64,000 nucleotides of DNA from a virus. Below the pieces are notes generated by a model. The model had not been told where the DNA came from, did no database searches, and saw only the letters and a list, made by a program, of their open reading frames with translations. Positions 1 to 64,000 of the stretch are shown piece by piece. The DNA lies in IMG/VR virus record IMGVR_UViG_3300002092_001548, positions 74,209 to 138,208 of that record. One strand, 5' to 3'. The position numbers and the translations under genes are program-made. Each line of letters begins with the position of its first letter. Within the stretch, counting starts at the first letter, position 1.

Positions 1-1143
1 CTTTAAGAACTGTGTTCCATGTTCGGTATAAAAACTAAATTTATAATCAAAGCTGCCCTTATTAAGTTCAATAATATCCTCACCAAACGAATAGGGACAG
101 GTTGCTACTATTTTTTCTGTTAGAGCGGCTTCTACGCATGGTAGCTCACATGCCCCAGATGTTGCTGGGTGCGAATAAAGGCTAAAAATATTGTAAATTT
201 CATTTAATTGTTCGTCGCTTACTCCATAACCAATATTGGGTGTTATGAGGGTTTTTTGTTTTGTCCTAGGATTTTCAATATCTTGGCCTCCAAATGGCGC
301 AATAAAATATTCTCTTGTCTCTTTACAGACATATGTACAAAGAACCTCTTTACGGTCTACTCCATACTGGTCACAAAGGCGAAGAATATCCCACCCCTCT
401 CCGTAGTGAGTATGAGTATAAAGAAAGGTATTTTTTACATGAGGATTCTGTTTTTTAAATTGTGCATACGCTTCAATCTGACTATTGATTAACTTACGAA
501 GTTGATTTCTAAAAACAAAACCAATAATAAAGCTATCTTGTGGTAATCCAAATTTGTTTAAAATTTCAGATATTTTTTCTTTTGGCAGTTTGTAAAAATT
601 ATCCGTATTAACAAGTGGATACTGGTTTTTAACGTGAGTATGTCCAAGTTTATGTAGTTCTTTTCTTGCGAAATCGCTCCAAGTCCAATAGTGTTTAATT
701 TTTGTTGCTTTTTCTATCGTATCTGGAAGCAGTGGTAATGAATCAAACGTGTTCCAACATACAGTAGGAACTTTATCAAAGAAATTTTTTTCAGAAACAA
801 ATTGTGACCCCCATGTATCATTTACGGAAAATACGACATCAGGCTTAAAATCTTTGACAATATTTTCAATTTCAAGAGCTCCATATGCAGCCAACCTTCC
901 AAGATTAGGGTCTTGGTTCATCATTGCAATTTTTTGTGGATCATTTGGAACTACTCCTACTGTTTTCCAAGGGTATCTGCGATTATTTTCCGTACCGATT
1001 TGTACACCCTGCGCTGCATTACAAATTTCGTATTTTCCAGTATCATAAAGATATTTCAATAGAAATTTACACTGCTTGCCGAATCCAGTAAAGGCTCCGG
1101 CGTAATCACTTAAAAATAATACGCGTTTCTTTCTTTCTGACAT
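1..1143 (-). CDS. GT-B (GT4-like) glycosyltransferase, 3' end outside the window
   Basis: Absent from the ORF track because it runs off the edge. ATG at 1143 reads MSERKKRVLFLSDYAGAFTGFGKQ; near the edge HPATSGACELPCVEAA matches the GT4 E-x7-E motif. Confidence 0.8.
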   Translation of the reverse strand, partial: MSERKKRVLFLSDYAGAFTGFGKQCKFLLKYLYDTGKYEICNAAQGVQIGTENNRRYPWKTVGVVPNDPQKIAMMNQDPNLGRLAAYGALEIENIVKDFKPDVVFSVNDTWGSQFVSEKNFFDKVPTVCWNTFDSLPLLPDTIEKATKIKHYWTWSDFARKELHKLGHTHVKNQYPLVNTDNFYKLPKEKISEILNKFGLPQDSFIIGFVFRNQLRKLINSQIEAYAQFKKQNPHVKNTFLYTHTHYGEGWDILRLCDQYGVDRKEVLCTYVCKETREYFIAPFGGQDIENPRTKQKTLITPNIGYGVSDEQLNEIYNIFSLYSHPATSGACELPCVEAALTEKIVATCPYSFGEDIIELNKGSFDYKFSFYTEHGTQFLK

Positions 1144-1144
1144 T

Positions 1145-1591
1145 TTACTTTGAAAATAAGTTTTGGAGTGCAAGTTTCAAATATTCTCTTAATTTGATTG
1201 ATTCTACAATATTAAAAGCAATGCCTACCCCATCTATTTTAAGAACGTGTCCAATAAATGCACCGTCTTTGATATAAGGCTCAAAGAAAATAGGCGTTGT
1301 TTTTTCTCCATTTTTATGAACAGTAGAAAATTTCTTCTCACCACCAGACTCTAGTACGTAAAGAAAATTACAAAGCTCTAGATCATTAAGTTTGATTTTC
1401 TTGTGTTTTTCTGGGTTATTGACATTTTCTTTAAATGAGCCATTTTTTGTCTTATCGTCCCACGAATGCTGCTTTAGCAAGTTTACATAAAAGCCATTCT
1501 TTTTTGGATCCTCAAGAGAGGTTACGCAATCAAAAGTTGCGCAAGTTCCCGTACCAGACTTTTGGGGCTTATAAAATTCAATTCTTTTCAT
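1145..1591 (-). CDS. hypothetical protein, possibly Whirly/PC4-like ssDNA-binding fold
   Basis: 148 aa; FYK..GFYVNL..WD..KIKLNDLEL plus C-terminal helix resembles the Whirly pattern by eye. Confidence 0.4.
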   Translation of the reverse strand: MKRIEFYKPQKSGTGTCATFDCVTSLEDPKKNGFYVNLLKQHSWDDKTKNGSFKENVNNPEKHKKIKLNDLELCNFLYVLESGGEKKFSTVHKNGEKTTPIFFEPYIKDGAFIGHVLKIDGVGIAFNIVESIKLREYLKLALQNLFSK

Positions 1592-1609
1592 CCTACATAA
1601 TCGGAGATA

Positions 1610-2005
1610 TTAGAACTGTTTTAAAAAAAACTTTAATAAATTATCAACTAGTCTAGAAAAAAAGAAAATTACCCCCATATAAAGAAGGTTGCCACAGGCT
1701 ATAGATGCAAATAATGATAACCAAGTAGTAAAGCAAATTGGGCATGATACCAGCTTTAAGAAAAAAAGTAATACTTTATTATCTGAGAATGAATATTTCT
1801 GATAAAGATAAAAAGAATAACTCATTTTCAACTCTTCTCCTGATCTAAAATTAAACTCGTCTATCAAAAGGAAAGAATAAATTGATTTTGGTATGAATTT
1901 CTTGAACAGCGTGGCATAAAGCGTAAAGAAGTCAGTAAAATACCATAGGTGGCATAAGAGACCAATTAAAAATACTTCCTGAATTAATAAAATTAAAATT
2001 GACAT
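1610..2005 (-). CDS. membrane protein, DUF1360-like
   Basis: Hydrophobic segments and a CPICFTTW motif. Confidence 0.5.
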   Translation of the reverse strand: MSILILLIQEVFLIGLLCHLWYFTDFFTLYATLFKKFIPKSIYSFLLIDEFNFRSGEELKMSYSFYLYQKYSFSDNKVLLFFLKLVSCPICFTTWLSLFASIACGNLLYMGVIFFFSRLVDNLLKFFLKQF

Positions 2006-2030
2006 GGGTTTAAAAATATATTCATAATTA

Positions 2031-2125
2031 CCGAAGCGGAAACAGCCATTGCGAACTCCGTTCCTTCGTTCACAATATTTACTCGTAAACTCGTAAATGT
2101 ATTTTTATTCACTGCGTTCATAAAT
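2031..2125. other. cluster of short DNA hairpins with G.A mismatches in a divergent intergenic region (candidate origin/ssDNA signal)
   Basis: Minus strand: TTAT-GA-AC-GCA-GT-GA-ATAA, TTTAC-GA-GTTTAC-GA-GTAAA and ATTGTGAAC...GTTCGCAAT. Confidence 0.5.
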
Positions 2126-2203
2126 ATGAATTATTATATTAATTGTAAAAAACAAATCAAATTTAATTTGACTATTATATAAAAATAATATACTCTTAAT
2201 AAG

Positions 2204-2806
2204 ATGAACCCAGAATATAAAAACTGTGAAGATGAAATGCTTATACAGAATATAAAAAACAACTCTTGCAACTCTAGCCTATTAGAGCTAATAACTCGAC
2301 ACAGTGGAATCTGTTTTAGTATAGGAAAAAAGTTTTCTAATTATGGAGGAGTAGACCTAAACGAGATTAATGACAATAAAGATTGGATAATTTATTCTGC
2401 CGCACTATCGTTTAAAGGCGATAAAGGGTCAAAGTTTTCAACTTGGCTTGGCAATCAGGTAAAGTATTACTGCTTAAATCTAAAAAATAAAACCTCAAGA
2501 TATATAGGTGCAGAGGATTCAACCATTGAATTTTTAATTAACCAATACTACAATGATACAAAATCTTCGGACTCTAAAAAAGAAACCTTAAACACAATTA
2601 GTGACCTACTAGACCAAGTAAAAGATAAAAATATTAAGCAAGCCATTCATTATAGATATTTTTCAAATAAAAATAGAATTTTAAATTACTCTGAAATAGG
2701 TGAGATTCTGAATGTCACGCCACAAACAGTACTGAATTGGCACAATAAATTTATTGATCTTGCGAAAAAAAAGTTGACATCCTCTACCAATACCGATATA
2801 ATTTGA
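2204..2806 (+). CDS. phage sigma70-family RNA polymerase sigma factor
   Basis: Region-2-like SKFSTWLGNQVKY; region-4 HTH YSEIGEILNVTPQTV. Confidence 0.8.
   Translation: MNPEYKNCEDEMLIQNIKNNSCNSSLLELITRHSGICFSIGKKFSNYGGVDLNEINDNKDWIIYSAALSFKGDKGSKFSTWLGNQVKYYCLNLKNKTSRYIGAEDSTIEFLINQYYNDTKSSDSKKETLNTISDLLDQVKDKNIKQAIHYRYFSNKNRILNYSEIGEILNVTPQTVLNWHNKFIDLAKKKLTSSTNTDII
2774..2802 (+). promoter_or_regulatory. consensus sigma70 promoter
   Basis: TTGACA-N17-TATAAT, 10 nt before ATG 2813. Confidence 0.8.
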
Positions 2807-2812
2807 TACGTT

Positions 2813-3091
2813 ATGGAAAACACAAACACACAAGGCGACAAGCCAAAGCTAGAAGAGGCTGGAGCACTTTGGAAGCGCACCAGCAAGGCCGGTAACACCT
2901 ACCTAAATGGTAGTTTCAAGACAAAGACTGGAGAAGAGGTAAAGGTTCTTATCTTTAGTAACTCCTCAAAGCCAGAGGGCTCTAACCAGCCAGACTATAG
3001 GGTTTATTTCGATAAGCCGCTTGATGGTCAGGCACCGACCGCCTCGGTCAAGAAGGCAGTAGTAAACAAGAACGACGAGATTCCCTTCTAA
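2813..3091 (+). CDS. small ssDNA-binding protein (DUF736-like) with SSB-type tail
   Basis: GALW..YLNG..NQPDYRV motif; ends in DEIPF. Confidence 0.7.
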   Translation: MENTNTQGDKPKLEEAGALWKRTSKAGNTYLNGSFKTKTGEEVKVLIFSNSSKPEGSNQPDYRVYFDKPLDGQAPTASVKKAVVNKNDEIPF

Positions 3092-3093
3092 TC

Positions 3094-4185
3094 GTGAGTA
3101 TCGCCCTACATCTGCCGCTTAATTCAACGTCATTAGGGCAAGTATCCTTTTCTATCCTGCGAGAAATTTACTCTCGCGGGATAGAGACGGTTCTTTTTCC
3201 AATTGGAGATGTTGATGCATCTACGCAACAACAAGATCCAACTTTCTTTGCGTGGATTCAGCAATCCATCCAATCTGCGCAAAAAACCCATAATAGAAAA
3301 AATCATATTTTTAAACTTTGGCATCTCGCGGGAAGCCTAGAAAGTTTTTCTGAAAAACAAGTTCTTCTTAGTTTTTATGAGCTAGACTCTCCAACCCAAA
3401 CCGAAATCAATATTGTAAACAATAACGCAAAGGTTCTTCTTTCTAGCAACTATGCTATTAGTGCATTCAATAATTTGGGGTGTACAAATTTAGAATTCAT
3501 ACCCCTTGCTTTTGATTCTACACACTTTAATGTAGACCCTAATCGTCCTAAAGACAGAACAGATATCCATTTTGGACTATGTGGAAAGCTTGAACCACAA
3601 CGCAAGAGACATTTAAAAGCACTTCAAGCTTGGGTAAAGCAATATGGAAATAAGCCGGGCTATTTCTTAAATTGTGCCATCTTCAATAAATTTTTAGATC
3701 CGAATGTTCAGTCTAACATTATCGGACAAGCCCTACAGGGGCAAAGATATTGGAATCTAAACTTCTTGCCCTTCATGGAAAGCAATGAGGCTTATAATAA
3801 ATTTATTAATAATAATGATATTATTCTTGCAACTAGCGGTGGAGAAGGCTGGGGGCTTCCAGAATTCCAAAGCGTAGCGATTGGAAAACACTGTGTTGGT
3901 ATAAATGCGCATGCGTATAAAGATTGGATGACAAATGAAAATTCTGTACTAGTCAATCCTAATAGCAAAATTCCAGTTTACGATGGAATGTTTTTTCACC
4001 AAGGGGCAGAAATAAATCAAGGTAATATATTTGATTGGGATGAGAATGACTTTATTAAAGGCATGCAAGAAGCCGAATCTAGATTCAGAAAAAATCCAGT
4101 AAATACAGCAGGACTAGAACTTCAGTCTAAATTTACTTATCCTAAAATGGTAGATTCGATTCTACAAATTATGAATAATCTATGA
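3094..4185 (+). CDS. GT4-like glycosyltransferase
   Basis: GKLEPQRK and SGGEGWGLPEFQS motifs. Confidence 0.8.
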   Translation: MSIALHLPLNSTSLGQVSFSILREIYSRGIETVLFPIGDVDASTQQQDPTFFAWIQQSIQSAQKTHNRKNHIFKLWHLAGSLESFSEKQVLLSFYELDSPTQTEINIVNNNAKVLLSSNYAISAFNNLGCTNLEFIPLAFDSTHFNVDPNRPKDRTDIHFGLCGKLEPQRKRHLKALQAWVKQYGNKPGYFLNCAIFNKFLDPNVQSNIIGQALQGQRYWNLNFLPFMESNEAYNKFINNNDIILATSGGEGWGLPEFQSVAIGKHCVGINAHAYKDWMTNENSVLVNPNSKIPVYDGMFFHQGAEINQGNIFDWDENDFIKGMQEAESRFRKNPVNTAGLELQSKFTYPKMVDSILQIMNNL

Positions 4186-4345
4186 GTGACGAAGATTTAA
4201 AATTAATTAATGGAGCTAGCGCAGAATTAAATAAACTAAAATTCAGTGATGGAACAGAATACTTTAGAATGCCAAACGGTACTCTAATAAGATCAACTCC
4301 TCGTGCCCATAAGATTAGAAAAAGAAATAAATTAAATAAAAAGTA

Positions 4346-4783
4346 ATGCCGCTTTATACATTCGAGCATCCAGAAACCGAAGAAACTCGTGATGTCTTTT
4401 TTAAGATGAACGATGAAAAGAAGTTTATTGACCAAGAGGGGGTTGAATGGAAAAGGGTATTTTATCCCCCTACTTTTGCGTTTGATACCATGATTGATCC
4501 ACATGATGAAAAAGCTTTTACGCGTAAAACAGAAAGAGGTGGAACCGTAGGTGAGCTTTTTGATATGTCAAAAGACATGAGTGAAAGGCGCGGTGGAGCA
4601 AAAAATGATGAAATTAAAGTCAAATATGACAATCAAAAGAAAAAAGAACTTGATGCTCAAGCTTTAAACAATTTAAAAACAGAACGTAAAAAACAATTTG
4701 AAGAGTTTAAAAAATTAGATAAATCAAGAGTAAAAGTAAAAAAAACAGCGCGGCAAACCACAAAAACTAAACGCGCCAATTAA
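4346..4783 (+). CDS. FmdB-like N-terminal domain protein (Cys-less)
   Basis: MPLYTFEHPETEE...WKRVF pattern; basic C-terminus. Confidence 0.5.
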   Translation: MPLYTFEHPETEETRDVFFKMNDEKKFIDQEGVEWKRVFYPPTFAFDTMIDPHDEKAFTRKTERGGTVGELFDMSKDMSERRGGAKNDEIKVKYDNQKKKELDAQALNNLKTERKKQFEEFKKLDKSRVKVKKTARQTTKTKRAN

Positions 4784-4857
4784 ATTTTCATTTCTGAATA
4801 TTTTAGTTTTAATGGGGCACAAGATGTTGTAATATACTAGCACAACGCTTTTAAATT

Positions 4858-5829
4858 ATGATATTCGAAGAACAAATTTCACGCAAACCTAACTCATACC
4901 CTTGGACAGAAGAATTCATTGAGGCAATGCATAATGGCTTCTGGACGGATAAGGAGTTCTCTTTTAAATCGGACATCCAGCAGTTTAAAGTTAATCTTAA
5001 CGATCAAGAAAGAGAAATTATTGTTAGAACTCTTTCTGCCGTTGGTCAGATTGAAGTAGCAGTTAAAACCTTTTGGGCAAAACTTGGTGAAAATTTGCCG
5101 CATCCGGCACTACAAGATCTTGGGTACGTTATGGCAAACGTAGAAGTTATTCATAATAATGCCTATGAGCGACTATTATCTGTTCTAGATTTGGAGGAAG
5201 TTTTTGAAGAAAACCTTAAACTTGAATGGATTCAAGGCAGGGTAAACTATCTGAGAAAGTATACCCATCGTTTTTACAAAGATTCTAAAAAACAATATCT
5301 TTATGCTCTTATCCTTTTTACGCTTTTTGTTGAAAATGTTAGTTTATTTAGCCAGTTTTATGTTATTAATTGGTTTGCAAAGTTTAAAAATGTTCTTAAA
5401 GATACCGACCAGCAAGTTAGATATACAAGAAATGAAGAAAATATTCATGCCCTTGTTGGTATTAAAATAATCAATACAATTCGTCAAGAATATCCAGAGC
5501 TATTTGACGCAGAACTAGAAGAAAAGATTATTTTTGAGGCAGGAGAGGCGCTTAAATCCGAATCTAAAATTGTTGACTGGATGGTAAATGGAATTCAAGA
5601 AGATGGATTAAATGCGCCGCTTCTCAAAGAATTCATTAAAAATCGTATTAATGATTCATTAACTCAAATTGGTTTTAGAAAAGCTTTTGAGGTTGATAAG
5701 GAACTATTAAAGAAAACCTTATGGTTTGAAGAAGAGCTATTGGGTAATAATATGACAGATTTTTTCCATTCTCGTCCAGTAGAATACTCAAAGAAAAGTC
5801 AATCATTTGATGAATCAGACTTGTTTTAG
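4858..5829 (+). CDS. nrdB: ribonucleotide reductase beta subunit, class Id-like
   Basis: QIEVAVKTFW, EVIHNNAY, ENVSLFSQF, EENIH, DFFHSRPVEY motifs. Confidence 0.95.
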   Translation: MIFEEQISRKPNSYPWTEEFIEAMHNGFWTDKEFSFKSDIQQFKVNLNDQEREIIVRTLSAVGQIEVAVKTFWAKLGENLPHPALQDLGYVMANVEVIHNNAYERLLSVLDLEEVFEENLKLEWIQGRVNYLRKYTHRFYKDSKKQYLYALILFTLFVENVSLFSQFYVINWFAKFKNVLKDTDQQVRYTRNEENIHALVGIKIINTIRQEYPELFDAELEEKIIFEAGEALKSESKIVDWMVNGIQEDGLNAPLLKEFIKNRINDSLTQIGFRKAFEVDKELLKKTLWFEEELLGNNMTDFFHSRPVEYSKKSQSFDESDLF

Positions 5830-5860
5830 TTTTCAAATAGTATTATAGTTATAATAACTT

Positions 5861-7534
5861 ATGAGTGAGACGACAGAGACTGATATTTATTGGCTTAACA
5901 AAGATTCTCGGAAGTTCCTGCAAAGGGGCTATCTTTTAGAAGGGGAGACACCAGAACAGAGAATTAGTGATATTGCAAAATCAGCGCAAAAACTTTTAGT
6001 GGATTTTACTGGAGACACAAAGTTTGCAAAGAAGTTTGAAAATTATATGCATCGTGGATTTTATTCACTAGCTTCTCCAATTTGGGCAAATTTTGGCAGA
6101 GACCGTGGGTTGCCAATTTCTTGTTTTGGGTCTCACATTCCAGACACTATGGAAGGCATTCTAGAAAAAGTTTCCGAAGTTGGAATGATGACAAAAGGCG
6201 GCGGCGGAACATCTGCATATTTTGGAGAATTACGTGGCCGTGGAGAGCGTATCTCTTCTGGCGGAGAGTCAACTGGCGCAGTTCACTTTATGGAGCTTTT
6301 TGACAAGCTAATGAATGTAGTTTCTCAGGGAAATGTTCGTCGTGGTAGTTTTGCCTCCTATCTTCCAGTTGACCATAAAGATATCGAAGAGTTCTTAAAA
6401 ATTCGGTCGGAAGGCAATAGTATTCAAGATTTATCCATTGGGGTAACAGTAACAGATGAATGGATGAAGTCAATGATCGAAGGAGACAAAGAAAAACGCC
6501 GAATTTGGGGGTTAGTTGTGAAGAAACGTTTTGAAAGTGGGTATCCGTATATTTTCTTTACAGATAATGTTAATAATAACGCCCCAGAAGTATACAAGAA
6601 AAAGAAGATGAAAATTAATCATTCCAATCTTTGCACTGAAATTATGTTGCCCAATAGCGCAGATGAATCATTTGTTTGCGACCTCTCCTCTATGAACCTT
6701 GATCGTTGGGAAGAATGGAAAGATACGGACGCAGTAGAAACAATGATTTATTTCTTAGATGCCGTAATGACTGAGTTTATTAATAAAACTGAAGGAATGC
6801 AGTTTATGGACGCACCTAGGAAGTTTGCAATGCGCCATCGTGCCCTAGGGCTAGGCGTTCTAGGCTGGCACTCTTTACTACAATCTAAAATGATACCATT
6901 TGAATCAATGGAAGCAAAATTCCTTAATTCTACCGTATGGAAGACAATTCGCGAAAAAGCAGATAAGGCCACTACCGAGCTTGCAAATTTGATTGGAGAA
7001 CCAGAAGTATTAAAGGGATACAATCGTAGAAATACTACCACCCTAGCCGTTGCACCCACAACATCTTCTTCTTTTATTCTAGGGCAAGTTTCTCCAAGCA
7101 TTGAACCGCTTGAAAGTAATTACTTTGTTAAAGACCTAGCTAAAGGCAAGTTTACACACAAGAATCCTTATCTTAAAAAGCTTTTGAAAGACAAGGGCAA
7201 ACATAATGACGATATTTGGATGGATATTTTAAAACATGGCGGGTCAGTTCAACATTTAGACTTTTTAACTCAAGATGAAAAAGATGTATTTAAAACATTC
7301 GCAGAAACTTCGCAGCGTGAAGTTGTAATTCAAGCGGCCGCTCGTCAAAAGTATATTGATCAAGGACAGAGCTTGAACCTAATGATCCCCGCCGGGACTG
7401 CCCCTAAAGCTGTTAATGAATTAAATATCTTTGCTTGGGAACAAGGTATTAAGAGCCTTTATTACCAACGCTCAAGCAATCCGGCAAAAGATCTAGCACG
7501 TTCAATCATGACCTGTAAATCTTGCGAGGCGTAA
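5861..7534 (+). CDS. nrdA: ribonucleotide reductase alpha subunit, short, no ATP cone
   Basis: PISCF, SNLCTEI, APTTSSS, KSLYY and C-terminal CKSC. Confidence 0.95.
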   Translation: MSETTETDIYWLNKDSRKFLQRGYLLEGETPEQRISDIAKSAQKLLVDFTGDTKFAKKFENYMHRGFYSLASPIWANFGRDRGLPISCFGSHIPDTMEGILEKVSEVGMMTKGGGGTSAYFGELRGRGERISSGGESTGAVHFMELFDKLMNVVSQGNVRRGSFASYLPVDHKDIEEFLKIRSEGNSIQDLSIGVTVTDEWMKSMIEGDKEKRRIWGLVVKKRFESGYPYIFFTDNVNNNAPEVYKKKKMKINHSNLCTEIMLPNSADESFVCDLSSMNLDRWEEWKDTDAVETMIYFLDAVMTEFINKTEGMQFMDAPRKFAMRHRALGLGVLGWHSLLQSKMIPFESMEAKFLNSTVWKTIREKADKATTELANLIGEPEVLKGYNRRNTTTLAVAPTTSSSFILGQVSPSIEPLESNYFVKDLAKGKFTHKNPYLKKLLKDKGKHNDDIWMDILKHGGSVQHLDFLTQDEKDVFKTFAETSQREVVIQAAARQKYIDQGQSLNLMIPAGTAPKAVNELNIFAWEQGIKSLYYQRSSNPAKDLARSIMTCKSCEA

Positions 7535-7542
7535 TATCAGTA

Positions 7543-7911
7543 ATGGATCCAAATAAAGAAAATAGGGATGGACTTGATTCTACAATAGAAGAAAAACTAA
7601 TGGGAAACCTTCAGTGGTCTCTATTATTTTTCATGTTTAATACCCTTTGTGAATCTAGAAAGGACTCAAAACTAGATAAAGAATTTTTTAAAGGATGGAA
7701 GAAATTTGCATCACAGAACCTAATAGCAAAAGATTTAGAAACTATAAATACTGTATTAAACTCTCCTAAAAACATGTTTAACTCTCTTTTGAGAAATAAG
7801 GATGAGACTATAGAAAGTACAGAGATATATCAAGAAAAATACAATACAATAATGAAAGGTATTGAAAAATTTTACTTTAATAGCTTAAAAGCACAAAATG
7901 ACGATGATTAA
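7543..7911 (+). CDS. hypothetical protein
   Basis: ORF; ATG 7543 follows the nrdA stop. Confidence 0.55.
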   Translation: MDPNKENRDGLDSTIEEKLMGNLQWSLLFFMFNTLCESRKDSKLDKEFFKGWKKFASQNLIAKDLETINTVLNSPKNMFNSLLRNKDETIESTEIYQEKYNTIMKGIEKFYFNSLKAQNDDD

Positions 7912-7933
7912 TAATATAGTGTAATATACTGTT

Positions 7934-8425
7934 ATGGAAATCGTTAAGTCACAAAAGTTTACAACTGAAGAGGCTGCCATTGTTGACAGGGCGGTTAGTT
8001 CTGTTTTTAATGCTCACAACCAACCTCAAAGTGCATATTTTCCTAATGTTTCCCTATTCATCTCTTGCGATGTCAATGAACACCCTGATTATATAATAAA
8101 TATAAATAGCTTAGTAGGTGACGCTAGAACACAAATGGTAGAATTATTAAGACTATCTAATTATATTTTTAGAGGCGCATATGTAGAACCAAGATATCTC
8201 CTTGCGTCATATGAACAACCACAAATCGATACGCCAATTACAATTCCCGCTGTAATAGTTGAGCCTATAGCAACAGAAACAATAGAAGAAAAAGCAGAAG
8301 AATTAAAACATGAAGTAACAGATGGGGAACAAGAAATTGCGCCACATACGGAAGTTAGCGATACCGAGCAATCATCGGTAGAAACATTTGCGCCAATTTC
8401 AGAAGGTTCAGTACAAACTAGTTAA
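7934..8425 (+). CDS. hypothetical protein with acidic C-terminus
   Basis: 163 aa ORF preceded by GTGTAA at 7919. Confidence 0.55.
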   Translation: MEIVKSQKFTTEEAAIVDRAVSSVFNAHNQPQSAYFPNVSLFISCDVNEHPDYIININSLVGDARTQMVELLRLSNYIFRGAYVEPRYLLASYEQPQIDTPITIPAVIVEPIATETIEEKAEELKHEVTDGEQEIAPHTEVSDTEQSSVETFAPISEGSVQTS

Positions 8426-8472
8426 TTTAAAATATTTTTTGATTGATCGATATCTGGTATATAATACTAGAT

Positions 8473-9534
8473 ATGGACAATAATGTTAAAAAAGTCATTG
8501 TTACCGGAATTACTGGTCAAGATGGTAGTTATATGGTTGACTACTTATTAGAGAATACTGACTACCAAATTTACGGAATGGTTCGACGTTCTTCTACTAT
8601 TAATACAATCAATATTAATCAATTTTTAAATAACCCAAGATTTACGTTAGTTACTGGCGATCTTTCGGACAGTCAATCAATTGATAACTTAGTTAGGGAA
8701 ATACTTCCAGATTATTTTATTAATTTGGCGGCACAAAGTTTTGTTGGAAGCAGTTGGCAGATTCCAGAGCAAACATTTGATGTTGGCGCATTAGGTGTTT
8801 TAAGGTGTTTAGAAGCCATTCGGAAACACGTACCAAAATGTCATTTTTACAATGCAGGATCTAGTGAAGAGTTAGGAGATGTAGACTATTTTCCCCAAGA
8901 CGAAAAACACCCACTAAAACCAAGGAGTCCTTATGGCGCAGCAAAGGCAGCGGCCCGGCACCTTGTAAAAGTTTATCGTGAGAGTTATAACCTATATGCA
9001 ATCCAAGGATTACTATATAATCATGAATCAGAACGCAGGGGCGAAGAATTTGTTACTCGAAAAATTACGAAGGCAGTTGCAAGAATTAAAAAAGCAATAG
9101 ATAATAACCAACCGTTTCAACCTTTAGAGTTAGGTAATCTTGATGCAAAAAGAGACTGGAGTCACGCTCAAGATTTTGTAGACGGCATTTGGAAAATGCT
9201 AAATCAAGAAAAACCACTGGAACACCTTCTTTCGTCTAATGAAACTCACTCAGTAAAGGAATTTGTTGAACTAGCCTTTAAAGAAGCAGGACTGTTTGGA
9301 AATTGGGATTTTATAAACGGTAGAGAGAGTATAAATGAACAATATCTATATATTAACCATGATAGCCTAGCTTGCCTTGTTAGAATTAATCCAGAATTTT
9401 ATAGACCAGCCGAAGTTGATTTTTTATGGGGTAACGCAGAAAAAGCAAGAAATGAATTAAATTGGCAACCTAAAATTAATTTTAATGAACTAGTATCACG
9501 AATGGTTCGTAATGATATTGCGCTTGAAAAATAA
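8473..9534 (+). CDS. gmd: GDP-mannose 4,6-dehydratase
   Basis: TGITGQDGSY, SPYGAAK, NHESERRG, LGNLDAKRDW, RPAEVD. Confidence 0.95.
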   Translation: MDNNVKKVIVTGITGQDGSYMVDYLLENTDYQIYGMVRRSSTINTININQFLNNPRFTLVTGDLSDSQSIDNLVREILPDYFINLAAQSFVGSSWQIPEQTFDVGALGVLRCLEAIRKHVPKCHFYNAGSSEELGDVDYFPQDEKHPLKPRSPYGAAKAAARHLVKVYRESYNLYAIQGLLYNHESERRGEEFVTRKITKAVARIKKAIDNNQPFQPLELGNLDAKRDWSHAQDFVDGIWKMLNQEKPLEHLLSSNETHSVKEFVELAFKEAGLFGNWDFINGRESINEQYLYINHDSLACLVRINPEFYRPAEVDFLWGNAEKARNELNWQPKINFNELVSRMVRNDIALEK

Positions 9535-9550
9535 ATAAAACCATAGTAGT

Positions 9551-9745
9551 ATGGAGTCTGAAAATGCAAAGTCAAAAATTGAAACATGTAGATTCAGATC
9601 AGAAACAGAACACTCTAGATCTATTTCAAGATGTGCATGTCAAGGCGGCCCGTATACAGAAACGGGATTCCTTTGCTCTAAAAGACAAATCTTTAAAGTC
9701 TCAAAAGAAATCTGTAAAGCCTGCCCAGTCTACCAGCATAAATAA
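9551..9745 (+). CDS. small Cys-rich protein (overlaps next ORF)
   Basis: 64 aa with six Cys including CxC and CxxC. Confidence 0.4.
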   Translation: MESENAKSKIETCRFRSETEHSRSISRCACQGGPYTETGFLCSKRQIFKVSKEICKACPVYQHK

Positions 9746-10085
9746 GCGAGAATTTGTTTTAAAATTTGTAAAAGACTCAACAGCCATAGTTTGGCCTAAA
9801 GAGATGAAAATGGTTAATACACTATTTAAAATTGCTCCCAATGATGATTTTTGGAGATCATTAGATCTTGGATTTAAACTCAATAGTCTTTGCTGGTTCT
9901 TATCAGATGATGGCCGTAAATTACTCAATAAAGAATACAAGAGATTTAATTTTGAACCACAAAAGCCAGAAACATTCGAATTAGAAAATAATAATATTGT
10001 AACTAGTGGCAAAATAGGCGAGACTGTAGGAGCGCCCCTAACAGTGCGAGAATTTTTAATATTATGGCAAAAGAAGACTCAGTAA
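9564..10085 (+). CDS. hypothetical protein
   Basis: 173 aa ORF overlapping the RecA-like start. Confidence 0.55.
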   Translation: MQSQKLKHVDSDQKQNTLDLFQDVHVKAARIQKRDSFALKDKSLKSQKKSVKPAQSTSINKREFVLKFVKDSTAIVWPKEMKMVNTLFKIAPNDDFWRSLDLGFKLNSLCWFLSDDGRKLLNKEYKRFNFEPQKPETFELENNNIVTSGKIGETVGAPLTVREFLILWQKKTQ

Positions 10086-11158
10086 CAAGCAAAACAATCC
10101 TAGCATCCTTTCTCAAGGATACGAAAGGAGAACACTATAATTTTGAAGATGAAAAAATCTTTAATGTATCTACTGGATCATTATTACTTGATTCTGAGAT
10201 GGGTGGTGCCCTAGAGGTTCCAGCAATCTTGCGTTTTACCGGAGTAAGTGGCGGCGGCAAAACAAGCTCTGCGCTTCTTATTATGAAGAACTTCCTCAAT
10301 ACAGTTCCAAAAGGAAAGGGGTTTTTGGTTAAGGCAGAAGGACGTTTAAATTCAAATGTTAAAAATGTTTCTGGAGTAAAGTTTGTAGACAAACCAGAAG
10401 ACTGGCAAGAGGGTACATGTTTCGTTCTTCGTACAAATATCTATGAAAATGTAGCCACTATTATCATGGAGTTAATTAAAAATAATCCAGAAAATTCTAG
10501 GTATTATTTTCTTATTGACAGTATGGATGCGCTAATTGCAAAAAATGACTCACTTAAAGGTTTTGAGGATAGTCAAAAAGTAGCAGCCGGGGCCGTAATT
10601 AGTTCACATTTCTTAAAGATGATCATGCTACCACTATCAACCTTTGGTCACGTTTGCGCATTAATCTCACAAGTTCGTTCAAATGTTCAAATTAATCCTT
10701 ATGCAAAGTCAGACCCAAAGCTAACTAATAGTTCTGGTGGAAATGCGCTACAGCACTATGCGGATTGGATATTTGAGTTTCAACCGAGATATAAGGCAGA
10801 TCAAATTGTTGAGGATGGAAAAATCATTGGTCACTGGGCAAAAATTCTTTTACGCAAGACTACCAATGAAAAAGAAGGAACTGAAATTCTTTATCCTATT
10901 CGTCATGGCAGAACTGGTGGAAATTCTATTTGGATCGAATACGAAGTTGCAGATATGTTAATTCAGTGGGGCTTTGCAAAGAAAGCTGGCGCTTGGATCA
11001 ACTTTGATTCTGGGCTCCTAGCTGAAATTACAAAAGACACAAAACTAACTATGCCAGAAAAAATTCAAGGTATGGAACAGCTTAGAACGTTTCTAGAAGA
11101 AAATAAAGAAATTTGTTTATATCTTTTTAATAAATTTAAAGGGGCACTAGCAAAATGA
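10064..11158 (+). CDS. recA: RecA/UvsX-like recombinase
   Basis: STGSLLLD, Walker A GVSGGGKT, LIDS, SQVR, GGNALQHYA, KAGAW. Confidence 0.9.
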   Translation: MAKEDSVTSKTILASFLKDTKGEHYNFEDEKIFNVSTGSLLLDSEMGGALEVPAILRFTGVSGGGKTSSALLIMKNFLNTVPKGKGFLVKAEGRLNSNVKNVSGVKFVDKPEDWQEGTCFVLRTNIYENVATIIMELIKNNPENSRYYFLIDSMDALIAKNDSLKGFEDSQKVAAGAVISSHFLKMIMLPLSTFGHVCALISQVRSNVQINPYAKSDPKLTNSSGGNALQHYADWIFEFQPRYKADQIVEDGKIIGHWAKILLRKTTNEKEGTEILYPIRHGRTGGNSIWIEYEVADMLIQWGFAKKAGAWINFDSGLLAEITKDTKLTMPEKIQGMEQLRTFLEENKEICLYLFNKFKGALAK

Positions 11159-11517
11159 AACGTCCACTAGAAAATATTGTAGAAAAATCTTGGGGTAGAG
11201 AGCTTTGGATAGTTAATAATCAAGAATTTTGTGGTAAAATTTTGGAATTTAATGCTGGATCTAAATTCTCAATGCATTTTCATATAGAAAAAAAAGAAAC
11301 ATTCTACGTATTCAAAGGCAGATTACTTTTAAATTATTTTAATTTGGAAAACGCAGACAAACATCGCGAAGAACTCAACGTCGGAGACATCGTTGATATT
11401 AATAGATTTTTCCCGCATCAAATTTCTGCTATAGAAGATAGTACTATTATTGAGTTTTCAACACAACATAAAGATTCAGATAGTTACAGGATAGGAAAGG
11501 GAGATAGTCAAATATGA
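11155..11517 (+). CDS. cupin, mannose-6-phosphate isomerase-like
   Basis: KSWGRE, SMHFH..K.ETFY, PHQ, IEFST. Confidence 0.8.
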   Translation: MKRPLENIVEKSWGRELWIVNNQEFCGKILEFNAGSKFSMHFHIEKKETFYVFKGRLLLNYFNLENADKHREELNVGDIVDINRFFPHQISAIEDSTIIEFSTQHKDSDSYRIGKGDSQI

Positions 11518-12455
11518 ATATAGCAGTAAGGCTGGAGGGAGGATTAGGTGACTGCCTGCTAGGTAACAGATTTGTTTCTGCTATTAAAGATAAGTATAAA
11601 AATGCTCAAGTTACTGCCTATATTGATAGCGAAGGAAAAACCTTCCAAAAAGAAGGCCTAGAGATTCTTTATCCATCGATGTATAAGGAAATTAAGGTTA
11701 TTGCAAATAAAAAATACAAAGAATTTTGGGTTGACTGCCAGTTTGGAATAGATAATTATTACGGCGCACTAGAAAACGTGCCCGATGATATTAGGAGTGA
11801 GATGGAATCATACGATAAATTCTACGATTTGCATATAGACTCTTTAAAGTGGACTAACTATGATTTTGATTGGTTAAAATATTATAAATTTTTTCCGACA
11901 CCCGATCTAAAGTGCCCTAACGAACTAGGCGAGTATGTTGTCTTTCATTTAATTTCGTCAACATCAGTTGGGCATCGGCTAGAAAATTGGTATATAGAAT
12001 CTCTAGTAAAAGAAACCGCTAAAACACAGGCAGTATATATCATATCTACTGCAGATACTAATCACTTTTATAATAGCGTAAAAGAGCTAGAAAATGTCCA
12101 TATAGTAAATGGAAGCATTGAAGATATATGCAAGCTCATCTCTAATGCAAAATTTATGCTGTCTACAGATAGTGGCTTCAGATATATAGCGTATGGTTAT
12201 GGAATTCCCACATTAACTTTTTCCAAGCATTCTGTCCAGCCTTTTACATCAATTCCCAGCCACCAAATTAGATGGCTAATGTTTCCAGAGACATGCTTCC
12301 CATTACATACGGACTATAAATTCATATGTGCATTAATTGATAAAATTATGATAAATAAAGCATATATTTTACTACCGTATTTAGAAAATTTTGAATTACA
12401 GGCAGTAAAAAGAGAATATGTTATCAACACGGAAAAATCTATAATAAATATATGA
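11514..12455 (+). CDS. GT9-like glycosyltransferase
   Basis: GGLGDCL and STDSG..YIA motifs. Confidence 0.7.
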   Translation: MNIAVRLEGGLGDCLLGNRFVSAIKDKYKNAQVTAYIDSEGKTFQKEGLEILYPSMYKEIKVIANKKYKEFWVDCQFGIDNYYGALENVPDDIRSEMESYDKFYDLHIDSLKWTNYDFDWLKYYKFFPTPDLKCPNELGEYVVFHLISSTSVGHRLENWYIESLVKETAKTQAVYIISTADTNHFYNSVKELENVHIVNGSIEDICKLISNAKFMLSTDSGFRYIAYGYGIPTLTFSKHSVQPFTSIPSHQIRWLMFPETCFPLHTDYKFICALIDKIMINKAYILLPYLENFELQAVKREYVINTEKSIINI

Positions 12456-13099
12456 ACTTAGAAAAATATGCTTTTGAAAACTTTATTAAAAATAATACGG
12501 TTGTATATGATATCGGCGCACATATTGGTGAATTATCATTGGAAGCGGTAAGATTAAATGCAAAAATAGTACATGCATTTGAGCCATCAAATTTTAATAC
12601 TAACGAATTAATAGAAAATACAAAACAGTACGCAAATATTTATGTCCATAAAGTTGGCTTGCATGAAAAAATTTACGAATGCGATACTAGATTTAAAGAC
12701 TGTGCGGATAATCGTTTACCAGTTCAGCTAGATACTGAACAACATATAGTCTATACGGTTTTGGAAGAGTATATAAAACAAAATCAACTAGAATTACCAG
12801 ATTTTATTAAATTAGATATAGAAGGAATGGAGAGTATTGTTTTAAAAACATTTGAGTTCCTTTTTAAGGAAAAACGCCCAGTTATCTATACTGAAATTCA
12901 TGCGGCAAAAAGAGGCAATTTAATTCAAAATTATGCAGATAATCCACACTGGGTATGGCCAGAACAAGGAGGGTTTGACTTTAATATATTAAAACAGTAT
13001 AATTATAAAATCTCAAATACCACTGGAGAGATTGACGGATCTATAGATTGGAATCCTGCAGAGGAGACACATTCTGGACTACTTTTAATTCCAAATTAA
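12452..13099 (+). CDS. FkbM family methyltransferase
   Basis: YDIGAHIG, AFEP, FIKLDIEGME. Confidence 0.9.
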   Translation: MNLEKYAFENFIKNNTVVYDIGAHIGELSLEAVRLNAKIVHAFEPSNFNTNELIENTKQYANIYVHKVGLHEKIYECDTRFKDCADNRLPVQLDTEQHIVYTVLEEYIKQNQLELPDFIKLDIEGMESIVLKTFEFLFKEKRPVIYTEIHAAKRGNLIQNYADNPHWVWPEQGGFDFNILKQYNYKISNTTGEIDGSIDWNPAEETHSGLLLIPN

Positions 13100-13100
13100 T

Positions 13101-13775
13101 ATGAATACAAAAATTTGCGTTTGCTCTATTGCAACTCCAGACATGGAGGAATTAACTAAGATAACTTGGCCGAATAAACAAGACTACTGCCAGAAACACG
13201 AGTATCATGGGGTACTGCATGTTCAAACGAAGGACTACCTTGGCTTCGATAAAATTATCTTTATTGAGTCACTACTATATACAAATCAATACAACTGGAT
13301 TTTATGGCTAGATAATGACACTCTTTTTACTAATTTTGAGAAAAAAATAGAAGAAATAATAGATGATAACTATGACTTCATTATTTGTGCGGACTATGGT
13401 GGAGATGTAAATGCAGGAGTATTTTTAATTAAAAATTCAAATGGCGGAAGACAGTACTTACAGAAGATAAAGGAAAAAATGTATGAACTAGCCCCAGTTA
13501 ATAAATTTTTATTTGGAGAAGAACAAACGGCTATACACGCTACATACAAAGAAGAACAATTCAAGGAAATTATAAAAGTTATTCCACAGAAGGTTATGAA
13601 TGCGTATCCATATAGTGGGGTATATGGACACCCAAACGGCCTAAATGATTGGCTTGGGGTAAATGGAGACTGGCAAGAAGGAGATTTTATTATTCATATA
13701 CCAGGATTTGGCCCCGATCTTTTTCATAAAAGATTAGAACATTTTAGAAAATATAGCCAATTGGTTATAAAATAG
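13101..13775 (+). CDS. GT34 (MNN10/GMA12-like) glycosyltransferase
   Basis: NKQDYC..HEY, WILWLDND, NAGVFLIKN, EQ, GDFIIH. Confidence 0.8.
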   Translation: MNTKICVCSIATPDMEELTKITWPNKQDYCQKHEYHGVLHVQTKDYLGFDKIIFIESLLYTNQYNWILWLDNDTLFTNFEKKIEEIIDDNYDFIICADYGGDVNAGVFLIKNSNGGRQYLQKIKEKMYELAPVNKFLFGEEQTAIHATYKEEQFKEIIKVIPQKVMNAYPYSGVYGHPNGLNDWLGVNGDWQEGDFIIHIPGFGPDLFHKRLEHFRKYSQLVIK

Positions 13776-13777
13776 TT

Positions 13778-14365
13778 ATGAATCCGGTAAACAATCTATT
13801 AGCGTCATTAGAAGAAATATTAAAAAGTCGTGGACATATATACACAGCCTCTGTCGATCTATGTCATGGTCTATTCTTGTTGGGAGCACTCACATCGGCA
13901 AAACCCCAAAATGTTTTAGAGCTAGGTATTGGCCCAGCATTTGCGTCCGAAATTCTTTGTGCGGGTGTTAAATATAACGGAATGGGGCAGTTAACATGCG
14001 TAGATAATCTCGCAGATTTAGGTGGAAATTTACCCCAATCTAAATTAGATTACCTAAAAGACAATGGGGTTAAGGTTGTTGCACCAATAGATGAAAAAGA
14101 TTTTGTCGAACAAGCGAGCGTTGAAGAATATGATTTTTTAGTCTCGGACGCAGATCATGGCAGGGCACATCTTTGGGCAGAAAGAGTATTCGATATCATG
14201 AAGCCAAATTCGTTTATGTTTTTTCATGATGTTGGCGAGCACAGTAACCTTTTAAGATATAAACAGATAGCAGATGAAAGAGGCTATTATAACCATACAT
14301 TCTCCGGATCGTCTCGCTCCGACGAAAATTGTCATCGTGGGTGGCAATTTATTATAAAAAAATGA
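13778..14365 (+). CDS. class I SAM methyltransferase (Methyltransf_24-like)
   Basis: VLELGIG, DADH, FHD. Confidence 0.75.
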   Translation: MNPVNNLLASLEEILKSRGHIYTASVDLCHGLFLLGALTSAKPQNVLELGIGPAFASEILCAGVKYNGMGQLTCVDNLADLGGNLPQSKLDYLKDNGVKVVAPIDEKDFVEQASVEEYDFLVSDADHGRAHLWAERVFDIMKPNSFMFFHDVGEHSNLLRYKQIADERGYYNHTFSGSSRSDENCHRGWQFIIKK

Positions 14366-15030
14366 TCAACTTAGATACATTTTTCAAAAGATATTCAAAC
14401 GGTGATAGATCTTTAGGGTCTAGACTATCTACAATGAAGATAGCCGTCTCTCTCCTTAATCCATACATTCAAAATAATTTTGTAGAAACTGGAACGACAA
14501 GAAAGAATGAACTCACACACCCCCGGATACAAGATCGCGCCGCTGACGGATGTTCTACAGTTTTATTTGCCCACTATGCGTCCTTAACTGGTGGTAAAAT
14601 CTGGACTTGTGATATCGATCCCCAGAACATAGAAAATTGTAAAATTGCGACAAAAGAGTATGCCGAAACTGCAACCTATGTAGTTGACAATTCCCTTGAT
14701 TTTTTAACTAATTTTACCCAACCAATAGATTTTCTATATTTAGATTCTGTAGATAGCCATGTACCATTTGCGGCAGACCATCAATTAAAAGAAATTCAGT
14801 TTGCAATGAAAAATTTACATAGCAGATCAGTTATTGTTCTTGATGACCTAGGAGCCAAGACAGTTCTCTCGATACCCTTCCTCCAAAAAAATAATTGGTG
14901 TCAAATTAGTTTAAATGTTCCATATCCCTCTAATTATAATGATATTAATCAAGCAGTATTTGTACATGAAACATTCCTATATACAGATCACTCTAAACTG
15001 CCGGAAAAGGAAAGATTTACAGAAAGATAA
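14362..15030 (+). CDS. class I SAM methyltransferase (Methyltransf_24-like)
   Basis: VETGT, IDFLYLDS, IVLDD. Confidence 0.75.
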   Translation: MINLDTFFKRYSNGDRSLGSRLSTMKIAVSLLNPYIQNNFVETGTTRKNELTHPRIQDRAADGCSTVLFAHYASLTGGKIWTCDIDPQNIENCKIATKEYAETATYVVDNSLDFLTNFTQPIDFLYLDSVDSHVPFAADHQLKEIQFAMKNLHSRSVIVLDDLGAKTVLSIPFLQKNNWCQISLNVPYPSNYNDINQAVFVHETFLYTDHSKLPEKERFTER

Positions 15031-15734
15031 TGAAAGTAGCAGTACAATTAGCGGCTAACCCAAGATCCTTTAATAGGAATTACGAGTCTTTCAAAAAAAA
15101 TATTCTACATACACTTCATCCAGATGTATTTATTCATACTTGGAGACTAGATGGAAATGAACGGCCAGAAGTCACAACAGATGGTACATGCGAAGAATAT
15201 ATAGAATTATACAATCCAGTTGCGCATAAAATAGAAGATTTAAAATATAACTACCAGCCACTACAAACCATGATTCCACATTTTACATCTAGATATAGAG
15301 TAAATGAATTAAGAAAAAAATATCAAGAAGAAAATAATATTAAATATGATGTTATTATTATGGGCAGACCAGATATAAGATTAACAAATCCAATTCCCAA
15401 TAATAATTCTGCGGTTATAGGATCTGAATTTATGCCAGAATATGCAGCGAAAGTAAAAGAAGATGAAATATGGATACATCATTTTAAAGATGGACTACCA
15501 GCAGATTATTTATTTTACTGCTCACCAAAATGGATGGATATTGGAATTGAAGGGTGCTTCAATAATCTAGATAAATTAAATATCTACAATCCCGGCTCTG
15601 AGAGGTTATGGTGGCATGTTCTGAAAGAGAAGGGTTTTAATAGAAATGGATTTAAATATTATGGAAATTCCATTCATGATACGGAGCATGTGGACAATTC
15701 TTTTAGATTTTTTGATATCGAATGCGTACGATAA
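15030..15734 (+). CDS. putative glycan biosynthesis protein / glycosyltransferase
   Basis: KVAV..G/N.R, DVFIHTW, YDVIIMGRPD pattern common in polysaccharide clusters. Confidence 0.6.
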   Translation: MKVAVQLAANPRSFNRNYESFKKNILHTLHPDVFIHTWRLDGNERPEVTTDGTCEEYIELYNPVAHKIEDLKYNYQPLQTMIPHFTSRYRVNELRKKYQEENNIKYDVIIMGRPDIRLTNPIPNNNSAVIGSEFMPEYAAKVKEDEIWIHHFKDGLPADYLFYCSPKWMDIGIEGCFNNLDKLNIYNPGSERLWWHVLKEKGFNRNGFKYYGNSIHDTEHVDNSFRFFDIECVR

Positions 15735-15737
15735 TTT

Positions 15738-16385
15738 ATGGAAAATATTATAACAGAATTTTATAATGAGAATATTGGTCAAGGGTTTAATGATTATGAA
15801 AAATCGCATCTTGCGCGCTTTAATTTTCTTGTTGAAGATTTGAAACTAAATGAAATAAAGAATTCATCCATTTTAGATGTGGGTTGCGGTTATGGCCCAA
15901 TTTTCCAAAGGTTAGATAAAGAAAATAATAACGAGCTTGTTGGTATAGATGGGGCTGGACTGAGTAATGATTTTGAATATCATATTGCAGATTTACAGTA
16001 CGATTTTTTCTCCGAAAAATTTCGGGAGAAGAAATTTGATTATATTTTCTCTTTTGAGACTTTTGAGCATTTAAGCAATCCATATCATTGCCTTTTAGAG
16101 ATTAAAAAATTGATGCATAAAGATTCAATATTTTATTTATCAATTCCACACCAAGATATTACGCATAATACGATATATCCATCCCTACTTTATCCGGTTG
16201 ATAACTTTAAAACATTCCTAGATCAGTGCGCAATGGAAGTCGTAGCACAGACGGTGCATGACAAGGCTTTTAAACAGAACGTGTTTACACTAAAAAGTTT
16301 AGATTGGAATAACTCAAAAATGCTTTGGTATAAGCAAGAGGATAAATTTAGAAATATACCCCCACATATTGCTATTAATTTGTAG
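15738..16385 (+). CDS. class I SAM methyltransferase
   Basis: ILDVGCGYG, FDYIFSFETFEHL. Confidence 0.85.
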   Translation: MENIITEFYNENIGQGFNDYEKSHLARFNFLVEDLKLNEIKNSSILDVGCGYGPIFQRLDKENNNELVGIDGAGLSNDFEYHIADLQYDFFSEKFREKKFDYIFSFETFEHLSNPYHCLLEIKKLMHKDSIFYLSIPHQDITHNTIYPSLLYPVDNFKTFLDQCAMEVVAQTVHDKAFKQNVFTLKSLDWNNSKMLWYKQEDKFRNIPPHIAINL

Positions 16386-17191
16386 TGAAAAAGATCATTG
16401 GTTTCAATCAGGGTCAATACGGAGACCTCTGCATGAATGTAGTGGCATGTCGTGCGGTAAAAAGAGACCATCCAAATTCAGATCTTTATCTTGGGATAAA
16501 TAAACGATATCAGTCGTTAAAAGAAATTTTTCTCTATAATAATTTAATAGATAATATTCATATTTGGGATCAATACAATAATTGGCCATCGGATATAGAT
16601 AAAGAGTATTTACGGGAGCAAAAATTTGATATGGCATTTAACCCGATGCCGAAACATTCAAGTGAGGACTGGTATTTATATCGACATCAAACGGAAGAAG
16701 TTTGCCTCATGCATGGCATTATACCCCCAAATGACTTAACAGTAACATTTAATAAATATTTCGAAACAAAACGATATAATAAATATGTCGCTGTTAATCT
16801 TTTTGCGGAAACCAGATCTTCAGATAAAACACCAGATTTACAACAATCTATAAATATTGTTAATTTAATTAAATCACTTGGATATATTCCAGTTCAAATA
16901 GGGTTACCGGAACAGCCGCAAATATGCGACAATCAATTTTTTGGATCATTTTTCGAAACCATTAAATTTGTTTTATCTTGTAATTTTCTCGTTACCGTAG
17001 ATTCGGCAATTGCTTGGATTGCCTCTGGGTATTCATTTCCAGTAGTTGGAATCTACGCTTACTCATACTATACTGGAGCTACGACTTCAAAAAACTGGCA
17101 GCCTATCAATAAAAATGCCCTTTATATCGAAAAATATAGAATATCAGATATTACAACATATGATATAGAACAGGCTATACAACTTATATGA
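16385..17191 (+). CDS. GT9-like glycosyltransferase
   Basis: GQYGDL and VTVDSAIAWIAS motifs. Confidence 0.7.
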   Translation: MKKIIGFNQGQYGDLCMNVVACRAVKRDHPNSDLYLGINKRYQSLKEIFLYNNLIDNIHIWDQYNNWPSDIDKEYLREQKFDMAFNPMPKHSSEDWYLYRHQTEEVCLMHGIIPPNDLTVTFNKYFETKRYNKYVAVNLFAETRSSDKTPDLQQSINIVNLIKSLGYIPVQIGLPEQPQICDNQFFGSFFETIKFVLSCNFLVTVDSAIAWIASGYSFPVVGIYAYSYYTGATTSKNWQPINKNALYIEKYRISDITTYDIEQAIQLI

Positions 17192-17988
17192 TTATAGATT
17201 GCTTTCCATTTTTCAATGAATTAGATGTACTAGAGTTAAGACTAAATATTTTAGACTCAGTTGTCGATAAATTTGTTTTAGTGGAGGCCTCTAAAACACA
17301 ATCCCTAATAGATAAACCATTTTATTTTGAGGACAATAAAGATCGATTTGCGAAATTTTTACATAAAATAGTTCATATTAAAGTGCAGGATTATCCAAAT
17401 GAGGGTGGATGGGCAATGGAAAATTTTCAAAGAAACTGTATATTAAGAGGGCTAAAACATCTAGACTTGAATACACATGATATAGTTGGAATTTCAGATG
17501 TAGATGAAATTTGGAATCCCGATATAATTACCCATATACAAAAATCGATGAATGGGCTAGTTGACCGTCTTGCCATTGAGATGAAATATCTAGTTTTCTA
17601 TTTAAACCTAGAGACACAAAATAAAAGCTGGATAGGAACTGTTTTTTCTACATATGAAAATATATTAAAAACTAGCCCACAAAATATTAGGGCATCTAAA
17701 GACAATTGCGCTAAATATATAAATGCGGGTTGGCATTTTGGATACCAAGGCGGCGCAAATAACATTTATCAGAAATATTTATCTTGTATCGAACCAATCG
17801 ATAAGTCGCTACTACCAACAAGAGAAATTTTCACACAGGAATTCCATCGCAGAATTAAAGATGGGGGTTCATTTATATTTTCCGACAACCTATCAGACGA
17901 GTCAATCAAACTAAAAAAAATTGATACGGATCTATTGCCAGACTATATCACGAACCATATCGACGAGTATAGACATATGATTTATTAG
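17188..17988 (+). CDS. GT17 (beta-1,4-GlcNAc transferase-like)
   Basis: DCFPFFNELDVLELRL, ENFQRN, SDVDEI, GWHF. Confidence 0.85.
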   Translation: MIIDCFPFFNELDVLELRLNILDSVVDKFVLVEASKTQSLIDKPFYFEDNKDRFAKFLHKIVHIKVQDYPNEGGWAMENFQRNCILRGLKHLDLNTHDIVGISDVDEIWNPDIITHIQKSMNGLVDRLAIEMKYLVFYLNLETQNKSWIGTVFSTYENILKTSPQNIRASKDNCAKYINAGWHFGYQGGANNIYQKYLSCIEPIDKSLLPTREIFTQEFHRRIKDGGSFIFSDNLSDESIKLKKIDTDLLPDYITNHIDEYRHMIY

Positions 17989-18033
17989 GATAAAAACCTT
18001 GACTTTATATTAATATTGTTTTATAACTTATTT

Positions 18034-19338
18034 ATGCCCAGTAGAAAAGAAAAAATATTATCCTTTATCTCCACGCTAGAATCAGAAGAAAATTTATCAA
18101 TACCACAGTTTTGTTACAATACCAAGACTAATTCTGATCCTAAAAAAGTTTTTTATGGCGGCCCTTCTTACAGTAAAGAAGAAATCACGGAAGCTATCGA
18201 TAGCCTGTTATTTGGTAAGTGGCTAGTTAGCGGAGAAAAAGTAGCTAAATTTGAAAAAGAATTTTCTAGTAAAATAAATCAAAAACATTCAGTAATGGTA
18301 AACTCTGGCAGTTCTGCCAATCTGGTTATGATTGCGGCACTCAAAAAATATTTAAAATGGAATGAAAATGATGAAATATTAATTTCCGTAGTTGGTTTTC
18401 CCACCACATTGAACCCAATCATTCAAAATAACTTAAAACCAATTTTTGTCGATATTGAATTCAATACATTGAATTTTTGCCTAAAAGATTTAGAATGTAA
18501 AATTACAAATACGACCAAAGCAATTTTTATTTCTCCAGTATTGGGCAACCCCCCAGATATGGATCTATTGATTAGCATATCACAAAAATATAATATTCAT
18601 CTAATTTTAGACGGATGCGATAGCTTCGGTAGTAAATGGAATGAAAAGTATTTAAATGAATATTGCATTGCATCCAGTTGCTCATTTTATCCCGCCCACC
18701 ACCTAACTACTGGCGAAGGAGGTATGGTATCATCAAATATTGAAGAGATTGTTAATATATCGAGAAGCCTAGCTTGGTGGGGTAGGGACTGTTATTGTAT
18801 TGGTAGCTGTAACCTACTAGCAAATGGATCCTGCAATAAAAGGTTTTCCAACTGGATTGCAGAAATACCGTATGAAATAGACCATAAATATTATTTTACT
18901 AATATTGGCTATAATTTAAAACCCCTTGACCTACAGGGCGCAATAGGATTAGTACAACTAGCAAAAATGGACGAATTCGAAACAATTAGGAAAAATAATA
19001 AACAAAGAATTCAACATATCTTATCAAAGATTAATGGAATTTCTTTCCCCAATACATATCCACAATCAGATGTTTCTTGGTTTGGGGTTCCTATTATTTG
19101 TGAATCGTTTGCAATTAAATGCAAACTAGTATCATTTTTTGAAAAGAATGGTTTACAAACAAGAAATTATTTTGCTGGAAATATTTTACTACACCCCGCA
19201 TATAAACATTTAGACAACTATGTAAATTATCCTAATGCTAATCAAGTTTTAGAAAAAGTGTTTTTCATTGGTTGCTCGCCAACAATAAGTACTGTAAATA
19301 TAAATTATATTGCAGATCTTATTAAAACTTATGAATAG
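18034..19338 (+). CDS. rfbH: CDP-4-keto-6-deoxyglucose 3-dehydrase-like (RfbH/DdhC), PMP-dependent
   Basis: NSGSSANL; SFYPAHHLTTGEGG with His in place of the Schiff-base Lys; Cys cluster RDCYC..C..C. Confidence 0.85.
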   Translation: MPSRKEKILSFISTLESEENLSIPQFCYNTKTNSDPKKVFYGGPSYSKEEITEAIDSLLFGKWLVSGEKVAKFEKEFSSKINQKHSVMVNSGSSANLVMIAALKKYLKWNENDEILISVVGFPTTLNPIIQNNLKPIFVDIEFNTLNFCLKDLECKITNTTKAIFISPVLGNPPDMDLLISISQKYNIHLILDGCDSFGSKWNEKYLNEYCIASSCSFYPAHHLTTGEGGMVSSNIEEIVNISRSLAWWGRDCYCIGSCNLLANGSCNKRFSNWIAEIPYEIDHKYYFTNIGYNLKPLDLQGAIGLVQLAKMDEFETIRKNNKQRIQHILSKINGISFPNTYPQSDVSWFGVPIICESFAIKCKLVSFFEKNGLQTRNYFAGNILLHPAYKHLDNYVNYPNANQVLEKVFFIGCSPTISTVNINYIADLIKTYE

Positions 19339-20164
19339 TAAAATAGATCTTTTTGGTGGCACGGGATTTATTGGAACAAAGTTTCTTGACCTGTATGGGA
19401 CTATAACACATCTTCATGATCGTGAAGACAACGTGCCGTTAACTGGGGAATATGAAAATTTACTATACATGATAAGTACTACTGATAATTATAATGTACT
19501 AACTAATCCACATCTTGATATAGACACCAATCTTACTAAATTAATAAAAGTACTAAATAACTGTAAAAATTCTGGCATAATATTTAATTATATTAGCACA
19601 TGGTTTGTATATGGGGACTCAGAGGTTCCAGCGAGAGAAGGCTCACCCTGCAACCCAAGGGGGTTTTACTCTATAACAAAAAAATGTGCTGAAGATTTAG
19701 TTATTAGTTTTTGCAAAACTTTTGATATAAAATATAAAATATTACGCTTAGGAAATGTTTATGGCACAAATGACAAAAACGTTTCGAAAAAGAAAAATGC
19801 GCTTGGTTATTTAACCAATGAAATAAAAAACAATAGAGATATTAATTTATATTTTAATGGAAACTTTATTAGAGACTATATACACGTAAGCGACGCATGT
19901 AGAGCTATTAAGCTGTGTATAGAAAAAGGAGAAGTAAATTCTATTTATAATATTTCAAACGGAGTACCATTAGTATTCAAAGACTTAATAAATTATATTA
20001 TATCAAAAACACAATCTACATCGAAAATAACCCCTATAGATCAACCTAAATTTCATAAAATTGCACAAATTAAAGATATGTATCTTAATTCTGAGCGTTT
20101 ATTTAGTCTGGGATATAAACCTAAAATTGATATTTTTAAAGGATTGAATATGTTGTGTAAATAG
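19331..20164 (+). CDS. NAD-dependent nucleotide-sugar epimerase/reductase
   Basis: GGTGFIG, YSITK, RDYIHVSD. Confidence 0.85.
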   Translation: MNSKIDLFGGTGFIGTKFLDLYGTITHLHDREDNVPLTGEYENLLYMISTTDNYNVLTNPHLDIDTNLTKLIKVLNNCKNSGIIFNYISTWFVYGDSEVPAREGSPCNPRGFYSITKKCAEDLVISFCKTFDIKYKILRLGNVYGTNDKNVSKKKNALGYLTNEIKNNRDINLYFNGNFIRDYIHVSDACRAIKLCIEKGEVNSIYNISNGVPLVFKDLINYIISKTQSTSKITPIDQPKFHKIAQIKDMYLNSERLFSLGYKPKIDIFKGLNMLCK

Positions 20165-20179
20165 ACTAAAATAAAAGTC

Positions 20180-20593
20180 ATGAAATTCAAAAACATTTAC
20201 GGCAGAGAAGTAAATAAAAATATTACTCCTTATATTACAGACTGGAACGAAGTAAAAGGAAGCAAAGCGCAATTTAACGTAAAGAAATTTTTTGAACAAT
20301 ATTGGTCTGGACAAGTTATTTGTGAAGAATTTCCCGTGGCCGGGTCGAGAATGCGTTGTGACCTCATTAATTTTACAAAAAAGATTGCCGTAGAAACGCA
20401 CGGACAACAGCACGACAAGTTCGTACCCTTCTTCCACAAGAACAGAACAAACTTTAAAAACAGCTTTAAACGCGACCTAGTCAAATATAACTGGCTGGAA
20501 TTAAATGGTTTTACAGTAATAGAAATATTTGATAATGAAATCAAGGATTTGTCTCGTGAATGGATAAAAGAAAAGTTTGGTATTGAAATTTAA
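20180..20593 (+). CDS. Vsr/DUF559-like PD-(D/E)xK endonuclease
   Basis: RCDL...IAVETHGQQH...RD..K..W motif. Confidence 0.7.
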   Translation: MKFKNIYGREVNKNITPYITDWNEVKGSKAQFNVKKFFEQYWSGQVICEEFPVAGSRMRCDLINFTKKIAVETHGQQHDKFVPFFHKNRTNFKNSFKRDLVKYNWLELNGFTVIEIFDNEIKDLSREWIKEKFGIEI

Positions 20594-20617
20594 TTAAAAA
20601 TATTGTACTATAGAAGG

Positions 20618-21226
20618 ATGAGTACCTTTTATATTGGAGTAAGTGGGGTAGCAAGGGCTGGCAAAGATAGTTTTACAAACGCTCTTCTGCAAATCATTAA
20701 TAATGACGGTTTTAATGCAAAGCGTTTTGCTCTGGCTGAACCTCTGAAAAATGATTGTAAACAATTTATACACGACAAATTAGGCCTAGATGTCTGGACG
20801 GACAATACGGAAGAAAAATCTATTTTCAGAGAACTTCTAGTCTGGTACGGAAAAGTTAAACGCCAACAAACCCAAGGAAAGTATTGGACATCGCTTTTAG
20901 ATGAGCATGTAAGTCAAGTTAAACCAAAGGTTTGTATTATCTCTGATATTCGTTACCAACAATATGACGAAGATGAGGTTCACTGGCTTAAGAATAAAAA
21001 AAATGGAATTTTAATTCATATTGAAAGAACAGATATTGAAGGTAAGGTTATTCCCCCGGCCAATATGGACGAAACAATTAATGATTCGATTGTAAAAGAA
21101 CACGCCGATTACAAAGTATGTTGGCCTACAGTTGGTGTAGAGGATCTTTATCTTCTCGACACTTACGCAAAAAACGCTTATGATTCAGTAGTCCGAGAAA
21201 AACTATATGCAACAAAAAATTCGTAG
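20618..21226 (+). CDS. deoxynucleoside monophosphate kinase
   Basis: P-loop GVARAGKD, ALAEPLK, ISDIRY..E. Confidence 0.8.
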   Translation: MSTFYIGVSGVARAGKDSFTNALLQIINNDGFNAKRFALAEPLKNDCKQFIHDKLGLDVWTDNTEEKSIFRELLVWYGKVKRQQTQGKYWTSLLDEHVSQVKPKVCIISDIRYQQYDEDEVHWLKNKKNGILIHIERTDIEGKVIPPANMDETINDSIVKEHADYKVCWPTVGVEDLYLLDTYAKNAYDSVVREKLYATKNS

Positions 21227-22691
21227 TGTCAATGTAGAGAAGCACGTTCTAGCGGGGTTCATCAAGCACCCGCAGTCGTATCACGATGTAGCTCATTTTA
21301 TCAATGAGCAAGACTTTACTAATGGTCATAAGACTATTTTTGGGGTTATCAAGAATCAGATTATTCACAATCAGCCGCTTGACGCAGTTATTATTGCCGA
21401 GAAGATGAAGAATCTTGGTATTAACTTCAATAAGCCTGATTTTAATATTTTTGACTACGTTGAGAGTCTTACTTTCCTCAAGATTAGTGAGAAGTCACTA
21501 CTGGCATCATGTAAAGAGCTAAAAACCGTAACGATCAGAAGAGAAATTTCCGAAGTTTCCTCGCAAATTCAAGAAGCGATGGCTGGCGCTGGCGACCAGA
21601 GTCCAGATAAGATTATTAGTCTTGCTGATAAAATGTATAATGATAAGATTAGTGCATATGATTTAGATGTTAAACCTGAGGATTTATTTGCTAATATCGA
21701 GCAGATGATTGAAGAGAGGGCTAACGCGCCAGTTAGTGAATTAGGATACGTAACCCCTTATAAGAACTTTAATCAGATGTATGGTGGGCTAAGACCGGGA
21801 GAGCTATACGCTTGGGTTTCTCGACCAAAACATGGTAAGTCAACAATTCTTAATGATATCGCGACAAAGGCCACGATCATTAATCCAAAAATGCGATCAT
21901 TGGTTCTCGATACAGAAATGCAGACCAATGTAATGAAGTTCCGTATTGCAAGTGCCATCACAGGAATTCCAATGTGGTATCTTGAGACGGGTAACTTTAA
22001 AAATAATAAAGAGCTTTGGGCGAGATGGAACAGCAAGAAGACAGAACTATCAATGATTCAAGGTCGCGTGAATCATATGCAAGTTGCCGGAAAGCCAGTT
22101 GAAGAAATTGAATCAATTATTCAGCGTTGGTATTTGAGTGAAGTCGGCCGTGGAAATCCAGCCATTGTAGTTTACGATTATATTAAATTAACTGGTGAAT
22201 CTGGTAATGGAAATAAACAGGAATATCAATTGATTGGAGATAAGGTTGACTCGTTAAAGAACGTATCAGTTCGCCTTAACATTCCACTACTAACTGCCTG
22301 TCAGTTAAACAGGAGCGCAGAGAACGGAACGGATGATAGCTCTGCAATCGCACAGAGCGATCGTCTTCAGTGGTTTGCCGCTTATGTTGGTATATTTAGA
22401 AGAAAAACCCTAGATGAACAGGCAGAAGATGGATTGAACTATGGTAGCCACAAGATGATTGAATTAGCTGCCCGTTACCAAGGAAAGCATTCACATGGTC
22501 ATAGCGATCTTGTTAAGATCAAGGAAGGTAATCAGACCAAGTTTAAAAAGAACTTCATTTCTTTTGATGTTAATAATTTTAATGTAACAGAGAAAGCAAC
22601 CCTTCAAGAGATTGTTGATTCTAAAAATGGAATTAAAGTCGATGTATTCGACAGAGATTACAAGGAAGAAGACGACGAAGGACTACTATGA
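21207..22691 (+). CDS. dnaB: replicative DNA helicase
   Basis: N-terminal DnaB domain, SRPKHGKS, DTEM, YDYI, QLNR. Confidence 0.9.
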   Translation: MQQKIRSVNVEKHVLAGFIKHPQSYHDVAHFINEQDFTNGHKTIFGVIKNQIIHNQPLDAVIIAEKMKNLGINFNKPDFNIFDYVESLTFLKISEKSLLASCKELKTVTIRREISEVSSQIQEAMAGAGDQSPDKIISLADKMYNDKISAYDLDVKPEDLFANIEQMIEERANAPVSELGYVTPYKNFNQMYGGLRPGELYAWVSRPKHGKSTILNDIATKATIINPKMRSLVLDTEMQTNVMKFRIASAITGIPMWYLETGNFKNNKELWARWNSKKTELSMIQGRVNHMQVAGKPVEEIESIIQRWYLSEVGRGNPAIVVYDYIKLTGESGNGNKQEYQLIGDKVDSLKNVSVRLNIPLLTACQLNRSAENGTDDSSAIAQSDRLQWFAAYVGIFRRKTLDEQAEDGLNYGSHKMIELAARYQGKHSHGHSDLVKIKEGNQTKFKKNFISFDVNNFNVTEKATLQEIVDSKNGIKVDVFDRDYKEEDDEGLL

Positions 22692-23587
22692 ACCTATTTG
22701 AAGTATTAAAAGGCGCCGGGTGCCAACCTCGTAACTATGGAACGTATTATACATGTACTGCAAAGTATCGTGGCGGTGACGATCCTAGCTCCGTAGCCGT
22801 TTATCTTCAAACGCAAACAGTAAAAGATTTTGTTACTAGTAAAACAATGTCTCTAGAAGAGTTCTTAAAGAGAACCCTTGACTTGAAAACTCCAGAGCAA
22901 TTAAAGAAGATAATGGATGGCACGGCGAGTTATTTTTCTTCGGCATTCGATAATGACCAAGATGATCCATTCAATAAAACAACTCGTTATTATTCCAGTG
23001 ATGATATTGTTTCATTAATTCAAGACCCCTCATACTGGGAGGGGAGGGGTGTAAAAGAATCGGCCCTAAAAGATTTCAAGGGAGGGGTTTGTACTTCTGG
23101 TAAAATGTATAACAGATATGTCTTCCCAATATTTAACTCAAGAAATAAAATCGAAGGATTCTCTGGTAGAGATATATCTGGCAAGTCGCCCATTAAATGG
23201 AAGCATATTGGTAAAAAAGCAGATTGGGCATACCCTCTTATTTTTAGTTATAAATATATTACAGAACAGAATAGTATTATTTTAGTTGAAAGTATTGGTG
23301 ACATGCTATCGTTATGGCAGAGTGGAATTAAAAATTTAGGTGTAACATTTGGCACGGAAATGGGCGCAGGATTATTAAAAGCTATCTTGCGCTTAGATCC
23401 AAAAAGTATTATTATTGCAACTAATAATGATATAAACCAAGCTGGACAACGAGCGGCCACTAAGATCAAAAAGAAATTAGTAGAGTTTTTCGACGAGAGC
23501 CAGATTAAAATCTGTCACCCACAGAAGAATGATTTTGGAGAGCAGTCTGAACAAGAAAATTTAGCTTGGTTAAAAACTATAAAATAA
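22688..23587 (+). CDS. dnaG: DNA primase (TOPRIM), degenerate Zn-binding domain
   Basis: RYVFPI, GFSGR, LVESIGD, NND..G, NDFG; adjacent to the helicase. Confidence 0.8.
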   Translation: MNLFEVLKGAGCQPRNYGTYYTCTAKYRGGDDPSSVAVYLQTQTVKDFVTSKTMSLEEFLKRTLDLKTPEQLKKIMDGTASYFSSAFDNDQDDPFNKTTRYYSSDDIVSLIQDPSYWEGRGVKESALKDFKGGVCTSGKMYNRYVFPIFNSRNKIEGFSGRDISGKSPIKWKHIGKKADWAYPLIFSYKYITEQNSIILVESIGDMLSLWQSGIKNLGVTFGTEMGAGLLKAILRLDPKSIIIATNNDINQAGQRAATKIKKKLVEFFDESQIKICHPQKNDFGEQSEQENLAWLKTIK

Positions 23588-23588
23588 T

Positions 23589-24074
23589 ATGAACTGGACA
23601 GAATACTACATGCGCCATCAATACTTGGCATCTGAAAAAAGCAAAGATCCAAGCACAAAGATTGGGGCATTACTTGTTCGTGACGACAACATCGTTTCTT
23701 TGGGATACAATGGTTTCCCAAGGGGCATTAATGACTCAAATCAAAGACTAGAAAATAGAGAAGAAAAATACTTTTATGTAGTTCACGCGGAACATAATGC
23801 AATTTTAAATGCCGCCCGAAATGGCATAGCAACAAAAGGCGCAACACTTTATACATCTGGAATGCCCTGTAGTGAATGCGCAAAAGCTATTATTCAAGCG
23901 GGAATCAATGTAGTTTATATTCACAAGCAATATCCAAGTCTTTCGCACGGAAAGTGGAACAAATCCGTATCTAAAGCAGAAGAGATGTTTGATGAGGCTG
24001 GAATTTTTGTAGCTGATTTTGATAAACCATTAAATATTGAATGTTTAATTAACGGCGAGAAGGTCACGGTATGA
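23589..24074 (+). CDS. dCMP deaminase
   Basis: SKDPSTKIGA, GYNGFP, HAE, PCSEC. Confidence 0.9.
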   Translation: MNWTEYYMRHQYLASEKSKDPSTKIGALLVRDDNIVSLGYNGFPRGINDSNQRLENREEKYFYVVHAEHNAILNAARNGIATKGATLYTSGMPCSECAKAIIQAGINVVYIHKQYPSLSHGKWNKSVSKAEEMFDEAGIFVADFDKPLNIECLINGEKVTV

Positions 24075-25063
24075 GTGAACTAGTTAGACTTTCCGCAAGT
24101 AGGATTAAAACCCTACAGACATGTTCTTGGACATATTACGCAAACTATGTCCTAAAACTTCCACAAAAGAATAACTCTGGCGCGATGAGAGGTACTATTG
24201 CCCACTTGGTTTTTGAAATTCTCTCAAACCCAAGGCACGAGAAATATGTAAAGAAAATCATCAAGGCCGGGACATGCAAGAAAGTTAAATCTGTATGGAA
24301 ACTAATTTTCAAGAATGCTAAAAAAATGAACCTTGATTTAGATGAGATAGTCAAGCCTATCAAAAAAGAAGGGGATATGACAAACTTAAAATGCATTGAT
24401 ACAATGATTCAAGTTGGTCTAAAATATGATTTTATTAATGAGCAAAAATTAATAGGTAGTGAGTGGGCATTTGATATTACAAACGAAAGCCCTAAATATC
24501 GAATCCTAGGCTTTGTAGATCGACTTGTTGAAGATAATGGTACGCTAATTATCAGAGATTACAAGAGTAGCAAAAAAACATTTAGTGGAGAAGAGCTAGA
24601 AAGCAATCTTCAATCAATGATGTATTCATTAGCTGCCCGAAATAAATATCCAGACTATAAGAATGTTAATGTTAAATTTTTATTTCTAAGATATCCTGAT
24701 GCCCCAGAGCAATCATCTCCAGAATTCAGCGATATAGAATTAGCAGGATTTGAACATTATCTGGAGTATATCAGTAATCAATTACAAAACTTCACAGAAG
24801 AGAAGGGTAAGGCTAATTTTGCCAAGCATGACTTCAGTAAAAAATGGATGTGCCAAACAAAGTCTGGATGGAAATGTCCATACCTTGAGGCCATGCAATA
24901 CCAAGCCCTTGTAGATAAAGATGATAAGACTATTAAATGTATTTTTAATACTGAAGAATTTAAAGCAGAAGAAATTAAAGAAGGTTATAAGGTTGAGATT
25001 CGTAATTACGAAGGTTGTCCTGCATGGAAGACAAAAGTAATGAAAGATCCATTTGACTTTTAA
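24071..25063 (+). CDS. Cas4/RecB-like PD-(D/E)xK exonuclease
   Basis: LSASRI..C, GT.AH, GFVDR, DYKS, Q..MY, C-terminal Cys cluster. Confidence 0.85.
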   Translation: MSELVRLSASRIKTLQTCSWTYYANYVLKLPQKNNSGAMRGTIAHLVFEILSNPRHEKYVKKIIKAGTCKKVKSVWKLIFKNAKKMNLDLDEIVKPIKKEGDMTNLKCIDTMIQVGLKYDFINEQKLIGSEWAFDITNESPKYRILGFVDRLVEDNGTLIIRDYKSSKKTFSGEELESNLQSMMYSLAARNKYPDYKNVNVKFLFLRYPDAPEQSSPEFSDIELAGFEHYLEYISNQLQNFTEEKGKANFAKHDFSKKWMCQTKSGWKCPYLEAMQYQALVDKDDKTIKCIFNTEEFKAEEIKEGYKVEIRNYEGCPAWKTKVMKDPFDF

Positions 25064-25087
25064 CAAAAGTTATAATAGAATGGTGGA

Positions 25088-25648
25088 ATGCAATATATAT
25101 GCGTTAACCAAATCAATGAACAGGGTCTCCGTAGGTTTCGTCAGGAATTTTGGAATCTAGATAGAAATTCAGCACAACCGATAATTCCCATTATTATTGA
25201 CAGTTATGGGGGCGATGTTTATTCAGTTTTCGGAATGATTAGCTTGATTAAATCAAGTCATAAGAACATTGCTACAATTTGCGACTCAAAAGCAATGAGC
25301 GCCGGGGCAGTTCTTCTATCTGCCGGAACGAAGGGGTTAAGATTCGCAAGTGAATATGCTCATATCATGGTTCACGAGGTTCTAACGGGAAACCCCCACG
25401 CTAAAATCAGTGATATTAATATTGATACAAATCATGCGATGTCACTAAACAAGCAGATTTTCTCAATGCTAGATAAGAATTGCTCTCAGAAGCCCGGCTT
25501 CTTTTTGAAGTTGGTTGATACAAACAAAAATAGCAATTTATATTTAACTTCCAAACAGGCCAAAAAATATGGTATAGTTGATCATGTTGATGTTCCCAAG
25601 CTAGAAGTTAATACGGAATTTTCAATCTTGCAGTCCTCACTAAAGTAA
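25088..25648 (+). CDS. clpP: ClpP-like protease
   Basis: IDSYGGDV, AMSAG, MVHE, A.KYGIVD. Confidence 0.85.
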   Translation: MQYICVNQINEQGLRRFRQEFWNLDRNSAQPIIPIIIDSYGGDVYSVFGMISLIKSSHKNIATICDSKAMSAGAVLLSAGTKGLRFASEYAHIMVHEVLTGNPHAKISDINIDTNHAMSLNKQIFSMLDKNCSQKPGFFLKLVDTNKNSNLYLTSKQAKKYGIVDHVDVPKLEVNTEFSILQSSLK

Positions 25649-26395
25649 ATGACACTTCCAATCTTCAGATCTAACTATTCTCTCACCTCCATACTGACTC
25701 TCGATCAGTATAAGAAGACCGAAGATAGAAAGCTAAATCGCGCAGATTCTATTTTCAATATTTGTTCAGATCTGGGTTTGAAGGATGTATTTATTGCAGA
25801 TAATAATCTAAGCGGTCTTGTTGAGGCGTATGAGAACGCAAGCGATGCCGGATTAAATTTGAGATTTGGATACAGAGTGACTGTTTGTGAGAATATAGAA
25901 GATAAAACTGAAGCCTCCAAGAAAACAGAAAGCAAACTAATTCTCTTTGCAAAGAAGGATAGTTTTATTGATTTAATTAAACTTCATAACCTTTCTACTA
26001 GCGAGGGCTTCTACGACGGAAGGGCGCGACTAGATTACAAAACAATTCGTAATAATTGGACTAAAAATCTCATGATGGTCATACCATTTTACGATTCTTA
26101 TATATTTAATAATTTACTATATGGTAAGGAATGTATTCCAGATATCGACTTTGCGAATCCATATATTTGCATTGAGAATAATAGCTTACCATTTGACGGT
26201 CTAGTCAAAGATCAGATTCTTTCGAGCGTAAAATATAATCAGATTGACACGAAAACAATTTACTATAAGGACAAAAAAGACTTTAATGCATATATGACGT
26301 ATCGCTGTATTTTGAACCGAACAACATTCCAGAAGCCAGAACTGGCCCATTTCGGAAGTAACGAGTTTTGTATGGAGGCTATTTATGCAGGATAA
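25649..26395 (+). CDS. stand-alone PHP domain of DNA polymerase III alpha (degenerate metal ligands)
   Basis: FRSNYSL..SIL, IADNNLSG, G, LILFAK; the usual HxH is replaced. Confidence 0.75.
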   Translation: MTLPIFRSNYSLTSILTLDQYKKTEDRKLNRADSIFNICSDLGLKDVFIADNNLSGLVEAYENASDAGLNLRFGYRVTVCENIEDKTEASKKTESKLILFAKKDSFIDLIKLHNLSTSEGFYDGRARLDYKTIRNNWTKNLMMVIPFYDSYIFNNLLYGKECIPDIDFANPYICIENNSLPFDGLVKDQILSSVKYNQIDTKTIYYKDKKDFNAYMTYRCILNRTTFQKPELAHFGSNEFCMEAIYAG

Positions 26396-27017
26396 TCTTT
26401 TAAGATTTAAAAAAGACCAGAAGTATATAACCTGGGACACAGAAACGGAATCGTTGAACTTGGTTAACTCTAGACCTTGGCAAATTTCTTGGGCAATCTC
26501 CAAAGGAGACAAAGTTCTTAAGCATGAAGACAGATTCTTACATTGGGACGATTTAAAAATGTCCGATGGCGCGGCAAAGATTACTCGTTTTGATCGCACA
26601 AAGTGGGCTAGTAGGGCAGAGGATCCGAAAAAGGTTCTTGCGGATTTTGATAAGTATTTATATGATCCAGAGTATCTTATCTTAGGCGCGAATCTATTTG
26701 GTTTTGATATATACCAACATAACAATGCTCGTAGAGAGGTTGGACTAAAAACTGATTATTCTTATATTAATAGAATTATTGACGTTCAAGCTATACAGAA
26801 GGGGATCTATCTTGGGCTGAAGTCTATTCCAGAAAATAGAACCGCCTGGCACTATCAAATGCAAAATTTCCGACAGAGAGGAATGAAGACCTCAGTAAAA
26901 CACCTTTGTTCAGTATATGATATTGACTATGATGAAAATAAAGCACATGATGCTGTATATGACAACAATCTAGTTTTTTCTATTTTTAGAAAGCAGATCC
27001 TTACAATCGAAATATGA
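26385..27017 (+). CDS. dnaQ: DEDDh 3'-5' exonuclease (epsilon-like)
   Basis: DTETE, N..GFD, HDAVYD. Confidence 0.85.
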   Translation: MQDNLLRFKKDQKYITWDTETESLNLVNSRPWQISWAISKGDKVLKHEDRFLHWDDLKMSDGAAKITRFDRTKWASRAEDPKKVLADFDKYLYDPEYLILGANLFGFDIYQHNNARREVGLKTDYSYINRIIDVQAIQKGIYLGLKSIPENRTAWHYQMQNFRQRGMKTSVKHLCSVYDIDYDENKAHDAVYDNNLVFSIFRKQILTIEI

Positions 27018-29551
27018 ACGAACAATTTTTAAAAGAATTCTCAGAAGTTAAAATCGAACGGGTTAATCTTGTTCGCTTACCAGAAATTTCACTAAACGAG
27101 GAAGAGAAGCAAAGCGTAACAAAGAAGGTTAAGTCTAATGACGAGTTTCTCCAACAATTAATTAATGATGGCTGGAGGAAGTTTAGAGACAAGGTTTCAG
27201 AAGATAAAAAGCAAGTTTATTTAGACCGCCTAAAGGAAGAATTTGAAATTGTACAGGATCTTGGGTTTGTTGACTATTTCTTATTGGTTTGGAGGGTTAT
27301 TAATAAAGCACGAAAACTTGGGGCATTTATTGATTGGGGTCGCGGCAGTGCTGCTGGTAGTTTGATTTTCTTCCTATTGGGCGTAACAGGAGTAGATCCA
27401 ATTGATAAGAAGCTATTCTTTACGCGATTCATTTCAAGGGTTCGCGCTAAGAAGGAAGTTATTGATGGAGTTACTTATATTCAAGGAGATCTTGCTCCCG
27501 ACGTTGATATTAACTTGGGCGGAGTTCGTGAAGAAATTATTCAATGGTTAAAAGTTTGCTATCCAAATAAGGTTGGTAAGATTGCCGCACTTTCAACATT
27601 TTCCGGAAAGATTCTAGTTAAAGATGTTTATAAAATCATTAATGAGGCAAATGAGGATATGGCTGTTGATCTGGCGGACACAATCGGAAAAACTTTCGGC
27701 GTAGTTGAGGATATCGAGGACTCTTACAAGAATAGCGAGAAGTTCAAGCAGTGGGCAGATACCTATCCAGAATCTTATGCAATTGCCCTAAAGTTGCGCG
27801 ATCTTATTCGTGGAAAGTCAACCCACGCAAGTGGGTACTTTATTTCATATTATCCCCTAAATGAGTTTGTTCCAACCGAATTAAATAAAGACGGTGAAAT
27901 TTCGATTGCCTATGAGATGAATACCGCCGCAAAGTTTGGTATTAAACTTGATCTACTTGGCTTGACAAGTAATGAAATTATCAAAGATGTTTTTGAGAGG
28001 ATTTCTGAAAAGCTAGAAGATATTGATTTAGACTCTAATCCAGATGTTTATACCCATCTTCAGAGCGATAATCTAAAACCATACGGCCTGTACCAGATTA
28101 GCGCAGATTGCGCCTATAGGGTATGTCAAAAAATCAAGCCAGCGAATATTCAAGAATTGAGCGATGTGAATGCTATAGCCCGACCTGGCGCCTTGGCGTA
28201 CGAAGATAAATATGTTTGTATGTCTGGCGAACCTCCACATGAGAAGTTAGCACATATCTTCAAAGACAGCCGAAATCTTCCCCTATATCAAGAGCAGTTG
28301 ATTCAGTCTCTAGTTGCCGTTGGGTTCACGCCAGATGAGGGCGAATATATCCGAAGAATCGTTGGTAAAAAGAAGAGAGAAGAAATGCCAAAGTGGAAAG
28401 AAAAAGTTTTCGAGACCTGTAATAAAAATGGGTTTGGAGATGCGGTTGCAGAGGCAATTTGGAAGGTCATGATTGATTCCGCAGATTATTCGTTTAACTT
28501 GAGTCATAGTTATTCTGTTGCCTATCTTGGCGCTCTAACTGTTTATTTAAAGTATAAATATCCATTAGAATTCTATACGGCATGTTTAAATGCAAGCCAG
28601 AGACTTCCCGATCCAATGGACGAAATTAGGCGAATCCAACAGGAGCTTCCACATTTTGGAATCAAACTCCTACCGCCGCACTTATTAAAGTCTGACATGA
28701 ACTTTAAGACGGATGGAAAGAATATTCGCTATGGACTTAGCGCTGTTAAGGGTATTTCTGATAGCGCTATGGAAAAGCTCGTTAATTTCCGTGGAGAATA
28801 TGATAGCAAGATTGATTGTTTAGTTGCGGCAAAACAAGCCGGACTTAACATTGGAGTTCTATCTGCCCTAATCCAAGCTGGCGCATTAGATGAACTAGGA
28901 ACAAAGAGAACCCGACTTGTTCTTGAAGCCCAGACTTATAATCTACTAACAGATCGTGAAAAGCGTTTAGTTAAGACCGTCCATGACGACACAGAAGAGA
29001 AAGATATCCTAAATATTATTAAAATGTTGAACGAGAAGCAGCAGATTAAGGATAGCCGTTTTGATACGATCAAGGGTAAGTACAATACTTACAAGGATAT
29101 TTACCAGTTAAATTCGCGTAACGAAGAGATCACAAACTATTTTTATGAGAAAAATTGCTTAGGATTTAGCTATAGTCAGAACCTAACAACTATTTTCAAG
29201 AAGAAGAATCCAGATTTTACCACTATCCGTAATATAATGGATCACAAGCAAGAAAATGACAAGGTTATTATGATTGGTCAGATCATTGAAACAAAGATTT
29301 CAAAGTCAAAGAATAATAATAAATTCTTCAGAGCAGTCGTTTCTGACGATACCGGAACGATAACAACCCTCATGTTTGACGGAAAACAGGGGCTATTTGA
29401 GGAATGTAAGCATGATAATGGTGGAGTTTTCCCAGAAGAGAATGATATCGTAGCAATTAAAGGAAGAAGAAAGGGTACAGATGCTATTTTTGCAGATAAA
29501 ATCGTAGTTCAAGATTGTAAGATATATAAGAACATGCGTGATTTAAAATGA
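27014..29551 (+). CDS. dnaE: DNA polymerase III alpha catalytic core (no PHP)
   Basis: GRGSAAGS, PDVD, KLDLLGL, YQEQ, YSFNLSH, C-terminal OB fold. Confidence 0.95.
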   Translation: MNEQFLKEFSEVKIERVNLVRLPEISLNEEEKQSVTKKVKSNDEFLQQLINDGWRKFRDKVSEDKKQVYLDRLKEEFEIVQDLGFVDYFLLVWRVINKARKLGAFIDWGRGSAAGSLIFFLLGVTGVDPIDKKLFFTRFISRVRAKKEVIDGVTYIQGDLAPDVDINLGGVREEIIQWLKVCYPNKVGKIAALSTFSGKILVKDVYKIINEANEDMAVDLADTIGKTFGVVEDIEDSYKNSEKFKQWADTYPESYAIALKLRDLIRGKSTHASGYFISYYPLNEFVPTELNKDGEISIAYEMNTAAKFGIKLDLLGLTSNEIIKDVFERISEKLEDIDLDSNPDVYTHLQSDNLKPYGLYQISADCAYRVCQKIKPANIQELSDVNAIARPGALAYEDKYVCMSGEPPHEKLAHIFKDSRNLPLYQEQLIQSLVAVGFTPDEGEYIRRIVGKKKREEMPKWKEKVFETCNKNGFGDAVAEAIWKVMIDSADYSFNLSHSYSVAYLGALTVYLKYKYPLEFYTACLNASQRLPDPMDEIRRIQQELPHFGIKLLPPHLLKSDMNFKTDGKNIRYGLSAVKGISDSAMEKLVNFRGEYDSKIDCLVAAKQAGLNIGVLSALIQAGALDELGTKRTRLVLEAQTYNLLTDREKRLVKTVHDDTEEKDILNIIKMLNEKQQIKDSRFDTIKGKYNTYKDIYQLNSRNEEITNYFYEKNCLGFSYSQNLTTIFKKKNPDFTTIRNIMDHKQENDKVIMIGQIIETKISKSKNNNKFFRAVVSDDTGTITTLMFDGKQGLFEECKHDNGGVFPEENDIVAIKGRRKGTDAIFADKIVVQDCKIYKNMRDLK

Positions 29552-29617
29552 TTTTTTAAACCGCTTGGGGACAAAATGGAATGCGGAGTGTAATTAGAGT
29601 ATAATAACTTTAAATAT

Positions 29618-30400
29618 ATGAATAGCCCACTTAACACCGCAATTCCGAAGGTTGATGCCGAGCTTCCAGCCAATATTGTTCTTCCGCAACCAAAGGCATC
29701 AGAAAGAAGGGGTGACTTCGTAAAACGTTGTTGTGGCGTGGGTAGTAAAATTGGAGAGTATAGTAAATGGGCAGATCCCAATCGCATTATTGTTGATTGT
29801 ATGGGCGAATGGAGCAAAGCAAAGCTACACGCCGCCGCAGTTGTTGGAAGCGGAGATAGTGAAGTTATTATTCCAGTTATAAATATGGAACAGCAAAAAG
29901 AGGCTGGTACACCGGTTTCCACAGCCCCAATTGATAATACCGCAGTCTATACAGAAAGAACTCAAAATAATCTCAAATTAAAAGCTTCCCTCCCAGAAGA
30001 AGATGAGAAGAACGAGGCTCCAGATAATGAAGTCACAGAAGCGGCTCCAGATCTTTTCGCAACACTTTTAAATTCCGCAACAACAGCACATATTCTGCAC
30101 TTGCAAACAAATAGTTACGCACAGCACAAAGCCCTAAATACTCTTTATGCCGATCTTCCAGACCTAGCGGATGATTTAATTGAGGCTTACCAAGGTAAAT
30201 ATGGAGTTGTAAAGGATTACCCAGCACAGTCTGTAACAACACCTTCTGATGCACTGGGTTTCGTTCAAGAACTGAGAGCATATGTAGCCGCAAATAGATA
30301 TGTGGCACTCAAACAGTCTGATTCTGAACTACAGAATATCACAGATAATATTGTTGAGCTTCTTGACAGCACTATTTATAAGCTAACTTTTCTCAAGTAA
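29618..30400 (+). CDS. phage protein with C-terminal Dps/ferritin-like (DUF5856-like) domain
   Basis: HILHLQT.SYAQHKAL..Y..DDLIEAYQG...YKLTFLK. Confidence 0.7.
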   Translation: MNSPLNTAIPKVDAELPANIVLPQPKASERRGDFVKRCCGVGSKIGEYSKWADPNRIIVDCMGEWSKAKLHAAAVVGSGDSEVIIPVINMEQQKEAGTPVSTAPIDNTAVYTERTQNNLKLKASLPEEDEKNEAPDNEVTEAAPDLFATLLNSATTAHILHLQTNSYAQHKALNTLYADLPDLADDLIEAYQGKYGVVKDYPAQSVTTPSDALGFVQELRAYVAANRYVALKQSDSELQNITDNIVELLDSTIYKLTFLK

Positions 30401-30408
30401 ATAATAGT

Positions 30409-31494
30409 ATGCCCCTACCAACACCAAAAGGAAAAGAACAGAAAAAAGATTTCGTTTCGCGTTGCATAGCCACGGTAAGTAACGATAAAGCTTTTAAAGA
30501 CCAAAAACAGATAATTGCAGTTTGTTATTCTCAATGGGAAGAAGCAAAAGCTTCTGCAGATGTTATCGTTGGCAGCGGAGATCAAGAGACAATCCTTAAC
30601 ATTCAAAGTCGCAAAGAAGAAAATGTATTTCCAGCCCCAAAATGGACAGCAGGAGCAAAGGGTCAGCGTTTTGGCGGCAAAAAGAGGAGCGACTTAAAAG
30701 ATAGTGATTTCCTCTATCCAGAAGAGCGTAGTTTTCCAATTGTAACCCCAAAAGATGTACATGATGCTGCTAGAAGTTTTGGTCGCAGTAAAGGTAAGAA
30801 TTACGAAGAATTCAAAAAGAAGCTAGTTCGCAAGGCGCGTTCTAAAGGCCCGGCTTTTGTAGCTGAACTTCCAGACACAATCAAGCAGGAGCATAATATC
30901 AAAGCATCTGAAGGCGAGTCCCTTATTAGCCAGTATGCAGATAAAGCGGCAGAGATGCTGTCTGAATTAGCAGTATGCTCATCAGTTATCCTAGCTGCGA
31001 CACAAGATGAGTCTTACCATGCTAAACTAACTGAGCCTTGGGTATTTACAAAGATTACTATTGCAAAGATTAGCTCATGTGCCGCACGTTACCATCTTGA
31101 ATTTGGTGACATCAAGGCAAGTGAAGAAGATATTCGCGAAGAATTCGTGGATATGATTCAAGAATTCGCAAAAGAAATTTACGCAAATGCCGAAGCATCT
31201 TTAGCTTTAATCCAAAATGAAGATAAAAAAGTAGAAGTAGCCAAACCTTGGGTATTCGAAAAGATTGTAGTTGCTAAATCAATGGCATGCATAGTTAAGA
31301 ACCATCTTCTTTATGGTGAAGACCCAGAGGCGACCGAATACCCAGTAGAACAAGATCCTACAAATCCAGAAGTTTCCGTCGCAGATGATGAGACAAACAT
31401 GACTGGTGACACGGGAGAAGATGCGAATGTAAAAAGAGAAAAATATCTACTCCACAATGTTTTCGATAACAAATGGGGCGCAGATACCTATTAA
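30409..31494 (+). CDS. multidomain putative internal head protein (DUF6582-like module)
   Basis: MPLPTP..E..FVSRC module; R..L.DSDF..P..R.FP; two PWVF.KI..AK repeats. Confidence 0.55.
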   Translation: MPLPTPKGKEQKKDFVSRCIATVSNDKAFKDQKQIIAVCYSQWEEAKASADVIVGSGDQETILNIQSRKEENVFPAPKWTAGAKGQRFGGKKRSDLKDSDFLYPEERSFPIVTPKDVHDAARSFGRSKGKNYEEFKKKLVRKARSKGPAFVAELPDTIKQEHNIKASEGESLISQYADKAAEMLSELAVCSSVILAATQDESYHAKLTEPWVFTKITIAKISSCAARYHLEFGDIKASEEDIREEFVDMIQEFAKEIYANAEASLALIQNEDKKVEVAKPWVFEKIVVAKSMACIVKNHLLYGEDPEATEYPVEQDPTNPEVSVADDETNMTGDTGEDANVKREKYLLHNVFDNKWGADTY

Positions 31495-31503
31495 TTATTT
31501 AAA

Positions 31504-32163
31504 ATGTTTGAAGTAATTTCATCTGTAGAATATAAAGACCGCTCTCTTCACGATAGGGTAAAAGAAAAGGCAGATAAATTATTTCCTAAAAATAGTTATG
31601 TAAAAAGCCTCTGGATTCTCCGCGAATATAAAAAGCGCGGGGGTACAGTTAGCTATAAGGGGGAGAAACCCAAAAATGGCACTATCAAAAAAGAAGTTAA
31701 AAGTGAAAGTTATGATGGCAGAAAACAAGAATATCTTTTCAAGGTTCGTTTTGAAAACTATGAACTAGCAAGCGAAAACAAGAAAAAGGTTCGCCTAAAT
31801 AAACCATTCAGAACACCGGGCGCCGCAAAGAAATTTGCCGTATATGTTAAGAATGAAAGCGGTAAGATAGTTATTGTTCGATTTGGTGATCCACATTTAA
31901 GCATTAAAAGAGATAATCCCGCACGAAGAAAAAACTTCAGAGCGAGAATGAGATGCGACAATCCGGGGCCAAAGTGGAAAGCTCGTTACTGGGCATGTCA
32001 GACTTGGAGGGCAGATAAAAGCGTTAAAGAGGTAACTGGAGAAGAAGAGATTAACTGGTTTATGTTACCAACACAAGAGGAACTATTTGGTCATGAACTA
32101 CCTCCTTTCGACATAGAAGAAATTGAAGAAGATATCTGCTTTGATTGTGACGAATCAATTTAA
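31504..32163 (+). CDS. basic phage protein (DUF6321-like)
   Basis: KKFAVYVK..VRFGDP..RRKNFRAR..C..ARYWAC. Confidence 0.65.
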   Translation: MFEVISSVEYKDRSLHDRVKEKADKLFPKNSYVKSLWILREYKKRGGTVSYKGEKPKNGTIKKEVKSESYDGRKQEYLFKVRFENYELASENKKKVRLNKPFRTPGAAKKFAVYVKNESGKIVIVRFGDPHLSIKRDNPARRKNFRARMRCDNPGPKWKARYWACQTWRADKSVKEVTGEEEINWFMLPTQEELFGHELPPFDIEEIEEDICFDCDESI

Positions 32164-32203
32164 TTGACATATTTATAAAATATTGTTATATTAGTAAGTA
32201 ACG

Positions 32204-32494
32204 ATGAATGTTACTTGGAAAGTTGAGGGCGCAATCGATTGGTTTAAAACAATTGTAGAAGATGTCTCGTGCTCTCCAATGGAGATCGCAACTAAAGTTA
32301 TTGAATCCCTAACCACATCTGAATTATCAGATAATATAGGATTAATCTTAATGGTTACCCATGACCAGATGGAATCTATAGATCAAACCTATGTGTGCCA
32401 TACTCCAACCGTTTTAGCCAATGCTGGATTTTACAAAGAATCAAAATACCTCCAAGATATGATTGACATGATTACCAAAAGTAATATAGAATGA
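32204..32494 (+). CDS. hypothetical protein
   Basis: ORF downstream of TTGACA-N17-TATATT. Confidence 0.55.
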   Translation: MNVTWKVEGAIDWFKTIVEDVSCSPMEIATKVIESLTTSELSDNIGLILMVTHDQMESIDQTYVCHTPTVLANAGFYKESKYLQDMIDMITKSNIE

Positions 32495-32500
32495 TCATAT

Positions 32501-32749
32501 ATGAAAAACATAATTCTTGCATTATTGCTAATTTGCTCATCAGCAAATGCTAATAAAGTTGCCGTCTGCGAAACACTATTTACAGGAACGGGAGATTCTC
32601 CGGCAGAATCAAACGATAGAGCAAGATTAAATATGTCTTTTGCAAAAGAAAGCGTAGAATTTCTTACTAGCGATACCCATCAAGTTAGTACTAATTGTTA
32701 TATAACCATAATTCGTGCACGTTATTTGGCCGATGTTCATAGTTACTAA
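32501..32749 (+). CDS. small exported protein
   Basis: Signal-peptide-like N-terminus MKNIILALLLICSSANA. Confidence 0.55.
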   Translation: MKNIILALLLICSSANANKVAVCETLFTGTGDSPAESNDRARLNMSFAKESVEFLTSDTHQVSTNCYITIIRARYLADVHSY

Positions 32750-32751
32750 AG

Positions 32752-33999
32752 GTGAATAATAGGCTTCCATACGAAGAATACCAAGCAATCATGAACTCCC
32801 TAGTGGAGCATCATGCAGTATTCTATCAATTTTGGCGTTTAGTAAAACCTCAATACTCTGAAGAAGTTGATACTGCTTGTGTTTTCTTTAATAAAGAAGG
32901 TAAATGTATTGATTTTTTAATTAACCAAGCTTATTGGAACTCAGTAGATGACATAAGAAAAAAATTCATTATTTGCCATGAATGTATGCATGTTCTAAAT
33001 TCGCATGGCAAACGAATTGGAACAAAATTCTCACAATACGGAGACCAAGCAAACATTGCTATGGATATAGTTGTCAATGAAGGGCTCACAAAATTCTTTG
33101 GGTTCAATCGCGCCAAAATAGATCCAGATGATGAGTATATATGGTTAGATAAAATTTTTAAAGACGACCCATCCGTTGTTGACGATAATAGTTTTGAGTA
33201 TTATTTAAATAAATTGATAGAAAATAATATTGGCCCGGCGCCGTCAAAATCACTAATCAATCAACATTCTGGACTTGGAATTCCCGACGAACTAGTTCAA
33301 GAAATCATTAACCAACTCTCGGATGAGGAAGGAGAGGTACTAAAAAATATTGCCGAACGTTCCGAACAAGGAAAAAAGAAAGATAATGGCCAAATAGCAG
33401 GAAAATCAGGTGGGCAATTAACTAAAAAACTAGATAAAAAACCCGCAGTATTTAAAAGTAAATGGGAAACCATTATTAAAAAATTCGAAAAAAGCTTTGG
33501 TAAAGAAGAAACCAATGAGGCGCATTGGATAAACAAAGATAGGAGGATGTATAATTTAAATTTTGATATGTTCTTACCATCTGATATTGAACACGAGGTA
33601 AGAAAAACAGAAAAAGAAAAAATTAAAACTTACTTTTTTATGGATTCAAGTGGATCTTGTCAAGACCTAGCGCAAAGATTTTTTGATGCAGCTAAAAGTA
33701 TTAACCCTAATAAATTCGATGTTGAATACTATTGTTTTGATACGGCAGTTTATAAAGTTGACATAGCTAAAAGAAAACTGTTTGGATTTGGCGGAACTAG
33801 CTTTAAATCAGTAAGTGATTTTATTTACAAAAAAAACAAAGTCAAACCGCATGTTTGGATTTTAACGGATGGTCATGGTGATTATCCCGATATTCCAGAA
33901 AATGAAGAAAAAAAATGGAGCTGGTTTTTAATTCAAGGTGGGAGCAAAAAATTTGTTCCACAAAATAGTAAAATTTATAATTTAGAAAATTTCGAGTAA
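32752..33999 (+). CDS. DUF2201-like metallopeptidase plus vWA domain protein
   Basis: HECMH, NIAMD..N, MIDAS DSSGS, GGTSF, LTDG. Confidence 0.85.
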   Translation: MNNRLPYEEYQAIMNSLVEHHAVFYQFWRLVKPQYSEEVDTACVFFNKEGKCIDFLINQAYWNSVDDIRKKFIICHECMHVLNSHGKRIGTKFSQYGDQANIAMDIVVNEGLTKFFGFNRAKIDPDDEYIWLDKIFKDDPSVVDDNSFEYYLNKLIENNIGPAPSKSLINQHSGLGIPDELVQEIINQLSDEEGEVLKNIAERSEQGKKKDNGQIAGKSGGQLTKKLDKKPAVFKSKWETIIKKFEKSFGKEETNEAHWINKDRRMYNLNFDMFLPSDIEHEVRKTEKEKIKTYFFMDSSGSCQDLAQRFFDAAKSINPNKFDVEYYCFDTAVYKVDIAKRKLFGFGGTSFKSVSDFIYKKNKVKPHVWILTDGHGDYPDIPENEEKKWSWFLIQGGSKKFVPQNSKIYNLENFE

Positions 34000-34844
34000 C
34001 CAGATAAATGTGGATAATATTTATTCCATTCATCTTTTTTAAATTCCCAAATAAACTTTCTTCTCGCATCTATTGCTTGGTATAGACAGTTAAAACTCCC
34101 AATTTTTCTTATTATAAATTTTTTATTCTTATAGTTCTCTATGCCGATACCTTGTTTTTCTTGCTCCGTATAAAAGCAAACTGCAGACTTGAATTTATCA
34201 AATTTTCTAGAAAGACCAATATTATCCAAGTCTCTATCTTTATAAATAAAGTGTAAAAATTTATATACATTTTTCTTTCCCACTAAATAGAAGTGACTAT
34301 TAGCATGCGTATTATCTTTATGAGTTTTTGAATGGAATTCAATATTTAATTTTCCACATAATTCCTCGCAAAATTTCCAGTCCTGATTATAATTTGATGT
34401 TATATCCACACAATGCGCTCCAGTTTTGGGGTTTGCGCTCAAATACCCATCTCCGTCAAAATAACCTCTCCACCAATAATGCTTTAGATCATTAGGAATA
34501 ATATTTAAAATTTTAACTGGAGAAACTTGTGACTTTATCAAAAAATCATTGTCACATAAAAATTGATATAAGTATTTATTAGAATATCTAAGACAAGCAT
34601 AGGTTCTATTAGTAATTTTATTAGTAGAACAGTAATACTTCCAATCACCAGTTTTACATAGAACGGGAAAAATCTCCTCCGCATCACATATTTGTATATT
34701 TACTTTTATATTATAGTCATATTTTCTTCTATTTTTTTGCACATATCCATCGGCCCATAAAAAACCCAAAACATAAGCCGAAATTGGAGACATATTGTCA
34801 GTAAAATTTAAAGCAGCTTCTTTTTTTCTTGCTTGTATCGTCAT
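33975..34844 (-). mobile_element. free-standing double-motif LAGLIDADG homing endonuclease
   Basis: AYVLGFLWADGY and WRGYFDGDGY; antisense insertion between the vWA and AAA genes. Confidence 0.85.
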
Positions 34845-34874
34845 AATAGTCTATAGTTATTACACACAATATAT

Positions 34875-35915
34875 ATGATTACCTCTCAAGAATTAGAAAT
34901 TAAGCTTCGAACTTATTTAAAATCTAATAAAAATGTCTTATTAGAAGGAAAACATGGCGTTGGCAAAACAGCACTAATTCAAAAAATTTTTAACGAAGAA
35001 TTTGGAGAAAACAACTGGATATATTTTTCATCTAGTACTCTAGATCCATGGACGGACTTAATTGGCGTCCCAAAAGAATCTAAAATAAATAATGAGCCAT
35101 GCCTAGATTTTATTTTACCAAAACAAATGATAAATACAAATTTAAAAGCCATGTTTTTTGACGAATACAATCGTAGCCATAAAAAAGTTCGTAACGCCAC
35201 AATGGAATTAATTCAATTTAAAAGCATTAATGGACGTAAGTTTCCAAATTTAAAAGTAATATGGGCGGCAGTAAACCCAGCCGATGATGAGGAAGATACG
35301 TATGACGTAGACAACCTTGATCCAGCGCAGCTAGACAGGTTCCAAATCTATATAAAAGTGCCATACTCTCCAGACTACGAATACTTTAAATCAAAATTTG
35401 GAGTTAAACATGCAACTTCCGCTATTGAATGGTGGAATGGGCTTCCCAAAGAAGCTAAAAAATTAGTATCGCCCCGCCGTTTAGATTATGCCCTAGAGCT
35501 TTACAAAGAAGGCGGCGACCTATTTGATGTCCTGCCAGATAAAACCAACCCTACAAAGTTACTGGTAACTCTACAAGTGGGAAGTCTAGAGGCAAAAGTT
35601 AAGGAATTATTTGAACAAAAAAATGGAAAAGAAACTAAAAAATTCTTTTTATCTGAAAATAACTTCCAAGGCGCGCTACCAATTATAAAGAAAAATAAAG
35701 AATACGTTCAGTTCTTTTTGCCCCTATTAAATAATGAAAGACTATCCTCAGTCTTTTTTACCGAAACAAAACTTCAAGAATTTATTCTACAAAACTCCCA
35801 ATTATTTAAAGAACCCCTAGAAGAGATCTCTAAATTAAAAGCCATTGATCCTCACCTTTTAGGTAATATCAATAATGCACTCAAAAAAATTGGAACTGTT
35901 ACTTACTTTCCTTAA
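34875..35915 (+). CDS. MoxR-like AAA+ ATPase
   Basis: GKHGVGKT, DLIGVP, FFDEYNR, AVNP, LDPAQLDRF, SPR. Confidence 0.9.
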   Translation: MITSQELEIKLRTYLKSNKNVLLEGKHGVGKTALIQKIFNEEFGENNWIYFSSSTLDPWTDLIGVPKESKINNEPCLDFILPKQMINTNLKAMFFDEYNRSHKKVRNATMELIQFKSINGRKFPNLKVIWAAVNPADDEEDTYDVDNLDPAQLDRFQIYIKVPYSPDYEYFKSKFGVKHATSAIEWWNGLPKEAKKLVSPRRLDYALELYKEGGDLFDVLPDKTNPTKLLVTLQVGSLEAKVKELFEQKNGKETKKFFLSENNFQGALPIIKKNKEYVQFFLPLLNNERLSSVFFTETKLQEFILQNSQLFKEPLEEISKLKAIDPHLLGNINNALKKIGTVTYFP

Positions 35916-36331
35916 TTTGATACAGTGGGAACAATAGAAGCAGATCCAGTTTTTCTTTCGATATAGATCAGGCGTTGATCTAAATTGTCCATTCTTTTGT
36001 CTAACCCAGCTTCTGTTTGGTTGATATGTTTTAAATCCTCCGAGAAAATACTCTGATTATTGATAATTGTTTCTAATTTTTGCTGTGTTACTTCAAACCT
36101 TTTTACAGATTCCGCCGCTACGATTTTATCATTTTCAATCTGTCTTTCTACATATATTGCAAATTTATCTTGCGTTACGAAATGTTGACTCATCCAGAGT
36201 GTTGCATAGCTAAACATCATAAACGCAACTAGCATAATAGCTGGTTTAACATAGGCCTCATACCATTTCATACCAACTTTATGATCTGGAAGATTATTTA
36301 ATGGATTTAATGCCGTTAATGGATCAATCAT
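35912..36331 (-). CDS. single-TM coiled-coil protein (holin-like candidate)
   Basis: One TM segment followed by heptad repeats. Confidence 0.45.
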   Translation of the reverse strand: MIDPLTALNPLNNLPDHKVGMKWYEAYVKPAIMLVAFMMFSYATLWMSQHFVTQDKFAIYVERQIENDKIVAAESVKRFEVTQQKLETIINNQSIFSEDLKHINQTEAGLDKRMDNLDQRLIYIERKTGSASIVPTVSN

Positions 36332-36465
36332 AGCAAGTATATTTACATTTAATTTTTATTTAGCTACATATAAAATGTCTATAGATCGTCTATTTATCAA
36401 GATTGTAACACAACTGGCGGTATATTTTAATTGATTATGAGCACAATAAGTCTTATGATTTCTGA

Positions 36466-36999
36466 ATGAGCTACCAAACTAAAGTTAAAGAATTTATGCT
36501 AACCTTTGGACAAGAATGTCCTCCAAAACCAGTAGTAATTGATAAAAAGAATAGGATTTTAAGGGTCAAGTTGCTTCTAGAAGAGGTTTTAGAGCTTGCC
36601 GAGGCAAGCGGCGTAGAAATTGCAGTTGGTAATGACTGGATTGTAGATACTGATTGTGTCAAAAATGGCGTTATTTCTTTTAAAACAAATAATAATAATG
36701 TAGACCTAATCGGAGTAGCAGATGCGATTGCAGACATTTCTTACGTTAATTACGGCGCGGCAAATGCCTACGGAATTGACATTGAACCAATCGAGAACGA
36801 GGTTCACGCATCTAACATGACAAAGTTATTTACCACAGAAGAAGTAGATAACCTACCTAGTGGTGAATTTACCTATAATCCAGTTAGCTTAACAGGAAAA
36901 TGTCTTCTAGTTAAGAATAGGGATGGCAAAGTTCAGAAAAGCCCTTCTTACACACCAGCTAACGTCGCCAAGTATATTGAACAACAAATCAATGGATAA
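36466..36999 (+). CDS. MazG-like/PRA-PH nucleotide pyrophosphohydrolase
   Basis: LLLEEVLE, ADAIAD..YV..G, EVHASNMTK, DGKVQK. Confidence 0.85.
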   Translation: MSYQTKVKEFMLTFGQECPPKPVVIDKKNRILRVKLLLEEVLELAEASGVEIAVGNDWIVDTDCVKNGVISFKTNNNNVDLIGVADAIADISYVNYGAANAYGIDIEPIENEVHASNMTKLFTTEEVDNLPSGEFTYNPVSLTGKCLLVKNRDGKVQKSPSYTPANVAKYIEQQING

Positions 37000-37615
37000 T
37001 TCAGTTGAACTTATTGGTTGGTATGGTGGTGATACGGTTAATGCTTGTAGCGCATGGACTTCTACTAGCCGAGAGCTTACGGAAGATAAAAAAAACCGAA
37101 TTCCAGCACTATTAAAAATGTTAGCAGAAAATGGGCACGAAACACCATTTGAAAAGTCATCGCTTCACTTCCTAGTAAATACTGAGATCGCAAGTCATAT
37201 TCATCTCCTAAAACATAGAATCAGTTCCCTTAATGCCGAAAGTGCAAGGTATAAAGAGTTAAAAGAAGATAAATACTTCGTTCCCGAAGACTGGCCCACA
37301 GAGTGGAAAGAAAAGTTAGAAGAATATACTAATATTGGTAATGAACTTTATCATGAATGCCTCGCCGGATTGGAATCGTATGGTATTGACAGGAAGCGCG
37401 CAAAAGAATCTGCACGTTTTTTTAAAACATATAATTCTCAAATTCAAGCCGATGTTCAGTTTAACTTTCGTAGCTTTGTAAATTTTCAAAGGCTTAGAAA
37501 CTCAGAACATGCACAGGTAGAAATCCGAGACATTGCCTCGGAAATGTTAAATGCAGTTAAAAATATTGAAGGAAATCCATTTCAACACACGTTAGCCGCA
37601 TTCAATCTTGATTAG
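36992..37615 (+). CDS. thyX: flavin-dependent thymidylate synthase
   Basis: GHETPFE, KHRISSLNAESARY, KESAR, NFRSF..F..LR...HAQ.EIR. Confidence 0.9.
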   Translation: MDNSVELIGWYGGDTVNACSAWTSTSRELTEDKKNRIPALLKMLAENGHETPFEKSSLHFLVNTEIASHIHLLKHRISSLNAESARYKELKEDKYFVPEDWPTEWKEKLEEYTNIGNELYHECLAGLESYGIDRKRAKESARFFKTYNSQIQADVQFNFRSFVNFQRLRNSEHAQVEIRDIASEMLNAVKNIEGNPFQHTLAAFNLD

Positions 37616-37641
37616 TTTAACTAATTTCACTATAATAAATA

Positions 37642-38115
37642 GTGGACATGTTAGATAAAGAGCTCAATTCTGGAGTTAGTGACTTAAGTGTAACTATAAT
37701 GTTTTGCGCCGGGCCCAAAAGCTTGGTTAAATTTAACGATAACCCAAAAGATAACGTGTTTTATAACATCTTCTGTTTTCATATTAACGAAACAGGTCAT
37801 TATATAGTTTTTATCAAAATTTTCAAAGCCCTAAAAAAGAAAAATAAAGATGGTAATTATTTTAATTTAATAGATACACAAAGTAAAGTAATGACTTCAC
37901 AGAAGGAAACCTACCAATTTCTTGATGGTTTTTTAAATATTATTGAAGAACACCATAGGTTCGTCAATGATGAAGTTTTAACCGAAGGGGTTCTTAACGC
38001 GGTAGAAGCCATACAGTCCATACAGGAATGGGAGACATCAATGATTAATTATTTTAATGACTTGATACCCGACCAGTTCCCCAAAAGAAAACTGACTTTA
38101 AAAAACTTATTTTAG
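37642..38115 (+). CDS. hypothetical protein
   Basis: ORF after TTGATT-N17-TATAAT. Confidence 0.55.
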   Translation: MDMLDKELNSGVSDLSVTIMFCAGPKSLVKFNDNPKDNVFYNIFCFHINETGHYIVFIKIFKALKKKNKDGNYFNLIDTQSKVMTSQKETYQFLDGFLNIIEEHHRFVNDEVLTEGVLNAVEAIQSIQEWETSMINYFNDLIPDQFPKRKLTLKNLF

Positions 38116-38468
38116 TTTTGTAATAATGCGTAGGAAAAAATAGTCCCACTACCACCCGTTGCGACAAGTCTAACACTTGTAACTGGAGCAGTTATCAAAG
38201 CTGGAGATTGATATCCCGGTGTCATACCTGTAAAAGAATAAAGAGTAACACCTTCATTTCCAGAACCTCTTTGGAATGATGGGTCATATGCGCCTAGATA
38301 ATATGCGGCGGAAGTTTGAACATTGATTGTTGTTCCAGTTGTTGCCGATCCACTGGCAAACGCGATAATTAAAGTATTTCTTGAGTTAGTGATATCTAAC
38401 CAAGTGCCCGTAAAGGGGACTGACTGTCCCGTAGCTAAAACCATCGCACTATTCCACTGTGAATTCAT
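38112..38468 (-). CDS. small beta-rich putative virion protein
   Basis: T/G/S-rich; ATG 38468 lies 8 nt after GTGTAA. Confidence 0.55.
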   Translation of the reverse strand: MNSQWNSAMVLATGQSVPFTGTWLDITNSRNTLIIAFASGSATTGTTINVQTSAAYYLGAYDPSFQRGSGNEGVTLYSFTGMTPGYQSPALITAPVTSVRLVATGGSGTIFSYALLQN

Positions 38469-38525
38469 AACTAAAATTACACGTAAATTTGACAAGCAGA
38501 CCAAAAACACCTACAATCACTTATA

Positions 38526-38879
38526 ATGAAGAAAATAATTCAACCAGAACAAGCAGAAGAATCCATTTATTTTTCTGATTTTACAGGTAAACCATTTATT
38601 GATGGGCTACCACCATCAATAGAACTTAAATTTAATTTTAATTATGGATCAAAATATGATGGCGCAAACCTAAACTTCCATCTTTCCGATCAGGATTTTG
38701 AAAGCCTTCTTCCAGTTTTGCGTGACAGGTTATCTCAAGATGCTAAAAAAGAATTGGGTAAAACACTTCACGAGTTAGATCTCCAGCTAGAAGATGGAAT
38801 ACAATCTAAATCTTATTCAGTTTGTGAATATGCCTCTAATGCCAGATTAGTAATTCTGAATCTTTTAGGGCTAAACTAG
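38526..38879 (+). CDS. hypothetical protein
   Basis: ORF after TTGACA-N17-TACAAT. Confidence 0.55.
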   Translation: MKKIIQPEQAEESIYFSDFTGKPFIDGLPPSIELKFNFNYGSKYDGANLNFHLSDQDFESLLPVLRDRLSQDAKKELGKTLHELDLQLEDGIQSKSYSVCEYASNARLVILNLLGLN

Positions 38880-39181
38880 AGAGAAATTAAAGTTGGCTTC
38901 TCTTCCTGTTTATAGTTGCGAGTCTGAAGGATCAAATCCAAGATCGTTAGCTTAAAATCTTCACGCTTGTCTTCGGGGATAGAATTAGCAAAGAAATCAA
39001 TAATTACTTGGCACATTCCATTTACCATAAACCCATTAAATTGAATTTCTGTAAGTTGCTTGCAAGCTAAATTTTTACCATCTTCTGTAAGGCCAATCTC
39101 TAAAATTGGATTAATTTTAGGCCTCACATTCTCGTTAATTACTTCTGCGTCGATATCAATTGTTACGGGTTGTTCACTCAT
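38876..39181 (-). CDS. hypothetical protein
   Basis: ORF in a minus-strand gene run. Confidence 0.5.
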   Translation of the reverse strand: MSEQPVTIDIDAEVINENVRPKINPILEIGLTEDGKNLACKQLTEIQFNGFMVNGMCQVIIDFFANSIPEDKREDFKLTILDLILQTRNYKQEEKPTLISL

Positions 39182-39188
39182 AATAATA

Positions 39189-39482
39189 TTACTTCTTCTT
39201 CGCTTTTAAATCTAAATTATCAAGACCCTGTTTCAATAAACCACAGATAACATCATTAACAGAAACGTCTTTCTCGCAAGATTCTTTAACTAATAGCCGA
39301 AGAAGCTCGACGGGCCAATCTTCAGTGTCAAGTTCTAGCCGAACATATTTTTCTAGCTTAATAGAGCCATCTTTTTGTAGCTTTACATCGAACTTATCGC
39401 CGGGCACAATATTTAGTTCTGCCAACTCTTCTTCGGTAAATTGAAGATACAGATCATTCGTGGGTATCAGTTCTTTTTTCAT
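39189..39482 (-). CDS. AbrB/MazE-like swapped-hairpin protein
   Basis: LYLQF..EELAELNIVPGDKFDVKL..DGSIKL pattern. Confidence 0.55.
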   Translation of the reverse strand: MKKELIPTNDLYLQFTEEELAELNIVPGDKFDVKLQKDGSIKLEKYVRLELDTEDWPVELLRLLVKESCEKDVSVNDVICGLLKQGLDNLDLKAKKK

Positions 39483-39636
39483 TTGTTTTTATTAGTTGAG
39501 GATTATTTTCTAGAATTCTAGAGATTATTCCGACAATCTCCATTGGCCCAAAACCAGTAACCCAATCACACTCTTGCGTAATCTCTTCCACTTTTTTCAT
39601 GTATAGCTCGTATAGCTTTTCTTTATTTATTTTCAT
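39454..39636 (-). CDS. hypothetical protein
   Basis: Tightly packed ORF. Confidence 0.45.
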   Translation of the reverse strand: MKINKEKLYELYMKKVEEITQECDWVTGFGPMEIVGIISRILENNPQLIKTNEKRTDTHE

Positions 39637-39947
39637 TGATTTATATTGTGTTGGGCCTTTAAATAATCTTTGATAACATCACCTTTTACTTCTTTCTTGT
39701 AATAATTAAATTTCTTTCCAAAGCTAGTGGAGTCAATAAAGTCATGAAAGGTAAAATTATATTTATTATTTGACTTTCTAATCGTATCTTTATGAAAGTA
39801 TGCAGTATAAGTAAAAAAGCCCAAAGCAATTATTACCCCAATAATAACAGTTTTAAATGCTCCGGCAATAATTCTTTCTACAAGAAAAATAGACAAGATA
39901 GAGAGGAATACTACAAGCGCAATTTCTAGTGGGTTATTAAAGTTCAT
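39633..39947 (-). CDS. two-TM membrane protein
   Basis: Two hydrophobic segments. Confidence 0.5.
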   Translation of the reverse strand: MNFNNPLEIALVVFLSILSIFLVERIIAGAFKTVIIGVIIALGFFTYTAYFHKDTIRKSNNKYNFTFHDFIDSTSFGKKFNYYKKEVKGDVIKDYLKAQHNINQ

Positions 39948-40318
39948 CTACCTAATTGTAGTAACTTCCCCTCCATTATTTCTAATCTTTCTAAAGTTGT
40001 ACTATTCAAATGCGCCCACTCCCTTATGAGACAATTGGTATAGAGATCTTTTTTAATTTGAACTGGATCAAAACCGAACTGATCTCCAGTTAAGTCTATA
40101 TAGTAATTATCAATCTTATTGAACCAATGTTTAATACCATTAACATACGCACTAACTAAATGCCCACCATATCTTTTATAAATAATCGCCGCCACAATAG
40201 CGCAATGTCCCGTACTAGGAATTTCTTCGTTAAAGAAATAAACAGTTTCGGCCGCAAAGCATTTGTCGAGATCTAGACGAAGATCCCTTAACTCTTTTTC
40301 TATTATTAATTTTGGCAT
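39944..40318 (-). CDS. YunG-like / transglutaminase-fold small protein
   Basis: GHC, HWFN, DLTGDQF (Cys-His-Asp order). Confidence 0.55.
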   Translation of the reverse strand: MPKLIIEKELRDLRLDLDKCFAAETVYFFNEEIPSTGHCAIVAAIIYKRYGGHLVSAYVNGIKHWFNKIDNYYIDLTGDQFGFDPVQIKKDLYTNCLIREWAHLNSTTLERLEIMEGKLLQLGR

Positions 40319-40448
40319 GGGTCATATATATTACATTTAATTATTAATAATATCAGAAAATACCCTTGGAATAATAACATTATCAGGAAGGTCTTTAAAA
40401 AGTGGTGCGATATGTTTTGGAGAATGTCCCGCCAAACCGCAACCAATT

Positions 40449-41291
40449 TTAAAGAAATGGTAGATCTTTATAGATACTATCATAAGCACCAAATTTTTCA
40501 ATAAGTTTCTTTCTTCTTTTTTCTTGGGCAACGAGATAGAAATTATCCATACCAGTATCAATAGCAGAGCAATCACCAGTTTCATCAATCTCAAGAACCT
40601 GACATAGACCACAATCAATGTTGGCATTAATACCACCATTCTCATTCCAAATATTAGTTTTACCCATTGTAGGAGTATGACCATAGACTTGTTTTAATCC
40701 TTTGGATACATGACCTTCTTGGAAGTCATCACACCAAAGGATACCACCAACTTTTTGCATACCACCACGACAACGACCTACCGCACCAATGGTTTCATTC
40801 CATTTACGATTAAGATAATCATCAGTAGCTTTTGCAAGTTTATCAAGAATAACATCATTGCTCATACCTTTAATGGGATGTTCAAACCAATGAGGATGAA
40901 TACCAGCATGAGTAAACCAAACACCATTACCATAATGAGCAAACTTGATCTTATCCCAGTGCGATTCAGTCATTACACGATTAATGGCATCATCTTTCTT
41001 CATATCATAACCAGAGCAGTTATAGATATTCTGAAGACTACCAAGCGAATCCTTGATATAATTTAGATAAGAATAATTGATATCATGATTACCCATCAAA
41101 TGGATACGATTAGGCTTATCAAGCGATTCCTTGAGCCAAGTAGCAGTTTGAATTGCATCTTGCGCAGTATCGCCAAAATCATCAAAGTAATCACCAGTAA
41201 ACACGACAAGATGAGTCTTATCGTAAAGGCTCGCGATTTGTTCCGCCTCAACCCAATGATTGTGTACGTCTCCTATGGCTATGATGTTCAT
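40449..41291 (-). CDS. calcineurin-like metallophosphoesterase
   Basis: GDVH, GDYFD, GNHD, HAG, GHT. Confidence 0.9.
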   Translation of the reverse strand: MNIIAIGDVHNHWVEAEQIASLYDKTHLVVFTGDYFDDFGDTAQDAIQTATWLKESLDKPNRIHLMGNHDINYSYLNYIKDSLGSLQNIYNCSGYDMKKDDAINRVMTESHWDKIKFAHYGNGVWFTHAGIHPHWFEHPIKGMSNDVILDKLAKATDDYLNRKWNETIGAVGRCRGGMQKVGGILWCDDFQEGHVSKGLKQVYGHTPTMGKTNIWNENGGINANIDCGLCQVLEIDETGDCSAIDTGMDNFYLVAQEKRRKKLIEKFGAYDSIYKDLPFL

Positions 41292-41374
41292 TCTATAATT
41301 ATATTCTATTCTTTATATCAAGTCAATTCCAAAATACCGTTGACTCACCCTTCAAAAAACTGTAAATTATATAG

Positions 41375-41959
41375 ATGGATCATTTGAAAAAAGAAAACGT
41401 TCTGGTTTTAAACCGAAACTGGCAGGCAATTCATGTAAAGAACCCGGCCGAAGCAATATCAATGATGTATTCCGATTCCGCAACTGGACTTGATGTTCGC
41501 GGGGAAGATAATATGGTTCCATTAAAATGGAAAGATTGGCTTAATTTAGACATCGGTGAAAATGATGATTCTATTCAGACAGTTAGTGGAAGAATTAAAA
41601 TTCCAAAAGTTATTGTTCTTTGCACTTACGATAAAGTACCGAGAAAACGCCCCAAGTTTTCAACCAGAGCGCTTTGGGAACGTGATAATGGGACTTGTCA
41701 ATACACCGGGCGCCAACTTGTAATTGGCGAGGCAAATGTTGACCATGTAATTCCAAGATCCAGAGGCGGAAGGACTGATTGGACAAATTGCGTTATCACT
41801 CATAAAGAAGTTAATTCAAAAAAAGCAGACCGAACCCCACAAGAGGCCGGACTAAAACTAATTCGTCAACCTCTTCCCCCAAGAGATTTGCCATCTACTT
41901 TCTATATCCGAAATAAACACAATGTAGAAGAGTGGAATATATTCTTGACTTATAATTAA
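41375..41959 (+). CDS. HNH endonuclease (McrA-like)
   Basis: VLVLN, RD..CQYTG, DHVIPRSRGG..W.N, N..K. Confidence 0.85.
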   Translation: MDHLKKENVLVLNRNWQAIHVKNPAEAISMMYSDSATGLDVRGEDNMVPLKWKDWLNLDIGENDDSIQTVSGRIKIPKVIVLCTYDKVPRKRPKFSTRALWERDNGTCQYTGRQLVIGEANVDHVIPRSRGGRTDWTNCVITHKEVNSKKADRTPQEAGLKLIRQPLPPRDLPSTFYIRNKHNVEEWNIFLTYN

Positions 41960-41979
41960 AAGATTCTTATTATTCTTTA

Positions 41980-42720
41980 ATGCAAGTTAAAATGTTCAAA
42001 CGGGATCCATCAGATAAAATTCTTGACCGTTATTTTGGAAAGCGTAACCTTCTTCCGTATGCCAGCGTTCAGTCTGTTGATGCATATTTTGCACTACCAA
42101 AAAATGAGCGCGAACGGTTTGGGCTATATCTTCGTCCACTAGCGCTTCCCGTTACTGGCTTTTGGTCATCTAATCCAGATATTAAAGGATGGGCTTTATG
42201 GGAAAAAGAAATTAAAAAACAATATCCAATTCAAGCCTATATTCGTGAATTTCTTTTATCTTACGATAATCCAGTTTACGCATTTCTTTCACTAAAGAAA
42301 ACACAATTAAATGACCTTAAGTGGAAAATTAACCGTTTAATTAAACCACTTCACCCACGAATTCATAAGGCATATCGCCGCCACGAAGTAAAAGACGTTT
42401 CATCTGCGCTCATAGATGTAAACTTTGCTCTTATCTTAGATTTTTGTCACGAGGAGGTTACAAATAGCGTTGTATGTTGGACGCACGATAAGAATCATAG
42501 GGATTTTCATAATCAATTAAAGAAAGCTGTTAAATATATCGAAGTAGAGCGCCCGGCGCTACAGGTTCGGGCCGATAAGGAATTAACAAGGGGAACCTTT
42601 TCAAAAAAAAGTGGTGTTAATAAATATGCAAAGTATTACCAACTAGAACAAAAAATTGAACAGCGCGATACCGCAACAGTTCTTTGGGCAATTAACAATC
42701 GCGGTTTCTTCTGGACATGA
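41980..42720 (+). CDS. hypothetical protein
   Basis: 246 aa ORF with its own sigma70-like promoter. Confidence 0.6.
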   Translation: MQVKMFKRDPSDKILDRYFGKRNLLPYASVQSVDAYFALPKNERERFGLYLRPLALPVTGFWSSNPDIKGWALWEKEIKKQYPIQAYIREFLLSYDNPVYAFLSLKKTQLNDLKWKINRLIKPLHPRIHKAYRRHEVKDVSSALIDVNFALILDFCHEEVTNSVVCWTHDKNHRDFHNQLKKAVKYIEVERPALQVRADKELTRGTFSKKSGVNKYAKYYQLEQKIEQRDTATVLWAINNRGFFWT

Positions 42721-43721
42721 GTTCACCTAAAATTCTTATCGTAGAGTCTACGAGTAAAACAAAACCACTCTGCCAAAATTTCAGCGATACGAGTATTGTT
42801 CACTGCCGAAACTCAATCATTTTAAAGAACTATTTGGGTGCAGACCTTCTTGATGGAGAGTATGCACTAGCATCAATTTTAAAGAATAAATATGACGTAA
42901 TCATATGTTGCTATGCCTCGCCATATATGCCGCATATTCCATATAGGAAGGTTATAGATCAAAACCCCGGCGCCCGACTTGTTTGGATGGTTAACGATCA
43001 CGACCTAGAGGATAATCAACTCTTACGCTACGCCATCACACAAGGTCGCAGCTATGATATGATCTGCAATAATCCAAGAAATGGATACAGGCATTGGATC
43101 TTGGGTAAGAATATTGAAGGCAAAAAACTAAATGACTTTATTATTGATTGGCACACAACTAATTTAAATTCATTAATTTTTAGAGATACTAGATCGATAC
43201 AGAATCCAGAAGGTAAGAATGGAACGGTTTACTATGGAACTTATAGAAAGCATCGCGCCGATGATTTTAAACTATATTTAAATCGCGGTATTACCGTATC
43301 TAGTTCTATTAAACACTGGAAGAAGTTTGAGGCATTAGGTTGTACGGCTAATTTTATTCGCCCCCTTGGGTGGGAGAAAGATAAGGAGAACCTTAGAGAT
43401 TTTAAATATTCAATTTATTTAGAAGATAAGCATACTCACGATAACTTTGCTTTTATGGCAAATCGTTACTATGAAGCCCTAATGTGCGATGTTGTTCCCT
43501 TATTTGCCCCCAATACGAGCAAAACACTAAAGGGAAGCAATTACGGTTCTGATATCGCGACCAGTCAGATTCTTCCAGAAGGCCTATATGGTGATGCACT
43601 ATTAGAATATACTTCCAAGCTAGACCACTCTTATTATATTAAGAATCAACGTTTGCAGTTTGATAATATTCTTGGAGAAAGACAAATGGTACTACAGGGA
43701 ATTAAAGATTTTTTATTTTGA
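42717..43721 (+). CDS. GT-B protein resembling T4 DNA beta-glucosyltransferase
   Basis: VYYGTYRKHR and ANRYYEALMCDVV resemble BGT YGGSFR..R and LRVWETMASDAV. Confidence 0.5.
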   Translation: MSSPKILIVESTSKTKPLCQNFSDTSIVHCRNSIILKNYLGADLLDGEYALASILKNKYDVIICCYASPYMPHIPYRKVIDQNPGARLVWMVNDHDLEDNQLLRYAITQGRSYDMICNNPRNGYRHWILGKNIEGKKLNDFIIDWHTTNLNSLIFRDTRSIQNPEGKNGTVYYGTYRKHRADDFKLYLNRGITVSSSIKHWKKFEALGCTANFIRPLGWEKDKENLRDFKYSIYLEDKHTHDNFAFMANRYYEALMCDVVPLFAPNTSKTLKGSNYGSDIATSQILPEGLYGDALLEYTSKLDHSYYIKNQRLQFDNILGERQMVLQGIKDFLF

Positions 43722-44462
43722 AATAATCTTGCAACTATTATTTAGAGAAGTGCTAACTACTGTTAGCGGAAAAGTAAGCCCCGCGCCACTATTATATAAG
43801 AATCTAATTTCAGTAGTTGTTAATGCTCTATTCCAGACACCAACCTCATCAATTTTAGCGCCATTTGAATTTGCTACATATGCCCCGCCTGGTACAGCTA
43901 ATAGTGCATAGTTTCCGCTATAACCAGTATTACTATCTGTACCATTAGCAACCAAATTACCATTATAATATATACTTATTGTAGACCCTTTTCTTATAAG
44001 TGTTGCCATGCACCAATTACTAGTAGATATCCCACCAGAAGGATAATAGGATAAATTTACAATAACATCTGGAACACCATAATAAATACTATCATGAGTA
44101 ACATTGAAATTTATTCCATTTCTATCGGGGCCACAAAATTGTTGAACCGTTCCATCAGTATTAGGAATAGTCCAATAATTGATTGTGAAATCTCTAGAAA
44201 AATCAAGCGAATTAGTTGTTTGTAACCATCCCGAACCATTTCCCAAAACACAACTATTAATGAGTCCAGTTGCCGTTGGTACAGTATTATGTAATATTAA
44301 AGTATTAGCATTACTTGTACTATCTAAACGATTACCACTTGCTTCATCTAATTTCCAATAAGCAATTAAATTACTAACTAAATTAAGAATATAATAATTT
44401 AATTTAATAGAGCAAGTATTATATTGCCCTAAAATAACACTCGATATTCTTACTAACGACAT
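43713..44462 (-). CDS. LamG/ConA-like lectin-domain virion protein
   Basis: LIAYWKLDE, IDEVGVWNRALT..EI..LYN. Confidence 0.8.
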   Translation of the reverse strand: MSLVRISSVILGQYNTCSIKLNYYILNLVSNLIAYWKLDEASGNRLDSTSNANTLILHNTVPTATGLINSCVLGNGSGWLQTTNSLDFSRDFTINYWTIPNTDGTVQQFCGPDRNGINFNVTHDSIYYGVPDVIVNLSYYPSGGISTSNWCMATLIRKGSTISIYYNGNLVANGTDSNTGYSGNYALLAVPGGAYVANSNGAKIDEVGVWNRALTTTEIRFLYNSGAGLTFPLTVVSTSLNNSCKIISK

Positions 44463-44464
44463 TT

Positions 44465-44701
44465 TTAAAGGAATGTATATTGACCACTTGCTAATAGGTC
44501 AGAAGCCCTATTTTGCGCACTTTCATTTGTCCAATTTGCGGCCTCAGTATATTGTTGTTCGCCACTCCATAGTATTAATGGCTTAGGAAGTCCGGCGACT
44601 AAACCCATAATTCTATAAGCTTTAAATTCATCTATTACATTTATTAGATTAATAGAATTAAGACTAACCTGTTGTGATGGTAATGTAACTTGTATGCTCA
44701 T
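44465..44701 (-). CDS. hypothetical protein (fibre-associated)
   Basis: Packed downstream of the fibre gene. Confidence 0.5.
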   Translation of the reverse strand: MSIQVTLPSQQVSLNSINLINVIDEFKAYRIMGLVAGLPKPLILWSGEQQYTEAANWTNESAQNRASDLLASGQYTFL

Positions 44702-44703
44702 AA

Positions 44704-46431
44704 TTAGTATTGGTAAATATTGAAAGTTCCGTCGGTATTTATATTAATTGACCAAGCAACCCCGTCACCATCATATAAAATTAAACCATCCGGCCCGGCT
44801 GATAAATTATTAGCCGTATTTGCAGTATTTGCATAAGTAGCGATACTAGCAGAAACGGCTGCGACATTACTAATATTAGCCCCATCTCCGTGTATTCCTC
44901 CAGAAATATAAACACCATTAGTAAAACCTAAAGTAAGCGATCCGTAACCTTGACCTCCAGTAATACTACCATCAGAAATAATCATTTCATTTCCATAACC
45001 TGAAATTAATGACCCACCATTACCACTTAGGGCTAGGGTTCCATTAATATTAACATCCGTGTTAAAAGTTTTTGTACCACTTATTGTTTGAGCGCCAGTT
45101 GTGTAAACCGTATTAGGAACGGAAGATATAAAACCGCTCGGATTTGATTTCGGATAGAGCGATGCCAATGAAGACGTTAATCCTAAAATTTTACTCTGTT
45201 GAATTTGTGCGTTAGCATCAACATCTGAATCGAAAATACCAGTGGCCGGGCTCTGATAAACACCATTTATCACCTTAACAACACCATTCCCCGCAACGGC
45301 GGGAATTGTTGTATGACAGTGCGATGGGCGGTAAGAATCATAATAGATAGTAATAGTTCTTGCGGTGTTCGTATTTTTAACCGCAAACATTTGAACGTAA
45401 AGACGTTCGTTCGTAGAAATACCAGTTTGAGGTACTGTTACGTTCAATAAATATTGAGCTACTGCTGTTGCATCATAAAGATAAACATAATCAGAAGCGC
45501 CCAAGAGACGATAGCTTCCAGCACCACTAGGGTTATATATATTAACAACTACTTTAAGTGCTGTTTGCGTTGCATTGGTACTATTTGTACTGGCCCAAAT
45601 GTTAAAATCCCAAAGTCCGGCTGGAATATTACTAATATTAGGATCACCACTGGCAGTTAAGAAACTAGATACTAATATGTCCGATCCTTTCGGCGAGAGG
45701 TCGGGAGTTGTATATTGCCCACTTCCCACTGAATAAGTTTTACCCCAAAGAGATACCGGAGTTAAACCTGTATTTAAACCTCCAGACGGTGCAAGTCCAG
45801 ACTGGTTTAAAAAATCAAAATAATATGTTATTCCACCACCACCATTCCCACCCGCCGCAACAGCGCCAGGCGCCCAAGCCGAACCATTCCATTGTAGCGT
45901 TTGACCAAGTCCGGGTGCCGATGGCTGAATTGGGAGACCCTGAATACTTGTTACAGTTGGAGAGAGTAAGGATCCACTTACGTCATAACCAGTAATATAA
46001 CTAAACTGAGAAACGCCCGTAATATAATTAGATGGATTATTGAGAGGATAATAACTTCCAGTTAAAGTTCCGCTTAAAGAAGAAATAGAAGAGGCAAGAG
46101 TCGAGCCAGTTAATCCTAAATTCGTAATTGTTGCATACATTAGTGCATCATAACCGCTTAAGCCAGTAAGCTGTATGTAGGTAGCATAGGAAGAAAGATT
46201 TACGCCCGTAATATAACCGCTCGGATTAGATGCGGCGTAAAATACGCCAGTTTGCGCTGTAGTTACAAACGAACCAGTTTGTGATTTCAAGGCATATCCA
46301 GTCAAAGACCCACTCACCCCACTAGCTAAACTATACCCAAGATTCCACTGCGTGGAATTACCACTAGGATCATAAATAACCCCAGACCCACTCAGGGTTC
46401 CATATACTGTTGTATTTCCTAGTAAAGCCAT
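44704..46431 (-). CDS. tail fibre-like protein
   Basis: G/S/T-rich, YPxxNPSGFI repeats, GQTLQWNGSAW, QTISGTKTF. Confidence 0.75.
   Translation of the reverse strand: MALLGNTTVYGTLSGSGVIYDPSGNSTQWNLGYSLASGVSGSLTGYALKSQTGSFVTTAQTGVFYAASNPSGYITGVNLSSYATYIQLTGLSGYDALMYATITNLGLTGSTLASSISSLSGTLTGSYYPLNNPSNYITGVSQFSYITGYDVSGSLLSPTVTSIQGLPIQPSAPGLGQTLQWNGSAWAPGAVAAGGNGGGGITYYFDFLNQSGLAPSGGLNTGLTPVSLWGKTYSVGSGQYTTPDLSPKGSDILVSSFLTASGDPNISNIPAGLWDFNIWASTNSTNATQTALKVVVNIYNPSGAGSYRLLGASDYVYLYDATAVAQYLLNVTVPQTGISTNERLYVQMFAVKNTNTARTITIYYDSYRPSHCHTTIPAVAGNGVVKVINGVYQSPATGIFDSDVDANAQIQQSKILGLTSSLASLYPKSNPSGFISSVPNTVYTTGAQTISGTKTFNTDVNINGTLALSGNGGSLISGYGNEMIISDGSITGGQGYGSLTLGFTNGVYISGGIHGDGANISNVAAVSASIATYANTANTANNLSAGPDGLILYDGDGVAWSININTDGTFNIYQY
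46262..46287. repeat. 26-nt exact repeat shared between the two fibre genes (second copy 48008-48033)
   Basis: GTTACAAACGAACCAGTTTGTGATTT in both, inside a longer imperfect match. Confidence 0.85.
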
Positions 46432-46485
46432 TTCTTATATTACACCTTTTTATTTTTATTATTTATTATTTAGATACCAAACCCA

Positions 46486-47394
46486 CTAACTAATACCAGT
46501 TACCTCATCAAATTGTCCAGATACTAGAAGACGACCATCACTAGTTTCTCTTTTGGCTATACTGCCGTCCTGAAGAGTAACCTCATCAAGCCCAGCAGTA
46601 AAAATAGTAGATATAGTTACTTTATTGGCGCTAGGATTTCCTCCAGTAAAGGGGAGTAAAGAAGAACTCGTCGCGCCGTTAACATTTGTAACAGTAAAAT
46701 TATTTGAACTACTATCTTTTAAATAATTTGAATTATTAGCCATGTTCAATAATAGTTTAGTATTTGTTATTGCTGTTAATCCGGTAGTAGGTACGGTGAG
46801 AGTTGTTAGAGTTGGATTATAAACTGCTGTACCATTAATAAATCTAAAGTTAGATATATAACCCCCAAATGGGGCACTACTACTCGTTGAAGCACCAATA
46901 TTCATTACTCCAGCCTGTGCAGCAATATTAACTGTAATATGAATTGTACTCGCTACTTTTACCCCATCTATGAATACTGCCCAGCTCGTTCCTTGGCGTA
47001 CAATAGCATAATGATGCCAAGCATTTAATGCTGGTAGCGCACCTAAACTAGGTATCCACGCCCAAGTATTAACACCATTAGCAATTGCAAAATTATGACC
47101 GCCCAACCCTACCGTAACATACATTAATTTAGTTTGCCAAGTAACAGCGCTATTATCATAACACCAAGGGCTATCATATGCCCCCCGGGTTGTTTGATAT
47201 TGCCACCACTCAATAGTAAAATCATTAACTCCCAAAGTAAATGCTGCGTTAGCCGGAACTGTTAGATATTGTGTTGACGCCGTTACAAATTTGATACTTC
47301 CATTCGTTGCACCAACAGCATACGTTACCTCATCAAAAGTACCCGCACTGCGATAAGTACCATTACTAAGTAGTCGTGCCGCTGTTATTGCCAT
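46486..47394 (-). CDS. LamG-domain virion protein
   Basis: DFTIEWW, WHHYAIVR, GYISNFRF..GTAVY, TKLLL. Confidence 0.8.
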   Translation of the reverse strand: MAITAARLLSNGTYRSAGTFDEVTYAVGATNGSIKFVTASTQYLTVPANAAFTLGVNDFTIEWWQYQTTRGAYDSPWCYDNSAVTWQTKLMYVTVGLGGHNFAIANGVNTWAWIPSLGALPALNAWHHYAIVRQGTSWAVFIDGVKVASTIHITVNIAAQAGVMNIGASTSSSAPFGGYISNFRFINGTAVYNPTLTTLTVPTTGLTAITNTKLLLNMANNSNYLKDSSSNNFTVTNVNGATSSSLLPFTGGNPSANKVTISTIFTAGLDEVTLQDGSIAKRETSDGRLLVSGQFDEVTGIS

Positions 47395-47403
47395 TTTTTT
47401 TAA

Positions 47404-48576
47404 TTAATTAAAAACTGTATCTAAACTCTGTGTCCCAGTATTATAGAACTGGTAAACTTTAACAAGACCACTTATACCAGTATAGTTTAGGGTTCCAACT
47501 GTTACCCCACTAAAAGAAGGGGAATTAGTTGTATTAAGTTGCTGGTTATAACCACTGATAAAACCAGACGGATTATTTAAGGGATAATAACTTCCCGTGT
47601 CCGCCGCACCAGTTGAAACTGCGACACCATTATATTGAAGCGTCCCAGTAAAATTATAACTTCCACCCAATGTTTGAGTTCCAGTTGTATAAACTAGTCC
47701 ACTAGGAAGTACCACAGCAGATGCCTCGCCACTCAAAAGAACGCCAGTTCCATTAACAGTTGGGCGAACTGTAAATGAGGCACTAGAAGTTGTTACGAAG
47801 CTGCCCGTATTAACACCCGTGATAAAACCAGACGGATTGTTAGACGGATAATAAGAGGCCAACTGTCCAGTCGTAGCGAAAGAACCAGTTTGTGCAGTTG
47901 TAACATAACTAGAAAGATTAACACCAGTAATAAAACCGCTAGGATTATTTAAAGGATAGTAACTTGTAAGTTGCCCAGTAGTTGCAAAAATTCCAGTTTG
48001 CGCAGTTGTTACAAACGAACCAGTTTGTGATTTTAGTGCATAAGTTATTACATCATAACCACTTAATCCGGTCAGTTGTGCGTATGTGGCATAGTTATTG
48101 GTTAAAGTCCCACTTAAAGAAGAAATTGAGCTAGCAAGTGTTGATCCCGTTGTCGCAAGATTTGTAATTGTAGCATAATTCGCAGTAACTGTTCCGCTCA
48201 AGGAATTAATTCGTGAATTTAAAGTTGACCCCGTAGAAGCGAGATTTATAGTAGTCGCATAAGTCGTTGCATCGTAGCCACTCATTCCAGTTAGTTGCGT
48301 ATAGGTAGCATAATTTCCACTCGAAGCGGTCAACGAATTGATTTGCGACTGAAGAACGCCACTTGTTCCGGTAATACTATAGTTACCGACATTACCTAGC
48401 CCAACATCTGATGCGCCCAAAGTAACATAGCCAATATATCCATTTACGGCCAAAACTGGAGAAGAATTCTGTGGAACTGTTACATTAACAACAGGTTGTG
48501 TGGGCGGCTGTACAGTTACGTTCGTTTGAACGACTGTCGGCGGATTCGCTGTAACATTTACATTAATTTCAGCCAT
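47404..48576 (-). CDS. tail fibre-like protein with tandem repeats
   Basis: YATY.QLTG, NLA.TGSTL, YYP.NNPSGFI repeats; DVGLGNV; RPTVNGTGVLL. Confidence 0.75.
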   Translation of the reverse strand: MAEINVNVTANPPTVVQTNVTVQPPTQPVVNVTVPQNSSPVLAVNGYIGYVTLGASDVGLGNVGNYSITGTSGVLQSQINSLTASSGNYATYTQLTGMSGYDATTYATTINLASTGSTLNSRINSLSGTVTANYATITNLATTGSTLASSISSLSGTLTNNYATYAQLTGLSGYDVITYALKSQTGSFVTTAQTGIFATTGQLTSYYPLNNPSGFITGVNLSSYVTTAQTGSFATTGQLASYYPSNNPSGFITGVNTGSFVTTSSASFTVRPTVNGTGVLLSGEASAVVLPSGLVYTTGTQTLGGSYNFTGTLQYNGVAVSTGAADTGSYYPLNNPSGFISGYNQQLNTTNSPSFSGVTVGTLNYTGISGLVKVYQFYNTGTQSLDTVFN

Positions 48577-48577
48577 A

Positions 48578-48994
48578 TTAAAGTGCGTAAGATCCAACTA
48601 CATTAACATTATCATAAACATTAAGATTTCCGGCGATATAAGTATTTGCCGCCTGACCAGAAACAATTTGAACTGCATAGTAATAGGCCCCGGCCCTGAA
48701 GTTCATCTGTGATCCTGACAATTGATTCAAAACTGCATAATTTCCACTAGTACCAGTAATTGAAATTGTTCCATTTGAGGTACTCCAAGTATTTGCGATT
48801 GTTTGCCATTGGCTGTCATAATCAACAATATCTTGATAAGTATTTGTCTCGTTATATTGAGTTCCCAGAGTGGCATTAATAGATACTCCACTCAAATTTA
48901 TTGGATTATTACTCGAATCTGTAAAGATAAAGGTAATTGGGCCGTAACTATCTCCTCTGTAGGCATCAGGTAAATTGTAGAGCGTGGGAATCAT
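48578..48994 (-). CDS. BppU-like baseplate/fibre-anchoring protein
   Basis: RGDS..ITF..D....INLSG...G.YYY.VQ...G pattern. Confidence 0.6.
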   Translation of the reverse strand: MIPTLYNLPDAYRGDSYGPITFIFTDSSNNPINLSGVSINATLGTQYNETNTYQDIVDYDSQWQTIANTWSTSNGTISITGTSGNYAVLNQLSGSQMNFRAGAYYYAVQIVSGQAANTYIAGNLNVYDNVNVVGSYAL

Positions 48995-49096
48995 AAGTAG
49001 GAATTTCTTATAATTACACCGAAAAGCATAAAATAAGGGGGTGATTCCCATTAAAAAGTTCTTGCCAAACTATTAAAATACTTCCAATATACGAAT

Positions 49097-49615
49097 ATGA
49101 CAACTGTAAAAACACAAAAAACGTACAAGCTAAGTAACTTTGAGGCTGGTGATCGTTTTGAGATCCCCTCTGTAACAGAGACAATGAGGAATTTAGTAGT
49201 TATTTCTTCCAATATCTCCTCAACTCTGGTCGAAGGTGAGCGCCGAGATACGGTTTCCGACACTTGGAAGCCATTTCGGTTCCCAATTTCAAATGATGTA
49301 AATGCCGTTTTAGTAACTAAGGGCGCGCCAAAGATCACAGACTCTGTTAAGACTAACGCTACAGATTCTACTACACAAACGGAACCTACTGAGGCCCGGC
49401 GCCGTGGTCGTCCTGCAAAGCAGTCGAAACCCCTAAATGAACTGGGTGGAACAAAAGGCGAGTTCACTGTAAAAGATTTGGTGGCAAAGAACGACTTAAA
49501 AGAGTACGATGCCCATAATTTGGTTCGCTCGGCTATCAAGAATGGCTCCATTAAGGTTGTCAGAGAAGAGTCTGGTGGCCGGGGCAAGCCAAGAAAGGTT
49601 TATTGTCTAGTTTAA
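49097..49615 (+). CDS. putative DNA-binding protein with AT-hook and winged-helix-like C-terminus
   Basis: RRGRP motif; FTVKDL...GGRGKPRKVY. Confidence 0.55.
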   Translation: MTTVKTQKTYKLSNFEAGDRFEIPSVTETMRNLVVISSNISSTLVEGERRDTVSDTWKPFRFPISNDVNAVLVTKGAPKITDSVKTNATDSTTQTEPTEARRRGRPAKQSKPLNELGGTKGEFTVKDLVAKNDLKEYDAHNLVRSAIKNGSIKVVREESGGRGKPRKVYCLV

Positions 49616-49622
49616 AGTTTAT

Positions 49623-49694
49623 TCCCGATTAGCTCAATGGTAGAGCGGCGCACTGTTAATGCGTATGTTGTTGGTTCGAGTCCAGCATCGGGAG
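49623..49694 (+). tRNA. tRNA-Asn(GTT)
   Basis: TCCCGAT/ATCGGGA acceptor, ctGTTaa loop, TTCGAGT T-loop; no encoded CCA. Confidence 0.9.
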
Positions 49695-49710
49695 CTTATA
49701 ATTAATTTTA

Positions 49711-49786
49711 TACGGTGTAGCTCAACTGGTAGAGCATCAGAATTTGGATCTGATGGTTGTAGGTTCAAGTCCTACCGCCGTAGCCA
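49711..49786 (+). tRNA. tRNA-Gln(TTG)
   Basis: T1-A72, G73, CCA; TCAGA-atTTGga-TCTGA. Confidence 0.85.
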
Positions 49787-50212
49787 CAAAAGCTTCTTTA
49801 TTTCCTCAAGTTCTGCTTTTAGCTCCGCATGTTCCATTTCTAATTTTTTATGATCTGCTAGGGCCTTTTTATCCAATCGTATATCTTCTTTTAATTGTAT
49901 AATAACTTCCTGTAAAGATACTAATAAAAGATAAGAATTTTTATCAATCTCTATATCACTTAATAAATGCTCCCGATCTTTTTCGCCTTGTCTACTAGAT
50001 GACATTAAAATTAGCGGCGTTGCATACGCCGCCTCAAATGATAAAAATAGATTTAAAAGAATAAAAGGATATGGATCAAAATGAACTAATTGCAGGGCAT
50101 TAATAGTAACCCAAATTGTTAGCAATACTGACTGAATAATTATAAAAGTCCATGACCCAATAAAACTAGTTATAATATCAGCCAATTTTATACTATAATC
50201 TTTTATATTCAT
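49772..50212 (-). CDS. DUF1003 membrane protein
   Basis: GSWTFII, FDPYPFILLNLFLS, PLILMS. Confidence 0.85.
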   Translation of the reverse strand: MNIKDYSIKLADIITSFIGSWTFIIIQSVLLTIWVTINALQLVHFDPYPFILLNLFLSFEAAYATPLILMSSSRQGEKDREHLLSDIEIDKNSYLLLVSLQEVIIQLKEDIRLDKKALADHKKLEMEHAELKAELEEIKKLLWLRR

Positions 50213-50265
50213 ATTGACTATTTTATAAATATATTTTACACTTGAATCTTATTGGATAATTAATA

Positions 50266-50943
50266 ATGTACGATCTAAAAGAAATTTATCCAAGAGTTTT
50301 TTTGGTCACAATGGATAATTCATACGATTTGGCAATGACCTTTTGTCGGGCACAGGAGTTTTACGAATCTCCATATAAAGAAATTAGGGGTAAAAATTTT
50401 AACATGGTAGAGTTCCAAAGACTTTACACCATGCGCCGGGGCGAATCATGTTTCGCATATCCCGAAGACTGGTGTGGGTTCAATGTTCCTAGTAATGCAA
50501 TTTGGAATCTTTATTACTCTAATAAGATAGAAGACTTAAACCAATACGATACTATTTTCCATAAAATAATTGATAAAATAACTTGTGATACTAACAAAAA
50601 TGAATATAGGTATTACCTAATAGGTGCCGGGACCGGAGATGAACGAACAAAAAATCATGAGATTGCCCATGCATTTTATTATCTTCACCCATCATATAAA
50701 AAAGCTGCTAATAAGATTACAAGTCAACTTCCAGAAAAACTTTACAATAAATTCAAAAAACACTTGCTTGGTATCGGGTATTCTGATAAATCCATTAAAG
50801 ATGAAATTCAAGCATACCTATCCTCTGACCCAGAAAATCTCACAGAGATAAACGGAACTTCTGAAAGGGAAAACAAGATCATCAACAAAATATCTGAACA
50901 GTTAAAAAATCTAAACAATGAATATAGAACACGCAAAGGTTAA
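50266..50943 (+). CDS. hypothetical protein with HExxH motif
   Basis: RAQEFYESP, GFNVP, HEIAH, DEIQAY. Confidence 0.6.
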   Translation: MYDLKEIYPRVFLVTMDNSYDLAMTFCRAQEFYESPYKEIRGKNFNMVEFQRLYTMRRGESCFAYPEDWCGFNVPSNAIWNLYYSNKIEDLNQYDTIFHKIIDKITCDTNKNEYRYYLIGAGTGDERTKNHEIAHAFYYLHPSYKKAANKITSQLPEKLYNKFKKHLLGIGYSDKSIKDEIQAYLSSDPENLTEINGTSERENKIINKISEQLKNLNNEYRTRKG

Positions 50944-50986
50944 AAAAGTATTCGAAGAATATATCTAATAGGGTGTAAAACCCTGT

Positions 50987-51190
50987 ATGGAAGCACCCGA
51001 CCACAACACTGAAAAATGGACTGCATTTTGCAAAGATGACGAAGCGGCCGAAGAGCTTCTTCAACAAAAGTGCCTAATTCTTTCACAAAGAAAGCTAATT
51101 ATTAGCGCGAAAAAGCAGTTAATGGAATCAAAATCACATCCACATGGATTATTCATTTATAAGTTTGTGATTATTACTTCTCCTAAATAA
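50987..51190 (+). CDS. hypothetical protein
   Basis: ATG 8 nt after GTGTAA. Confidence 0.4.
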   Translation: MEAPDHNTEKWTAFCKDDEAAEELLQQKCLILSQRKLIISAKKQLMESKSHPHGLFIYKFVIITSPK

Positions 51191-51231
51191 AGATTGATTT
51201 AATAACCAATTTTGTCTAGTATACTTATAGT

Positions 51232-51307
51232 GCGCAAGTAGCTCAGGGGTAGTAGCGTTTCTTTTACACGGAAAATGTCGGGGGTTCAAATCCCTCCTTG
51301 CGTACCA
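51232..51307 (+). tRNA. tRNA-Val(TAC)
   Basis: GCGCAAG/CTTGCGT, ttTACac loop, A73, CCA. Confidence 0.88.
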
Positions 51308-51326
51308 AAAAAGTGTAATTAATCCT

Positions 51327-51755
51327 ATGCCTATTATAACTGTAGATTTTGACCATACTCTTGCCCACGAGGAGGCAACAGCGCATGGGGCGTGGTTATA
51401 TATTAGCAGTGGAGCACTTGTTCCTATTCAAAAAATTTGTGATCTTGTAATTGAAAAAGCAAAAGAAGGAAACCAAATTGATATTGTTACCTTCCGAGAG
51501 GATAAAGATATTGCAGAAGTTCGCGCATTTGTTAAACGTCAAAAACTCCCAATTACCGATATCTATAATACGGACAGCAAACCAAAGACTCATATTTTAA
51601 AACATTTAAAGTCCACACTACATATTGATGATTCCCTAGCCGTAGTTGTATCGGCAGAACAGGCAGGAATTCCTTGTCTTTTAGTCAATGGTAATGGTGA
51701 ATATGACAATAATTCTACGGCAGACCTGTTTAATCAGATCAAAGTTAATTATTAA
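51327..51755 (+). CDS. HAD-superfamily phosphatase
   Basis: VDFDHTL, IVT.R, K, HIDD. Confidence 0.8.
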   Translation: MPIITVDFDHTLAHEEATAHGAWLYISSGALVPIQKICDLVIEKAKEGNQIDIVTFREDKDIAEVRAFVKRQKLPITDIYNTDSKPKTHILKHLKSTLHIDDSLAVVVSAEQAGIPCLLVNGNGEYDNNSTADLFNQIKVNY

Positions 51756-51815
51756 ATTAATAGTTATTTAATTATTTAAATAGAATTCGTTCCAAAATTT
51801 GAATAGAATTTGGTA

Positions 51816-52058
51816 ATGGAAATCAAATCTCAATCATCCGAATCAAATCCAGCACCACAAACTATTTTTCCATGGATTGGTAGGCATATCGACAAGAATG
51901 GGCCGATTGTATTTTTTCATTCCGAATTTAAAGGAATTGTTATTGATGGCGGAGTAACGAACGACGGTCTAGTTTGCGCAGTTGGACAATATAGTGAGGC
52001 ATGGTCTATGGTCAAATTTAAAGAATTTAAAGGCATTGTAAAAATTGTTTCAGAATAA
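51816..52058 (+). CDS. hypothetical protein
   Basis: ORF. Confidence 0.5.
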   Translation: MEIKSQSSESNPAPQTIFPWIGRHIDKNGPIVFFHSEFKGIVIDGGVTNDGLVCAVGQYSEAWSMVKFKEFKGIVKIVSE

Positions 52059-52060
52059 GT

Positions 52061-52402
52061 GTGCGGCCCGTAGAAGCCCGTGTAATCAAGGTGTCGGGGG
52101 TATGCCTCCATTTTTTTCTTGAAACTAACGACAAAATATCGCAAGATGTAATCATGTTGAAAAGAACTGGATGGACAAATGAAGAGGTTATTTCTTTTAT
52201 TGAGGGGAATATGATTTCGTTAGATCAGTCAGTATCAGACGAGGATCGCGACTGGATTACTGAACACAATTCTATTATTGAAAAATGCACTGTTCAGTTT
52301 TATGACTTTATGGCAGATCCAGAAAAATCATATAGTGCAATGTCTTATGATACCGAAGATAAACAGGTATATGTTATAAGTGACAACAGACTTCCCCAGT
52401 GA
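52061..52402 (+). CDS. hypothetical protein
   Basis: Packed ORF. Confidence 0.5.
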   Translation: MRPVEARVIKVSGVCLHFFLETNDKISQDVIMLKRTGWTNEEVISFIEGNMISLDQSVSDEDRDWITEHNSIIEKCTVQFYDFMADPEKSYSAMSYDTEDKQVYVISDNRLPQ

Positions 52403-52590
52403 CTAAAAGGGAATACAAGAAAAAACTCAACGCCCTAACAAATGAGCGTGATAAATTATCAATTTTAATTCAAAAATCAAATACCTATTTGGATAACCTC
52501 AAACAAAATTACAACATGTTGGGTTTTAAAATAAAAGAACTTAATAATAAATATGAAAAAAAGCCCGACCAAACAAGTAGAGATGATTGA
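52399..52590 (+). CDS. small coiled-coil protein
   Basis: Packed ORF with heptad pattern. Confidence 0.45.
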   Translation: MTKREYKKKLNALTNERDKLSILIQKSNTYLDNLKQNYNMLGFKIKELNNKYEKKPDQTSRDD

Positions 52591-53062
52591 GATCCTAGAC
52601 ATCCCGCAATATATTCTTGTTGACGCAATTAAACGCTCCAAAAAATTAGGAAGGCTACATAACAGTATTACTAAGGGCGCGGGTAATATAATAGGTTATA
52701 TTGGTCAAGCATTAGTGGCCCGGCACCTCAAGGCGCAAGATGCGGATACTTTTGAATATGATGTTGTAAAAGATGGCGTTCGTTACGAAGTAAAAAGCAA
52801 AAGTTGTACTAGTAGACCCCGACCGGATTACGACTGTTCAGTCTCAGGTGCAAATGCCGAACAAGAATGCGACTACTATGTTTTTGTGCGTGTTATGCAA
52901 GATTTCTCAAAAGCATGGATATTGGGAAAGAAGAAACCAAAAAAGTATTTTAAAGAGGCGCGATTCTGTAAGAAGGGAGAGAAAGATGAAAAAAGTCATT
53001 TAGGTTGGAAATTTAAAGGTGATTGTTACAATTTAGATATCGCATCTTTAGATCCCATATAA
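52553..53062 (+). CDS. putative PD-(D/E)xK nuclease
   Basis: YD..(x)..YEVKSK, DYYVFVRV, AWILG. Confidence 0.6.
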   Translation: MKKSPTKQVEMIEILDIPQYILVDAIKRSKKLGRLHNSITKGAGNIIGYIGQALVARHLKAQDADTFEYDVVKDGVRYEVKSKSCTSRPRPDYDCSVSGANAEQECDYYVFVRVMQDFSKAWILGKKKPKKYFKEARFCKKGEKDEKSHLGWKFKGDCYNLDIASLDPI

Positions 53063-53067
53063 TAATT

Positions 53068-53193
53068 ATGAGTGAACAAAAATCAACAGGCGCCGGGAAA
53101 GGAGACAAGTTACGCCCAACGGATAAAAAGAAATGGGATGCAAATTTTGATTCAATTAAGTGGCCCTCGAAAGAAAAGAAAAATAAGTCTTGA
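53068..53193 (+). CDS. 41-aa phage microprotein
   Basis: Below the ORF-track cutoff; MSEQKSTGAGKGDKLRPTDKKKWDANFDSIKW. Confidence 0.55.
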   Translation: MSEQKSTGAGKGDKLRPTDKKKWDANFDSIKWPSKEKKNKS

Positions 53194-53227
53194 TGATACA
53201 TACAAAAAGATCTAAAATCGTATAAAT

Positions 53228-53304
53228 GGAATCATAGCTCAGTTGGTTAGAGCATCGCACTGTCACTGCGAGGGTCAGGGGTTCAAGTCCCCTTGGTTCC
53301 GCCA
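53228..53304 (+). tRNA. tRNA-Asp(GTC)
   Basis: GGAATCA/TGGTTCC, ctGTCac, G73, CCA. Confidence 0.92.
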
Positions 53305-53315
53305 CTTTCAAAAAC

Positions 53316-53870
53316 ATGCACAATGCCTTTTTAATAGCTGATCCTCATTTTTCGCATGAGGGTGTTTGTAAGTTCCTAAGAGATGACGGAACGAAGCTAC
53401 GCCCGTGGGATAATGCCGCCGAAATGGACGAGATCATGATTGAGAACTGGAACAAGGCTGTAAGGCCTGTTGATAAGGTTTATGTTTGCGGCGACGTAGT
53501 AATGAAGGCGAAGAAGCAAATTCCAATTTTGAATAGACTTAATGGAAAAAAGGTTCTAATCAAAGGAAACCATGACATAGGTGAGCTAAAAGTTTATCTT
53601 CCCTATTTCTACGATATCCGGGCCTTTCATATTCTTGATAACTTTTGTATTACTCATATTCCTATTCATCCAGATTGTTTGGGTAGGTTCAAGGGCAATA
53701 TTCATGGACACATTCATCAGAGGACTATTATGATGGAGCATGCTGGCTTTAGAGTACCTGACCCTAGATACTTCTGTATTTCTGCCGAGCAGATCGACTA
53801 TACTCCTATCGAGTGGAATGACCTTCGCAAGAAGTTCTACTCACAACTAGGATTACAAATTACAAATTAA
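53316..53870 (+). CDS. calcineurin-like phosphoesterase
   Basis: DPHFSH, GD, GNHD, HIP, HGHIH. Confidence 0.9.
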   Translation: MHNAFLIADPHFSHEGVCKFLRDDGTKLRPWDNAAEMDEIMIENWNKAVRPVDKVYVCGDVVMKAKKQIPILNRLNGKKVLIKGNHDIGELKVYLPYFYDIRAFHILDNFCITHIPIHPDCLGRFKGNIHGHIHQRTIMMEHAGFRVPDPRYFCISAEQIDYTPIEWNDLRKKFYSQLGLQITN

Positions 53871-53943
53871 AGGACTATAGCTCAGTTGGTAGAGCGGCAT
53901 GTTGATAACGTGTTGGTCGGGGGTTCGAATCCCTCTAGTCCTA
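53871..53943 (+). tRNA. tRNA-Ile(GAT)
   Basis: AGGACTA/TAGTCCT, ttGATaa, A73; no encoded CCA. Confidence 0.9.
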
Positions 53944-53962
53944 TTATTGTGTAATAAACTTT

Positions 53963-54181
53963 ATGACAAACATTGAACTATCCTCCGATGTCGTTCTAAT
54001 CTCACGATTTATTTTATTCTTTTTTGCATTGATGTTTATTAGTGGCCTATGCTTTATTTTTAAGCCACTTAAAAAAGTAATTAAAAGAGCGCGCAAGGCA
54101 TCAAGAAGACATAAAGCTTGGAAGAAAAATAAGTTGACTCAAAAGCAAAATTCCCATACAATTGGGAATGGAAATAATTAA
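53963..54181 (+). CDS. small membrane protein
   Basis: One TM plus basic tail; GTGTAA-N8-ATG. Confidence 0.5.
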   Translation: MTNIELSSDVVLISRFILFFFALMFISGLCFIFKPLKKVIKRARKASRRHKAWKKNKLTQKQNSHTIGNGNN

Positions 54182-54377
54182 AGACACGCTATTCGCACTC
54201 GAAGTTCTTTGGGCCGTTGCTATTTGTGCTGCCGCCTTTATCTCACATAAATTTTACCATGATGATGTTGAATCATATATGGATAATTGTCACCCATTGT
54301 TTATTATCTTCTTGGGCCGGGGCGTTTGGCTATTTGGAATTTCTTTTCTCATTTATTTAATTCCATTCATTCGATAA
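54168..54377 (+). CDS. small two-TM protein
   Basis: Hydrophobic; TTGACT-N17-TACAAT just upstream. Confidence 0.5.
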   Translation: MEIIKDTLFALEVLWAVAICAAAFISHKFYHDDVESYMDNCHPLFIIFLGRGVWLFGISFLIYLIPFIR

Positions 54378-54435
54378 AAAGAATTGACACGGGGAATAAA
54401 TTGTATAATAATATATACATACTGATAATTACTGA

Positions 54436-54481
54436 GTGTAATTAACTTTTACTAGGAATATTCCTAGAATGATCTTTGATA
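54436..54481 (+). promoter_or_regulatory. tmRNA leader: GTGTAA, 16-bp palindrome, boxA-like TGATCTTTGATA
   Basis: GTGTAA 54436; CTAGGAATATTCCTAG 54452-54467; TGATCTTTGATA 54470-54481. Confidence 0.65.
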
Positions 54482-54491
54482 ATAAAATTTT

Positions 54492-54924
54492 GGGGGCGTA
54501 CTGGCTTCGACTCATATTCGGAGTTTGTATAGCATGCAGTAGTTGATCTGTGGCTACTTAAAAACGGATTAAAAACTAAACGCAAAGGCAATAACCAATG
54601 CAGTTAGCGCAGTTAAGTCAGCAATGACAAATGTTGTAGAATTCTTCTGCGAAGAAGAGAGCTACGCATTAGCCGCCTAACTCTAACAGAGGATCCTATT
54701 AAATCTTTTAGAAATCGTAGTAGGTTGAGTTAATCATGTGTTACTCGTTAAATAAGCATGAGGGTGTCTGTAGACTCTTCACTATAGAAGGTAGGACTCA
54801 AAACATGGATGGGTTAACAAGCCCTCGCAACCTTTAGTCAACCAAATGCGGAATTTGTTTAAGCATGTAGAAGTATAAATAAAAAAGTATGAACACGCGG
54901 GTTCGAATCCCGCCGCTTCCACCA
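54492..54924 (+). ncRNA. ssrA: tmRNA
   Basis: 5' GGGGGCG..TTCGAC; pk1 GTAGTT/GGCTAC plus GATCTGT/ACGGATT; tag frame 54582-54680 ending YALAA*; 3' T-arm GGTTCGAATCC and ACCA. Confidence 0.93.
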
Positions 54925-55004
54925 AGTTGTTAGTATTATCTACTAACTGAAGAGCAAATGAAGTAAAGGCTAATGAGATAAAAATAAAACTTCAATAATT
55001 TTAT

Positions 55005-55075
55005 GCCTGACAAGCATTGTGGCGATGCCCCGGTTTTGTAAACCGGAAAGCAGGGTTCAATTCCCTGGTTAGGCT
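55005..55075 (+). tRNA. tRNA-Thr(TGT)
   Basis: GCCTGAC/GTTAGGC, CCGGT-ttTGTaa-ACCGG; A at position 8; no CCA. Confidence 0.8.
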
Positions 55076-55707
55076 GACTTTTTTCTGTTTCTTTTACTAT
55101 TCTTATTTAATGCCCTGAAGTTTGGAGTTAAACTATGACAATTGGGACAAAGTAATTCTAAGTTTTCTTCTTTTGAATTTGCTGCATCACCGTCAATATG
55201 ATTAACCTCTAAAGGAATTTTTTTAGTAGTAAAATTTATTTTGCACCAACCACACTTGCAACATTTTGAATTGAATTTTTCAAAAAGATATCTTCTAAGC
55301 CAAGGTGGTACTAACATTGTTTTTCCACTATATCCTTTATTCGTCCCATCTTTCCATTGTTTAATAACAGTCTCATTTTTTTCTTTTGCTTGACAGGAAT
55401 TGGAACAATATTTTCTATTAGATCTCGATGATCTAAATGTTACGGAACATTTTAAACATGTTATTTTCTTTTTTTCTTTTCTCACATTGTTAAAAATAGC
55501 ACTACATGAATGAGAACAAAATTTATTAAATCGTTTTTCATGGGAAATTGCACCTCCACATTGAAAACATTTTTTAGGATTATCATTATAATCATTAATT
55601 CTTTTTTGAGAGGCGGCTTGATGCAAGTTTTTAGTTTTTAACCATCCGAGAGTACCACACTCCGATTTAGAGAGTTTGCCTTTCTTGTTTATCGAATTGT
55701 CATTCAT
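55069..55707 (-). mobile_element. HNH homing endonuclease with Zn-finger repeats
   Basis: CxxC..FCSxxC repeats; LEVNHIDG..N..NLELLCPNCH. Confidence 0.85.
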
Positions 55708-55785
55708 ATCTATGAATACACTTATATAGTATCTTCGACTCTCAATTAAGGCATTTTAAATTTTTCTTGATATAAAAGTCAAATG

Positions 55786-55834
55786 GTGTAATAATCTATC
55801 TATAGTAGATTTATTTCTATATTGATCTTTGATA
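55786..55834 (+). promoter_or_regulatory. second stable-RNA leader: GTGTAA, hairpin, boxA-like TGATCTTTGATA
   Basis: GTGTAA 55786; AATCTA/TAGATT hairpin 55793-55811; TGATCTTTGATA 55823-55834. Confidence 0.65.
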
Positions 55835-55854
55835 CATTTTAAATTTCGGTTAAA

Positions 55855-55928
55855 TTTCCAATGGTGCGCCCGACCGAATGGCGCATCGAAACCAGAGGAA
55901 ACGTTTGCGAGAGTTCGTCGAAACTCGC
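55855..55928 (+). ncRNA. unannotated structured element
   Basis: TTTCC/GGAAA, TGGT/ACCA, GCGCC/GGCGC stems, then a GCGAG/CTCGC hairpin; GC-rich versus background. Confidence 0.45.
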
Positions 55929-55937
55929 CCCTTTCAT

Positions 55938-56012
55938 GCGTTGGTGGCAGACAAGAAATGCAGCAGTCTCCAAAACTGCCCCATGTGGGAGCGTTACCCA
56001 CCCAACGTGCCA
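55938..56012 (+). tRNA. tRNA-Trp(CCA), non-canonical D/T loops
   Basis: GCGTTGG/CCAACGT, GCAGT-ctCCAaa-ACTGC, T-arm GTGGG-AGCGTTA-CCCAC, G73, CCA. Confidence 0.75.
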
Positions 56013-56022
56013 ATTACGCAGT

Positions 56023-56244
56023 TCCTAATGTGTGCGCGTAACATCAGGAGGAAACTCCCATTAGGACGATTTTACATATTCGGAAGCCCCTCTCCCCGAT
56101 TGCAAGGTTAGGTGAAGGTCTCCGGAGTTCTTGGTGCATACAAAACTCAGACATAATTCGGGACGCTGAAGGTTCTGAGGACAAAAACACCATCCAATTT
56201 ATCAAACCTCCCGCGCCTCTTCAAGAATGCGTAATTCGGGAGGT
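56023..56244 (+). ncRNA. run of four unannotated structured elements
   Basis: TCCTAATG/CATTAGGA junction; CGGA..GCAA..TCCG hairpin; TGGTG/CACCA plus CTCAGA/TCTGAG rod with A-rich bubble; ACCTCCCG/CGGGAGGT stem. Confidence 0.5.
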
Positions 56245-56252
56245 ATTATTTC

Positions 56253-56327
56253 CGCAGAGTAGAGAACTGGTATCTCGTTACGCTCATAACGTAAAGGCAG
56301 TGGGTTCGATTCCCACCTCTGCCACCA
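56253..56327 (+). tRNA. tRNA-Met(CAT), initiator-like
   Basis: C1xC72 mismatch, G2-C71, C3-G70, A11-U24, A73, CCA; anticodon stem TTACG/CGTAA. Confidence 0.85.
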
Positions 56328-56332
56328 TTTTA

Positions 56333-56408
56333 GTTTCAGTAGTGAACTGGAATATCACGCAACGCTACGGACGTTGAGAACAAGGTTCGATTCCTTGCTG
56401 AAGCACCA
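56333..56408 (+). tRNA. tRNA-Arg(ACG)
   Basis: GTTTCAG/CTGAAGC, ctACGga, CCA. Confidence 0.9.
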
Positions 56409-56416
56409 TTTAGTAT

Positions 56417-56540
56417 ACTGAACGGGCCTCTGTACATACAAGCTATCTCACGTTCAGTTTTTTTTATGTGACAAAAAAACAGTAGACTTTTCGCGTTTTC
56501 ACTCCAAATCTAGCGTAAGCGGAACCCACTAGTAGTACCA
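56417..56540 (+). ncRNA. unannotated structured element(s) between tRNA-Arg and tRNA-Gly
   Basis: ACTGAACG/CGTTCAGT stem, T8/A7 hairpin, further stem; ends in ACCA. Confidence 0.4.
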
Positions 56541-56545
56541 ATTAA

Positions 56546-56617
56546 GGGAGTATAGCTCAATGGTAGAGCGTTTCGTTGCCAACGAAATTGTTGTGAGTTC
56601 GAGTCTCATTACTCCCT
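56546..56617 (+). tRNA. tRNA-Gly(GCC)
   Basis: GGGAGTA/TACTCCC, ttGCCaa, U73; no full CCA. Confidence 0.9.
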
Positions 56618-56679
56618 CGCTTGGAAATATCTATTTGATTATTTAATTGATATAGCAATATTTCAGTGTAAGTATATTT

Positions 56680-57198
56680 ATGCTTATAGATAAAAAATGC
56701 CCAGTTTGTGATAAACTGTTTCAATGGGGTAAAAATAGAAAAAAACAACAAATAACATGTTCCAGAAATTGTTCTAATACCTTTTTTAAAAGAAGGACTC
56801 CAGAAAAACCAATTAAATTTAATTGTGCAATATGCGATACGGAATCAATTAGGAGATACGGAAAAGCTAAAAATAAATTCTGTAGTCACGAGTGTTTTTT
56901 AAAAGATCTAAAGGAAAACACCTTATCTCGTTTTAACAAAGGAGAGGTACATCAAAGACCAACTTTAAGAAAGTTAATATCTGCTAGAAATGGATATAAA
57001 TGCAACTGTTGTGGTATAAGTAAATGGAATAATATACCTATAACACTTCAAGTCAATCACATTGATGGAAATTGCACAAATAACCTTCCAAAAAATTTAG
57101 AATTAATTTGCCCAAATTGCCACTCACAAACCCCAACGTTTGGTGGTCGTAACAAAGGGAGCGGTAGAAAAGCAAGGGGCCTACCAAGACATTTTTAA
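56680..57198 (+). mobile_element. HNH homing endonuclease with Zn-finger repeats
   Basis: CxxC..CSxxC repeats; LQVNHIDGN..NN..NLELICPNCH. Confidence 0.85.
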
Positions 57199-57286
57199 TT
57201 TACTGTTAATATAATAGTAAAGCATTAATCTTGTAGAATTTTTAAAATCTGCTTGACTTCTTTCTCTAAATTTTAAAAGATTAATT

Positions 57287-58097
57287 ATGATACATAAGCA
57301 TATTCAAAATACTTATAACCCCTTATGGCTACATGGCCAAGACAATGAAAAATGCTCATTATCTTTAAGTAAAAAATATAAATTATTCGAGAAAAAAAAC
57401 CCCAGATAGTTTAATACTATGCTTTTTCGGTAAGGGCCGAGCAATTAGATTCGATTTTTATAAAACACTAGTGAGCGGTATTGCAGCTAAAAATATGGAT
57501 GTAATGTTTATGGTGGATGTAGTTAACTTTTTTTACTTGTCCGGCGTACAAGGATACTCTAATAGTCTTCTCGAAACAATAGAGAAGTTATCAAAATTAT
57601 GCTTAGATAAAAAATATAAAAAACTTTATTTTATTGGCACCAGTATGGGTGGATATGGAGCTATACTCCATGCACTATTGTTCCCCAAGCTAGATGGTAT
57701 AGAAGAAATTAAATGTTTAGTTTTTAACCCATACACAGAAATCATAACAGCAGATTTTGAACTTGCAAAAAAAATATTTACCAATGAAGCAATTTTTTAC
57801 ATGCAGCAAAGAGGGATTCAGAAGGAAGCTTGTTATAAATTATTATTATCATATAATGAAAATTTTTTATCTTTAAAAAAAGTAATTAAAAACTATCAAT
57901 ATCAAGAACACGGCAAAACTTCAATTGAAGTTATTTATGGGCGTGAAAAAGTAGAGATTCAGAGAGTTTCAAACTTAATTGGATTTAAAGATTTAAAGCT
58001 TAATGATTATGATATTAAAGATCACAATATTGCCGGAGAGTTATGCAAACAAAAATTATTAACTACAATAATTAAGAATTTTATAAAGTGTACTTGA
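57287..58097 (+). pseudogene. alpha/beta hydrolase, frameshifted at an A8C4 tract
   Basis: GTSMGGYGA elbow. The ATG 57287 frame stops at TAG 57407; the hydrolase frame is open from 57369 and reads PDSLILCFFG after the tract. Confidence 0.6.
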
Positions 58098-58131
58098 ATT
58101 ATATCTGAATTTGTTTTATAATAGATAAAAT

Positions 58132-58206
58132 GTTCCCATAGTGTAGCGGTTAGCACCAGTCCCTTTCACGGACTTAGCAGGGGTTCAAATCCCCTTGGGA
58201 ATGCCA
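58132..58206 (+). tRNA. tRNA-Glu(TTC)
   Basis: GTTCCCA/TGGGAAT, ctTTCac, CCA. Confidence 0.9.
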
Positions 58207-58250
58207 ATTTAAATTGATTTCTGAATAAAACTGTGTAAGAATAAGTAGAT

Positions 58251-58329
58251 GTGTCGGTGGCTGAGATGGCCCAAAGCATAGATCTGCAAAATCTAAAAAC
58301 CGCCGGTTCAAATCCGGCCCGGCACTCCA
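58251..58329 (+). tRNA. tRNA-Cys(GCA)
   Basis: GTGTCGG/CCGGCAC, ctGCAaa, U73, CCA. Confidence 0.9.
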
Positions 58330-58335
58330 ATTTTA

Positions 58336-58947
58336 ATGAAATTTTTACTCATACTACTTTTAAGTCTAGCAACACTCAAAGCGCAAACTTCCGTAGCTTA
58401 TTCGACAGTTGTGGGTTACAATATTATATATTTAGATGCTGGTGTGTCAGTAGTAACGAACCCTTTTATTAATCCAGCTATTTATAGTGGCAATGCAATA
58501 GTAGATGGAGAAACTTTTAGGATCAATAATGTTCTTTCCAATAATATTACTGATTATCCCTACTATGTTGAAATAACTAGTACTAATTACAATGGGTCAA
58601 TTTTCGACATAATTACTAATAATCAAAATATAATTACTGCATCCAATGTTCCATTAGGATTACAGGGGCAAGATGTTTCAATAAATATCAGGCCACATGT
58701 TACAATTCAACAATTTATTTCTAATTCAACAGGCTTTTCAGATTATTCGGACGCGCTTTCTACTCCAGATGGGAATGGAGGTTGTGTAACTTATATTTAT
58801 ATATCTGGCGATATTGTGTCTGGAGATTACGTATCACCCGCCAGTAATGTTATCGTTTACCCACAAGAGGGTCTTATTATAAACAATAGCGAGAATGTCA
58901 ATATGAAATTTTTGGGAGAATTGGAATATACTAATAATATTAAATGA
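58336..58947 (+). CDS. exported protein resembling the TIGR02597 family
   Basis: Signal peptide; T.VGY, YYVEITS, IRPHVT, YPQEGLII..GE. Confidence 0.5.
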   Translation: MKFLLILLLSLATLKAQTSVAYSTVVGYNIIYLDAGVSVVTNPFINPAIYSGNAIVDGETFRINNVLSNNITDYPYYVEITSTNYNGSIFDIITNNQNIITASNVPLGLQGQDVSINIRPHVTIQQFISNSTGFSDYSDALSTPDGNGGCVTYIYISGDIVSGDYVSPASNVIVYPQEGLIINNSENVNMKFLGELEYTNNIK

Positions 58948-59183
58948 AATATTTTTTATTATTATCAATTCTACTTGCGCCTGTTATCGTAAATGAAAAC
59001 GAACCAAGGCCAAAAATAGATTCGCCACTATCCAACATTGACATTATCAATCAACACCTACAAGATAATTATAACTGGAAATTAGGTTCAAAATTTAATA
59101 TTATAATGACTGGAGAAACAGTAGAAGAATCAGATAAATTAATTAGAAGTAAAACTTATACAGATTTTAAAATAGAATTTTAA
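58944..59183 (+). CDS. small exported/membrane protein
   Basis: Hydrophobic N-terminus. Confidence 0.45.
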   Translation: MKYFLLLSILLAPVIVNENEPRPKIDSPLSNIDIINQHLQDNYNWKLGSKFNIIMTGETVEESDKLIRSKTYTDFKIEF

Positions 59184-59184
59184 T

Positions 59185-59273
59185 GGATAGGTGGCAGAGT
59201 GGTCATAATGCACCGCACTTGAAATGCGGAGGACTGAAAGGTCTCGTGGGTTCGAATCCTACCCTATCCGCCA
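59185..59273 (+). tRNA. tRNA-Ser(TGA)
   Basis: GGATAGG/CCTATCC, ctTGAaa, long variable arm, G73, CCA. Confidence 0.92.
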
Positions 59274-59298
59274 TTTAATATTATGTGTAAGAAACCAT

Positions 59299-59466
59299 AT
59301 GTTAGATCCTCTAGAATCTGCTTGTTGGGGTTTCTTTCTTTTTCCTTTCTTATTTTATTGCATTTTTCATAAATATGGACTCTTATTCGGCGCTATTATT
59401 TCCTTGATTTTTCTCTCAATTATTGCTACACTCATAGTATGGATAACAATACAGACATCGATGTAG
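59299..59466 (+). CDS. small two-TM protein
   Basis: GTGTAA-N8-ATG; the ORF-track start lies inside tRNA-Ser. Confidence 0.5.
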   Translation: MLDPLESACWGFFLFPFLFYCIFHKYGLLFGAIISLIFLSIIATLIVWITIQTSM

Positions 59467-59903
59467 CCGATAAAAACCCCCTAGAACTCCATAGGGAATG
59501 GATTACTCATAGGGAAGGCCTAGTTCAAGACGCTCTAGCACTTTGGTATGAAGTAATTGCGCAAGACCATCACAAAGATCGTGATTGCCATTTTTATATT
59601 GAACGTGAGTATTCTACATATAGGCCCGGCGGCTGGTGTGCATACCACAATGGTTATATCTTAAAAGACTATAGGGAGGAATTTCCAACTTTTGAACAGG
59701 CACTTCAAGGCCTATTGACGTTTCTTCTAGAGAAGCTTGCCGAAGAAATTTCAACAACAATTCAAAATTTCGATCAATTAGTCAAAGATGGCATTCATAA
59801 AGAAGAGGGGCGCGAAATTTTTCATAAATACATGAAGCGTCTGGAGATTCTAGTTATGCGTCAATATTATGACGTAGAAAAAGAAGAGAAGCCACAAAAC
59901 TAA
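59439..59903 (+). CDS. hypothetical protein
   Basis: DHHKDRDCHFYI..HNGYI motif. Confidence 0.55.
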   Translation: MDNNTDIDVADKNPLELHREWITHREGLVQDALALWYEVIAQDHHKDRDCHFYIEREYSTYRPGGWCAYHNGYILKDYREEFPTFEQALQGLLTFLLEKLAEEISTTIQNFDQLVKDGIHKEEGREIFHKYMKRLEILVMRQYYDVEKEEKPQN

Positions 59904-59926
59904 TGTAATATAATTTAGTATTACTA

Positions 59927-60148
59927 ATGAATACTGACATTTTATATCGCCGCCTAGACACAATCGAGTGGATGCTAACCCTTCCGCCCGGCGAGAACGA
60001 TTCTAAAATCGAAATGGCCGTTAAAAATTGTAAGGATAATGGTTCTTCAACTAAAGAAATAATTCAGTTCGTTAATATTGCCTTTCGTGCCGAGATAGAT
60101 GAATTTATCCTTTGGCTAGATGAGATGAGAACCAAGGCAATAAGATGA
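59927..60148 (+). CDS. hypothetical protein
   Basis: Packed ORF. Confidence 0.5.
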   Translation: MNTDILYRRLDTIEWMLTLPPGENDSKIEMAVKNCKDNGSSTKEIIQFVNIAFRAEIDEFILWLDEMRTKAIR

Positions 60149-60405
60149 TTGAACTAGATTCTAGTGATATAACAAAAGAAGAACTGAAAGATATGGCGGA
60201 ATTTAATAAAAGTTCCATCATTAAAGTTCTTGATATTAGTGGATATGATTCTGCATATTTACTAGAATGGTGCTTACCATCATTTTGGACAGAAGCTTTT
60301 TGGAGTTATCCAGAGTACGTTACCGCGCTATGTGACTACTTTGAAAGAAAGTTCGGTGTGAATATTCCATCTGGAGTTTTAAATTCGGTATTTGATGAAG
60401 AATAA
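60145..60405 (+). CDS. hypothetical protein
   Basis: Packed ORF. Confidence 0.5.
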   Translation: MIELDSSDITKEELKDMAEFNKSSIIKVLDISGYDSAYLLEWCLPSFWTEAFWSYPEYVTALCDYFERKFGVNIPSGVLNSVFDEE

Positions 60406-61336
60406 AATTTTTGTACAAATTGCGGCCTATAGAGATTTGCAACTTATTCCAACAATTAATGATTTATTAAATAAGGCGGACAATGACGATCAATTTACTT
60501 TTGGGGTCTGCTGGCAGTACGATGAGACAGAAAATATTAATTATTTTGATGGTAACAAAAGATTTCGCATAAAAAAATTTCACCATAAAGACTCACAAGG
60601 TCTAGGTTGGGCAAGAAGTCAAACAAATAACCTTTATGACGGAGAAGAATTAACCCTACAATTAGATTGTCACCATCGTTTTAAACAGGGGTGGGACACG
60701 TTAATGATAGAAGATTATCATAATGCTTTAAAATTATCAGAAAAACCAATATTAACAACATATTTGGCGGGATTTCAGCCAGAACAATCCGAATTTGAAC
60801 CTGTTCCACGCCTAATGTCTCAATATAAATTCAATGAAGAGCATTTATTATTTAGCCGATCTACTCCAATTATAGATTACAAGACAAGACATGAAATTAT
60901 CCCAACAAGAATGCTGTGCGGACATTTTTATTTAGTTAATGGGTTATTTATAAATGAAGTCCCGTATGATCCAGATATTTATTTTGGCACGGGAACAGAA
61001 GAGGCGACTATGAGCGTAAGGGCATTTACAAACGGTTATGACTTTTATAGTCCATATCGTCAATATATTTGGCACCAATATAATAAATTACCTATACCAA
61101 AACATTTTATAGATTACCAACCCGTAACTAAAGACATTTTTTCAAAAAATAAAACTCGCCAATTATTTGGACAATATAATTATAGCATAGACCTTGAGAG
61201 ATATGGACTAGGAAATAAAAGATCCCTAAATGATTATCAAAAGTTTTGTGGTATTGATTTTAAAAATAGACACATAGATCAATATACCTTAGATAACAAT
61301 CCGCCACCAAATCCAAATTTTAGTATTGCAAAATAA
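60395..61336 (+). CDS. GT60-like (Skp1/polypeptide GlcNAc transferase family) glycosyltransferase
   Basis: IFVQIAAYRD, SQGLGWAR, LQLDCHHRF..WD, VPYDP, EE..S.RAFTNGYD, WH.Y. Confidence 0.8.
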   Translation: MKNKIFVQIAAYRDLQLIPTINDLLNKADNDDQFTFGVCWQYDETENINYFDGNKRFRIKKFHHKDSQGLGWARSQTNNLYDGEELTLQLDCHHRFKQGWDTLMIEDYHNALKLSEKPILTTYLAGFQPEQSEFEPVPRLMSQYKFNEEHLLFSRSTPIIDYKTRHEIIPTRMLCGHFYLVNGLFINEVPYDPDIYFGTGTEEATMSVRAFTNGYDFYSPYRQYIWHQYNKLPIPKHFIDYQPVTKDIFSKNKTRQLFGQYNYSIDLERYGLGNKRSLNDYQKFCGIDFKNRHIDQYTLDNNPPPNPNFSIAK

Positions 61337-61360
61337 TTAAAATTGGTTTACACTTTCCGC

Positions 61361-61630
61361 ATGAGTCAACTTATAACACAATTAGTAGAACCACCTAAAA
61401 ATGTTCTAACTGAAACGTATTTAATTGAGATTTTAATACCCGGCAGCGAGAAATGGCTCGATGCTGGGCTCACAAGCCGTTGGAAAACTTTCGAGGAAGC
61501 GGATAAAGAAATGACAACAATAGCTTCGGCATATAATAACCAGTATAAATTCCGCGTGAGTCACATTGTTTGCACGGAATCAATTCTAAAAGAAATTGCA
61601 GGAGAAAGAATAATTGCCTTGCTTGAATAA
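61361..61630 (+). CDS. hypothetical protein
   Basis: ATG 6 nt after TTGCAA-N17-TACACT. Confidence 0.5.
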   Translation: MSQLITQLVEPPKNVLTETYLIEILIPGSEKWLDAGLTSRWKTFEEADKEMTTIASAYNNQYKFRVSHIVCTESILKEIAGERIIALLE

Positions 61631-61705
61631 ACAAATTATAACAACATAGATAAATGCACATTAATATTTACATTCAAACATACCGAAAGGTCACCGAATA
61701 ACCCA

Positions 61706-62299
61706 ATGGGAATGTTTGATTACTTATATTGTAAGAAGGAGTTACCTCTTTGCGGAGCGGTAAAAGACCTTAAAATTAACTGGAAAAAAGTTGACTTCCA
61801 GACTAAAGACTTGGATTCCATCATGGATACTTATGAAATAACAGCGGCCGGGCGGCTAAGGGTTCGCCACCCCTCTTGGAGATTTGATAATAATCCCGAA
61901 GCCGAGAAGCCAAAATTTAAAAATATAAATTATACTGGTTCTATTAATTTTTATACTAATGTATATTCTGATACTAAATATTCTAGTTTAGAATGGGGAG
62001 AGATTACAGACGAGACGATTGAAGAGTGCGAGGCGCTGGAATATTGGGTAGAGTTCGTCGCCATCTTCCATAAGGGAAGGCTAGAAGCTCTGGAATGGTT
62101 CAAGACCGACATTCATCCCGTGAAGGAACAATTAATTAATCAAAAAAATTGGCACGAGGAGCGCATGAAGAAAGAAAGCAAATTAGGATTCAAGATCAAA
62201 AACACATTAAGGAAAGTGCCGGGCTATAAGAAACTAATTAAAAGTTTACAGCGTTTCGTTTCCCTTCAAAGTAAAATCGTAAACAAACTTTATTATTAA
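61706..62299 (+). CDS. hypothetical phage protein
   Basis: MGMFD..C..FQTKDL..YEI..GRL motif. Confidence 0.6.
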   Translation: MGMFDYLYCKKELPLCGAVKDLKINWKKVDFQTKDLDSIMDTYEITAAGRLRVRHPSWRFDNNPEAEKPKFKNINYTGSINFYTNVYSDTKYSSLEWGEITDETIEECEALEYWVEFVAIFHKGRLEALEWFKTDIHPVKEQLINQKNWHEERMKKESKLGFKIKNTLRKVPGYKKLIKSLQRFVSLQSKIVNKLYY

Positions 62300-62307
62300 T
62301 ACCCACA

Positions 62308-62562
62308 ATGATAATTAAAGAAACAGAAGATGTAGTTGAATATTTGCGCGATTTCTCTGCCGACGTTATCGCATCGTTAACGCTTGCACAGAATTATAAC
62401 CTTAAAAGGGTCGCCCATGATATCGAACACTTAATAGAGCGCTACGAGGCTATCGTACCGATCAAGAAAAACTGTATAAATGGCAAGCATAGGTATAACT
62501 ATGATTTGTTCGACGCCGAGAAAGAACGGTATTGTATAGATTGCGGCGCGCCATCCAAATAA
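62308..62562 (+). CDS. hypothetical protein with C-terminal Zn ribbon
   Basis: C....H...CxxC. Confidence 0.5.
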   Translation: MIIKETEDVVEYLRDFSADVIASLTLAQNYNLKRVAHDIEHLIERYEAIVPIKKNCINGKHRYNYDLFDAEKERYCIDCGAPSK

Positions 62563-62567
62563 TATAT

Positions 62568-62756
62568 ATGACTTGCTTAAATTTATTGCGAATACTTAAA
62601 ACGTTATCTTCTGAGCAATTAGCCACACAAGTAATAGTTCGGGATTCTAAAAACAACCTATTCACAATTGAACGGGTGGAAAAAGAAGAGCTTAACGATA
62701 ATTGGGAAACAGTGTCAGATGATACTGTCACAATATTAATTTCAAATATTATATAA
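62568..62756 (+). CDS. hypothetical protein
   Basis: Packed ORF. Confidence 0.45.
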   Translation: MTCLNLLRILKTLSSEQLATQVIVRDSKNNLFTIERVEKEELNDNWETVSDDTVTILISNII

Positions 62757-63098
62757 ATGAATAAAAAATCGTTTGAAACAATAATCCTAAACCTACAACT
62801 TGCCCACAAGAAATCTCGTGAGCTTTATAAACTCGGAGTTGACCTAATGGAATATGATCAGAGTTACGAGTTTGTTATTGATGAACTCTTTAATGCATCA
62901 TTCAACGAAGATCAAAGAAGATGGATCGATTGGTTCCTTTATGAAAGAGAAAGTCTTACTGGTAAGAATAACAAAGCATGGAAGAAGGTTGGTAGAAAGA
63001 AAGTAGAGATTTGCTATGATATTGATTCCTTATGGGAGACAGTTCAAGAATATAGTGCCAAAGGTGATTGGGAAAAAAGATGGGGGAAAATAATATAA
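62757..63098 (+). CDS. hypothetical protein
   Basis: WIDWFLYE motif; packed ORF. Confidence 0.55.
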   Translation: MNKKSFETIILNLQLAHKKSRELYKLGVDLMEYDQSYEFVIDELFNASFNEDQRRWIDWFLYERESLTGKNNKAWKKVGRKKVEICYDIDSLWETVQEYSAKGDWEKRWGKII

Positions 63099-63335
63099 AT
63101 GACTAAGAACATCTGGAAACAAGCAATCATTGATGAGCTAATAACCACGGGCATCTACACAGAAGAGTGGGCGAAAGATCCCAAGAAGGCTTTGCATCAC
63201 ATTGCCTGTTGGCATACAGAGGTAGGGATGCATTATGAGAGGGAGAGTAGATGGACATATATGCTTAGAGCAAGACTGAACTATTATTGGTATAAGACAA
63301 TACGGAAGATGTTTAAGATTCAGCCTCCTTTTTAG
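63099..63335 (+). CDS. hypothetical protein
   Basis: Packed ORF. Confidence 0.5.
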   Translation: MTKNIWKQAIIDELITTGIYTEEWAKDPKKALHHIACWHTEVGMHYERESRWTYMLRARLNYYWYKTIRKMFKIQPPF

Positions 63336-63364
63336 TTGACATTTCCTCCTAAAACATATAGACT
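63336..63364 (+). promoter_or_regulatory. sigma70-like promoter, probably leaderless
   Basis: TTGACA-N17-TAGACT-N6-ATG. Confidence 0.7.
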
Positions 63365-63370
63365 GTAATA

Positions 63371-63607
63371 ATGGAACTCATTAAAGAACCCTATCCACAT
63401 TATAGAGAGGAAGACATTTTCAGTATTCTCAATGATGAAGATAAGAAGCTCTGGTGTAACTTTATCTATGGTCAAACTGTTCTAGTGAGAGATGATGGAG
63501 GATCTGGAATCTATGAGACTGATTGGAATAGGTTTGAGAGGATGCTAAGGAAGAGATCTTTGGATAAGTTGACTAAAGAGGCTCAAGAGCTTAAAATGGG
63601 GTATTAA
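63371..63607 (+). CDS. hypothetical protein
   Basis: ORF with its own promoter. Confidence 0.55.
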   Translation: MELIKEPYPHYREEDIFSILNDEDKKLWCNFIYGQTVLVRDDGGSGIYETDWNRFERMLRKRSLDKLTKEAQELKMGY

Positions 63608-63608
63608 T

Positions 63609-63896
63609 ATGAGTCAATATTCAGATATTATTTCGGATGGTGGTATGGATCCTAGAGCTGATTATGAAGCTAAAAGAAAGGTTCAAAACCTAGAATCAAG
63701 TATAAAAGATCTCATTGAAGGTGGTATGCAGTATAAGAAAGAAAGAGATGCTCTTATGAAGGTTCTTAAATCCTTAGTATGTACTGCTCAGAAAGATGAG
63801 ATCAACAAAGATCATTTAGATATAACATTAAGAAGAGCTAGGAATGTTATTGCTGATATTGATCCAACTATTGAGAAGTGTGATTGTTGTTATTAA
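63609..63896 (+). CDS. hypothetical protein
   Basis: SDIISDGGMDPR motif; coiled coil. Confidence 0.5.
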   Translation: MSQYSDIISDGGMDPRADYEAKRKVQNLESSIKDLIEGGMQYKKERDALMKVLKSLVCTAQKDEINKDHLDITLRRARNVIADIDPTIEKCDCCY

Positions 63897-63901
63897 TTTT
63901 C

Positions 63902-63930
63902 TTGACTTGTCCTAAAGAATCATATAGACT
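63902..63930 (+). promoter_or_regulatory. sigma70-like promoter, probably leaderless; ORF starts at 63937 and leaves the window
   Basis: TTGACT-N17-TAGACT-N6-ATG; shares CATATAGACTGTA with the 63336 promoter. Confidence 0.7.
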
Positions 63931-64000
63931 GTATAAATGAATAAAGCACTAAAGAAGGCAGCAAAGAACTATAAAGAGAAAGTTCGACAGCCTGTTACTA

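Follow-up and report, generated by a model that had tools for sequence, protein, structure and literature searches.

The stretch of DNA considered here (hereafter the window, 64,000 nucleotides) belongs to an uncultured freshwater phage, the record of which spans 138 kb, is estimated to be 89% complete and was labelled G000 in comparisons with its relatives. Across this window, the hexamer GCCGGG or CCCGGC recurs in genes delimited with a crude purpose-made ORF caller. All 34 sites of the original prediction, 17 in each of the two spellings, were confirmed with every coordinate matching, and 17 of them were found to be part of a full heptamer, GCCSGGC.

The sites were compared with their orthologous states in G001, the nearest relative (about 75% nucleotide identity to G000), and in G002. 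Ala-Gly is encoded in frame 0 by the GCCGGG hexamers at 7391-7396 in a ribonucleotide reductase ORF (5861-7534, +; GCCGGA in G001 and GCTGGA in G002, a synonymous recoding), at 10586-10591 in a RecA-like ORF (10064-11158, +; GCGGGA and GCTGGA, respectively), at 22715-22720 (ORF 22688-23587, +; GCT GGT in both relatives), and at 24266-24271 (ORF 24071-25063, +; GCT GGA in G001). The GCCGGGC heptamer at 3654-3660, which spans Lys-Pro-Gly in frame 2 of ORF 3094-4185 (+), corresponds to ATCAGG in G001 and ACAGGG in G002 and was therefore gained in the G000 lineage. At 8953-8959, a GCCCGGC heptamer in frame 1 of ORF 8443-9534 (+) spells Ala-Arg-His as GCC CGG CAC where the relatives carry GCT AGA CAT and GCT AGG CAT, so that several synonymous changes to rare codons were needed. 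The same spelling of Ala-Arg-His was found in the GCCCGGC heptamer at 52718-52724 (ORF 52553-53062, +, frame 1), which is kept in G001 and reads GCT AGA CAT in G002. In frame 2, the CCCGGC hexamer at 21055-21060 (ORF 20603-21226, +) covers Pro-Pro-Ala, written CCT CCT GCC and CCA CCA GCA in the relatives, and the GCCCGGC heptamer at 30848-30854 (ORF 30409-31494, +) covers Gly-Pro-Ala, the same residues being encoded by GGG CCA GCT in G001.

Also kept in G001 are the GCCGGG hexamers at 20339-20344 in a small nuclease-like ORF (20180-20593, +, frame 0; TTAGGC in G002) and 25301-25306 (ORF 25088-25648, +, frame 0; GCCGCC in G002), the GCCCGGC heptamer at 25492-25498 encoding Pro-Gly in frame 0 of that same ORF (TAGTGGC in G002), the GCCGGGC heptamers at 37708-37714 (ORF 37642-38115, +, frame 0) and 62218-62224 (ORF 61706-62299, +, frame 2), the CCCGGC hexamers at 41443-41448 (ORF 41375-41959, +, frame 2) and 42966-42971 (ORF 42717-43721, +, frame 0), and the GCCCGGC heptamer at 59624-59630 (ORF 59439-59903, +, frame 0). 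Altered states were recorded for the GCCGGGC heptamer at 45245-45251 (ORF 44704-46431, -, frame 2; GCAGGAG in G002) and, in G001, for CCCGGC at 48689-48694 (ORF 48578-49051, -, frame 0; TCCGGC), GCCGGG at 49578-49583 (ORF 49051-49587, -, frame 1; GCAGGG), the GCCCGGC heptamer at 59986-59992 (ORF 59927-60148, +, frame 0; ACCCGGA), CCCGGC at 61439-61444 (ORF 61343-61630, +, frame 0; CCGGAC), and GCCGGG at 53092-53097 (GCAGGA), the only window site outside called ORFs. Indels affect the GCCCGGC heptamer at 33233-33239 in the relatives (ORF 32752-33999, +, frame 2) and, in G001, the GCCCGGC heptamer at 49394-49400 (ORF 49051-49587, -, frame 1) and the GCCGGGC heptamer at 61847-61853 (ORF 61706-62299, +, frame 0). 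Unaligned to the relatives are CCCGGC at 15591-15596 (Pro-Gly; ORF 15030-15734, +, frame 0), the GCCGGGC heptamer at 39399-39405 (ORF 39189-39482, -, frame 0), the GCCCGGC heptamers at 42551-42557 (ORF 41980-42720, +, frame 2) and 44793-44799 (ORF 44704-46431, -, frame 0), and GCCGGG at 50435-50440 and 50626-50631 (ORF 50266-50943, +, frames 1 and 0, respectively) and at 54316-54321 (small called ORF 54162-54377, +). The GCCCGGC heptamer at 58317-58323 lies within tRNA-Cys (58251-58329, +), the ORF called there being spurious.

The excess had originally been gauged against a zero-order estimate of about 3 sites at about 33% GC. An excess does exist, but the yardstick is too low: the true GC content of 35.4% gives 3.9, and even this oversells the excess because the median for GC-only hexamers in the window is already 10, the next four after GCCGGG/CCCGGC reaching 27, 25, 24, and 23. 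None of 100 dinucleotide shuffles attained 34 sites (mean 6.76, sd 2.62, maximum 14). The Markov and codon-shuffled checks proposed with the original prediction likewise left the excess standing, with a maximal-order (order-4) model expecting 15.2 sites (z 7.0, hence not near 0) and ranking this hexamer as the most over-represented of all, and a within-gene shuffle of synonymous codons giving 7.8±2.4 (maximum 16 in 300). The sites were rightly said to fall in different reading frames, for all six frame-by-orientation classes are enriched, at 4.0-11.1 times the synonymous-shuffle null in the window and 3.7-9.2 times beyond 19 kb. The hexamer excess is a real signal at the level of the DNA.

A large share of this excess, unforeseen by the original prediction, is supplied by the avoidance of other words. 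CCWGG, GGWCC, CCCGGG, GCCGGC, RCCGGY, and CYCGRG are nearly absent from G000 and look like the targets of host restriction enzymes, with observed against expected counts of 16 and 119.1 for CCAGG (z -12.1), 9 and 78.9 for GGACC, 1 and 17.5 for CCCGGG, 0 and 14.3 for GCCGGC, 3 and 20.0 for ACCGGC, and 0 and 15.3 for CCCGAG. The avoidance of restriction palindromes in phage genomes is documented (PMC6286503). With these palindromes nearly gone, Pro-Gly, Ala-Gly, and Ala-Arg strings can hardly be spelt except via CCSGG and GCCGGG. When the avoided words were banned in the codon-preserving null, the number of hexamers expected beyond 19 kb rose about twofold, from 15.0 to 28 (56 observed), and the CCSGG pentamer excess was mostly explained (98 observed against 51 in the free codon null and 88 with the ban). 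The ban did not abolish the excess in the window, where 34 hexamers were set against 11.8-12.6±2.5 expected. In the strictest null, which additionally fixed the GC count per codon, the expectation reached 44.3 of the 56 hexamers beyond 19 kb and 23.7±2.9 of the 34 in the window (maximum 29 in 27 samples), where the remaining excess is modest (z about 3.6).

These figures lend some weight to the view that the heptamer is functionless, a remnant of many GC-only runs combined with the avoidance of CCWGG, CCCGGG, GCCGGC, RCCGGY, and CYCGRG, a view that we consider possible though rather doubtful. GC-only hexamers as a class stand at 1.78 times the codon-shuffle null in G000, GC-only words stand at 1.7-1.8 times the null in G000 and G001 as opposed to 1.0 in G005, and GC-only runs of at least 8 reach 96 per 100 kb in G000 and 73 in G001, compared with 31 in G002 and 35 in G005. 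Enrichment extends to another GC-only family, GCGCGCC (23 against 4.7); together with the class-wide 1.78-fold excess, this means that the heptamer may be the extreme of a general tendency towards GC-only runs. Such an account would, however, leave the excess of GC-only runs itself without explanation, and the relative G004 (58 kb) speaks against it: avoidance there equals that in G000 (CCWGG 1, GGWCC 2, RCCGGY 2, CYCGRG 0), yet only 4 heptamers stand among 27 CCSGG sites, compared with 34 among 98 in G000.

The core had been given as CCSGG, and that pentamer does lie inside the enriched unit; the unit proper, however, is the 7-mer GCCSGGC, since 54 of 123 CCSGG sites genome-wide are flanked by G on the 5' side and by C on the 3' side. 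It is the top 7-mer of all under the codon shuffle (34 against 4.6 beyond 19 kb, z 13.7), where the ban raises the expectation to 8.6 and the strictest null to 18.4±2.9; the 17 heptamers of the window compare with 2.1, 3.7-3.8, and 8.0±2.2 in the same three nulls. The residual thus amounts to about 1.6-2.1 times the strictest expectation. The hexamer GCCCGG/CCGGGC likewise exceeds this null in G000 (48 against 30.7±4.0), and no avoided word accounts for CCCGG being preceded more often by G (48) than by C (18), both of which weigh against a mere remnant.

The enrichment is confined to a single lineage. G001 holds 24 heptamers against 14.6±2.2 in the strictest null and 4.2 with the ban alone, while in G002 the count outside the repeats does not exceed the strictest null (5 against 5.4), G005 has one heptamer in 170 kb, and the motif is depleted in a relative of 44% identity. 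Positions are also better conserved than those of comparable words: of the 24 G000 heptamers that align to G001, 9 are unchanged there and one more has its central base flipped, whereas local 7-mers are kept in 15.3% of cases and the labile GC-rich ones in only 5 of 112; starting from G001, 10 of the 17 heptamers that align have a heptamer as their counterpart in G000. Part of this conservation would be expected without function, since the avoidance of CCWGG closes synonymous routes out of Pro-Gly sites (6 of 18 CCSGG sites without the flanking G and C are conserved too), and the Fisher values are optimistic because the control k-mers overlap one another. The orthologous G002 states are ordinary AT-ending codons and not restriction sites, which a by-product of avoidance does not readily accommodate. 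Recoding to rare codons, as in GCT GGA to GCC GGG and, at two separate sites, GCT AGA CAT to GCC CGG CAC, has involved transversions (e.g., AGA to CGG) as well as two- or three-base changes.

The nature of these gains also bears on the original proposal of a modification or repair target, in which a cytosine methyltransferase would mark CCSGG or GCCSGGC and a Vsr-like nuclease would mend T:G mismatches, raising the number of sites. Although the Dcm-like CCSGG core, the frame-independent signal, and the lack of strand bias agree with it, and the enzyme may be host-encoded, this scheme appears highly improbable. No match to PF00145 (C5 methyltransferase, the search for which had been proposed), PF01555 (N6/N4 methyltransferase), PF02086 (D12-class methyltransferase), or PF03852 (Vsr) was detected in the 138-kb, 89%-complete record. 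The anticipated depletion of C-to-T neighbours was not seen either, transition neighbours standing at 1.1-2.4 times the null (GCTGGGC 12 against 5.0, ACCGGGC 11 against 4.7, GTCGGG 19 against 14.2, GCCGAG 25 against 17.7), and CCCAG is depleted just as strongly in G002, G003, and G005; the transversions and multiple-base changes also speak against the scheme.

The nuclease-like ORF 20180-20593, once suspected to be Vsr-like, lacks a PF03852 match, shows a weak DUF559 match below the cut-off (E 0.0035), and matches PHROG HNH/homing-endonuclease families. By tblastn, it was present in all four relatives compared (G001 88%, G002 76%, G003 77%, and G005 45% identity), and its presence in genomes that lack the excess (G002, G003, and G005, the last with one heptamer) speaks against it as the driver. 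A link with a BGT-like enzyme fared no better, as no member of the T4 beta-glucosyltransferase family turned up when 10 ORFs at 8.4-18 kb were scanned against Pfam. The cluster at 11.5-20.2 kb encodes sugar-type methyltransferases, glycosyltransferases (GT17, GT34), and dehydratases, and most of its genes are missing from G001, where the enrichment persists.

Outside the window, a doubled GCCSGGC heptamer, its two copies 10 bp apart, forms the conserved core of early-region repeat elements, again at odds with a functionless remnant. The doublets (CCSGG-N5-CCSGG) adjoin a 25-bp palindrome and number 12 in G000, 13 in G002, and 11 in G003; in G002 and G003, which carry these doublets, the dispersed copies do not exceed the strict null. 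Unlike in the doublets, no second half-site was found near the dispersed heptamers.

The reading that we favour, at a probability of roughly 0.45, combines a by-product of restriction avoidance with a putative selected protein-recognition site. In the first layer, the near-elimination of the six avoided words shapes the spelling of GC-rich codons in a lineage that also forms more short GC-only runs than its relatives. In the second, the quasi-palindromic GCCSGGC would have been gained and retained beyond what the first layer yields, as the putative site of a sequence-specific DNA-binding protein of the phage clade, probably a symmetric dimer. For this motif-specific part, the dispersed protein-binding site of the original prediction is the best reading. 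The word statistics, their independence of frame, the limitation to one lineage, the better conservation of positions, and the recoding via rare codons are observed, while a protein that recognises the word and any effect of its binding are inferred. Eight of the 11 genes found only in G000 and G001 were scanned for a cognate protein, with no informative domains and no candidate.

It is possible, though we would not lean on it, that a hitherto undescribed protein encoded by the phage, one that binds or nicks DNA, recognises GCCSGGC, with doublets punctuating the early-gene cassettes of the clade and a genome-wide mark spread by selection on the phage's own DNA in G000 and G001. If so, selection would have spread the word through the coding DNA of both phages at about one per 2-3.5 kb and in every frame, and the mark could protect or compact the DNA or provide points at which recombination or replication enters.

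The heptamer could conversely be read by a DNA-tracking host enzyme, for example in a Chi-like manner by a RecBCD/AddAB-type nuclease or another defence motor; being near-palindromic, it would work from either end. We judge this to be unlikely, and equally so the purpose it would imply, that the phage gathers heptamers to protect its own linear DNA. With a heptamer every 3.5 kb and a hexamer every 2.1 kb on average, and with spacing that is Poisson-like (CV 0.88-0.91), the density resembles that of dispersed genome signals, and the enrichment in G000 and G001 coincides with a shift in the restriction sites avoided, suggestive of a host switch. On the other hand, G002 and G003 also have the phage-specific repeats with the doubled heptamer, which favours a factor of phage origin, a search of genome contigs for the host found nothing, and the strand skew of Chi and KOPS words has no counterpart here.

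Among known systems, VSP (Dcm/Vsr) repair in Escherichia coli enriches CCWGG-related words and depletes their T-containing neighbours. The present case shares a CC-N-GG core, the absence of strand bias, and action in every frame, but differs in that the phage has no methyltransferase or Vsr match, T neighbours are not depleted, and CCWGG itself is avoided. HIP1 (GCGATCGC) of cyanobacteria is a GC-rich palindrome in excess throughout the genome and suspected of a connection with methylation; an over-represented GC-rich palindromic word is seen here too, but it is a different one (CGATCG occurs once in 138 kb), its density is far lower, and the methyltransferase search of the phage was negative. 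The older literature holds the idea of a compensatory word bias alongside avoided restriction palindromes. It fits in so far as GCCGGG is one substitution from nearly eliminated palindromes (CCCGGG, GCCGGC, CCWGG) and their ban lifts the expectation about twofold, and fails in that the ban alone leaves 34 hexamers against 12.6 and 17 heptamers against 3.8 in the window, that ancestral states were not restriction sites, and that G004 combines equal avoidance with few heptamers.

The remaining comparison is with Chi, KOPS, and DNA uptake sequences. Chi and KOPS words are asymmetric and strand-skewed, whereas GCCSGGC is a near-palindrome without orientation skew (17 hexamers per strand in the window; 17 GCCGGGC and 16 GCCCGGC on the sense strand beyond 19 kb), resides in a phage rather than a chromosome, and is also found doubled in tandem within intergenic repeats; to our knowledge, no protein is known to read it. 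As in these systems, it is a short GC-rich word found about once per 2-4 kb, within genes and in all frames, over-represented in G000 as well as G001 beyond what composition and coding would give, and conserved better than comparable words.

The excess of the hexamer GCCGGG/CCCGGC in the window is real. All 34 sites counted by eye in the original prediction, 17 per strand, were recovered at the same positions, against 6.76±2.62 expected from dinucleotide shuffles (34 being reached in 0/100) and 7.8±2.4 when synonymous codons were shuffled within genes (maximum 16 in 300 shuffles). Against a maximal-order Markov expectation, no other hexamer of the window is as over-represented (34 vs 15.2, z 7.0), and the word also ranks first in G000, the single 138,208-bp virus record of which the window is the final 64 kb (78 vs 36.6, z 10.2), with the shifted form CCGGGC second genome-wide (71 vs 36.1). 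The earlier zero-order estimate of about three sites (3.9 when recounted) pointed correctly to an excess but overstates the case as a yardstick; for GC-only hexamers of the window the median count is 10, and the four ranking next after GCCGGG/CCCGGC number 23-27. Among the 123 CCSGG sites of G000, 71 carry a 5' G, 78 a 3' C, and 54 both, so that the enriched word is the quasi-palindrome GCCSGGC. This heptamer occurs 17 times in the window, including one copy within tRNA-Cys (58317-58323), and 34 times beyond genome position 19 kb, where it is the top outlier among all 7-mers under codon shuffling (34 vs 4.6, z 13.7); the remaining 20 copies lie at genome 2.1-18.6 kb, outside the window, within a repeat family. 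The observation that the hexamers fall in different reading frames was borne out, with all six frame-by-orientation classes enriched 3.7- to 9.2-fold, each above 200/200 shuffles, so that the signal acts on DNA and cannot be put down to translational codon-pair bias. Of the 56 hexamers beyond 19 kb, 54 are coding; their spacing is Poisson-like (CV 0.88), and no bias in within-gene position or sense orientation was found.

Restriction-site avoidance, described as common in dsDNA phages (PMC6286503), is pronounced in G000. CCWGG (16 vs 119 expected), GGWCC (9 vs 79), CCCGGG (one site), GCCGGC (none), ACCGGC (3 vs 20), and CCCGAG (0 vs 15) are nearly absent, and CTCGAG, GTCGAC, and GACGTC do not occur at all; GGTACC, CACGTG, CGATCG, and CCGCGG occur once each and ACCTGC three times (vs 20). 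When a null forbidding the creation of the avoided words CCWGG, GGWCC, CCCGGG, GCCGGC, RCCGGY, and CYCGRG was applied, the window expectation rose to 11.8-12.6 for the hexamer and to about 33.5 for CCSGG, of which 45 were observed against 24.5 under the within-gene synonymous shuffle alone. Beyond 19 kb, where 98 CCSGG are observed, the expectation likewise rose from 51 to 88. With CCWGG unavailable to Pro-Gly and similar strings, the CCSGG core thus arises mainly as a by-product. Any error in this share is towards too high a value, given that the ban chains push the avoided words near zero, further than in the real genome. As this case shows, avoidance of restriction sites can inflate a neighbouring word several-fold, an effect for which readers of k-mer outliers in AT-rich phage genomes need to correct.

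A second contribution comes from a GC-run habit of the lineage. The GC-only hexamer class exceeds the codon-shuffle null 1.78-fold in G000 and 1.74-fold in its closest compared relative G001, against 1.35-, 1.28-, and 1.00-fold in the IMG/VR relatives G002, G003, and G005, and runs of at least 8 G/C number 96, 73, 31, and 35 per 100 kb in G000, G001, G002, and G005, respectively. A second GC-only family is also enriched, with GCGCGCC found 23 times vs 4.7 beyond 19 kb, and the 8-mers GGCGCGCC (6 sites) and GCGGCCGC (4 sites) are present in the AT-rich G000, examples of this family and of the 8-mers lying at window 49321-49329, 62543-62552, and 7334-7341. A general preference for GC-only palindromes was ruled out, since G001 has 0/16 GC-only 8-mer palindromes yet shows the heptamer excess. 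The strictest null fixed the GC count per codon in a genome-wide shuffle and retained the ban; the within-gene version was dropped, as its tiny rare-codon groups left most sites immobile. The genome-wide version predicts 23.7±2.9 hexamers for the window and, beyond 19 kb, 44.3±4.3 (vs 56 observed). These figures are conservative by design: comparison with the relatives shows that many sites arose from the change of AT-ending to GC-ending codons, so that the fixed GC pattern takes up some of whatever real signal exists.

Even so, the heptamer stands at 34 vs 18.4±2.9 beyond 19 kb and at 17 vs 8.0±2.2 in the window under the strictest null, and GCCCGG/CCGGGC at 48 vs 30.7±4.0 beyond 19 kb. G is preferred over C before CCCGG (48 vs 18), a preference for which no avoided word accounts. 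Taken together, protein sequence, codon usage, restriction avoidance, and the GC-run habit account for roughly one third (12.6/34) to two thirds (23.7/34) of the window sites, while the remainder, in particular its heptamer form, needs a motif-specific cause.

Relatives were retrieved from IMG/VR by a DnaE-based search. G001 (DnaE 93% identical in amino acids; about 75% nucleotide identity across 66 kb) has 24 dispersed heptamers vs 14.6±2.2 under the strictest null, and its top GC-only words are the same two hexamers, enriched 4.6- and 4.4-fold. In the complete genomes G002 and G003 (DnaE identity 82%), the heptamer occurs mainly as doublets inside a repeat region, with only 5 and 7 copies, respectively, outside it; G002, the one of the two run under the strict null, equals the expectation (5 vs 5.4). 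In G004, despite equally strong avoidance of the same words, 58 kb contain just 4 heptamers, and G005 (DnaE identity 44%) has 1 in 170 kb and is depleted of the hexamers (2 vs 7.6). These counts confine the dispersed excess to the G000/G001 lineage, and avoidance by itself does not predict it. The word biases of G005 are sharply unlike those of the G000-G003 clade, as judged from its far weaker avoidance of CCWGG (71 sites) and from its CCGG count, only 61 in 170 kb when the 138 kb of G000 contain 202. GGWCC, CYCGRG, RCCGGY, and ACCTGC are avoided more in G000/G001 than in G002/G003, a profile that may reflect another host or another complement of restriction systems in the host. Eleven genes are common only to G000 and G001; no informative domains were found in the eight scanned, the other three being two partial matches (genome 67616-69286 and 69299-70141) and a 73-residue ORF (genome 70730-71206).

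Between G000 and G001, 9 of the 24 aligned G000 heptamers are identical and one more differs by a central-base flip only, compared with 19/119 for GC-only 7-mers across the genome, 15.3% for all 7-mers up to 150 bp from a site, and 5/112 for local GC-rich 7-mers. The Fisher values, optimistic because the control words overlap one another, are 0.0097 for 10/24 against the genome-wide GC-only words and, for 9/24, 0.0067 and 4e-5 against all local and local GC-rich 7-mers, respectively. In the reverse direction, 10 of the 17 G001 heptamers that align have a heptamer at the matching position of G000, and 0/13 aligned sites are identical in G002. As a caveat, CCSGG sites lacking the flanks are also kept (6/18), a pattern to be expected if the ban on CCWGG leaves such sites no synonymous way out. 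Ordinary codons are found in the relatives wherever a site differs: GCC GGG in G000 corresponds to GCT GGA or GCT GGT at five Ala-Gly positions, GCC CGG CAC to GCT AGA CAT at two separate Ala-Arg-His positions, and CCC CCG GCC to CCT CCT GCC. The gains were multi-step changes toward rare codons, transversions included, and none of the compared differing positions had an ancestral restriction site as its starting state. The view that the whole excess is a by-product of avoidance and composition, which would account for most of the CCSGG core and for the flankless retention, is regarded as less likely than a selected site in light of the heptamer remainder and its restriction to one lineage.

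The main reason to think that a clade-specific protein recognises the heptamer lies in the early region of G000, where 12 intergenic repeat elements (genome 2,100-18,600, outside the window) each combine a 25-bp imperfect palindrome with GCCSGGC-N3-GCCSGGC; elements of the same type number 13 in G002 (L017-L018) and 11 in G003 (L031-L032). In 29 of the 36 doublets, as counted from the element listing, both centres carry the same base when read on one strand, so that a heptamer-heptamer hairpin would carry a central mismatch, and several orthologous G000/G002 doublets differ by both centres being flipped. This pattern suggests that the doublet may be read in duplex DNA as a tandem pair rather than being selected as a hairpin. 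The tandem doublets contrast with the dispersed heptamers, near which no second half-site was found. The arms of the 25-bp palindrome start with TAAG and end with CTTA, and no other tetramer of G000 is nearly as under-represented as CTTA/TAAG (1020 vs 1483, z -15.5); a link between the two is possible.

The mechanism originally proposed, in which the word is a modification or repair target possibly tied to a Vsr-like nuclease or a BGT-like enzyme, fared poorly. The G000 record (CheckV completeness 89%) gave no match to the DNA methyltransferase families searched (C5, N6/N4, and D12 class) or to the Vsr family. The supposed Vsr-like gene, a 137-residue ORF at window 20180-20593 (+), gave a weak match to DUF559 and others to PHROG HNH/homing-endonuclease families, and does not track the excess, being conserved in G001, G002, G003, and G005 down to 45% identity; the GCCGGG at window 20339 sits inside it. 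Transition neighbours of the word, expected to be depleted by C-to-T repair, are not, and CCCAG is depleted just as strongly in relatives that lack the excess. No T4 beta-glucosyltransferase family was detected among 10 scanned ORFs of the sugar-chemistry cluster (window 11514-20164), which encodes FkbM-type and other SAM methyltransferases, GT34-like and GT17-like glycosyltransferases, a DegT-family CDP-6-deoxy-hexulose 3-dehydrase, and epimerase/dehydratases, with a GDP-mannose 4,6-dehydratase upstream (window 8443-9534); the cluster is mostly without counterpart in G001-G005 and mostly missing from G001. Modification or repair is hence considered improbable, and so is a host-directed signal. 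A search for homologues of the sugar dehydrase returned a sole organism name, that of one cyanobacterial MAG (60% identity), and NblA was not found in the search of G000. G000 encodes DnaE, DnaB, ribonucleotide reductase, and a RecA-like protein, together with 13 tRNAs and a tmRNA clustered at window 49623-59273, the tmRNA (54492-54924, 433 nt) having a predicted tag that ends in YALAA. A search of a phage collection gave no near match among named phages, from which its DnaE differs at below 33% identity. Near-identical DNA is present in freshwater and lake metagenomes, the holders being assembled contigs only, with no RNA dataset among those listed, and no relatives were found in genome contigs.

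For the motif-specific remainder, selection for a putative protein recognition site is favoured, at a probability of about 45%. A full-text search of a literature library for GCCSGGC and both heptamers found no mention of the word as a dispersed motif; one paper lists the two heptamers as a terminator stem in phage JG004. Should the motif-specific layer be functional, the phage genome would carry a short recognition word of its own scattered throughout, much as bacteria carry Chi or uptake sequences, and the word would be tied to a repeat system by which the early region is split into cassettes.

Follow-up and report, generated by a model that had tools for sequence, protein, structure and literature searches.

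In the 64,000-nucleotide window analysed here (positions 74,209 to 138,208 of the IMG/VR virus record IMGVR_UViG_3300002092_001548), σ70-type promoter boxes stand so close to start codons that the question arises whether the messages of this lake phage carry a leader at all. A sequence-only reading of the window had claimed pervasive leaderless transcripts from such promoters, with the +1 on the A of the ATG, and had named 14 sites. The arrangement TTGnnn-N17-(nAnnnT)-N5..8-start was found at all 14, ten of which have exactly an N17 spacer and an N6 gap (the distance between the −10 box and the start codon), while the other four (8473, 37642, 38526 and 54168) are N5–N8 variants, 8473 having a poor −35 box and 37642 starting with GTG. 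To these we added 59439 (N6), 2204 and 20180 (N7) and 32501 (N18 spacer, gap 8). The usual +1 is the seventh base after the −10 box, and with a 6-nt gap transcription would start on the A of the ATG.

Several of the exact N17/N6 sites precede recognizable genes. On the plus strand, the boxes at 20583..20620 lead into ATG 20618 of a dNMP-kinase-like gene (phrog_139), whose PF04275 match runs from residue 8, corresponding to profile position 1; those at 25053..25090 (TTGACT-N17-TAGAAT-N6-ATG) lead into ATG 25088 of a ClpP-like protease gene; and those at 36431..36468 lead into ATG 36466 of a MazG-like pyrophosphohydrolase gene, with PF01503 from residue 7, again profile position 1. On the minus strand, a metallophosphoesterase gene (ATG 41291; 41289..41326) is preceded by TTGACT-N17-TATAAT-N6-ATG, which matches the consensus at 11 of 12 positions, and its PF00149 domain begins at residue 1; its divergent partner on the plus strand is an HNH endonuclease gene (ATG 41375; 41340..41377). 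The remaining plus-strand N17/N6 units are those of a 246-aa ORF with no family match (ATG 41980; 41945..41982) and of the ORFs starting at ATG 49097 (49062..49099, with the weaker −10 box CAATAT), 59439 (59404..59441), 61361 (61326..61363), 63371 (63336..63373) and 63937 (63902..63939). The spacer of the 63371 unit carries a CCTCC-containing box common to the early cassettes of relatives, and the 63937 unit, whose ORF leaves the window end, is its sister cassette. Variants on the plus strand comprise ATG 20180 (20144..20182; N17/N7), GTG 37642 with an ATG 6 nt further on (37608..37644; N17/N5), ATG 38526 (38489..38528; TTGACA-N17-TACAAT-N8-ATG), ATG 54168 (54134..54170; N17/N5) and ATG 32501 (32463..32503; TTGACA-N18-TAGAAT-N8-ATG).

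The genome-wide histogram of −10-to-ATG distances proposed in the earlier reading gave a sharp answer. We searched for matches of at least 9 of 12 positions to TTGACA-N17-TATAAT followed by an ATG that begins an ORF of 50 codons or longer, and found 16 with a gap of exactly 6 nt, against 0–5 at each of the remaining gaps from 0 to 60 (mean, 0.79; Poisson P ~6e-16), including two each at gaps 5 and 7. The spike was seen with an N17 spacer and was absent with N16 or N18. With the looser pattern TTGNNN-N17-NANNNT then ATG, for which 20 third-order Markov shuffles gave an expectation of ~10, there were 32 matches at gap 6, 27 at gap 7 and 6–14 at the remaining gaps. The best boxes agreed with TTGACA/TATAAT at 10–12 of 12 positions and combined a 17 ± 1 nt spacer with a TAnnnT −10 box. 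By contrast, the total number of promoter-like matches in the AT-rich DNA between 32 and 50 kb was not above that of shuffled sequences (77 vs 69.7), so the signal resides only in position relative to the ATG; single weak sites, such as 8473 and 49097, could be chance matches. ATG was used at 40 of the 49 candidate sites, the nine GTG sites being mostly the weakest matches. Most strong sites had no in-frame start farther upstream, and in five predicted leaderless ORFs a Pfam domain starts at residues 1–8. The layout is thus far above chance, but "pervasive" overstates its reach: a TANNNT ends exactly 6 nt 5′ of the start in ~16 of the 118 called genes that start with ATG, and roughly half of the genes that come first in a transcription unit in the window carry either the N17 promoter signal or the GTGTAA-N8 motif described below, ~14 having neither.

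The strict test yielded the same gap-6 spike in two relatives, G004 (n = 22) and G002 (n = 21), whose metallophosphoesterase proteins showed ~53–54% identity. Over five relatives the N6 pattern gave 105 matches, whereas the reversed control gave 17 and a version with N10 gave 35. Among 30 non-duplicate metallophosphoesterase loci, the orthologues had the promoter at a gap of 5–8 nt in 24 and of exactly 6 nt in 18, with diverged spacers. Near-identical promoter cassettes are repeated within the first 8–21 kb of G002 (~16) and G005 (at least 8). Thermus phage phiYS40, used as a positive control, peaked at the same gap of 6 nt (7 sites with a −35 box, 15 with a −10 box alone), and Bacillus phage Slash, the negative control, had no match at gaps below 20, its matches clustering at gaps 20–38.

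The remark that Shine–Dalgarno (SD) motifs are rarely evident was strengthened by counting. SD-like motifs of at least four nucleotides preceded 18% of the 145 called genes and 17% of random positions in this phage, whereas the identical pipeline gave 71% vs 19% in Slash, and SD was at background in all three family genomes scanned (G000, G004 and G002). The first 25 nt of the predicted leaderless ORFs had a mean folding energy of −0.28 kcal/mol, compared with −2.01 kcal/mol for 455 internal ATGs (P = 3e-9), and their 5′ coding ends were 49% A. Two features expected of leaderless genes, an ATG without SD and an unstructured 5′ end, were thus found.

Together, the 6-nt spike, its recurrence in relatives, the controls, the orthologue layout and the background level of SD strongly predict leaderless transcription. 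By these comparisons of sequence the promoter layout is selected, not accidental, as the conserved layout, the Pfam starts and the unstructured, A-rich 5′ ends indicate, and in this uncultured lake phage, as in its relatives, the AUG is probably the 5′ end of many messages. The best explanation, which we consider likely, is that σ70-type promoters are placed for the production of leaderless mRNAs, as a family trait and a host adaptation rather than a new take-over device. The −35/−10 promoters would most likely be recognized by the main RNA polymerase holoenzyme of the host. Transcription beginning at the A of the ATG would give each unit a leaderless mRNA for its first gene, and the 5′-terminal AUG of this mRNA would be bound by the ribosome with initiator tRNA. 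Downstream genes would probably be started by re-initiation where the stop codon of one gene overlaps or adjoins the start codon of the next (of 122 same-strand neighbour pairs, 66 overlap or are at most 10 nt apart); alternatively, ribosomes may enter on A-rich, unstructured spacers. The family-wide lack of SD suggests an adaptation to the host's way of starting translation, most likely to ribosomes that do not rely on SD pairing.

A second class of starts follows the geometry GTGTAA-N8-ATG, as at 50973..50989 on the plus strand; in further examples the GTGTAA motif begins at 51313, 53949, 56666 and 59285 on the same strand and at 46445 and 38482 on the minus strand. Of the 66 GTGTAA sites in the genome, 11 are followed at gap 8 by an ATG that opens an ORF, compared with 0–3 at other gaps. 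This phage-specific class would fuse promoter to ATG for other genes, virion genes included, and a σ-like protein encoded by the phage may recognize it.

The earlier reading had put the layout forward as a candidate for an undescribed system, a label that is not supported, since the leaderless strategy itself is already known from Thermus phages, according to their published descriptions. Most middle and late transcripts of phiYS40 are reported to be leaderless, in a link with raised IF2 and lowered IF3, and a bias of translation toward phage messages has already been proposed in print for that phage (PMC3594737); a 2026 preprint likewise reports most transcripts of phage Lalka27a to be leaderless. 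As described, both phages resemble the present one in being large and low in GC and in having most promoters abut start codons. Kinship was not detectable, Thermus phages being absent from the best 15–20 matches each of RNR, Pol III alpha, TerL, RIIA and DnaB and from the top organism names. In a 2007 study the leaderless class of phiYS40 was reportedly mainly −10-only and middle/late, whereas here full −35/N17/−10 promoters and the GTGTAA class carry the leaderless layout. In addition, phiYS40 uses SD (51% of called genes vs 19% at random positions) and this phage family does not, and the end of its tRNA-Met is paired (G1:C72), unlike the C1xC72 of this phage. Among cellular genomes, leaderless genes of Deinococcus-Thermus, Actinobacteria and Leptospira are reported to have TANNNT ~6–7 nt before the start (PMC12340547; PMC5243855), but these genomes keep SD for leadered genes (~70% in Leptospira, as given in PMC5243855), and this family keeps none. 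The lambda cI mRNA from PRM is described as starting at the AUG and being translated leaderless (PMC10491246), but it is one regulatory transcript of an SD-using phage and host, in contrast to the genome-wide layout seen here. The cassettes of G002 and G005 recall the promoter-early stem-loop (PeSL) cassettes of T4-type phages, in which strong σ70-like promoters are reported to be repeated before small early genes (PMC2839356). As described, PeSL elements consist of a promoter and a terminator hairpin, whereas the cassette of this family ends 6 nt before the ATG. Early genes of T4-type phages are SD-led.

An alternative is that the phage re-tunes initiation toward its own leaderless or SD-less messages, through its tRNA-Met, bS21 in some members, tmRNA and perhaps the IF2/IF3 balance; we regard this as unlikely. 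Support comes from the initiator-like tRNA-Met (56253..56327, plus strand), which has a CAU anticodon, an unpaired 1:72 position (C1xC72), G2:C71, C3:G70, A11:U24 and A73, and which is 96% identical in all three phages compared, far above the metallophosphoesterase proteins, with the initiator marks unchanged in G004 and G002 and one compensatory pair change. The initiator hallmark of three consecutive G:C pairs is absent in all three, the stem reading A29:U41, C30:G40 and G31:C39, and initiator mutants with C30:G40 are reported to show poor P-site binding. Surplus IF3 in E. coli reportedly inhibits initiation on leaderless messages as well as re-initiation without SD, and this phage seems to need both modes; the IF2/IF3 idea has been described for phiYS40. 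The other proposed parts are less constant. The window encodes a real tmRNA (54492..54924, plus strand), which the sequence-only reading had counted as a part of such a programme together with the tRNA, but ARAGORN found none in either relative scanned (G002 and G004). bS21 is encoded in two of five family records and was not found in this phage, G003 or G004. Searches of all five records yielded neither an IF3_C nor a peptide deformylase gene, and none of 40 window proteins scanned had a Pfam match to a translation factor. Moreover, since promoters of either class are joined to an ATG, message type shows no visible change from early to late.

It is distinctly improbable that the boxes are read by a phage-supplied σ factor, for example in a Bacteroidota host, in which case the messages would still be leaderless. 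The genome does encode a σ70 region-2 protein (genome 27458–28156), and a 200-aa gene with a weak σ70 region-4-like match starts at ATG 2204 (2168..2206, plus strand; TTGACT-N17-TACTCT-N7-ATG). A host in the SD-poor phyla is hinted at by three features: SD is missing, upstream regions are rich in A, and two relatives encode bS21. Bacteroidetes and other SD-poor phyla are likewise described as having no SD and A-rich, unstructured pre-start regions (PMC6847099; PMC5397173; PMC7797042), and E. coli-type promoters reportedly fail in Bacteroidota (PMC6847099). The nearest Atlas clusters to bS21 were labelled Bacteroidota at 0.88, a lead only. Bacteroidetes promoters are described as TTTG/TAnnTTTG rather than TTGACA/TATAAT, and Flavobacterium johnsoniae mRNAs, transcribed from TAnnTTTG promoters, as mostly leadered (87% with more than 10 nt; PMC6847099), in contrast to the TTGACA/TAnnnT promoters that abut the ATG here. 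TAnnTTTG was not enriched in the window (78 vs 90.6 expected), and TTTG does not occur in the −10 boxes of the listed sites. Against a phage σ factor, the boxes conform to the consensus common to bacteria and have a spacer of the canonical 17 nt, and the separate GTGTAA class would be the more natural target of such a factor; the boxes also front small tandem-array genes that look early from their layout, and early genes would need a polymerase already present at injection. WhiB, an actinophage marker, was not found. The combination of TTGACA-type promoters with SD-free translation thus points to no single known host group yet.

It is very improbable that transcription starts a few bases up- or downstream, or that read-through dominates, so that most messages are leadered or have very short leaders and "leaderless" is overstated: this would fit a small secondary peak at gap 10–11 (5 sites in the strict test; for example TTGACA-N17-TATATT-N11-ATG at 32164..32206, plus strand, with a predicted leader of ~4–5 nt), including a perfect 12/12 consensus promoter 10 nt 5′ of ATG 2813 (2774..2815, plus strand; predicted leader ~3 nt), several promoter units only 6–26 nt behind the preceding gene and terminator-like hairpins not above shuffles (15 vs 11.7), but a spike confined to one position would hardly be expected without selection on the start point, the reportedly leaderless phiYS40 peaks at the same gap, and there is selection against structure in the 5′ coding ends.

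Leaderless initiation has mostly been studied in a few hosts, lambda cI and Thermus phages; here, a family of abundant lake phages appears leaderless for both host-type and phage-type promoters, without SD anywhere. In genomes of this kind, gene callers that search for ribosome-binding sites will place starts wrongly, and the fixed 6-nt rule offers a simple means to correct starts and to locate transcription units, while promoter type and translation type together narrow the candidate host. Through the conserved odd initiator-like tRNA, a connection between phage biology and the choice of start codon could be tested. We see a small chance that the family runs a complete SD-free, IF3-sensitive mode of initiation with dedicated parts, namely the near-invariant tRNA-Met, with an anticodon stem that lacks the G:C pairs on which IF3 proofreading relies, and, in some members, bS21; its messages would then be leaderless first cistrons combined with SD-less re-initiation. 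In that case phage messages would initiate by a 70S or IF3-poor route less used by host messages, and mesophilic lake phages would hold a natural, portable kit for alternative initiation. If the layout is host adaptation only, the family would still provide a clean natural data set, with several dozen predicted leaderless starts per genome.

At all 14 sites where the sequence-only reading had placed a σ70-type promoter just before a start codon, the layout was present as stated (14/14), and the genome-wide histogram of −10-to-ATG distances that it had proposed as a check showed a spike at a gap of 6 nt between the end of the −10 box and the ATG. With a loose pattern (TTGNNN-N17-NANNNT, then ATG), the genome-wide count was 32 at gap 6, 27 at gap 7 and 6–14 at each other gap, compared with about 10 in Markov shuffles. 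In a strict test, a site counted only if it agreed with TTGACA/TATAAT at 9/12 positions or better, had a 17-nt spacer and led to an ATG that opened an ORF no shorter than 50 codons; 16 such sites genome-wide fell at gap 6 and 0–5 at each other gap from 0 to 60 (mean off gap 6, 0.79; Poisson P ~6e-16), confirming that promoters are fused to ATG codons in this phage; a spacer of 16 or 18 in place of 17 gave no spike. Genes were called with a home-made caller (longest ORF plus codon score), which under-called small early genes and at times took an upstream TTG or GTG as the start (e.g. 20603 where 20618 was meant); among its ATG-start genes, a TANNNT box ended exactly 6 nt before the ATG in 16/118, compared with 1–11 at other gaps. 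The totals of a general promoter/terminator scan were not above those of shuffles, and raw counts of promoter-like sites were therefore not used.

Candidate sites scoring 8 or more numbered about 49 genome-wide, 24 of them in the window, and differed in sequence from one another; about 15 of the 49 precede small ORFs on the minus strand within the first 20 kb, and the weakest of them are probably due to chance. Among the approximately 33 unit-first genes of the window, about 9 had a σ70-type unit at gap 5–8, about 6 had GTGTAA or GTGTAT at N8, 1–2 had a 10–11-nt gap and about 14 had neither motif, while a further 8 σ70-type units lay close behind a preceding gene. A small secondary peak was seen at gap 11 (5 sites; predicted leaders of 4–5 nt). 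To this peak belong two very strong promoters ending 10–11 nt short of the ATG, at window positions 2774–2815 (12/12 matches) and 32164–32206 (11/12 matches), for which leaders of 3–5 nt are predicted.

The start codons at the promoter-fused ATGs are real. Most strong sites lacked an upstream start in the same frame, and a stop codon lay within 0–14 codons; in five ORFs Pfam domains (dNMP kinase-like, ClpP-like, MazG-like and metallophosphoesterase) began at residues 1–8, with an HNH domain further in. In an orthologue test, 30 non-duplicate loci were searched upstream of the metallophosphoesterase gene for a promoter with at least 8/12 matches. The promoter was kept 5–8 nt before the ATG in 24/30 loci, at exactly 6 nt in 18 of them, even as its spacer differed from clade to clade; one other locus had a gap of 9 and five fell below the threshold, of which at least one had TTGnnn-N17-TATTAT-N6 readable by eye. 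In 30 putative leaderless messages the 5′-terminal 25 nt were 49% A and almost unfolded, with a mean of −0.28 kcal/mol; the mean was −0.66 kcal/mol at other gene starts, and at 455 internal ATGs it was −2.01 kcal/mol (P = 3e-9).

Shine-Dalgarno (SD) motifs had been described as rarely evident, and this was borne out when SD-like words of at least 4 bases were counted 3–20 nt upstream of called genes and at random positions. In the whole genome of the phage they preceded 18% of 145 called genes, compared with 17% of random positions; the corresponding values were 16% and 16% in the relative G004 and 10% and 20% in the relative G002, and in the control phages 71% and 19% for the SD-using Bacillus phage Slash and 51% and 19% for the Thermus phage phiYS40. 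Upstream of start codons the sequence was rich in A and poor in G, and position −1 was T in 57% of cases. Judged from sequence, the promoter-fused genes are very likely expressed as leaderless messages. Same-strand neighbours overlapped or lay no more than 10 nt apart in 66/122 pairs, which fits re-initiation for the downstream genes.

The virus record, of which the window is bases 74,209–138,208, is a linear sequence of 138,208 bp with 37% GC and an estimated completeness of 89%. The window carries replication, nucleotide-metabolism and sugar-metabolism genes, 13 tRNAs and one tmRNA; outside it lie terminase, RIIA, PhoH, an ORF of 1960 aa and numerous large ORFs without a PHROG family. When 10 genome proteins were scanned against PHROGs at E ≤ 1e-5, TerL, RIIA and PhoH were matched and 7/10 had no family, six of these 7 being large ORFs that are presumed to belong to the virion region. 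Megablast with 12 kb of sequence returned no match. Searches with RNR, Pol III α, TerL, RIIA and DnaB proteins gave, among the matches listed, only distant ones (~23–32% identity) from many hosts, with the exception of RNR (~60% identity); neither approach found a close relative among cultured phages, and no host was inferred from the matches. In IMG/VR, homologues of the window's metallophosphoesterase were found at 33 loci (31–87% identity; 32/33 at 49–87%), the longest contig among them measuring 199 kb. Those of G004, a complete genome with terminal repeats, and of G002 were ~53–54% identical to it. DNA runs containing window sequence were labelled freshwater or lake metagenomes, and for the 10 kb of the window looked up no RNA runs were listed.

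Applied to family members and control phages, the same script counted 22 sites at gap 6 in G004 and 21 in G002. In phiYS40 it counted 7 when a −35 box was required and 15 with the −10 box alone, and in Slash (35% GC) it found none at gaps below 20 and a cluster at gaps 20–38, which is the usual leadered layout. In five relatives the N6 pattern matched 28, 13, 33, 26 and 5 times; in G002 and the relative G005 a large share of these matches lie in near-identical repeated cassettes and so are not independent events. A reversed control gave 3, 3, 4, 5 and 2 matches and an N10 version 10, 8, 6, 7 and 4. In G002, about 16 near-identical promoter-N6-ATG cassettes, each followed by a small ORF, occupy 8 kb (G002:C1:220-8101, + strand), an array that recalls the PeSL cassettes found in T4-type phages. 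Repeated early-type cassettes were also located at window positions 63336–63373 and 63902–63939, at G005:C1:2868-21217 (− strand) and at G004:C1:13210-28381 (− strand). Their spacer, which includes a CCTCC run, is conserved across diverged relatives, suggesting a bound regulator or some other constraint besides the two hexamers.

A second class of motif showed a similar arrangement. GTGTAA occurs at 66 sites in the genome, and an ORF-opening ATG followed exactly 8 nt later at 11/66, compared with 0–3 at other gaps. In G004 the counts were 6, 3 and 4 at gaps 8, 9 and 10, and G002 had no clear peak. The class precedes large ORFs in what is presumed to be the virion region and also a baseplate-like gene of the window. 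By their sequences, host-type and phage-type promoters are thus both fused to start codons. A σ70 region-2 gene was found at genome positions 27458–28156, outside the window (25.9 bits, above the cut-off). A 200-aa gene at window positions 2204–2806, which has its own N17/N7 leaderless-type unit, matched region 4 only weakly, its 17.4 bits falling below the cut-off.

Several lines of evidence were considered for the host. The Atlas clusters nearest to the ribosomal protein bS21 encoded by relatives were labelled Bacteroidota (score 0.88); this is no more than a lead. Bacteroidetes are among the SD-poor phyla, with Planctomycetes, Chlorobi and Cyanobacteria (PMC5397173), and are the predicted hosts of bS21-carrying lake phages (PMC9723584). 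In Bacteroidetes, promoters are reported to be of the TTTG/TAnnTTTG type and most messages to carry a leader (PMC6847099); the TAnnTTTG motif was not enriched in the window, so a Bacteroidetes-type promoter was rejected, and promoter type and leadered habit count against a classical Bacteroidetes host. A public MAG holding the sole match in a scan of genome-collection contigs (L040, a 1.8-kb fragment of a phage relative with 76% identity and the same promoter layout at gap 7) was rejected as host, its bin being poor and looking mixed because 20 sampled contigs, 1–3 kb each, spanned 27% to 64% GC. WhiB was not found in the phage, nor psbA in the 5 family records, and looking up Gmd in the Atlas gave no clue to the host.

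The layout had been proposed to form, with the GTGTAA class, a variant initiator tRNA and a tmRNA, a programme biasing translation toward the phage's own messages. The tRNA part is conserved. The tRNA-Met at window positions 56253–56327 has the initiator marks unpaired C1xC72, A11:U24, G2:C71, C3:G70 and A73, together with an anticodon stem (A29:U41, C30:G40, G31:C39) that lacks the three G:C pairs; its counterparts in G004 and G002 (at L069:13660-13734 and L078:3318-3392) share 96% identity with it, compared with ~53–54% for the proteins of these phages, and the anticodon stem shows a single compensatory pair change. The tmRNA is real, yet ARAGORN found none in G004 or G002. A strong promoter (TTGACA-N17-AATAAT, 11/12 matches; window 54384–54412) lies ~80 nt before the tmRNA at 54492 and is among the few strong σ70-type sites not adjoining an ATG. 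IF3_C and peptide deformylase had no match in 5/5 family records. bS21 was not found in the genome of the phage itself and is encoded in 2/5 family records as a 60-aa protein, in G005 (L085:1486-1668, − strand) and G002 (L086:1495-1677, + strand), with Pfam E-values of 9e-17 and 3e-14 for the two; neither gene is preceded by an SD, and all 44 homologues found came from metagenomes, where the contigs carrying them reach 216 kb, and none had a named cellular source.

The claim of an undescribed system was not supported, since the idea has already been published for Thermus phages: leaderless transcripts of phiYS40 are described in a review (PMC3594737) and in a preprint on Lalka27a, and a −10 box adjoining the ORF is reported for several bacterial phyla (PMC12340547, PMC5243855). 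A limited literature search found no paper that describes the −10-next-to-ATG layout in phages of lakes, nor one that reports it alongside a total absence of SD. The principle of promoters fused to start codons is shared with phiYS40. Unlike phiYS40, the present phages form an unrelated, mesophilic family in which full −35/−10 promoters and a phage-specific class carry the layout; SD is lacking altogether, and the unusual initiator-like tRNA, itself conserved, has an unpaired C1xC72 end where the phiYS40 tRNA-Met has a paired G1:C72 end. SD-less re-initiation is inhibited by excess IF3 in E. coli, as is leaderless initiation, and the C30:G40 and 3GC initiator mutants are defective (PMC2268962). 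A take-over programme is a minority possibility; by analogy with E. coli, the parts found in this family would fit an IF3-poor route of initiation.

Follow-up and report, generated by a model that had tools for sequence, protein, structure and literature searches.

In bacteria, the gene for AbiF (Abi_2, a HEPN RNase) is preceded by an RNA hairpin, the abiF RNA (RF03085, AbiFr or RCd22). According to a review, AbiFr is bound to the dimer of PbAbiF and the AbiFr bulge inhibits the RNase; AbiF is also described there as the ancestor of Cas13 (PMC12737573). The AbiF-RCd22 couple is a prophage system of C. difficile. RCd22 carries two abiF motifs and, by binding AbiF directly, neutralises it in trans as well as in cis (10.1101/2025.04.15.648962). 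The phage locus described here contains two hairpins of the same build, module 6 and the c3 hairpin, and the same subtypes are found before real Abi_2 genes. As in RCd22, the two motifs would share one transcription unit, but they are separated by two tRNAs in the phage and by 19 nt in RCd22. In bacteria the toxin gene follows the abiF RNA, whereas the phage copies sit among tRNAs with no toxin gene.

A non-coding antitoxin look-alike without a toxin partner, as is proposed here, is represented by the pseudo-ToxI of Pectobacterium phage phiTE. There, the toxin is ToxN, the RNA consists of tandem 36-nt repeats and its action was shown by experiment (PMC3475682), whereas for the present locus we infer a hairpin directed at the HEPN protein AbiF. 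Of the marks of the pseudo-ToxI type (antitoxin similarity, a missing toxin gene, expression in infection and protection from the toxin), the phage hairpins, known here from sequence alone, show the first two. If the proposal is true, pseudo-ToxI, the single precedent, would be extended to a second toxin family. Among abortive-infection nucleases AbiF/Abi_2 is widespread, and a phage RNA mimic would be a new counter-defence; a literature search found no phage RNA-mimicry counter-measure to AbiF. Rince and co-workers reportedly described, in 2000, a DNA region of phage sk1 that protects against AbiF.

Other known systems share single traits with the locus. The tRNA cluster of phage T4 encodes stable non-tRNA RNAs (species 1 and 2, rnaC/rnaD) that are released by tRNA processing. 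The likeness lies in the presence of non-tRNA RNAs in a phage tRNA cluster; T4 belongs to a different phage group. RNA anti-CRISPRs are solitary phage repeat units that mimic CRISPR repeats in the absence of the effector gene. They too are phage copies of an effector's RNA partner, but the target here would be a toxin-antitoxin nuclease and not a CRISPR effector. Finally, a phage genome with an RF03085 match has been reported, namely the abiF sRNA of cyanophage S-CREM1 (51.6 bits), and three phage genomes are counted among Rfam's abiF matches; the available passages give the match and propose no decoy role (PMC9964418).

Layout of the tRNA array

The window, the whole stretch of DNA that was analysed, comprises 64 kb of a 138-kb IMG/VR record that is 89% complete. 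ARAGORN finds 13 tRNAs and one tmRNA in it, and the region of interest (55855-56244) lies between tRNA genes on the + strand. This region has 45-54% GC and few open reading frames, within the tRNA/tmRNA array, of about 30% GC, of a phage from a lake. In 100-nt windows, the GC content is 0.45-0.54 at 55850-56350 versus 0.22-0.33 to both sides. The GC-rich non-coding modules between tRNAs, which the original prediction had read from the letters, are real by the GC contrast and the tRNA calls, and their borders had been placed nearly exactly. A nested hairpin (55862-55894) and a further hairpin (55907-55928) lie within 55855-55928, an 8-bp stem with a GGAG-GAAA-CUCC hairpin at 56023-56066, a three-helix rod at 56132-56192 and a bulged hairpin at 56206-56244. 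For the module placed at 56081-56124 the hairpin is there and the ends are not, as it actually extends over 56079-56126. The features are as follows (positions in the window):

55767-55795, + strand: promoter-like site, TTGATA, 17 nt, TG-AATAAT (10 of 12 consensus matches, extended -10 TG)
55862-55894, + strand: module 1a, hairpin with a 3' bulge (fold; copies in L086 and G006)
55907-55928, + strand: module 1b, 12-nt loop on a 5-bp stem (fold; sequence kept across three copies)
55938-56012, + strand: tRNA-Trp(CCA) with a non-canonical elbow (ARAGORN)
56015-56069, + strand: module 3 cassette with the 8-bp helix 56023-30/56059-66 (fold, covariation)
56079-56126, + strand: module 4, inner hairpin and outer helix, separated by an internal loop whose CCCUCUC strand is conserved (covariation)
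56132-56192, + strand: module 5, three-helix rod with conserved A-rich internal loops (covariation, fold)
56207-56244, + strand: module 6, abiF-type (AbiFr-like) hairpin without a toxin gene (Rfam RF03085)
56253-56408, + strand: tRNA-Met(CAU) and tRNA-Arg(ACG), canonical, same operon (ARAGORN, Rfam)
56417-56466, + strand: second abiF-like hairpin ('c3' subtype, 56417-56458), then eight T (covariation, model R3)

The promoter-like site is located about 60 nt 5' of module 1 and is recognised by its consensus match alone; it is likely the place where the RNA operon starts. The modules come and go as clean units among close strains, and the tRNA-Arg is skipped in the DNA contigs of two of the four runs; in these strain-variant contigs, stretches without cover were not counted as absence.

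At the gathering score, Rfam has no match in the stretch, and at E up to 10 it returns the near-threshold abiF match and noise lines. CRISPR-repeat families have no Rfam match in the stretch at E up to 10 either. A BLAST search of 50,697 phage records returned the tRNA-Met as the sole match, and megablast with 24 kb returned none. Y RNA, whose stem binds Ro60 and which usually has an rsr (TROVE) gene and often RtcB in its vicinity, was considered as a further candidate and rejected, with no YrlA match in the stretch and no TROVE (Ro60) or RtcB gene in the record. The second proposed check, covariation among relatives, supports modules 3, 4, 5 and 6 by compensatory changes.

Two abiF-type hairpins and the leaders of AbiF genes

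Module 6 matches RF03085 with 34.7 bits, under the curated gathering score of 37 (E 2.3e-4 when 861 nt are searched and E 8.6e-6 for the entire record). The statement that the modules cannot be assigned to a known family is wrong in this case. A hit to a known Rfam family had been named beforehand as evidence against novelty, and by its near-threshold match module 6 is therefore not a novel family. Folded alone, it reaches a z of -3.8, with 0/200 shuffles as stable. Among 14 sequences of its type pairing amounts to 86.5%, five of the nine pairs are changed on both sides and the covariation is 0.366 versus 0.164 for shuffled alignments. Compared with the relative G006, which is without it, module 6 is a clean indel.

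The c3 hairpin lies outside the flagged range, behind tRNA-Met and tRNA-Arg. It folds with a z of -2.34, and its type comprises six sequences that are 100% paired, with changes on both sides in 4 of 11 pairs. Both hairpins have the abiF build, in which a loop that begins with GCCUCU is closed by an inner helix of 3 bp, with an outer helix below it and a 3' bulge of 6 nt. The alignment of module 6 to the Rfam consensus and the minimum-energy folds agree with this build, and GCCUCU is invariant in 21/21 aligned abiF-type hairpins. Together with the eight T behind it, the c3 hairpin likely serves as antitoxin mimic and operon terminator at once.

Module 6 and c3 are orphan copies: no abiF gene lies downstream and tRNAs adjoin them, with HNH genes and tRNAs on the flanks. 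Searched at E up to 10, the 138 kb of the record contain no Abi_2 match; the record is 89% complete, and a divergent toxin gene may have escaped the Abi_2 search.

For the comparison with real toxin genes, Bacteroidota genomes were sampled via the centre genome of a chance match and may not be the host group of this phage; Abi_2 is present in 37 of the 401 sampled. Of the 30 Bacteroidota Abi_2 loci, 28 were searched with two models, R2 (built from phage hairpins alone) and R3 (built from six phage c3 hairpins). R2 matches the leaders of Abi_2 genes in L137 (33.1 bits), L139 (33.0 bits) and L151 (29.8 bits), with E 5e-6 to 4e-5; in L139 and L151 the leader is of the module 6 subtype. R3 matches the leader of the Abi_2 gene in L155 (26.5 bits, E 4e-5). 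The matched hairpins lie about 20-25 nt before the Abi_2 start codon. In the positive control, L126, an above-threshold abiF RNA is found 16 nt 5' of a 298-aa Abi_2 open reading frame. Plain local alignment to the Abi_2 leaders gives scores of 36 for module 6 and 33 for c3, with shuffled maxima of 23 and 25. Modules 1, 3, 4 and 5 have no match beyond chance to any of the 30 Bacteroidota AbiF leaders.

The link between c3 and AbiF comes from R3, the sequence alignment and one bacterial locus (L155). The c3 hairpin of the window has no match by Rfam abiF or by R2 at E up to 10.

RF03085 itself matches in 3 of 151 sampled Bacteroidota genomes versus the 37/401 with Abi_2 genes. Most of the leaders inspected are of other subtypes, and the current abiF model therefore under-covers the natural AbiF antitoxins, which is a gap in Rfam.

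Hairpins with the core abiF pattern were found in 14 viral records, with Abi_2 in 1/14; the records among them that are at least 90% complete are all (3/3) without Abi_2. Four viral copies that reside in tRNA arrays exceed the abiF cut-off, with scores of 45-50 bits. Four others lie upstream of a T7-like capsid gene, and abiF-type hairpins also occur upstream of polymerase genes. Placed before capsid and polymerase genes, the motif could have another use in phages. The viral contig L012 contains both the motif and an Abi_2 gene, and an Abi_2 alignment search of the viral contigs returned the query's own locus only.

Modules 4 and 5 and the lineage-specific cassettes

Module 5 is the strongest-supported structure of the array. 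Its three helices (56132-36/56188-92, 56146-51/56174-79 and 56157-61/56166-70) fold with a z of -4.0 when taken alone, and 0/200 shuffles are as stable. The homologues were gathered with a pattern in which 19 bases, in loops or closing them, are prescribed, so that these columns and the pairs 22-55, 27-50 and 37-42 of alignment A2 had no freedom to vary; in the resulting 26 distinct sequences, 96.9% of the cells are paired and 10 of the 16 pairs are changed on both sides. The covariation amounts to 0.585 versus 0.174 for shuffled alignments (0/500) and 0.03-0.12 for slid partners. The rod had been likened to a miniature 6S RNA or open-promoter mimic, a likeness that found no support: no Rfam 6S match appears at E up to 10, the module measures only 61 nt, and its internal loops are two and small, without the large central bubble of 6S. 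Typically, 6S RNA has a size of roughly 180 nt.

At E up to 10, a 12.4-bit NsiR4 line is all that Rfam returns for module 5. Its exact loop pattern has two chance matches in 185,579 species genomes, without a rod and without tRNAs; at that stringency it therefore copies no host RNA. In the viral contigs, its 16-mer returns G006 and two chance matches in coding DNA. The module is absent from the complete relatives G001, G003 and G007 and from the unrelated complete record G018. Across 32 loci (the window and 31 metagenome loci), a same-strand tRNA follows within 400 nt downstream in 25, and the next tRNA is tRNA-Met in 22. In most of those 22 loci the distance from the end of the pattern to the tRNA-Met(CAU) is 35-42 nt, and module 5 could instead have a role in tRNA maturation. 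In L083, the tRNA that follows is Ile-like rather than Met.

Module 4 lies directly 5' of module 5, with the exception of three sequences. Taken alone it does not fold above shuffles (z -0.25). In 23 sequences, pairing amounts to 97.0% and 6 of 13 pairs are changed on both sides, with a covariation of 0.448 versus 0.232 for shuffled alignments. Its slot is held by a true abiF-like hairpin in 3 of 28 sequences. Module 4 was also considered as a diverged abiF hairpin, with which it shares a CCUCU strand; this was rejected, as R2 has no match to it at E up to 10 and it matches AbiF leaders no better than chance. Within the searches made, modules 4 and 5 form a phage-only RNA family with strong covariation, new and absent from Rfam.

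Modules 1 and 3, whose general build is that of the other modules, are cassettes specific to a lineage. Module 1a consists of a 3-bp outer helix, a 6-bp inner helix, a 9-nt loop and a 6-nt bulge. Its copy in G006 is much diverged and keeps this layout, and the strain variants have changes in the loop or linker, changes that make a G-U pair or changes that open one terminal pair. The pattern of module 1b returns G006 alone from the viral contigs. Clean compensatory changes are missing from the three sequences of module 1, an A-U pair of 1b is broken to A.C in G006, and the fold is not significant (z -0.30); the predicted structure of 1a and 1b is weakly upheld by the relatives.

Within the helix of module 3 lie a strand of 15 nt that does not vary and a 4-bp hairpin with a GNRA cap (56047-58). 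Only three sequences are available, 100% paired, with two-sided changes in 4 of 12 pairs, and the module alone does not fold above shuffles (z -1.31). A possible extra helix, 56014-19/56036-41, would make a pseudoknot; the copies are identical there and give no covariation evidence. In three of the four runs the contigs join 56014 to 56070, and module 3 is also absent from L086. From these junctions, its 55 nt are therefore gained or lost as one unit. The 15-mer has 17 chance matches in the viral contigs, with no module 3 among them.

Proposed role and competing explanations

The abiF-type RNAs are proposed to be toxin-less mimics of the AbiF antitoxin that are expressed from a tRNA operon and block abortive infection, a reading that seems probable, if only just. 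The two hairpins copy the RNA that restrains AbiF, and the phage therefore probably makes them to disarm AbiF. In the proposed mechanism, a promoter would drive a phage operon composed of tRNA genes and, in alternation with them, small structured-RNA cassettes. Host RNase P and the enzymes of the 3' tRNA end would also free the RNAs between the tRNAs, to judge from the layout alone; in each inter-tRNA RNA a helix closes the two ends. Abundant phage copies would then hold AbiF inhibited once the host's antitoxin supply fails in infection. Abortive infection would be blocked in this way, as by the pseudo-ToxI of phiTE against ToxIN. The suggestion that the modules are possibly decoys for host defence fits 56207-56244 and, outside the flagged range, 56417-56458, both toxin-less AbiFr look-alikes. 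If true, phage tRNA arrays would hold more than tRNAs and be platforms on which exchangeable RNA cassettes are expressed and processed.

Modules 4 and 5 would form an RNA of about 115 nt with two domains, covarying helices and conserved loops. Most likely its target is a different host factor, or it lends stability to the decoy next to it. In a wider and more tentative reading, which is possible rather than expected, the whole array would act as a multivalent anti-defence island made of RNA, each cassette being a decoy for a different RNA-checked or RNA-guided effector, with two AbiF antitoxin subtypes recognisable so far. Modules 4 and 5, 1 and 3 would then mimic the RNA partners of undescribed defence systems, and the cassettes could serve as probes for these systems.

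The modules may also be cis-acting parts of the tRNA operon, such as processing signals, 3'-end protectors, a terminator or leaders that adjust the maturation of the following tRNA-Met, with no role in anti-defence. The spacing of 35-42 nt between module 5 and tRNA-Met in most of the 22/32 loci would suit such leaders, but an Ile-like tRNA takes the place of Met in L083, and G001, G003, G007 and G018 are without module 5. Close strains are likewise without module 3 or 6, and none of these three modules is therefore needed for the tRNAs. The eight T behind the c3 hairpin resemble an intrinsic terminator, and abiF-type hairpins precede the highly expressed capsid genes of T7-like contigs; however, module 6 and c3 match the leaders of real toxin genes in both sequence and shape. 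Modules 1, 3 and 4 do not exceed shuffles in stability, which speaks for this explanation, yet the conservation of the loops far exceeds the needs of a processing stem. Overall, we regard a purely cis-acting function as unlikely.

It is quite improbable that the hairpins are antitoxins of the phage's own toxin, which would be a HEPN protein too divergent to be recognised or be encoded in the 11% that the record lacks, and belong to an abortive-infection or superinfection-exclusion system like the C. difficile prophage pair AbiF-RCd22. The record is just 89% complete, and phage-borne AbiF systems do exist (viral contig L012 and 10.1101/2025.04.15.648962). In real systems, however, only 16-25 nt separate the hairpin from the toxin gene, whereas here its flanks are tRNAs and HNH genes. 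The search of the record for Abi_2 (no match at E up to 10) likewise speaks against a resident toxin, and 13 of the 14 viral records with the motif are without Abi_2, including all three that are at least 90% complete.

That the array is a GC-rich spacer without function, made up of tRNA genes in decay and of hairpins that arose by chance, is hardly credible: degenerate tRNA-like pieces do occur in these arrays, the fold energy of the entire 406 nt is no better than that of shuffles (z -0.67) and modules 1, 3 and 4 are singly unremarkable, but pairing is kept through two-sided changes in 26, 23, 14 and 6 distinct sequences, the slid-partner controls collapse, the loops are conserved and modules 3-6 have no cloverleaf.

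The tRNA-Trp(CCA) between modules 1 and 3 has an unusual elbow, with the T-loop AGCGUUA and a D-loop that lacks GG. It is absent from the listing of the Rfam tRNA model, and its homologues score 45.4 bits (G006) and 41.4 bits (L086). The pattern of its D-loop and anticodon loop is common to 16 viral contigs. Compared by eye with the G006 copy, the acceptor, anticodon and T stems contain compensatory changes.

Structured modules within the tRNA array

The source, an IMG/VR virus record, comprises 138,208 bases (estimated completeness 89%), and the window covers its bases 74209-138208. Among the replication genes of the window are those for a DNA polymerase III alpha-like protein, a DnaB-like helicase and a ribonucleotide reductase. 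The region from 49.6 to 59.3 kb holds 13 genes for tRNAs and one for a tmRNA, every one on the + strand. The GC content of the stretch 55855-56244 is 45-54%, versus 22-33% on its flanks. The features in and around this stretch are the following:

Left of the stretch, minus strand: HNH endonuclease gene
55767-55795: promoter-like site
55862-55894 and 55907-55928: modules 1a and 1b
56015-56069: module 3
56079-56126: module 4
56132-56192: module 5
56207-56244: module 6
56417-56458: hairpin c3, outside the stretch

The original prediction had placed here an array of structured RNAs of no known family, released by tRNA processing and possibly acting as decoys. As a whole it was partly supported: the existence of the structured modules was confirmed, and all of them lie within two bases of where they were first described. 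Folding energy is no proof of the modules, as the fold of the entire 406 nt is no more stable than those of shuffled sequences (z -0.67). Taken singly, modules 5 (z -4.0) and 6 (z -3.8) stand out, and modules 1, 3 and 4 are not distinct from shuffles. Relatives were therefore collected for comparison. A search on the polymerase returned 10 related viral records, including G006, in which the polymerase is 93% identical and a homologous stretch is present at 70% identity. A pattern built on the odd tRNA-Trp of the window gave 16 viral loci. With a loop-only pattern of module 5, 32 loci were retrieved from metagenomes; L072 among them is a chance match, and the other 31 are real.

Compared with G006, module 6 is a clean indel. 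Contigs from three of four DNA runs join position 56014 to 56070, which is the exact loss of module 3, and the tRNA-Arg is skipped in contigs from two DNA runs. The same slots hold different elements in G006 and others. The modules thus fit exchangeable accessory cassettes, not components that tRNA production requires. Of module 3, three copies are known, and they share an invariant 15-nt strand; in one diverged copy four pairs are changed on both sides and none is broken. Module 1 is likewise known from three copies. G006 keeps the layout of 1a (hairpin and 3' bulge) despite a very different sequence, and hairpin 1b shows one disruptive and no compensatory changes.

The layout of the array suggests that the module RNAs may be freed by tRNA-processing enzymes: a same-strand tRNA lies at most 400 nt downstream in 25 of 32 module 5 loci, counting the window and the 31 real metagenome loci (tRNA-Met in 22 of the 32), and the ends of every module are closed by a helix. 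A boxA-like 12-mer, TGATCTTTGATA, occurs at 55823-55834 and 54470-54481, ahead of the module array and of the tmRNA, and promoter-like sites are found upstream of both. A near copy of the 12-mer precedes tRNAs in G006 (at about 1100 of locus L029).

Module 6 and c3 as toxin-less abiF-type hairpins

Module 6 is the sole module that matches a known family, the abiF RNA of Rfam (RF03085). This RNA, also named AbiFr or RCd22, is the antitoxin of AbiF, a bacterial HEPN RNase toxin of the Abi_2 family. Module 6 aligns to the consensus over its full length, with 34.7 bits (cut-off 37) and an E value of 2.3e-4. The similar hairpin c3 is located behind tRNA-Met and tRNA-Arg and is followed by eight T. 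In the closest relatives (L086 and L096), the hairpin at the c3 position is intermediate between both forms; it is matched marginally (E 0.04 and 0.1) by R2, a covariance model of module 6-type phage hairpins. Compensatory changes preserve the helices in both types, and module 6 and c3 resemble AbiFr in all structural features tested. No Abi_2 gene was found in the phage record at E values up to 10. Since the two hairpins fall short of the curated score and do not lie ahead of an abiF gene, they are filed as orphan, phage-borne variants of the family.

Real AbiF genes were sampled in Bacteroidota, around a centre genome that came from a chance match. It was found that RF03085 under-covers the natural antitoxins, with matches in 3 of 151 sampled genomes versus an Abi_2 gene in 37 of 401. 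The single above-cut-off match precedes an Abi_2 ORF of 298 aa by 16 nt. Several leader subtypes are present in the 200 nt upstream of 30 Abi_2 genes. On 28 of these 30 loci, R2 (made from 14 phage-contig hairpins) and R3 (made from 6 phage c3 hairpins alone) were each run. The former recovers three leaders (L137, L139 and L151; E 5e-6 to 4e-5), the latter one, that of L155 (26.5 bits, E 4e-5). Local alignment to AbiF leaders gives 36 for module 6 and 33 for c3, with shuffled sequences reaching 23 and 25 at most. From these matches and alignments it follows that two natural subtypes of AbiF leader are present in the window as copies without a toxin gene. Most leaders of the Bacteroidota loci (L130-L159) belong to subtypes that have CGCUUCCCGU or ACGCUACCCGU as their core, on which the Rfam abiF model is silent.

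The abiF core pattern was also observed in 14 viral records, one of which contains an Abi_2 gene; none was found in the three that are at least 90% complete. Four viral copies sit in tRNA arrays; at 45-50 bits they exceed the Rfam cut-off. Four orphan hairpins (L006, L009, L017, L018) precede a T7-like major capsid gene by about 200-315 nt, and the L015/L016 record pair has three tandem copies, followed in L016 by a family B DNA polymerase ORF. An abiF sRNA is also listed for a published cyanophage genome, in passages that propose no role for it (PMC9964418). Full-text literature searches returned no paper in which phage abiF RNAs are suggested to act as decoys against AbiF.

RCd22 contains two abiF motifs and neutralises AbiF by direct binding, in cis as well as in trans (10.1101/2025.04.15.648962). 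According to a review, AbiFr sits on each monomer of the PbAbiF dimer, where its single-stranded bulge blocks the RNase (PMC12737573). Phage phiTE, in turn, evades ToxIN with an RNA mimic of the ToxI antitoxin, which it expresses (PMC3475682). By analogy with these systems, module 6 and c3 may function like AbiFr, and the phage hairpins would keep AbiF inhibited during infection, the same strategy as that of the phiTE mimic, pseudo-ToxI. Module 6 and c3 would then be a further case of antitoxin-RNA mimicry, a known strategy.

Modules 4 and 5, a phage RNA outside Rfam

Alongside the antitoxin-like hairpins, a new conserved phage RNA is present: modules 4 and 5 fit no described family. Module 5 is a three-helix rod, also predicted independently by RNAalifold from 26 distinct ungapped sequences. 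Pairing is kept in 96.9% of cells, and 10 of the 16 pairs changed on both sides. Its covariation amounts to 0.585, versus 0.174 for shuffled alignments (none of 500 as high) and 0.03-0.12 for slid partners. In the collecting pattern the variable stem positions were free; 19 bases of loops or closing pairs were fixed by it, and these 19 columns are therefore constant by construction.

The covariance model of module 5 (R1) matches 5 of 29 viral records with 87-89 bits, once in each, and gives no match in the complete relatives G001, G003 and G007 or in the unrelated complete record G018. Module 5 is therefore an accessory, single-copy element. Across 185,579 species genomes, the exact pattern returned two chance matches and otherwise none, and the Rfam search yielded no family for it.

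Module 4 adjoins module 5 on its 5' side in 25 of 28 distinct sequences. It consists of an outer helix, a conserved CCCUCUC strand and an inner hairpin. Here, 97.0% of cells are paired, both-sided change is seen in 6 of 13 pairs, and covariation reaches 0.448 versus 0.232 for shuffled and at most 0.085 for slid controls. The slot is occupied by an abiF-like hairpin in the other three sequences (L067, L083, L093), with 33.7 bits in L083 (Rfam) and 23.4 bits in L067 (R2). Module 4 itself as a diverged abiF hairpin was unsupported by the tests: its local alignment to AbiF leaders, as those of modules 1a, 1b, 3 and 5, is within the shuffled range.

Unusual tRNAs and further elements

Many tRNAs of these phages display non-canonical T-loops (AGCGUUA, GGCAGUA, UGCGAUA), D-loops without GG and covarying stems. 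Trp, Tyr, Ile-like and Gly(UCC)-like examples are found at 55938-56012 of the window, L038 1507-1692, L083 7889-7959 and L029 2018-2088, and several of them escape ARAGORN or the Rfam tRNA model. Such tRNAs appear to have a remodelled elbow that is under selection. The window also has an extra 76 nt (56470-56545), missing in L086 and L096, between the terminator-like hairpin of c3 and tRNA-Gly. It contains a CUCCAAA word resembling a Trp anticodon loop, and its fold is not above shuffles (z +0.49). Among the tRNA genes, 51327-51755 and 53316-53870 show faint Pfam similarity, below threshold, to a PNKP-type phosphatase (E 0.008) and a metallophosphoesterase (E 0.004); their products may be RNA-repair enzymes. 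An RtcB gene was sought in the phage record and none was found.

Upstream of tRNA-Trp, several relatives (L029 1285-1460 in G006, L052, L057, L085) carry a GC-rich, non-coding element of about 180 nt, closed by a long terminal helix, without a match in Rfam and missing from the window. In the complete relatives G003 (L031 1580-2173) and G001, the interval from tRNA-Met to tRNA-Trp holds about 600 nt of GC-rich, ORF-free sequence; no Rfam family matches the L031 stretch at E values up to 0.1, and a large structured RNA may lie there. In relatives (L029 1637-1715, L075, L098), an element shaped like a tRNA fills or precedes the module 3 slot; its acceptor stem has 7 bp, its CCA is encoded, and its anticodon-loop region contains CUA. 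It is called by neither ARAGORN nor Rfam and may represent a suppressor-like tRNA or else a mimic. Type-P1 twister ribozyme matches, at 44.7 and 40.0 bits below the cut-off of 67.2, sit inside related tRNA arrays (L071 2101-2169 and L097 639-710, minus strand). Directly after tRNA-Trp in L054, L056, L058 and L064, a tRNA is seen by eye within a long hairpin made by its own flanks, followed by hammerhead-like CUGA...GAAA words.
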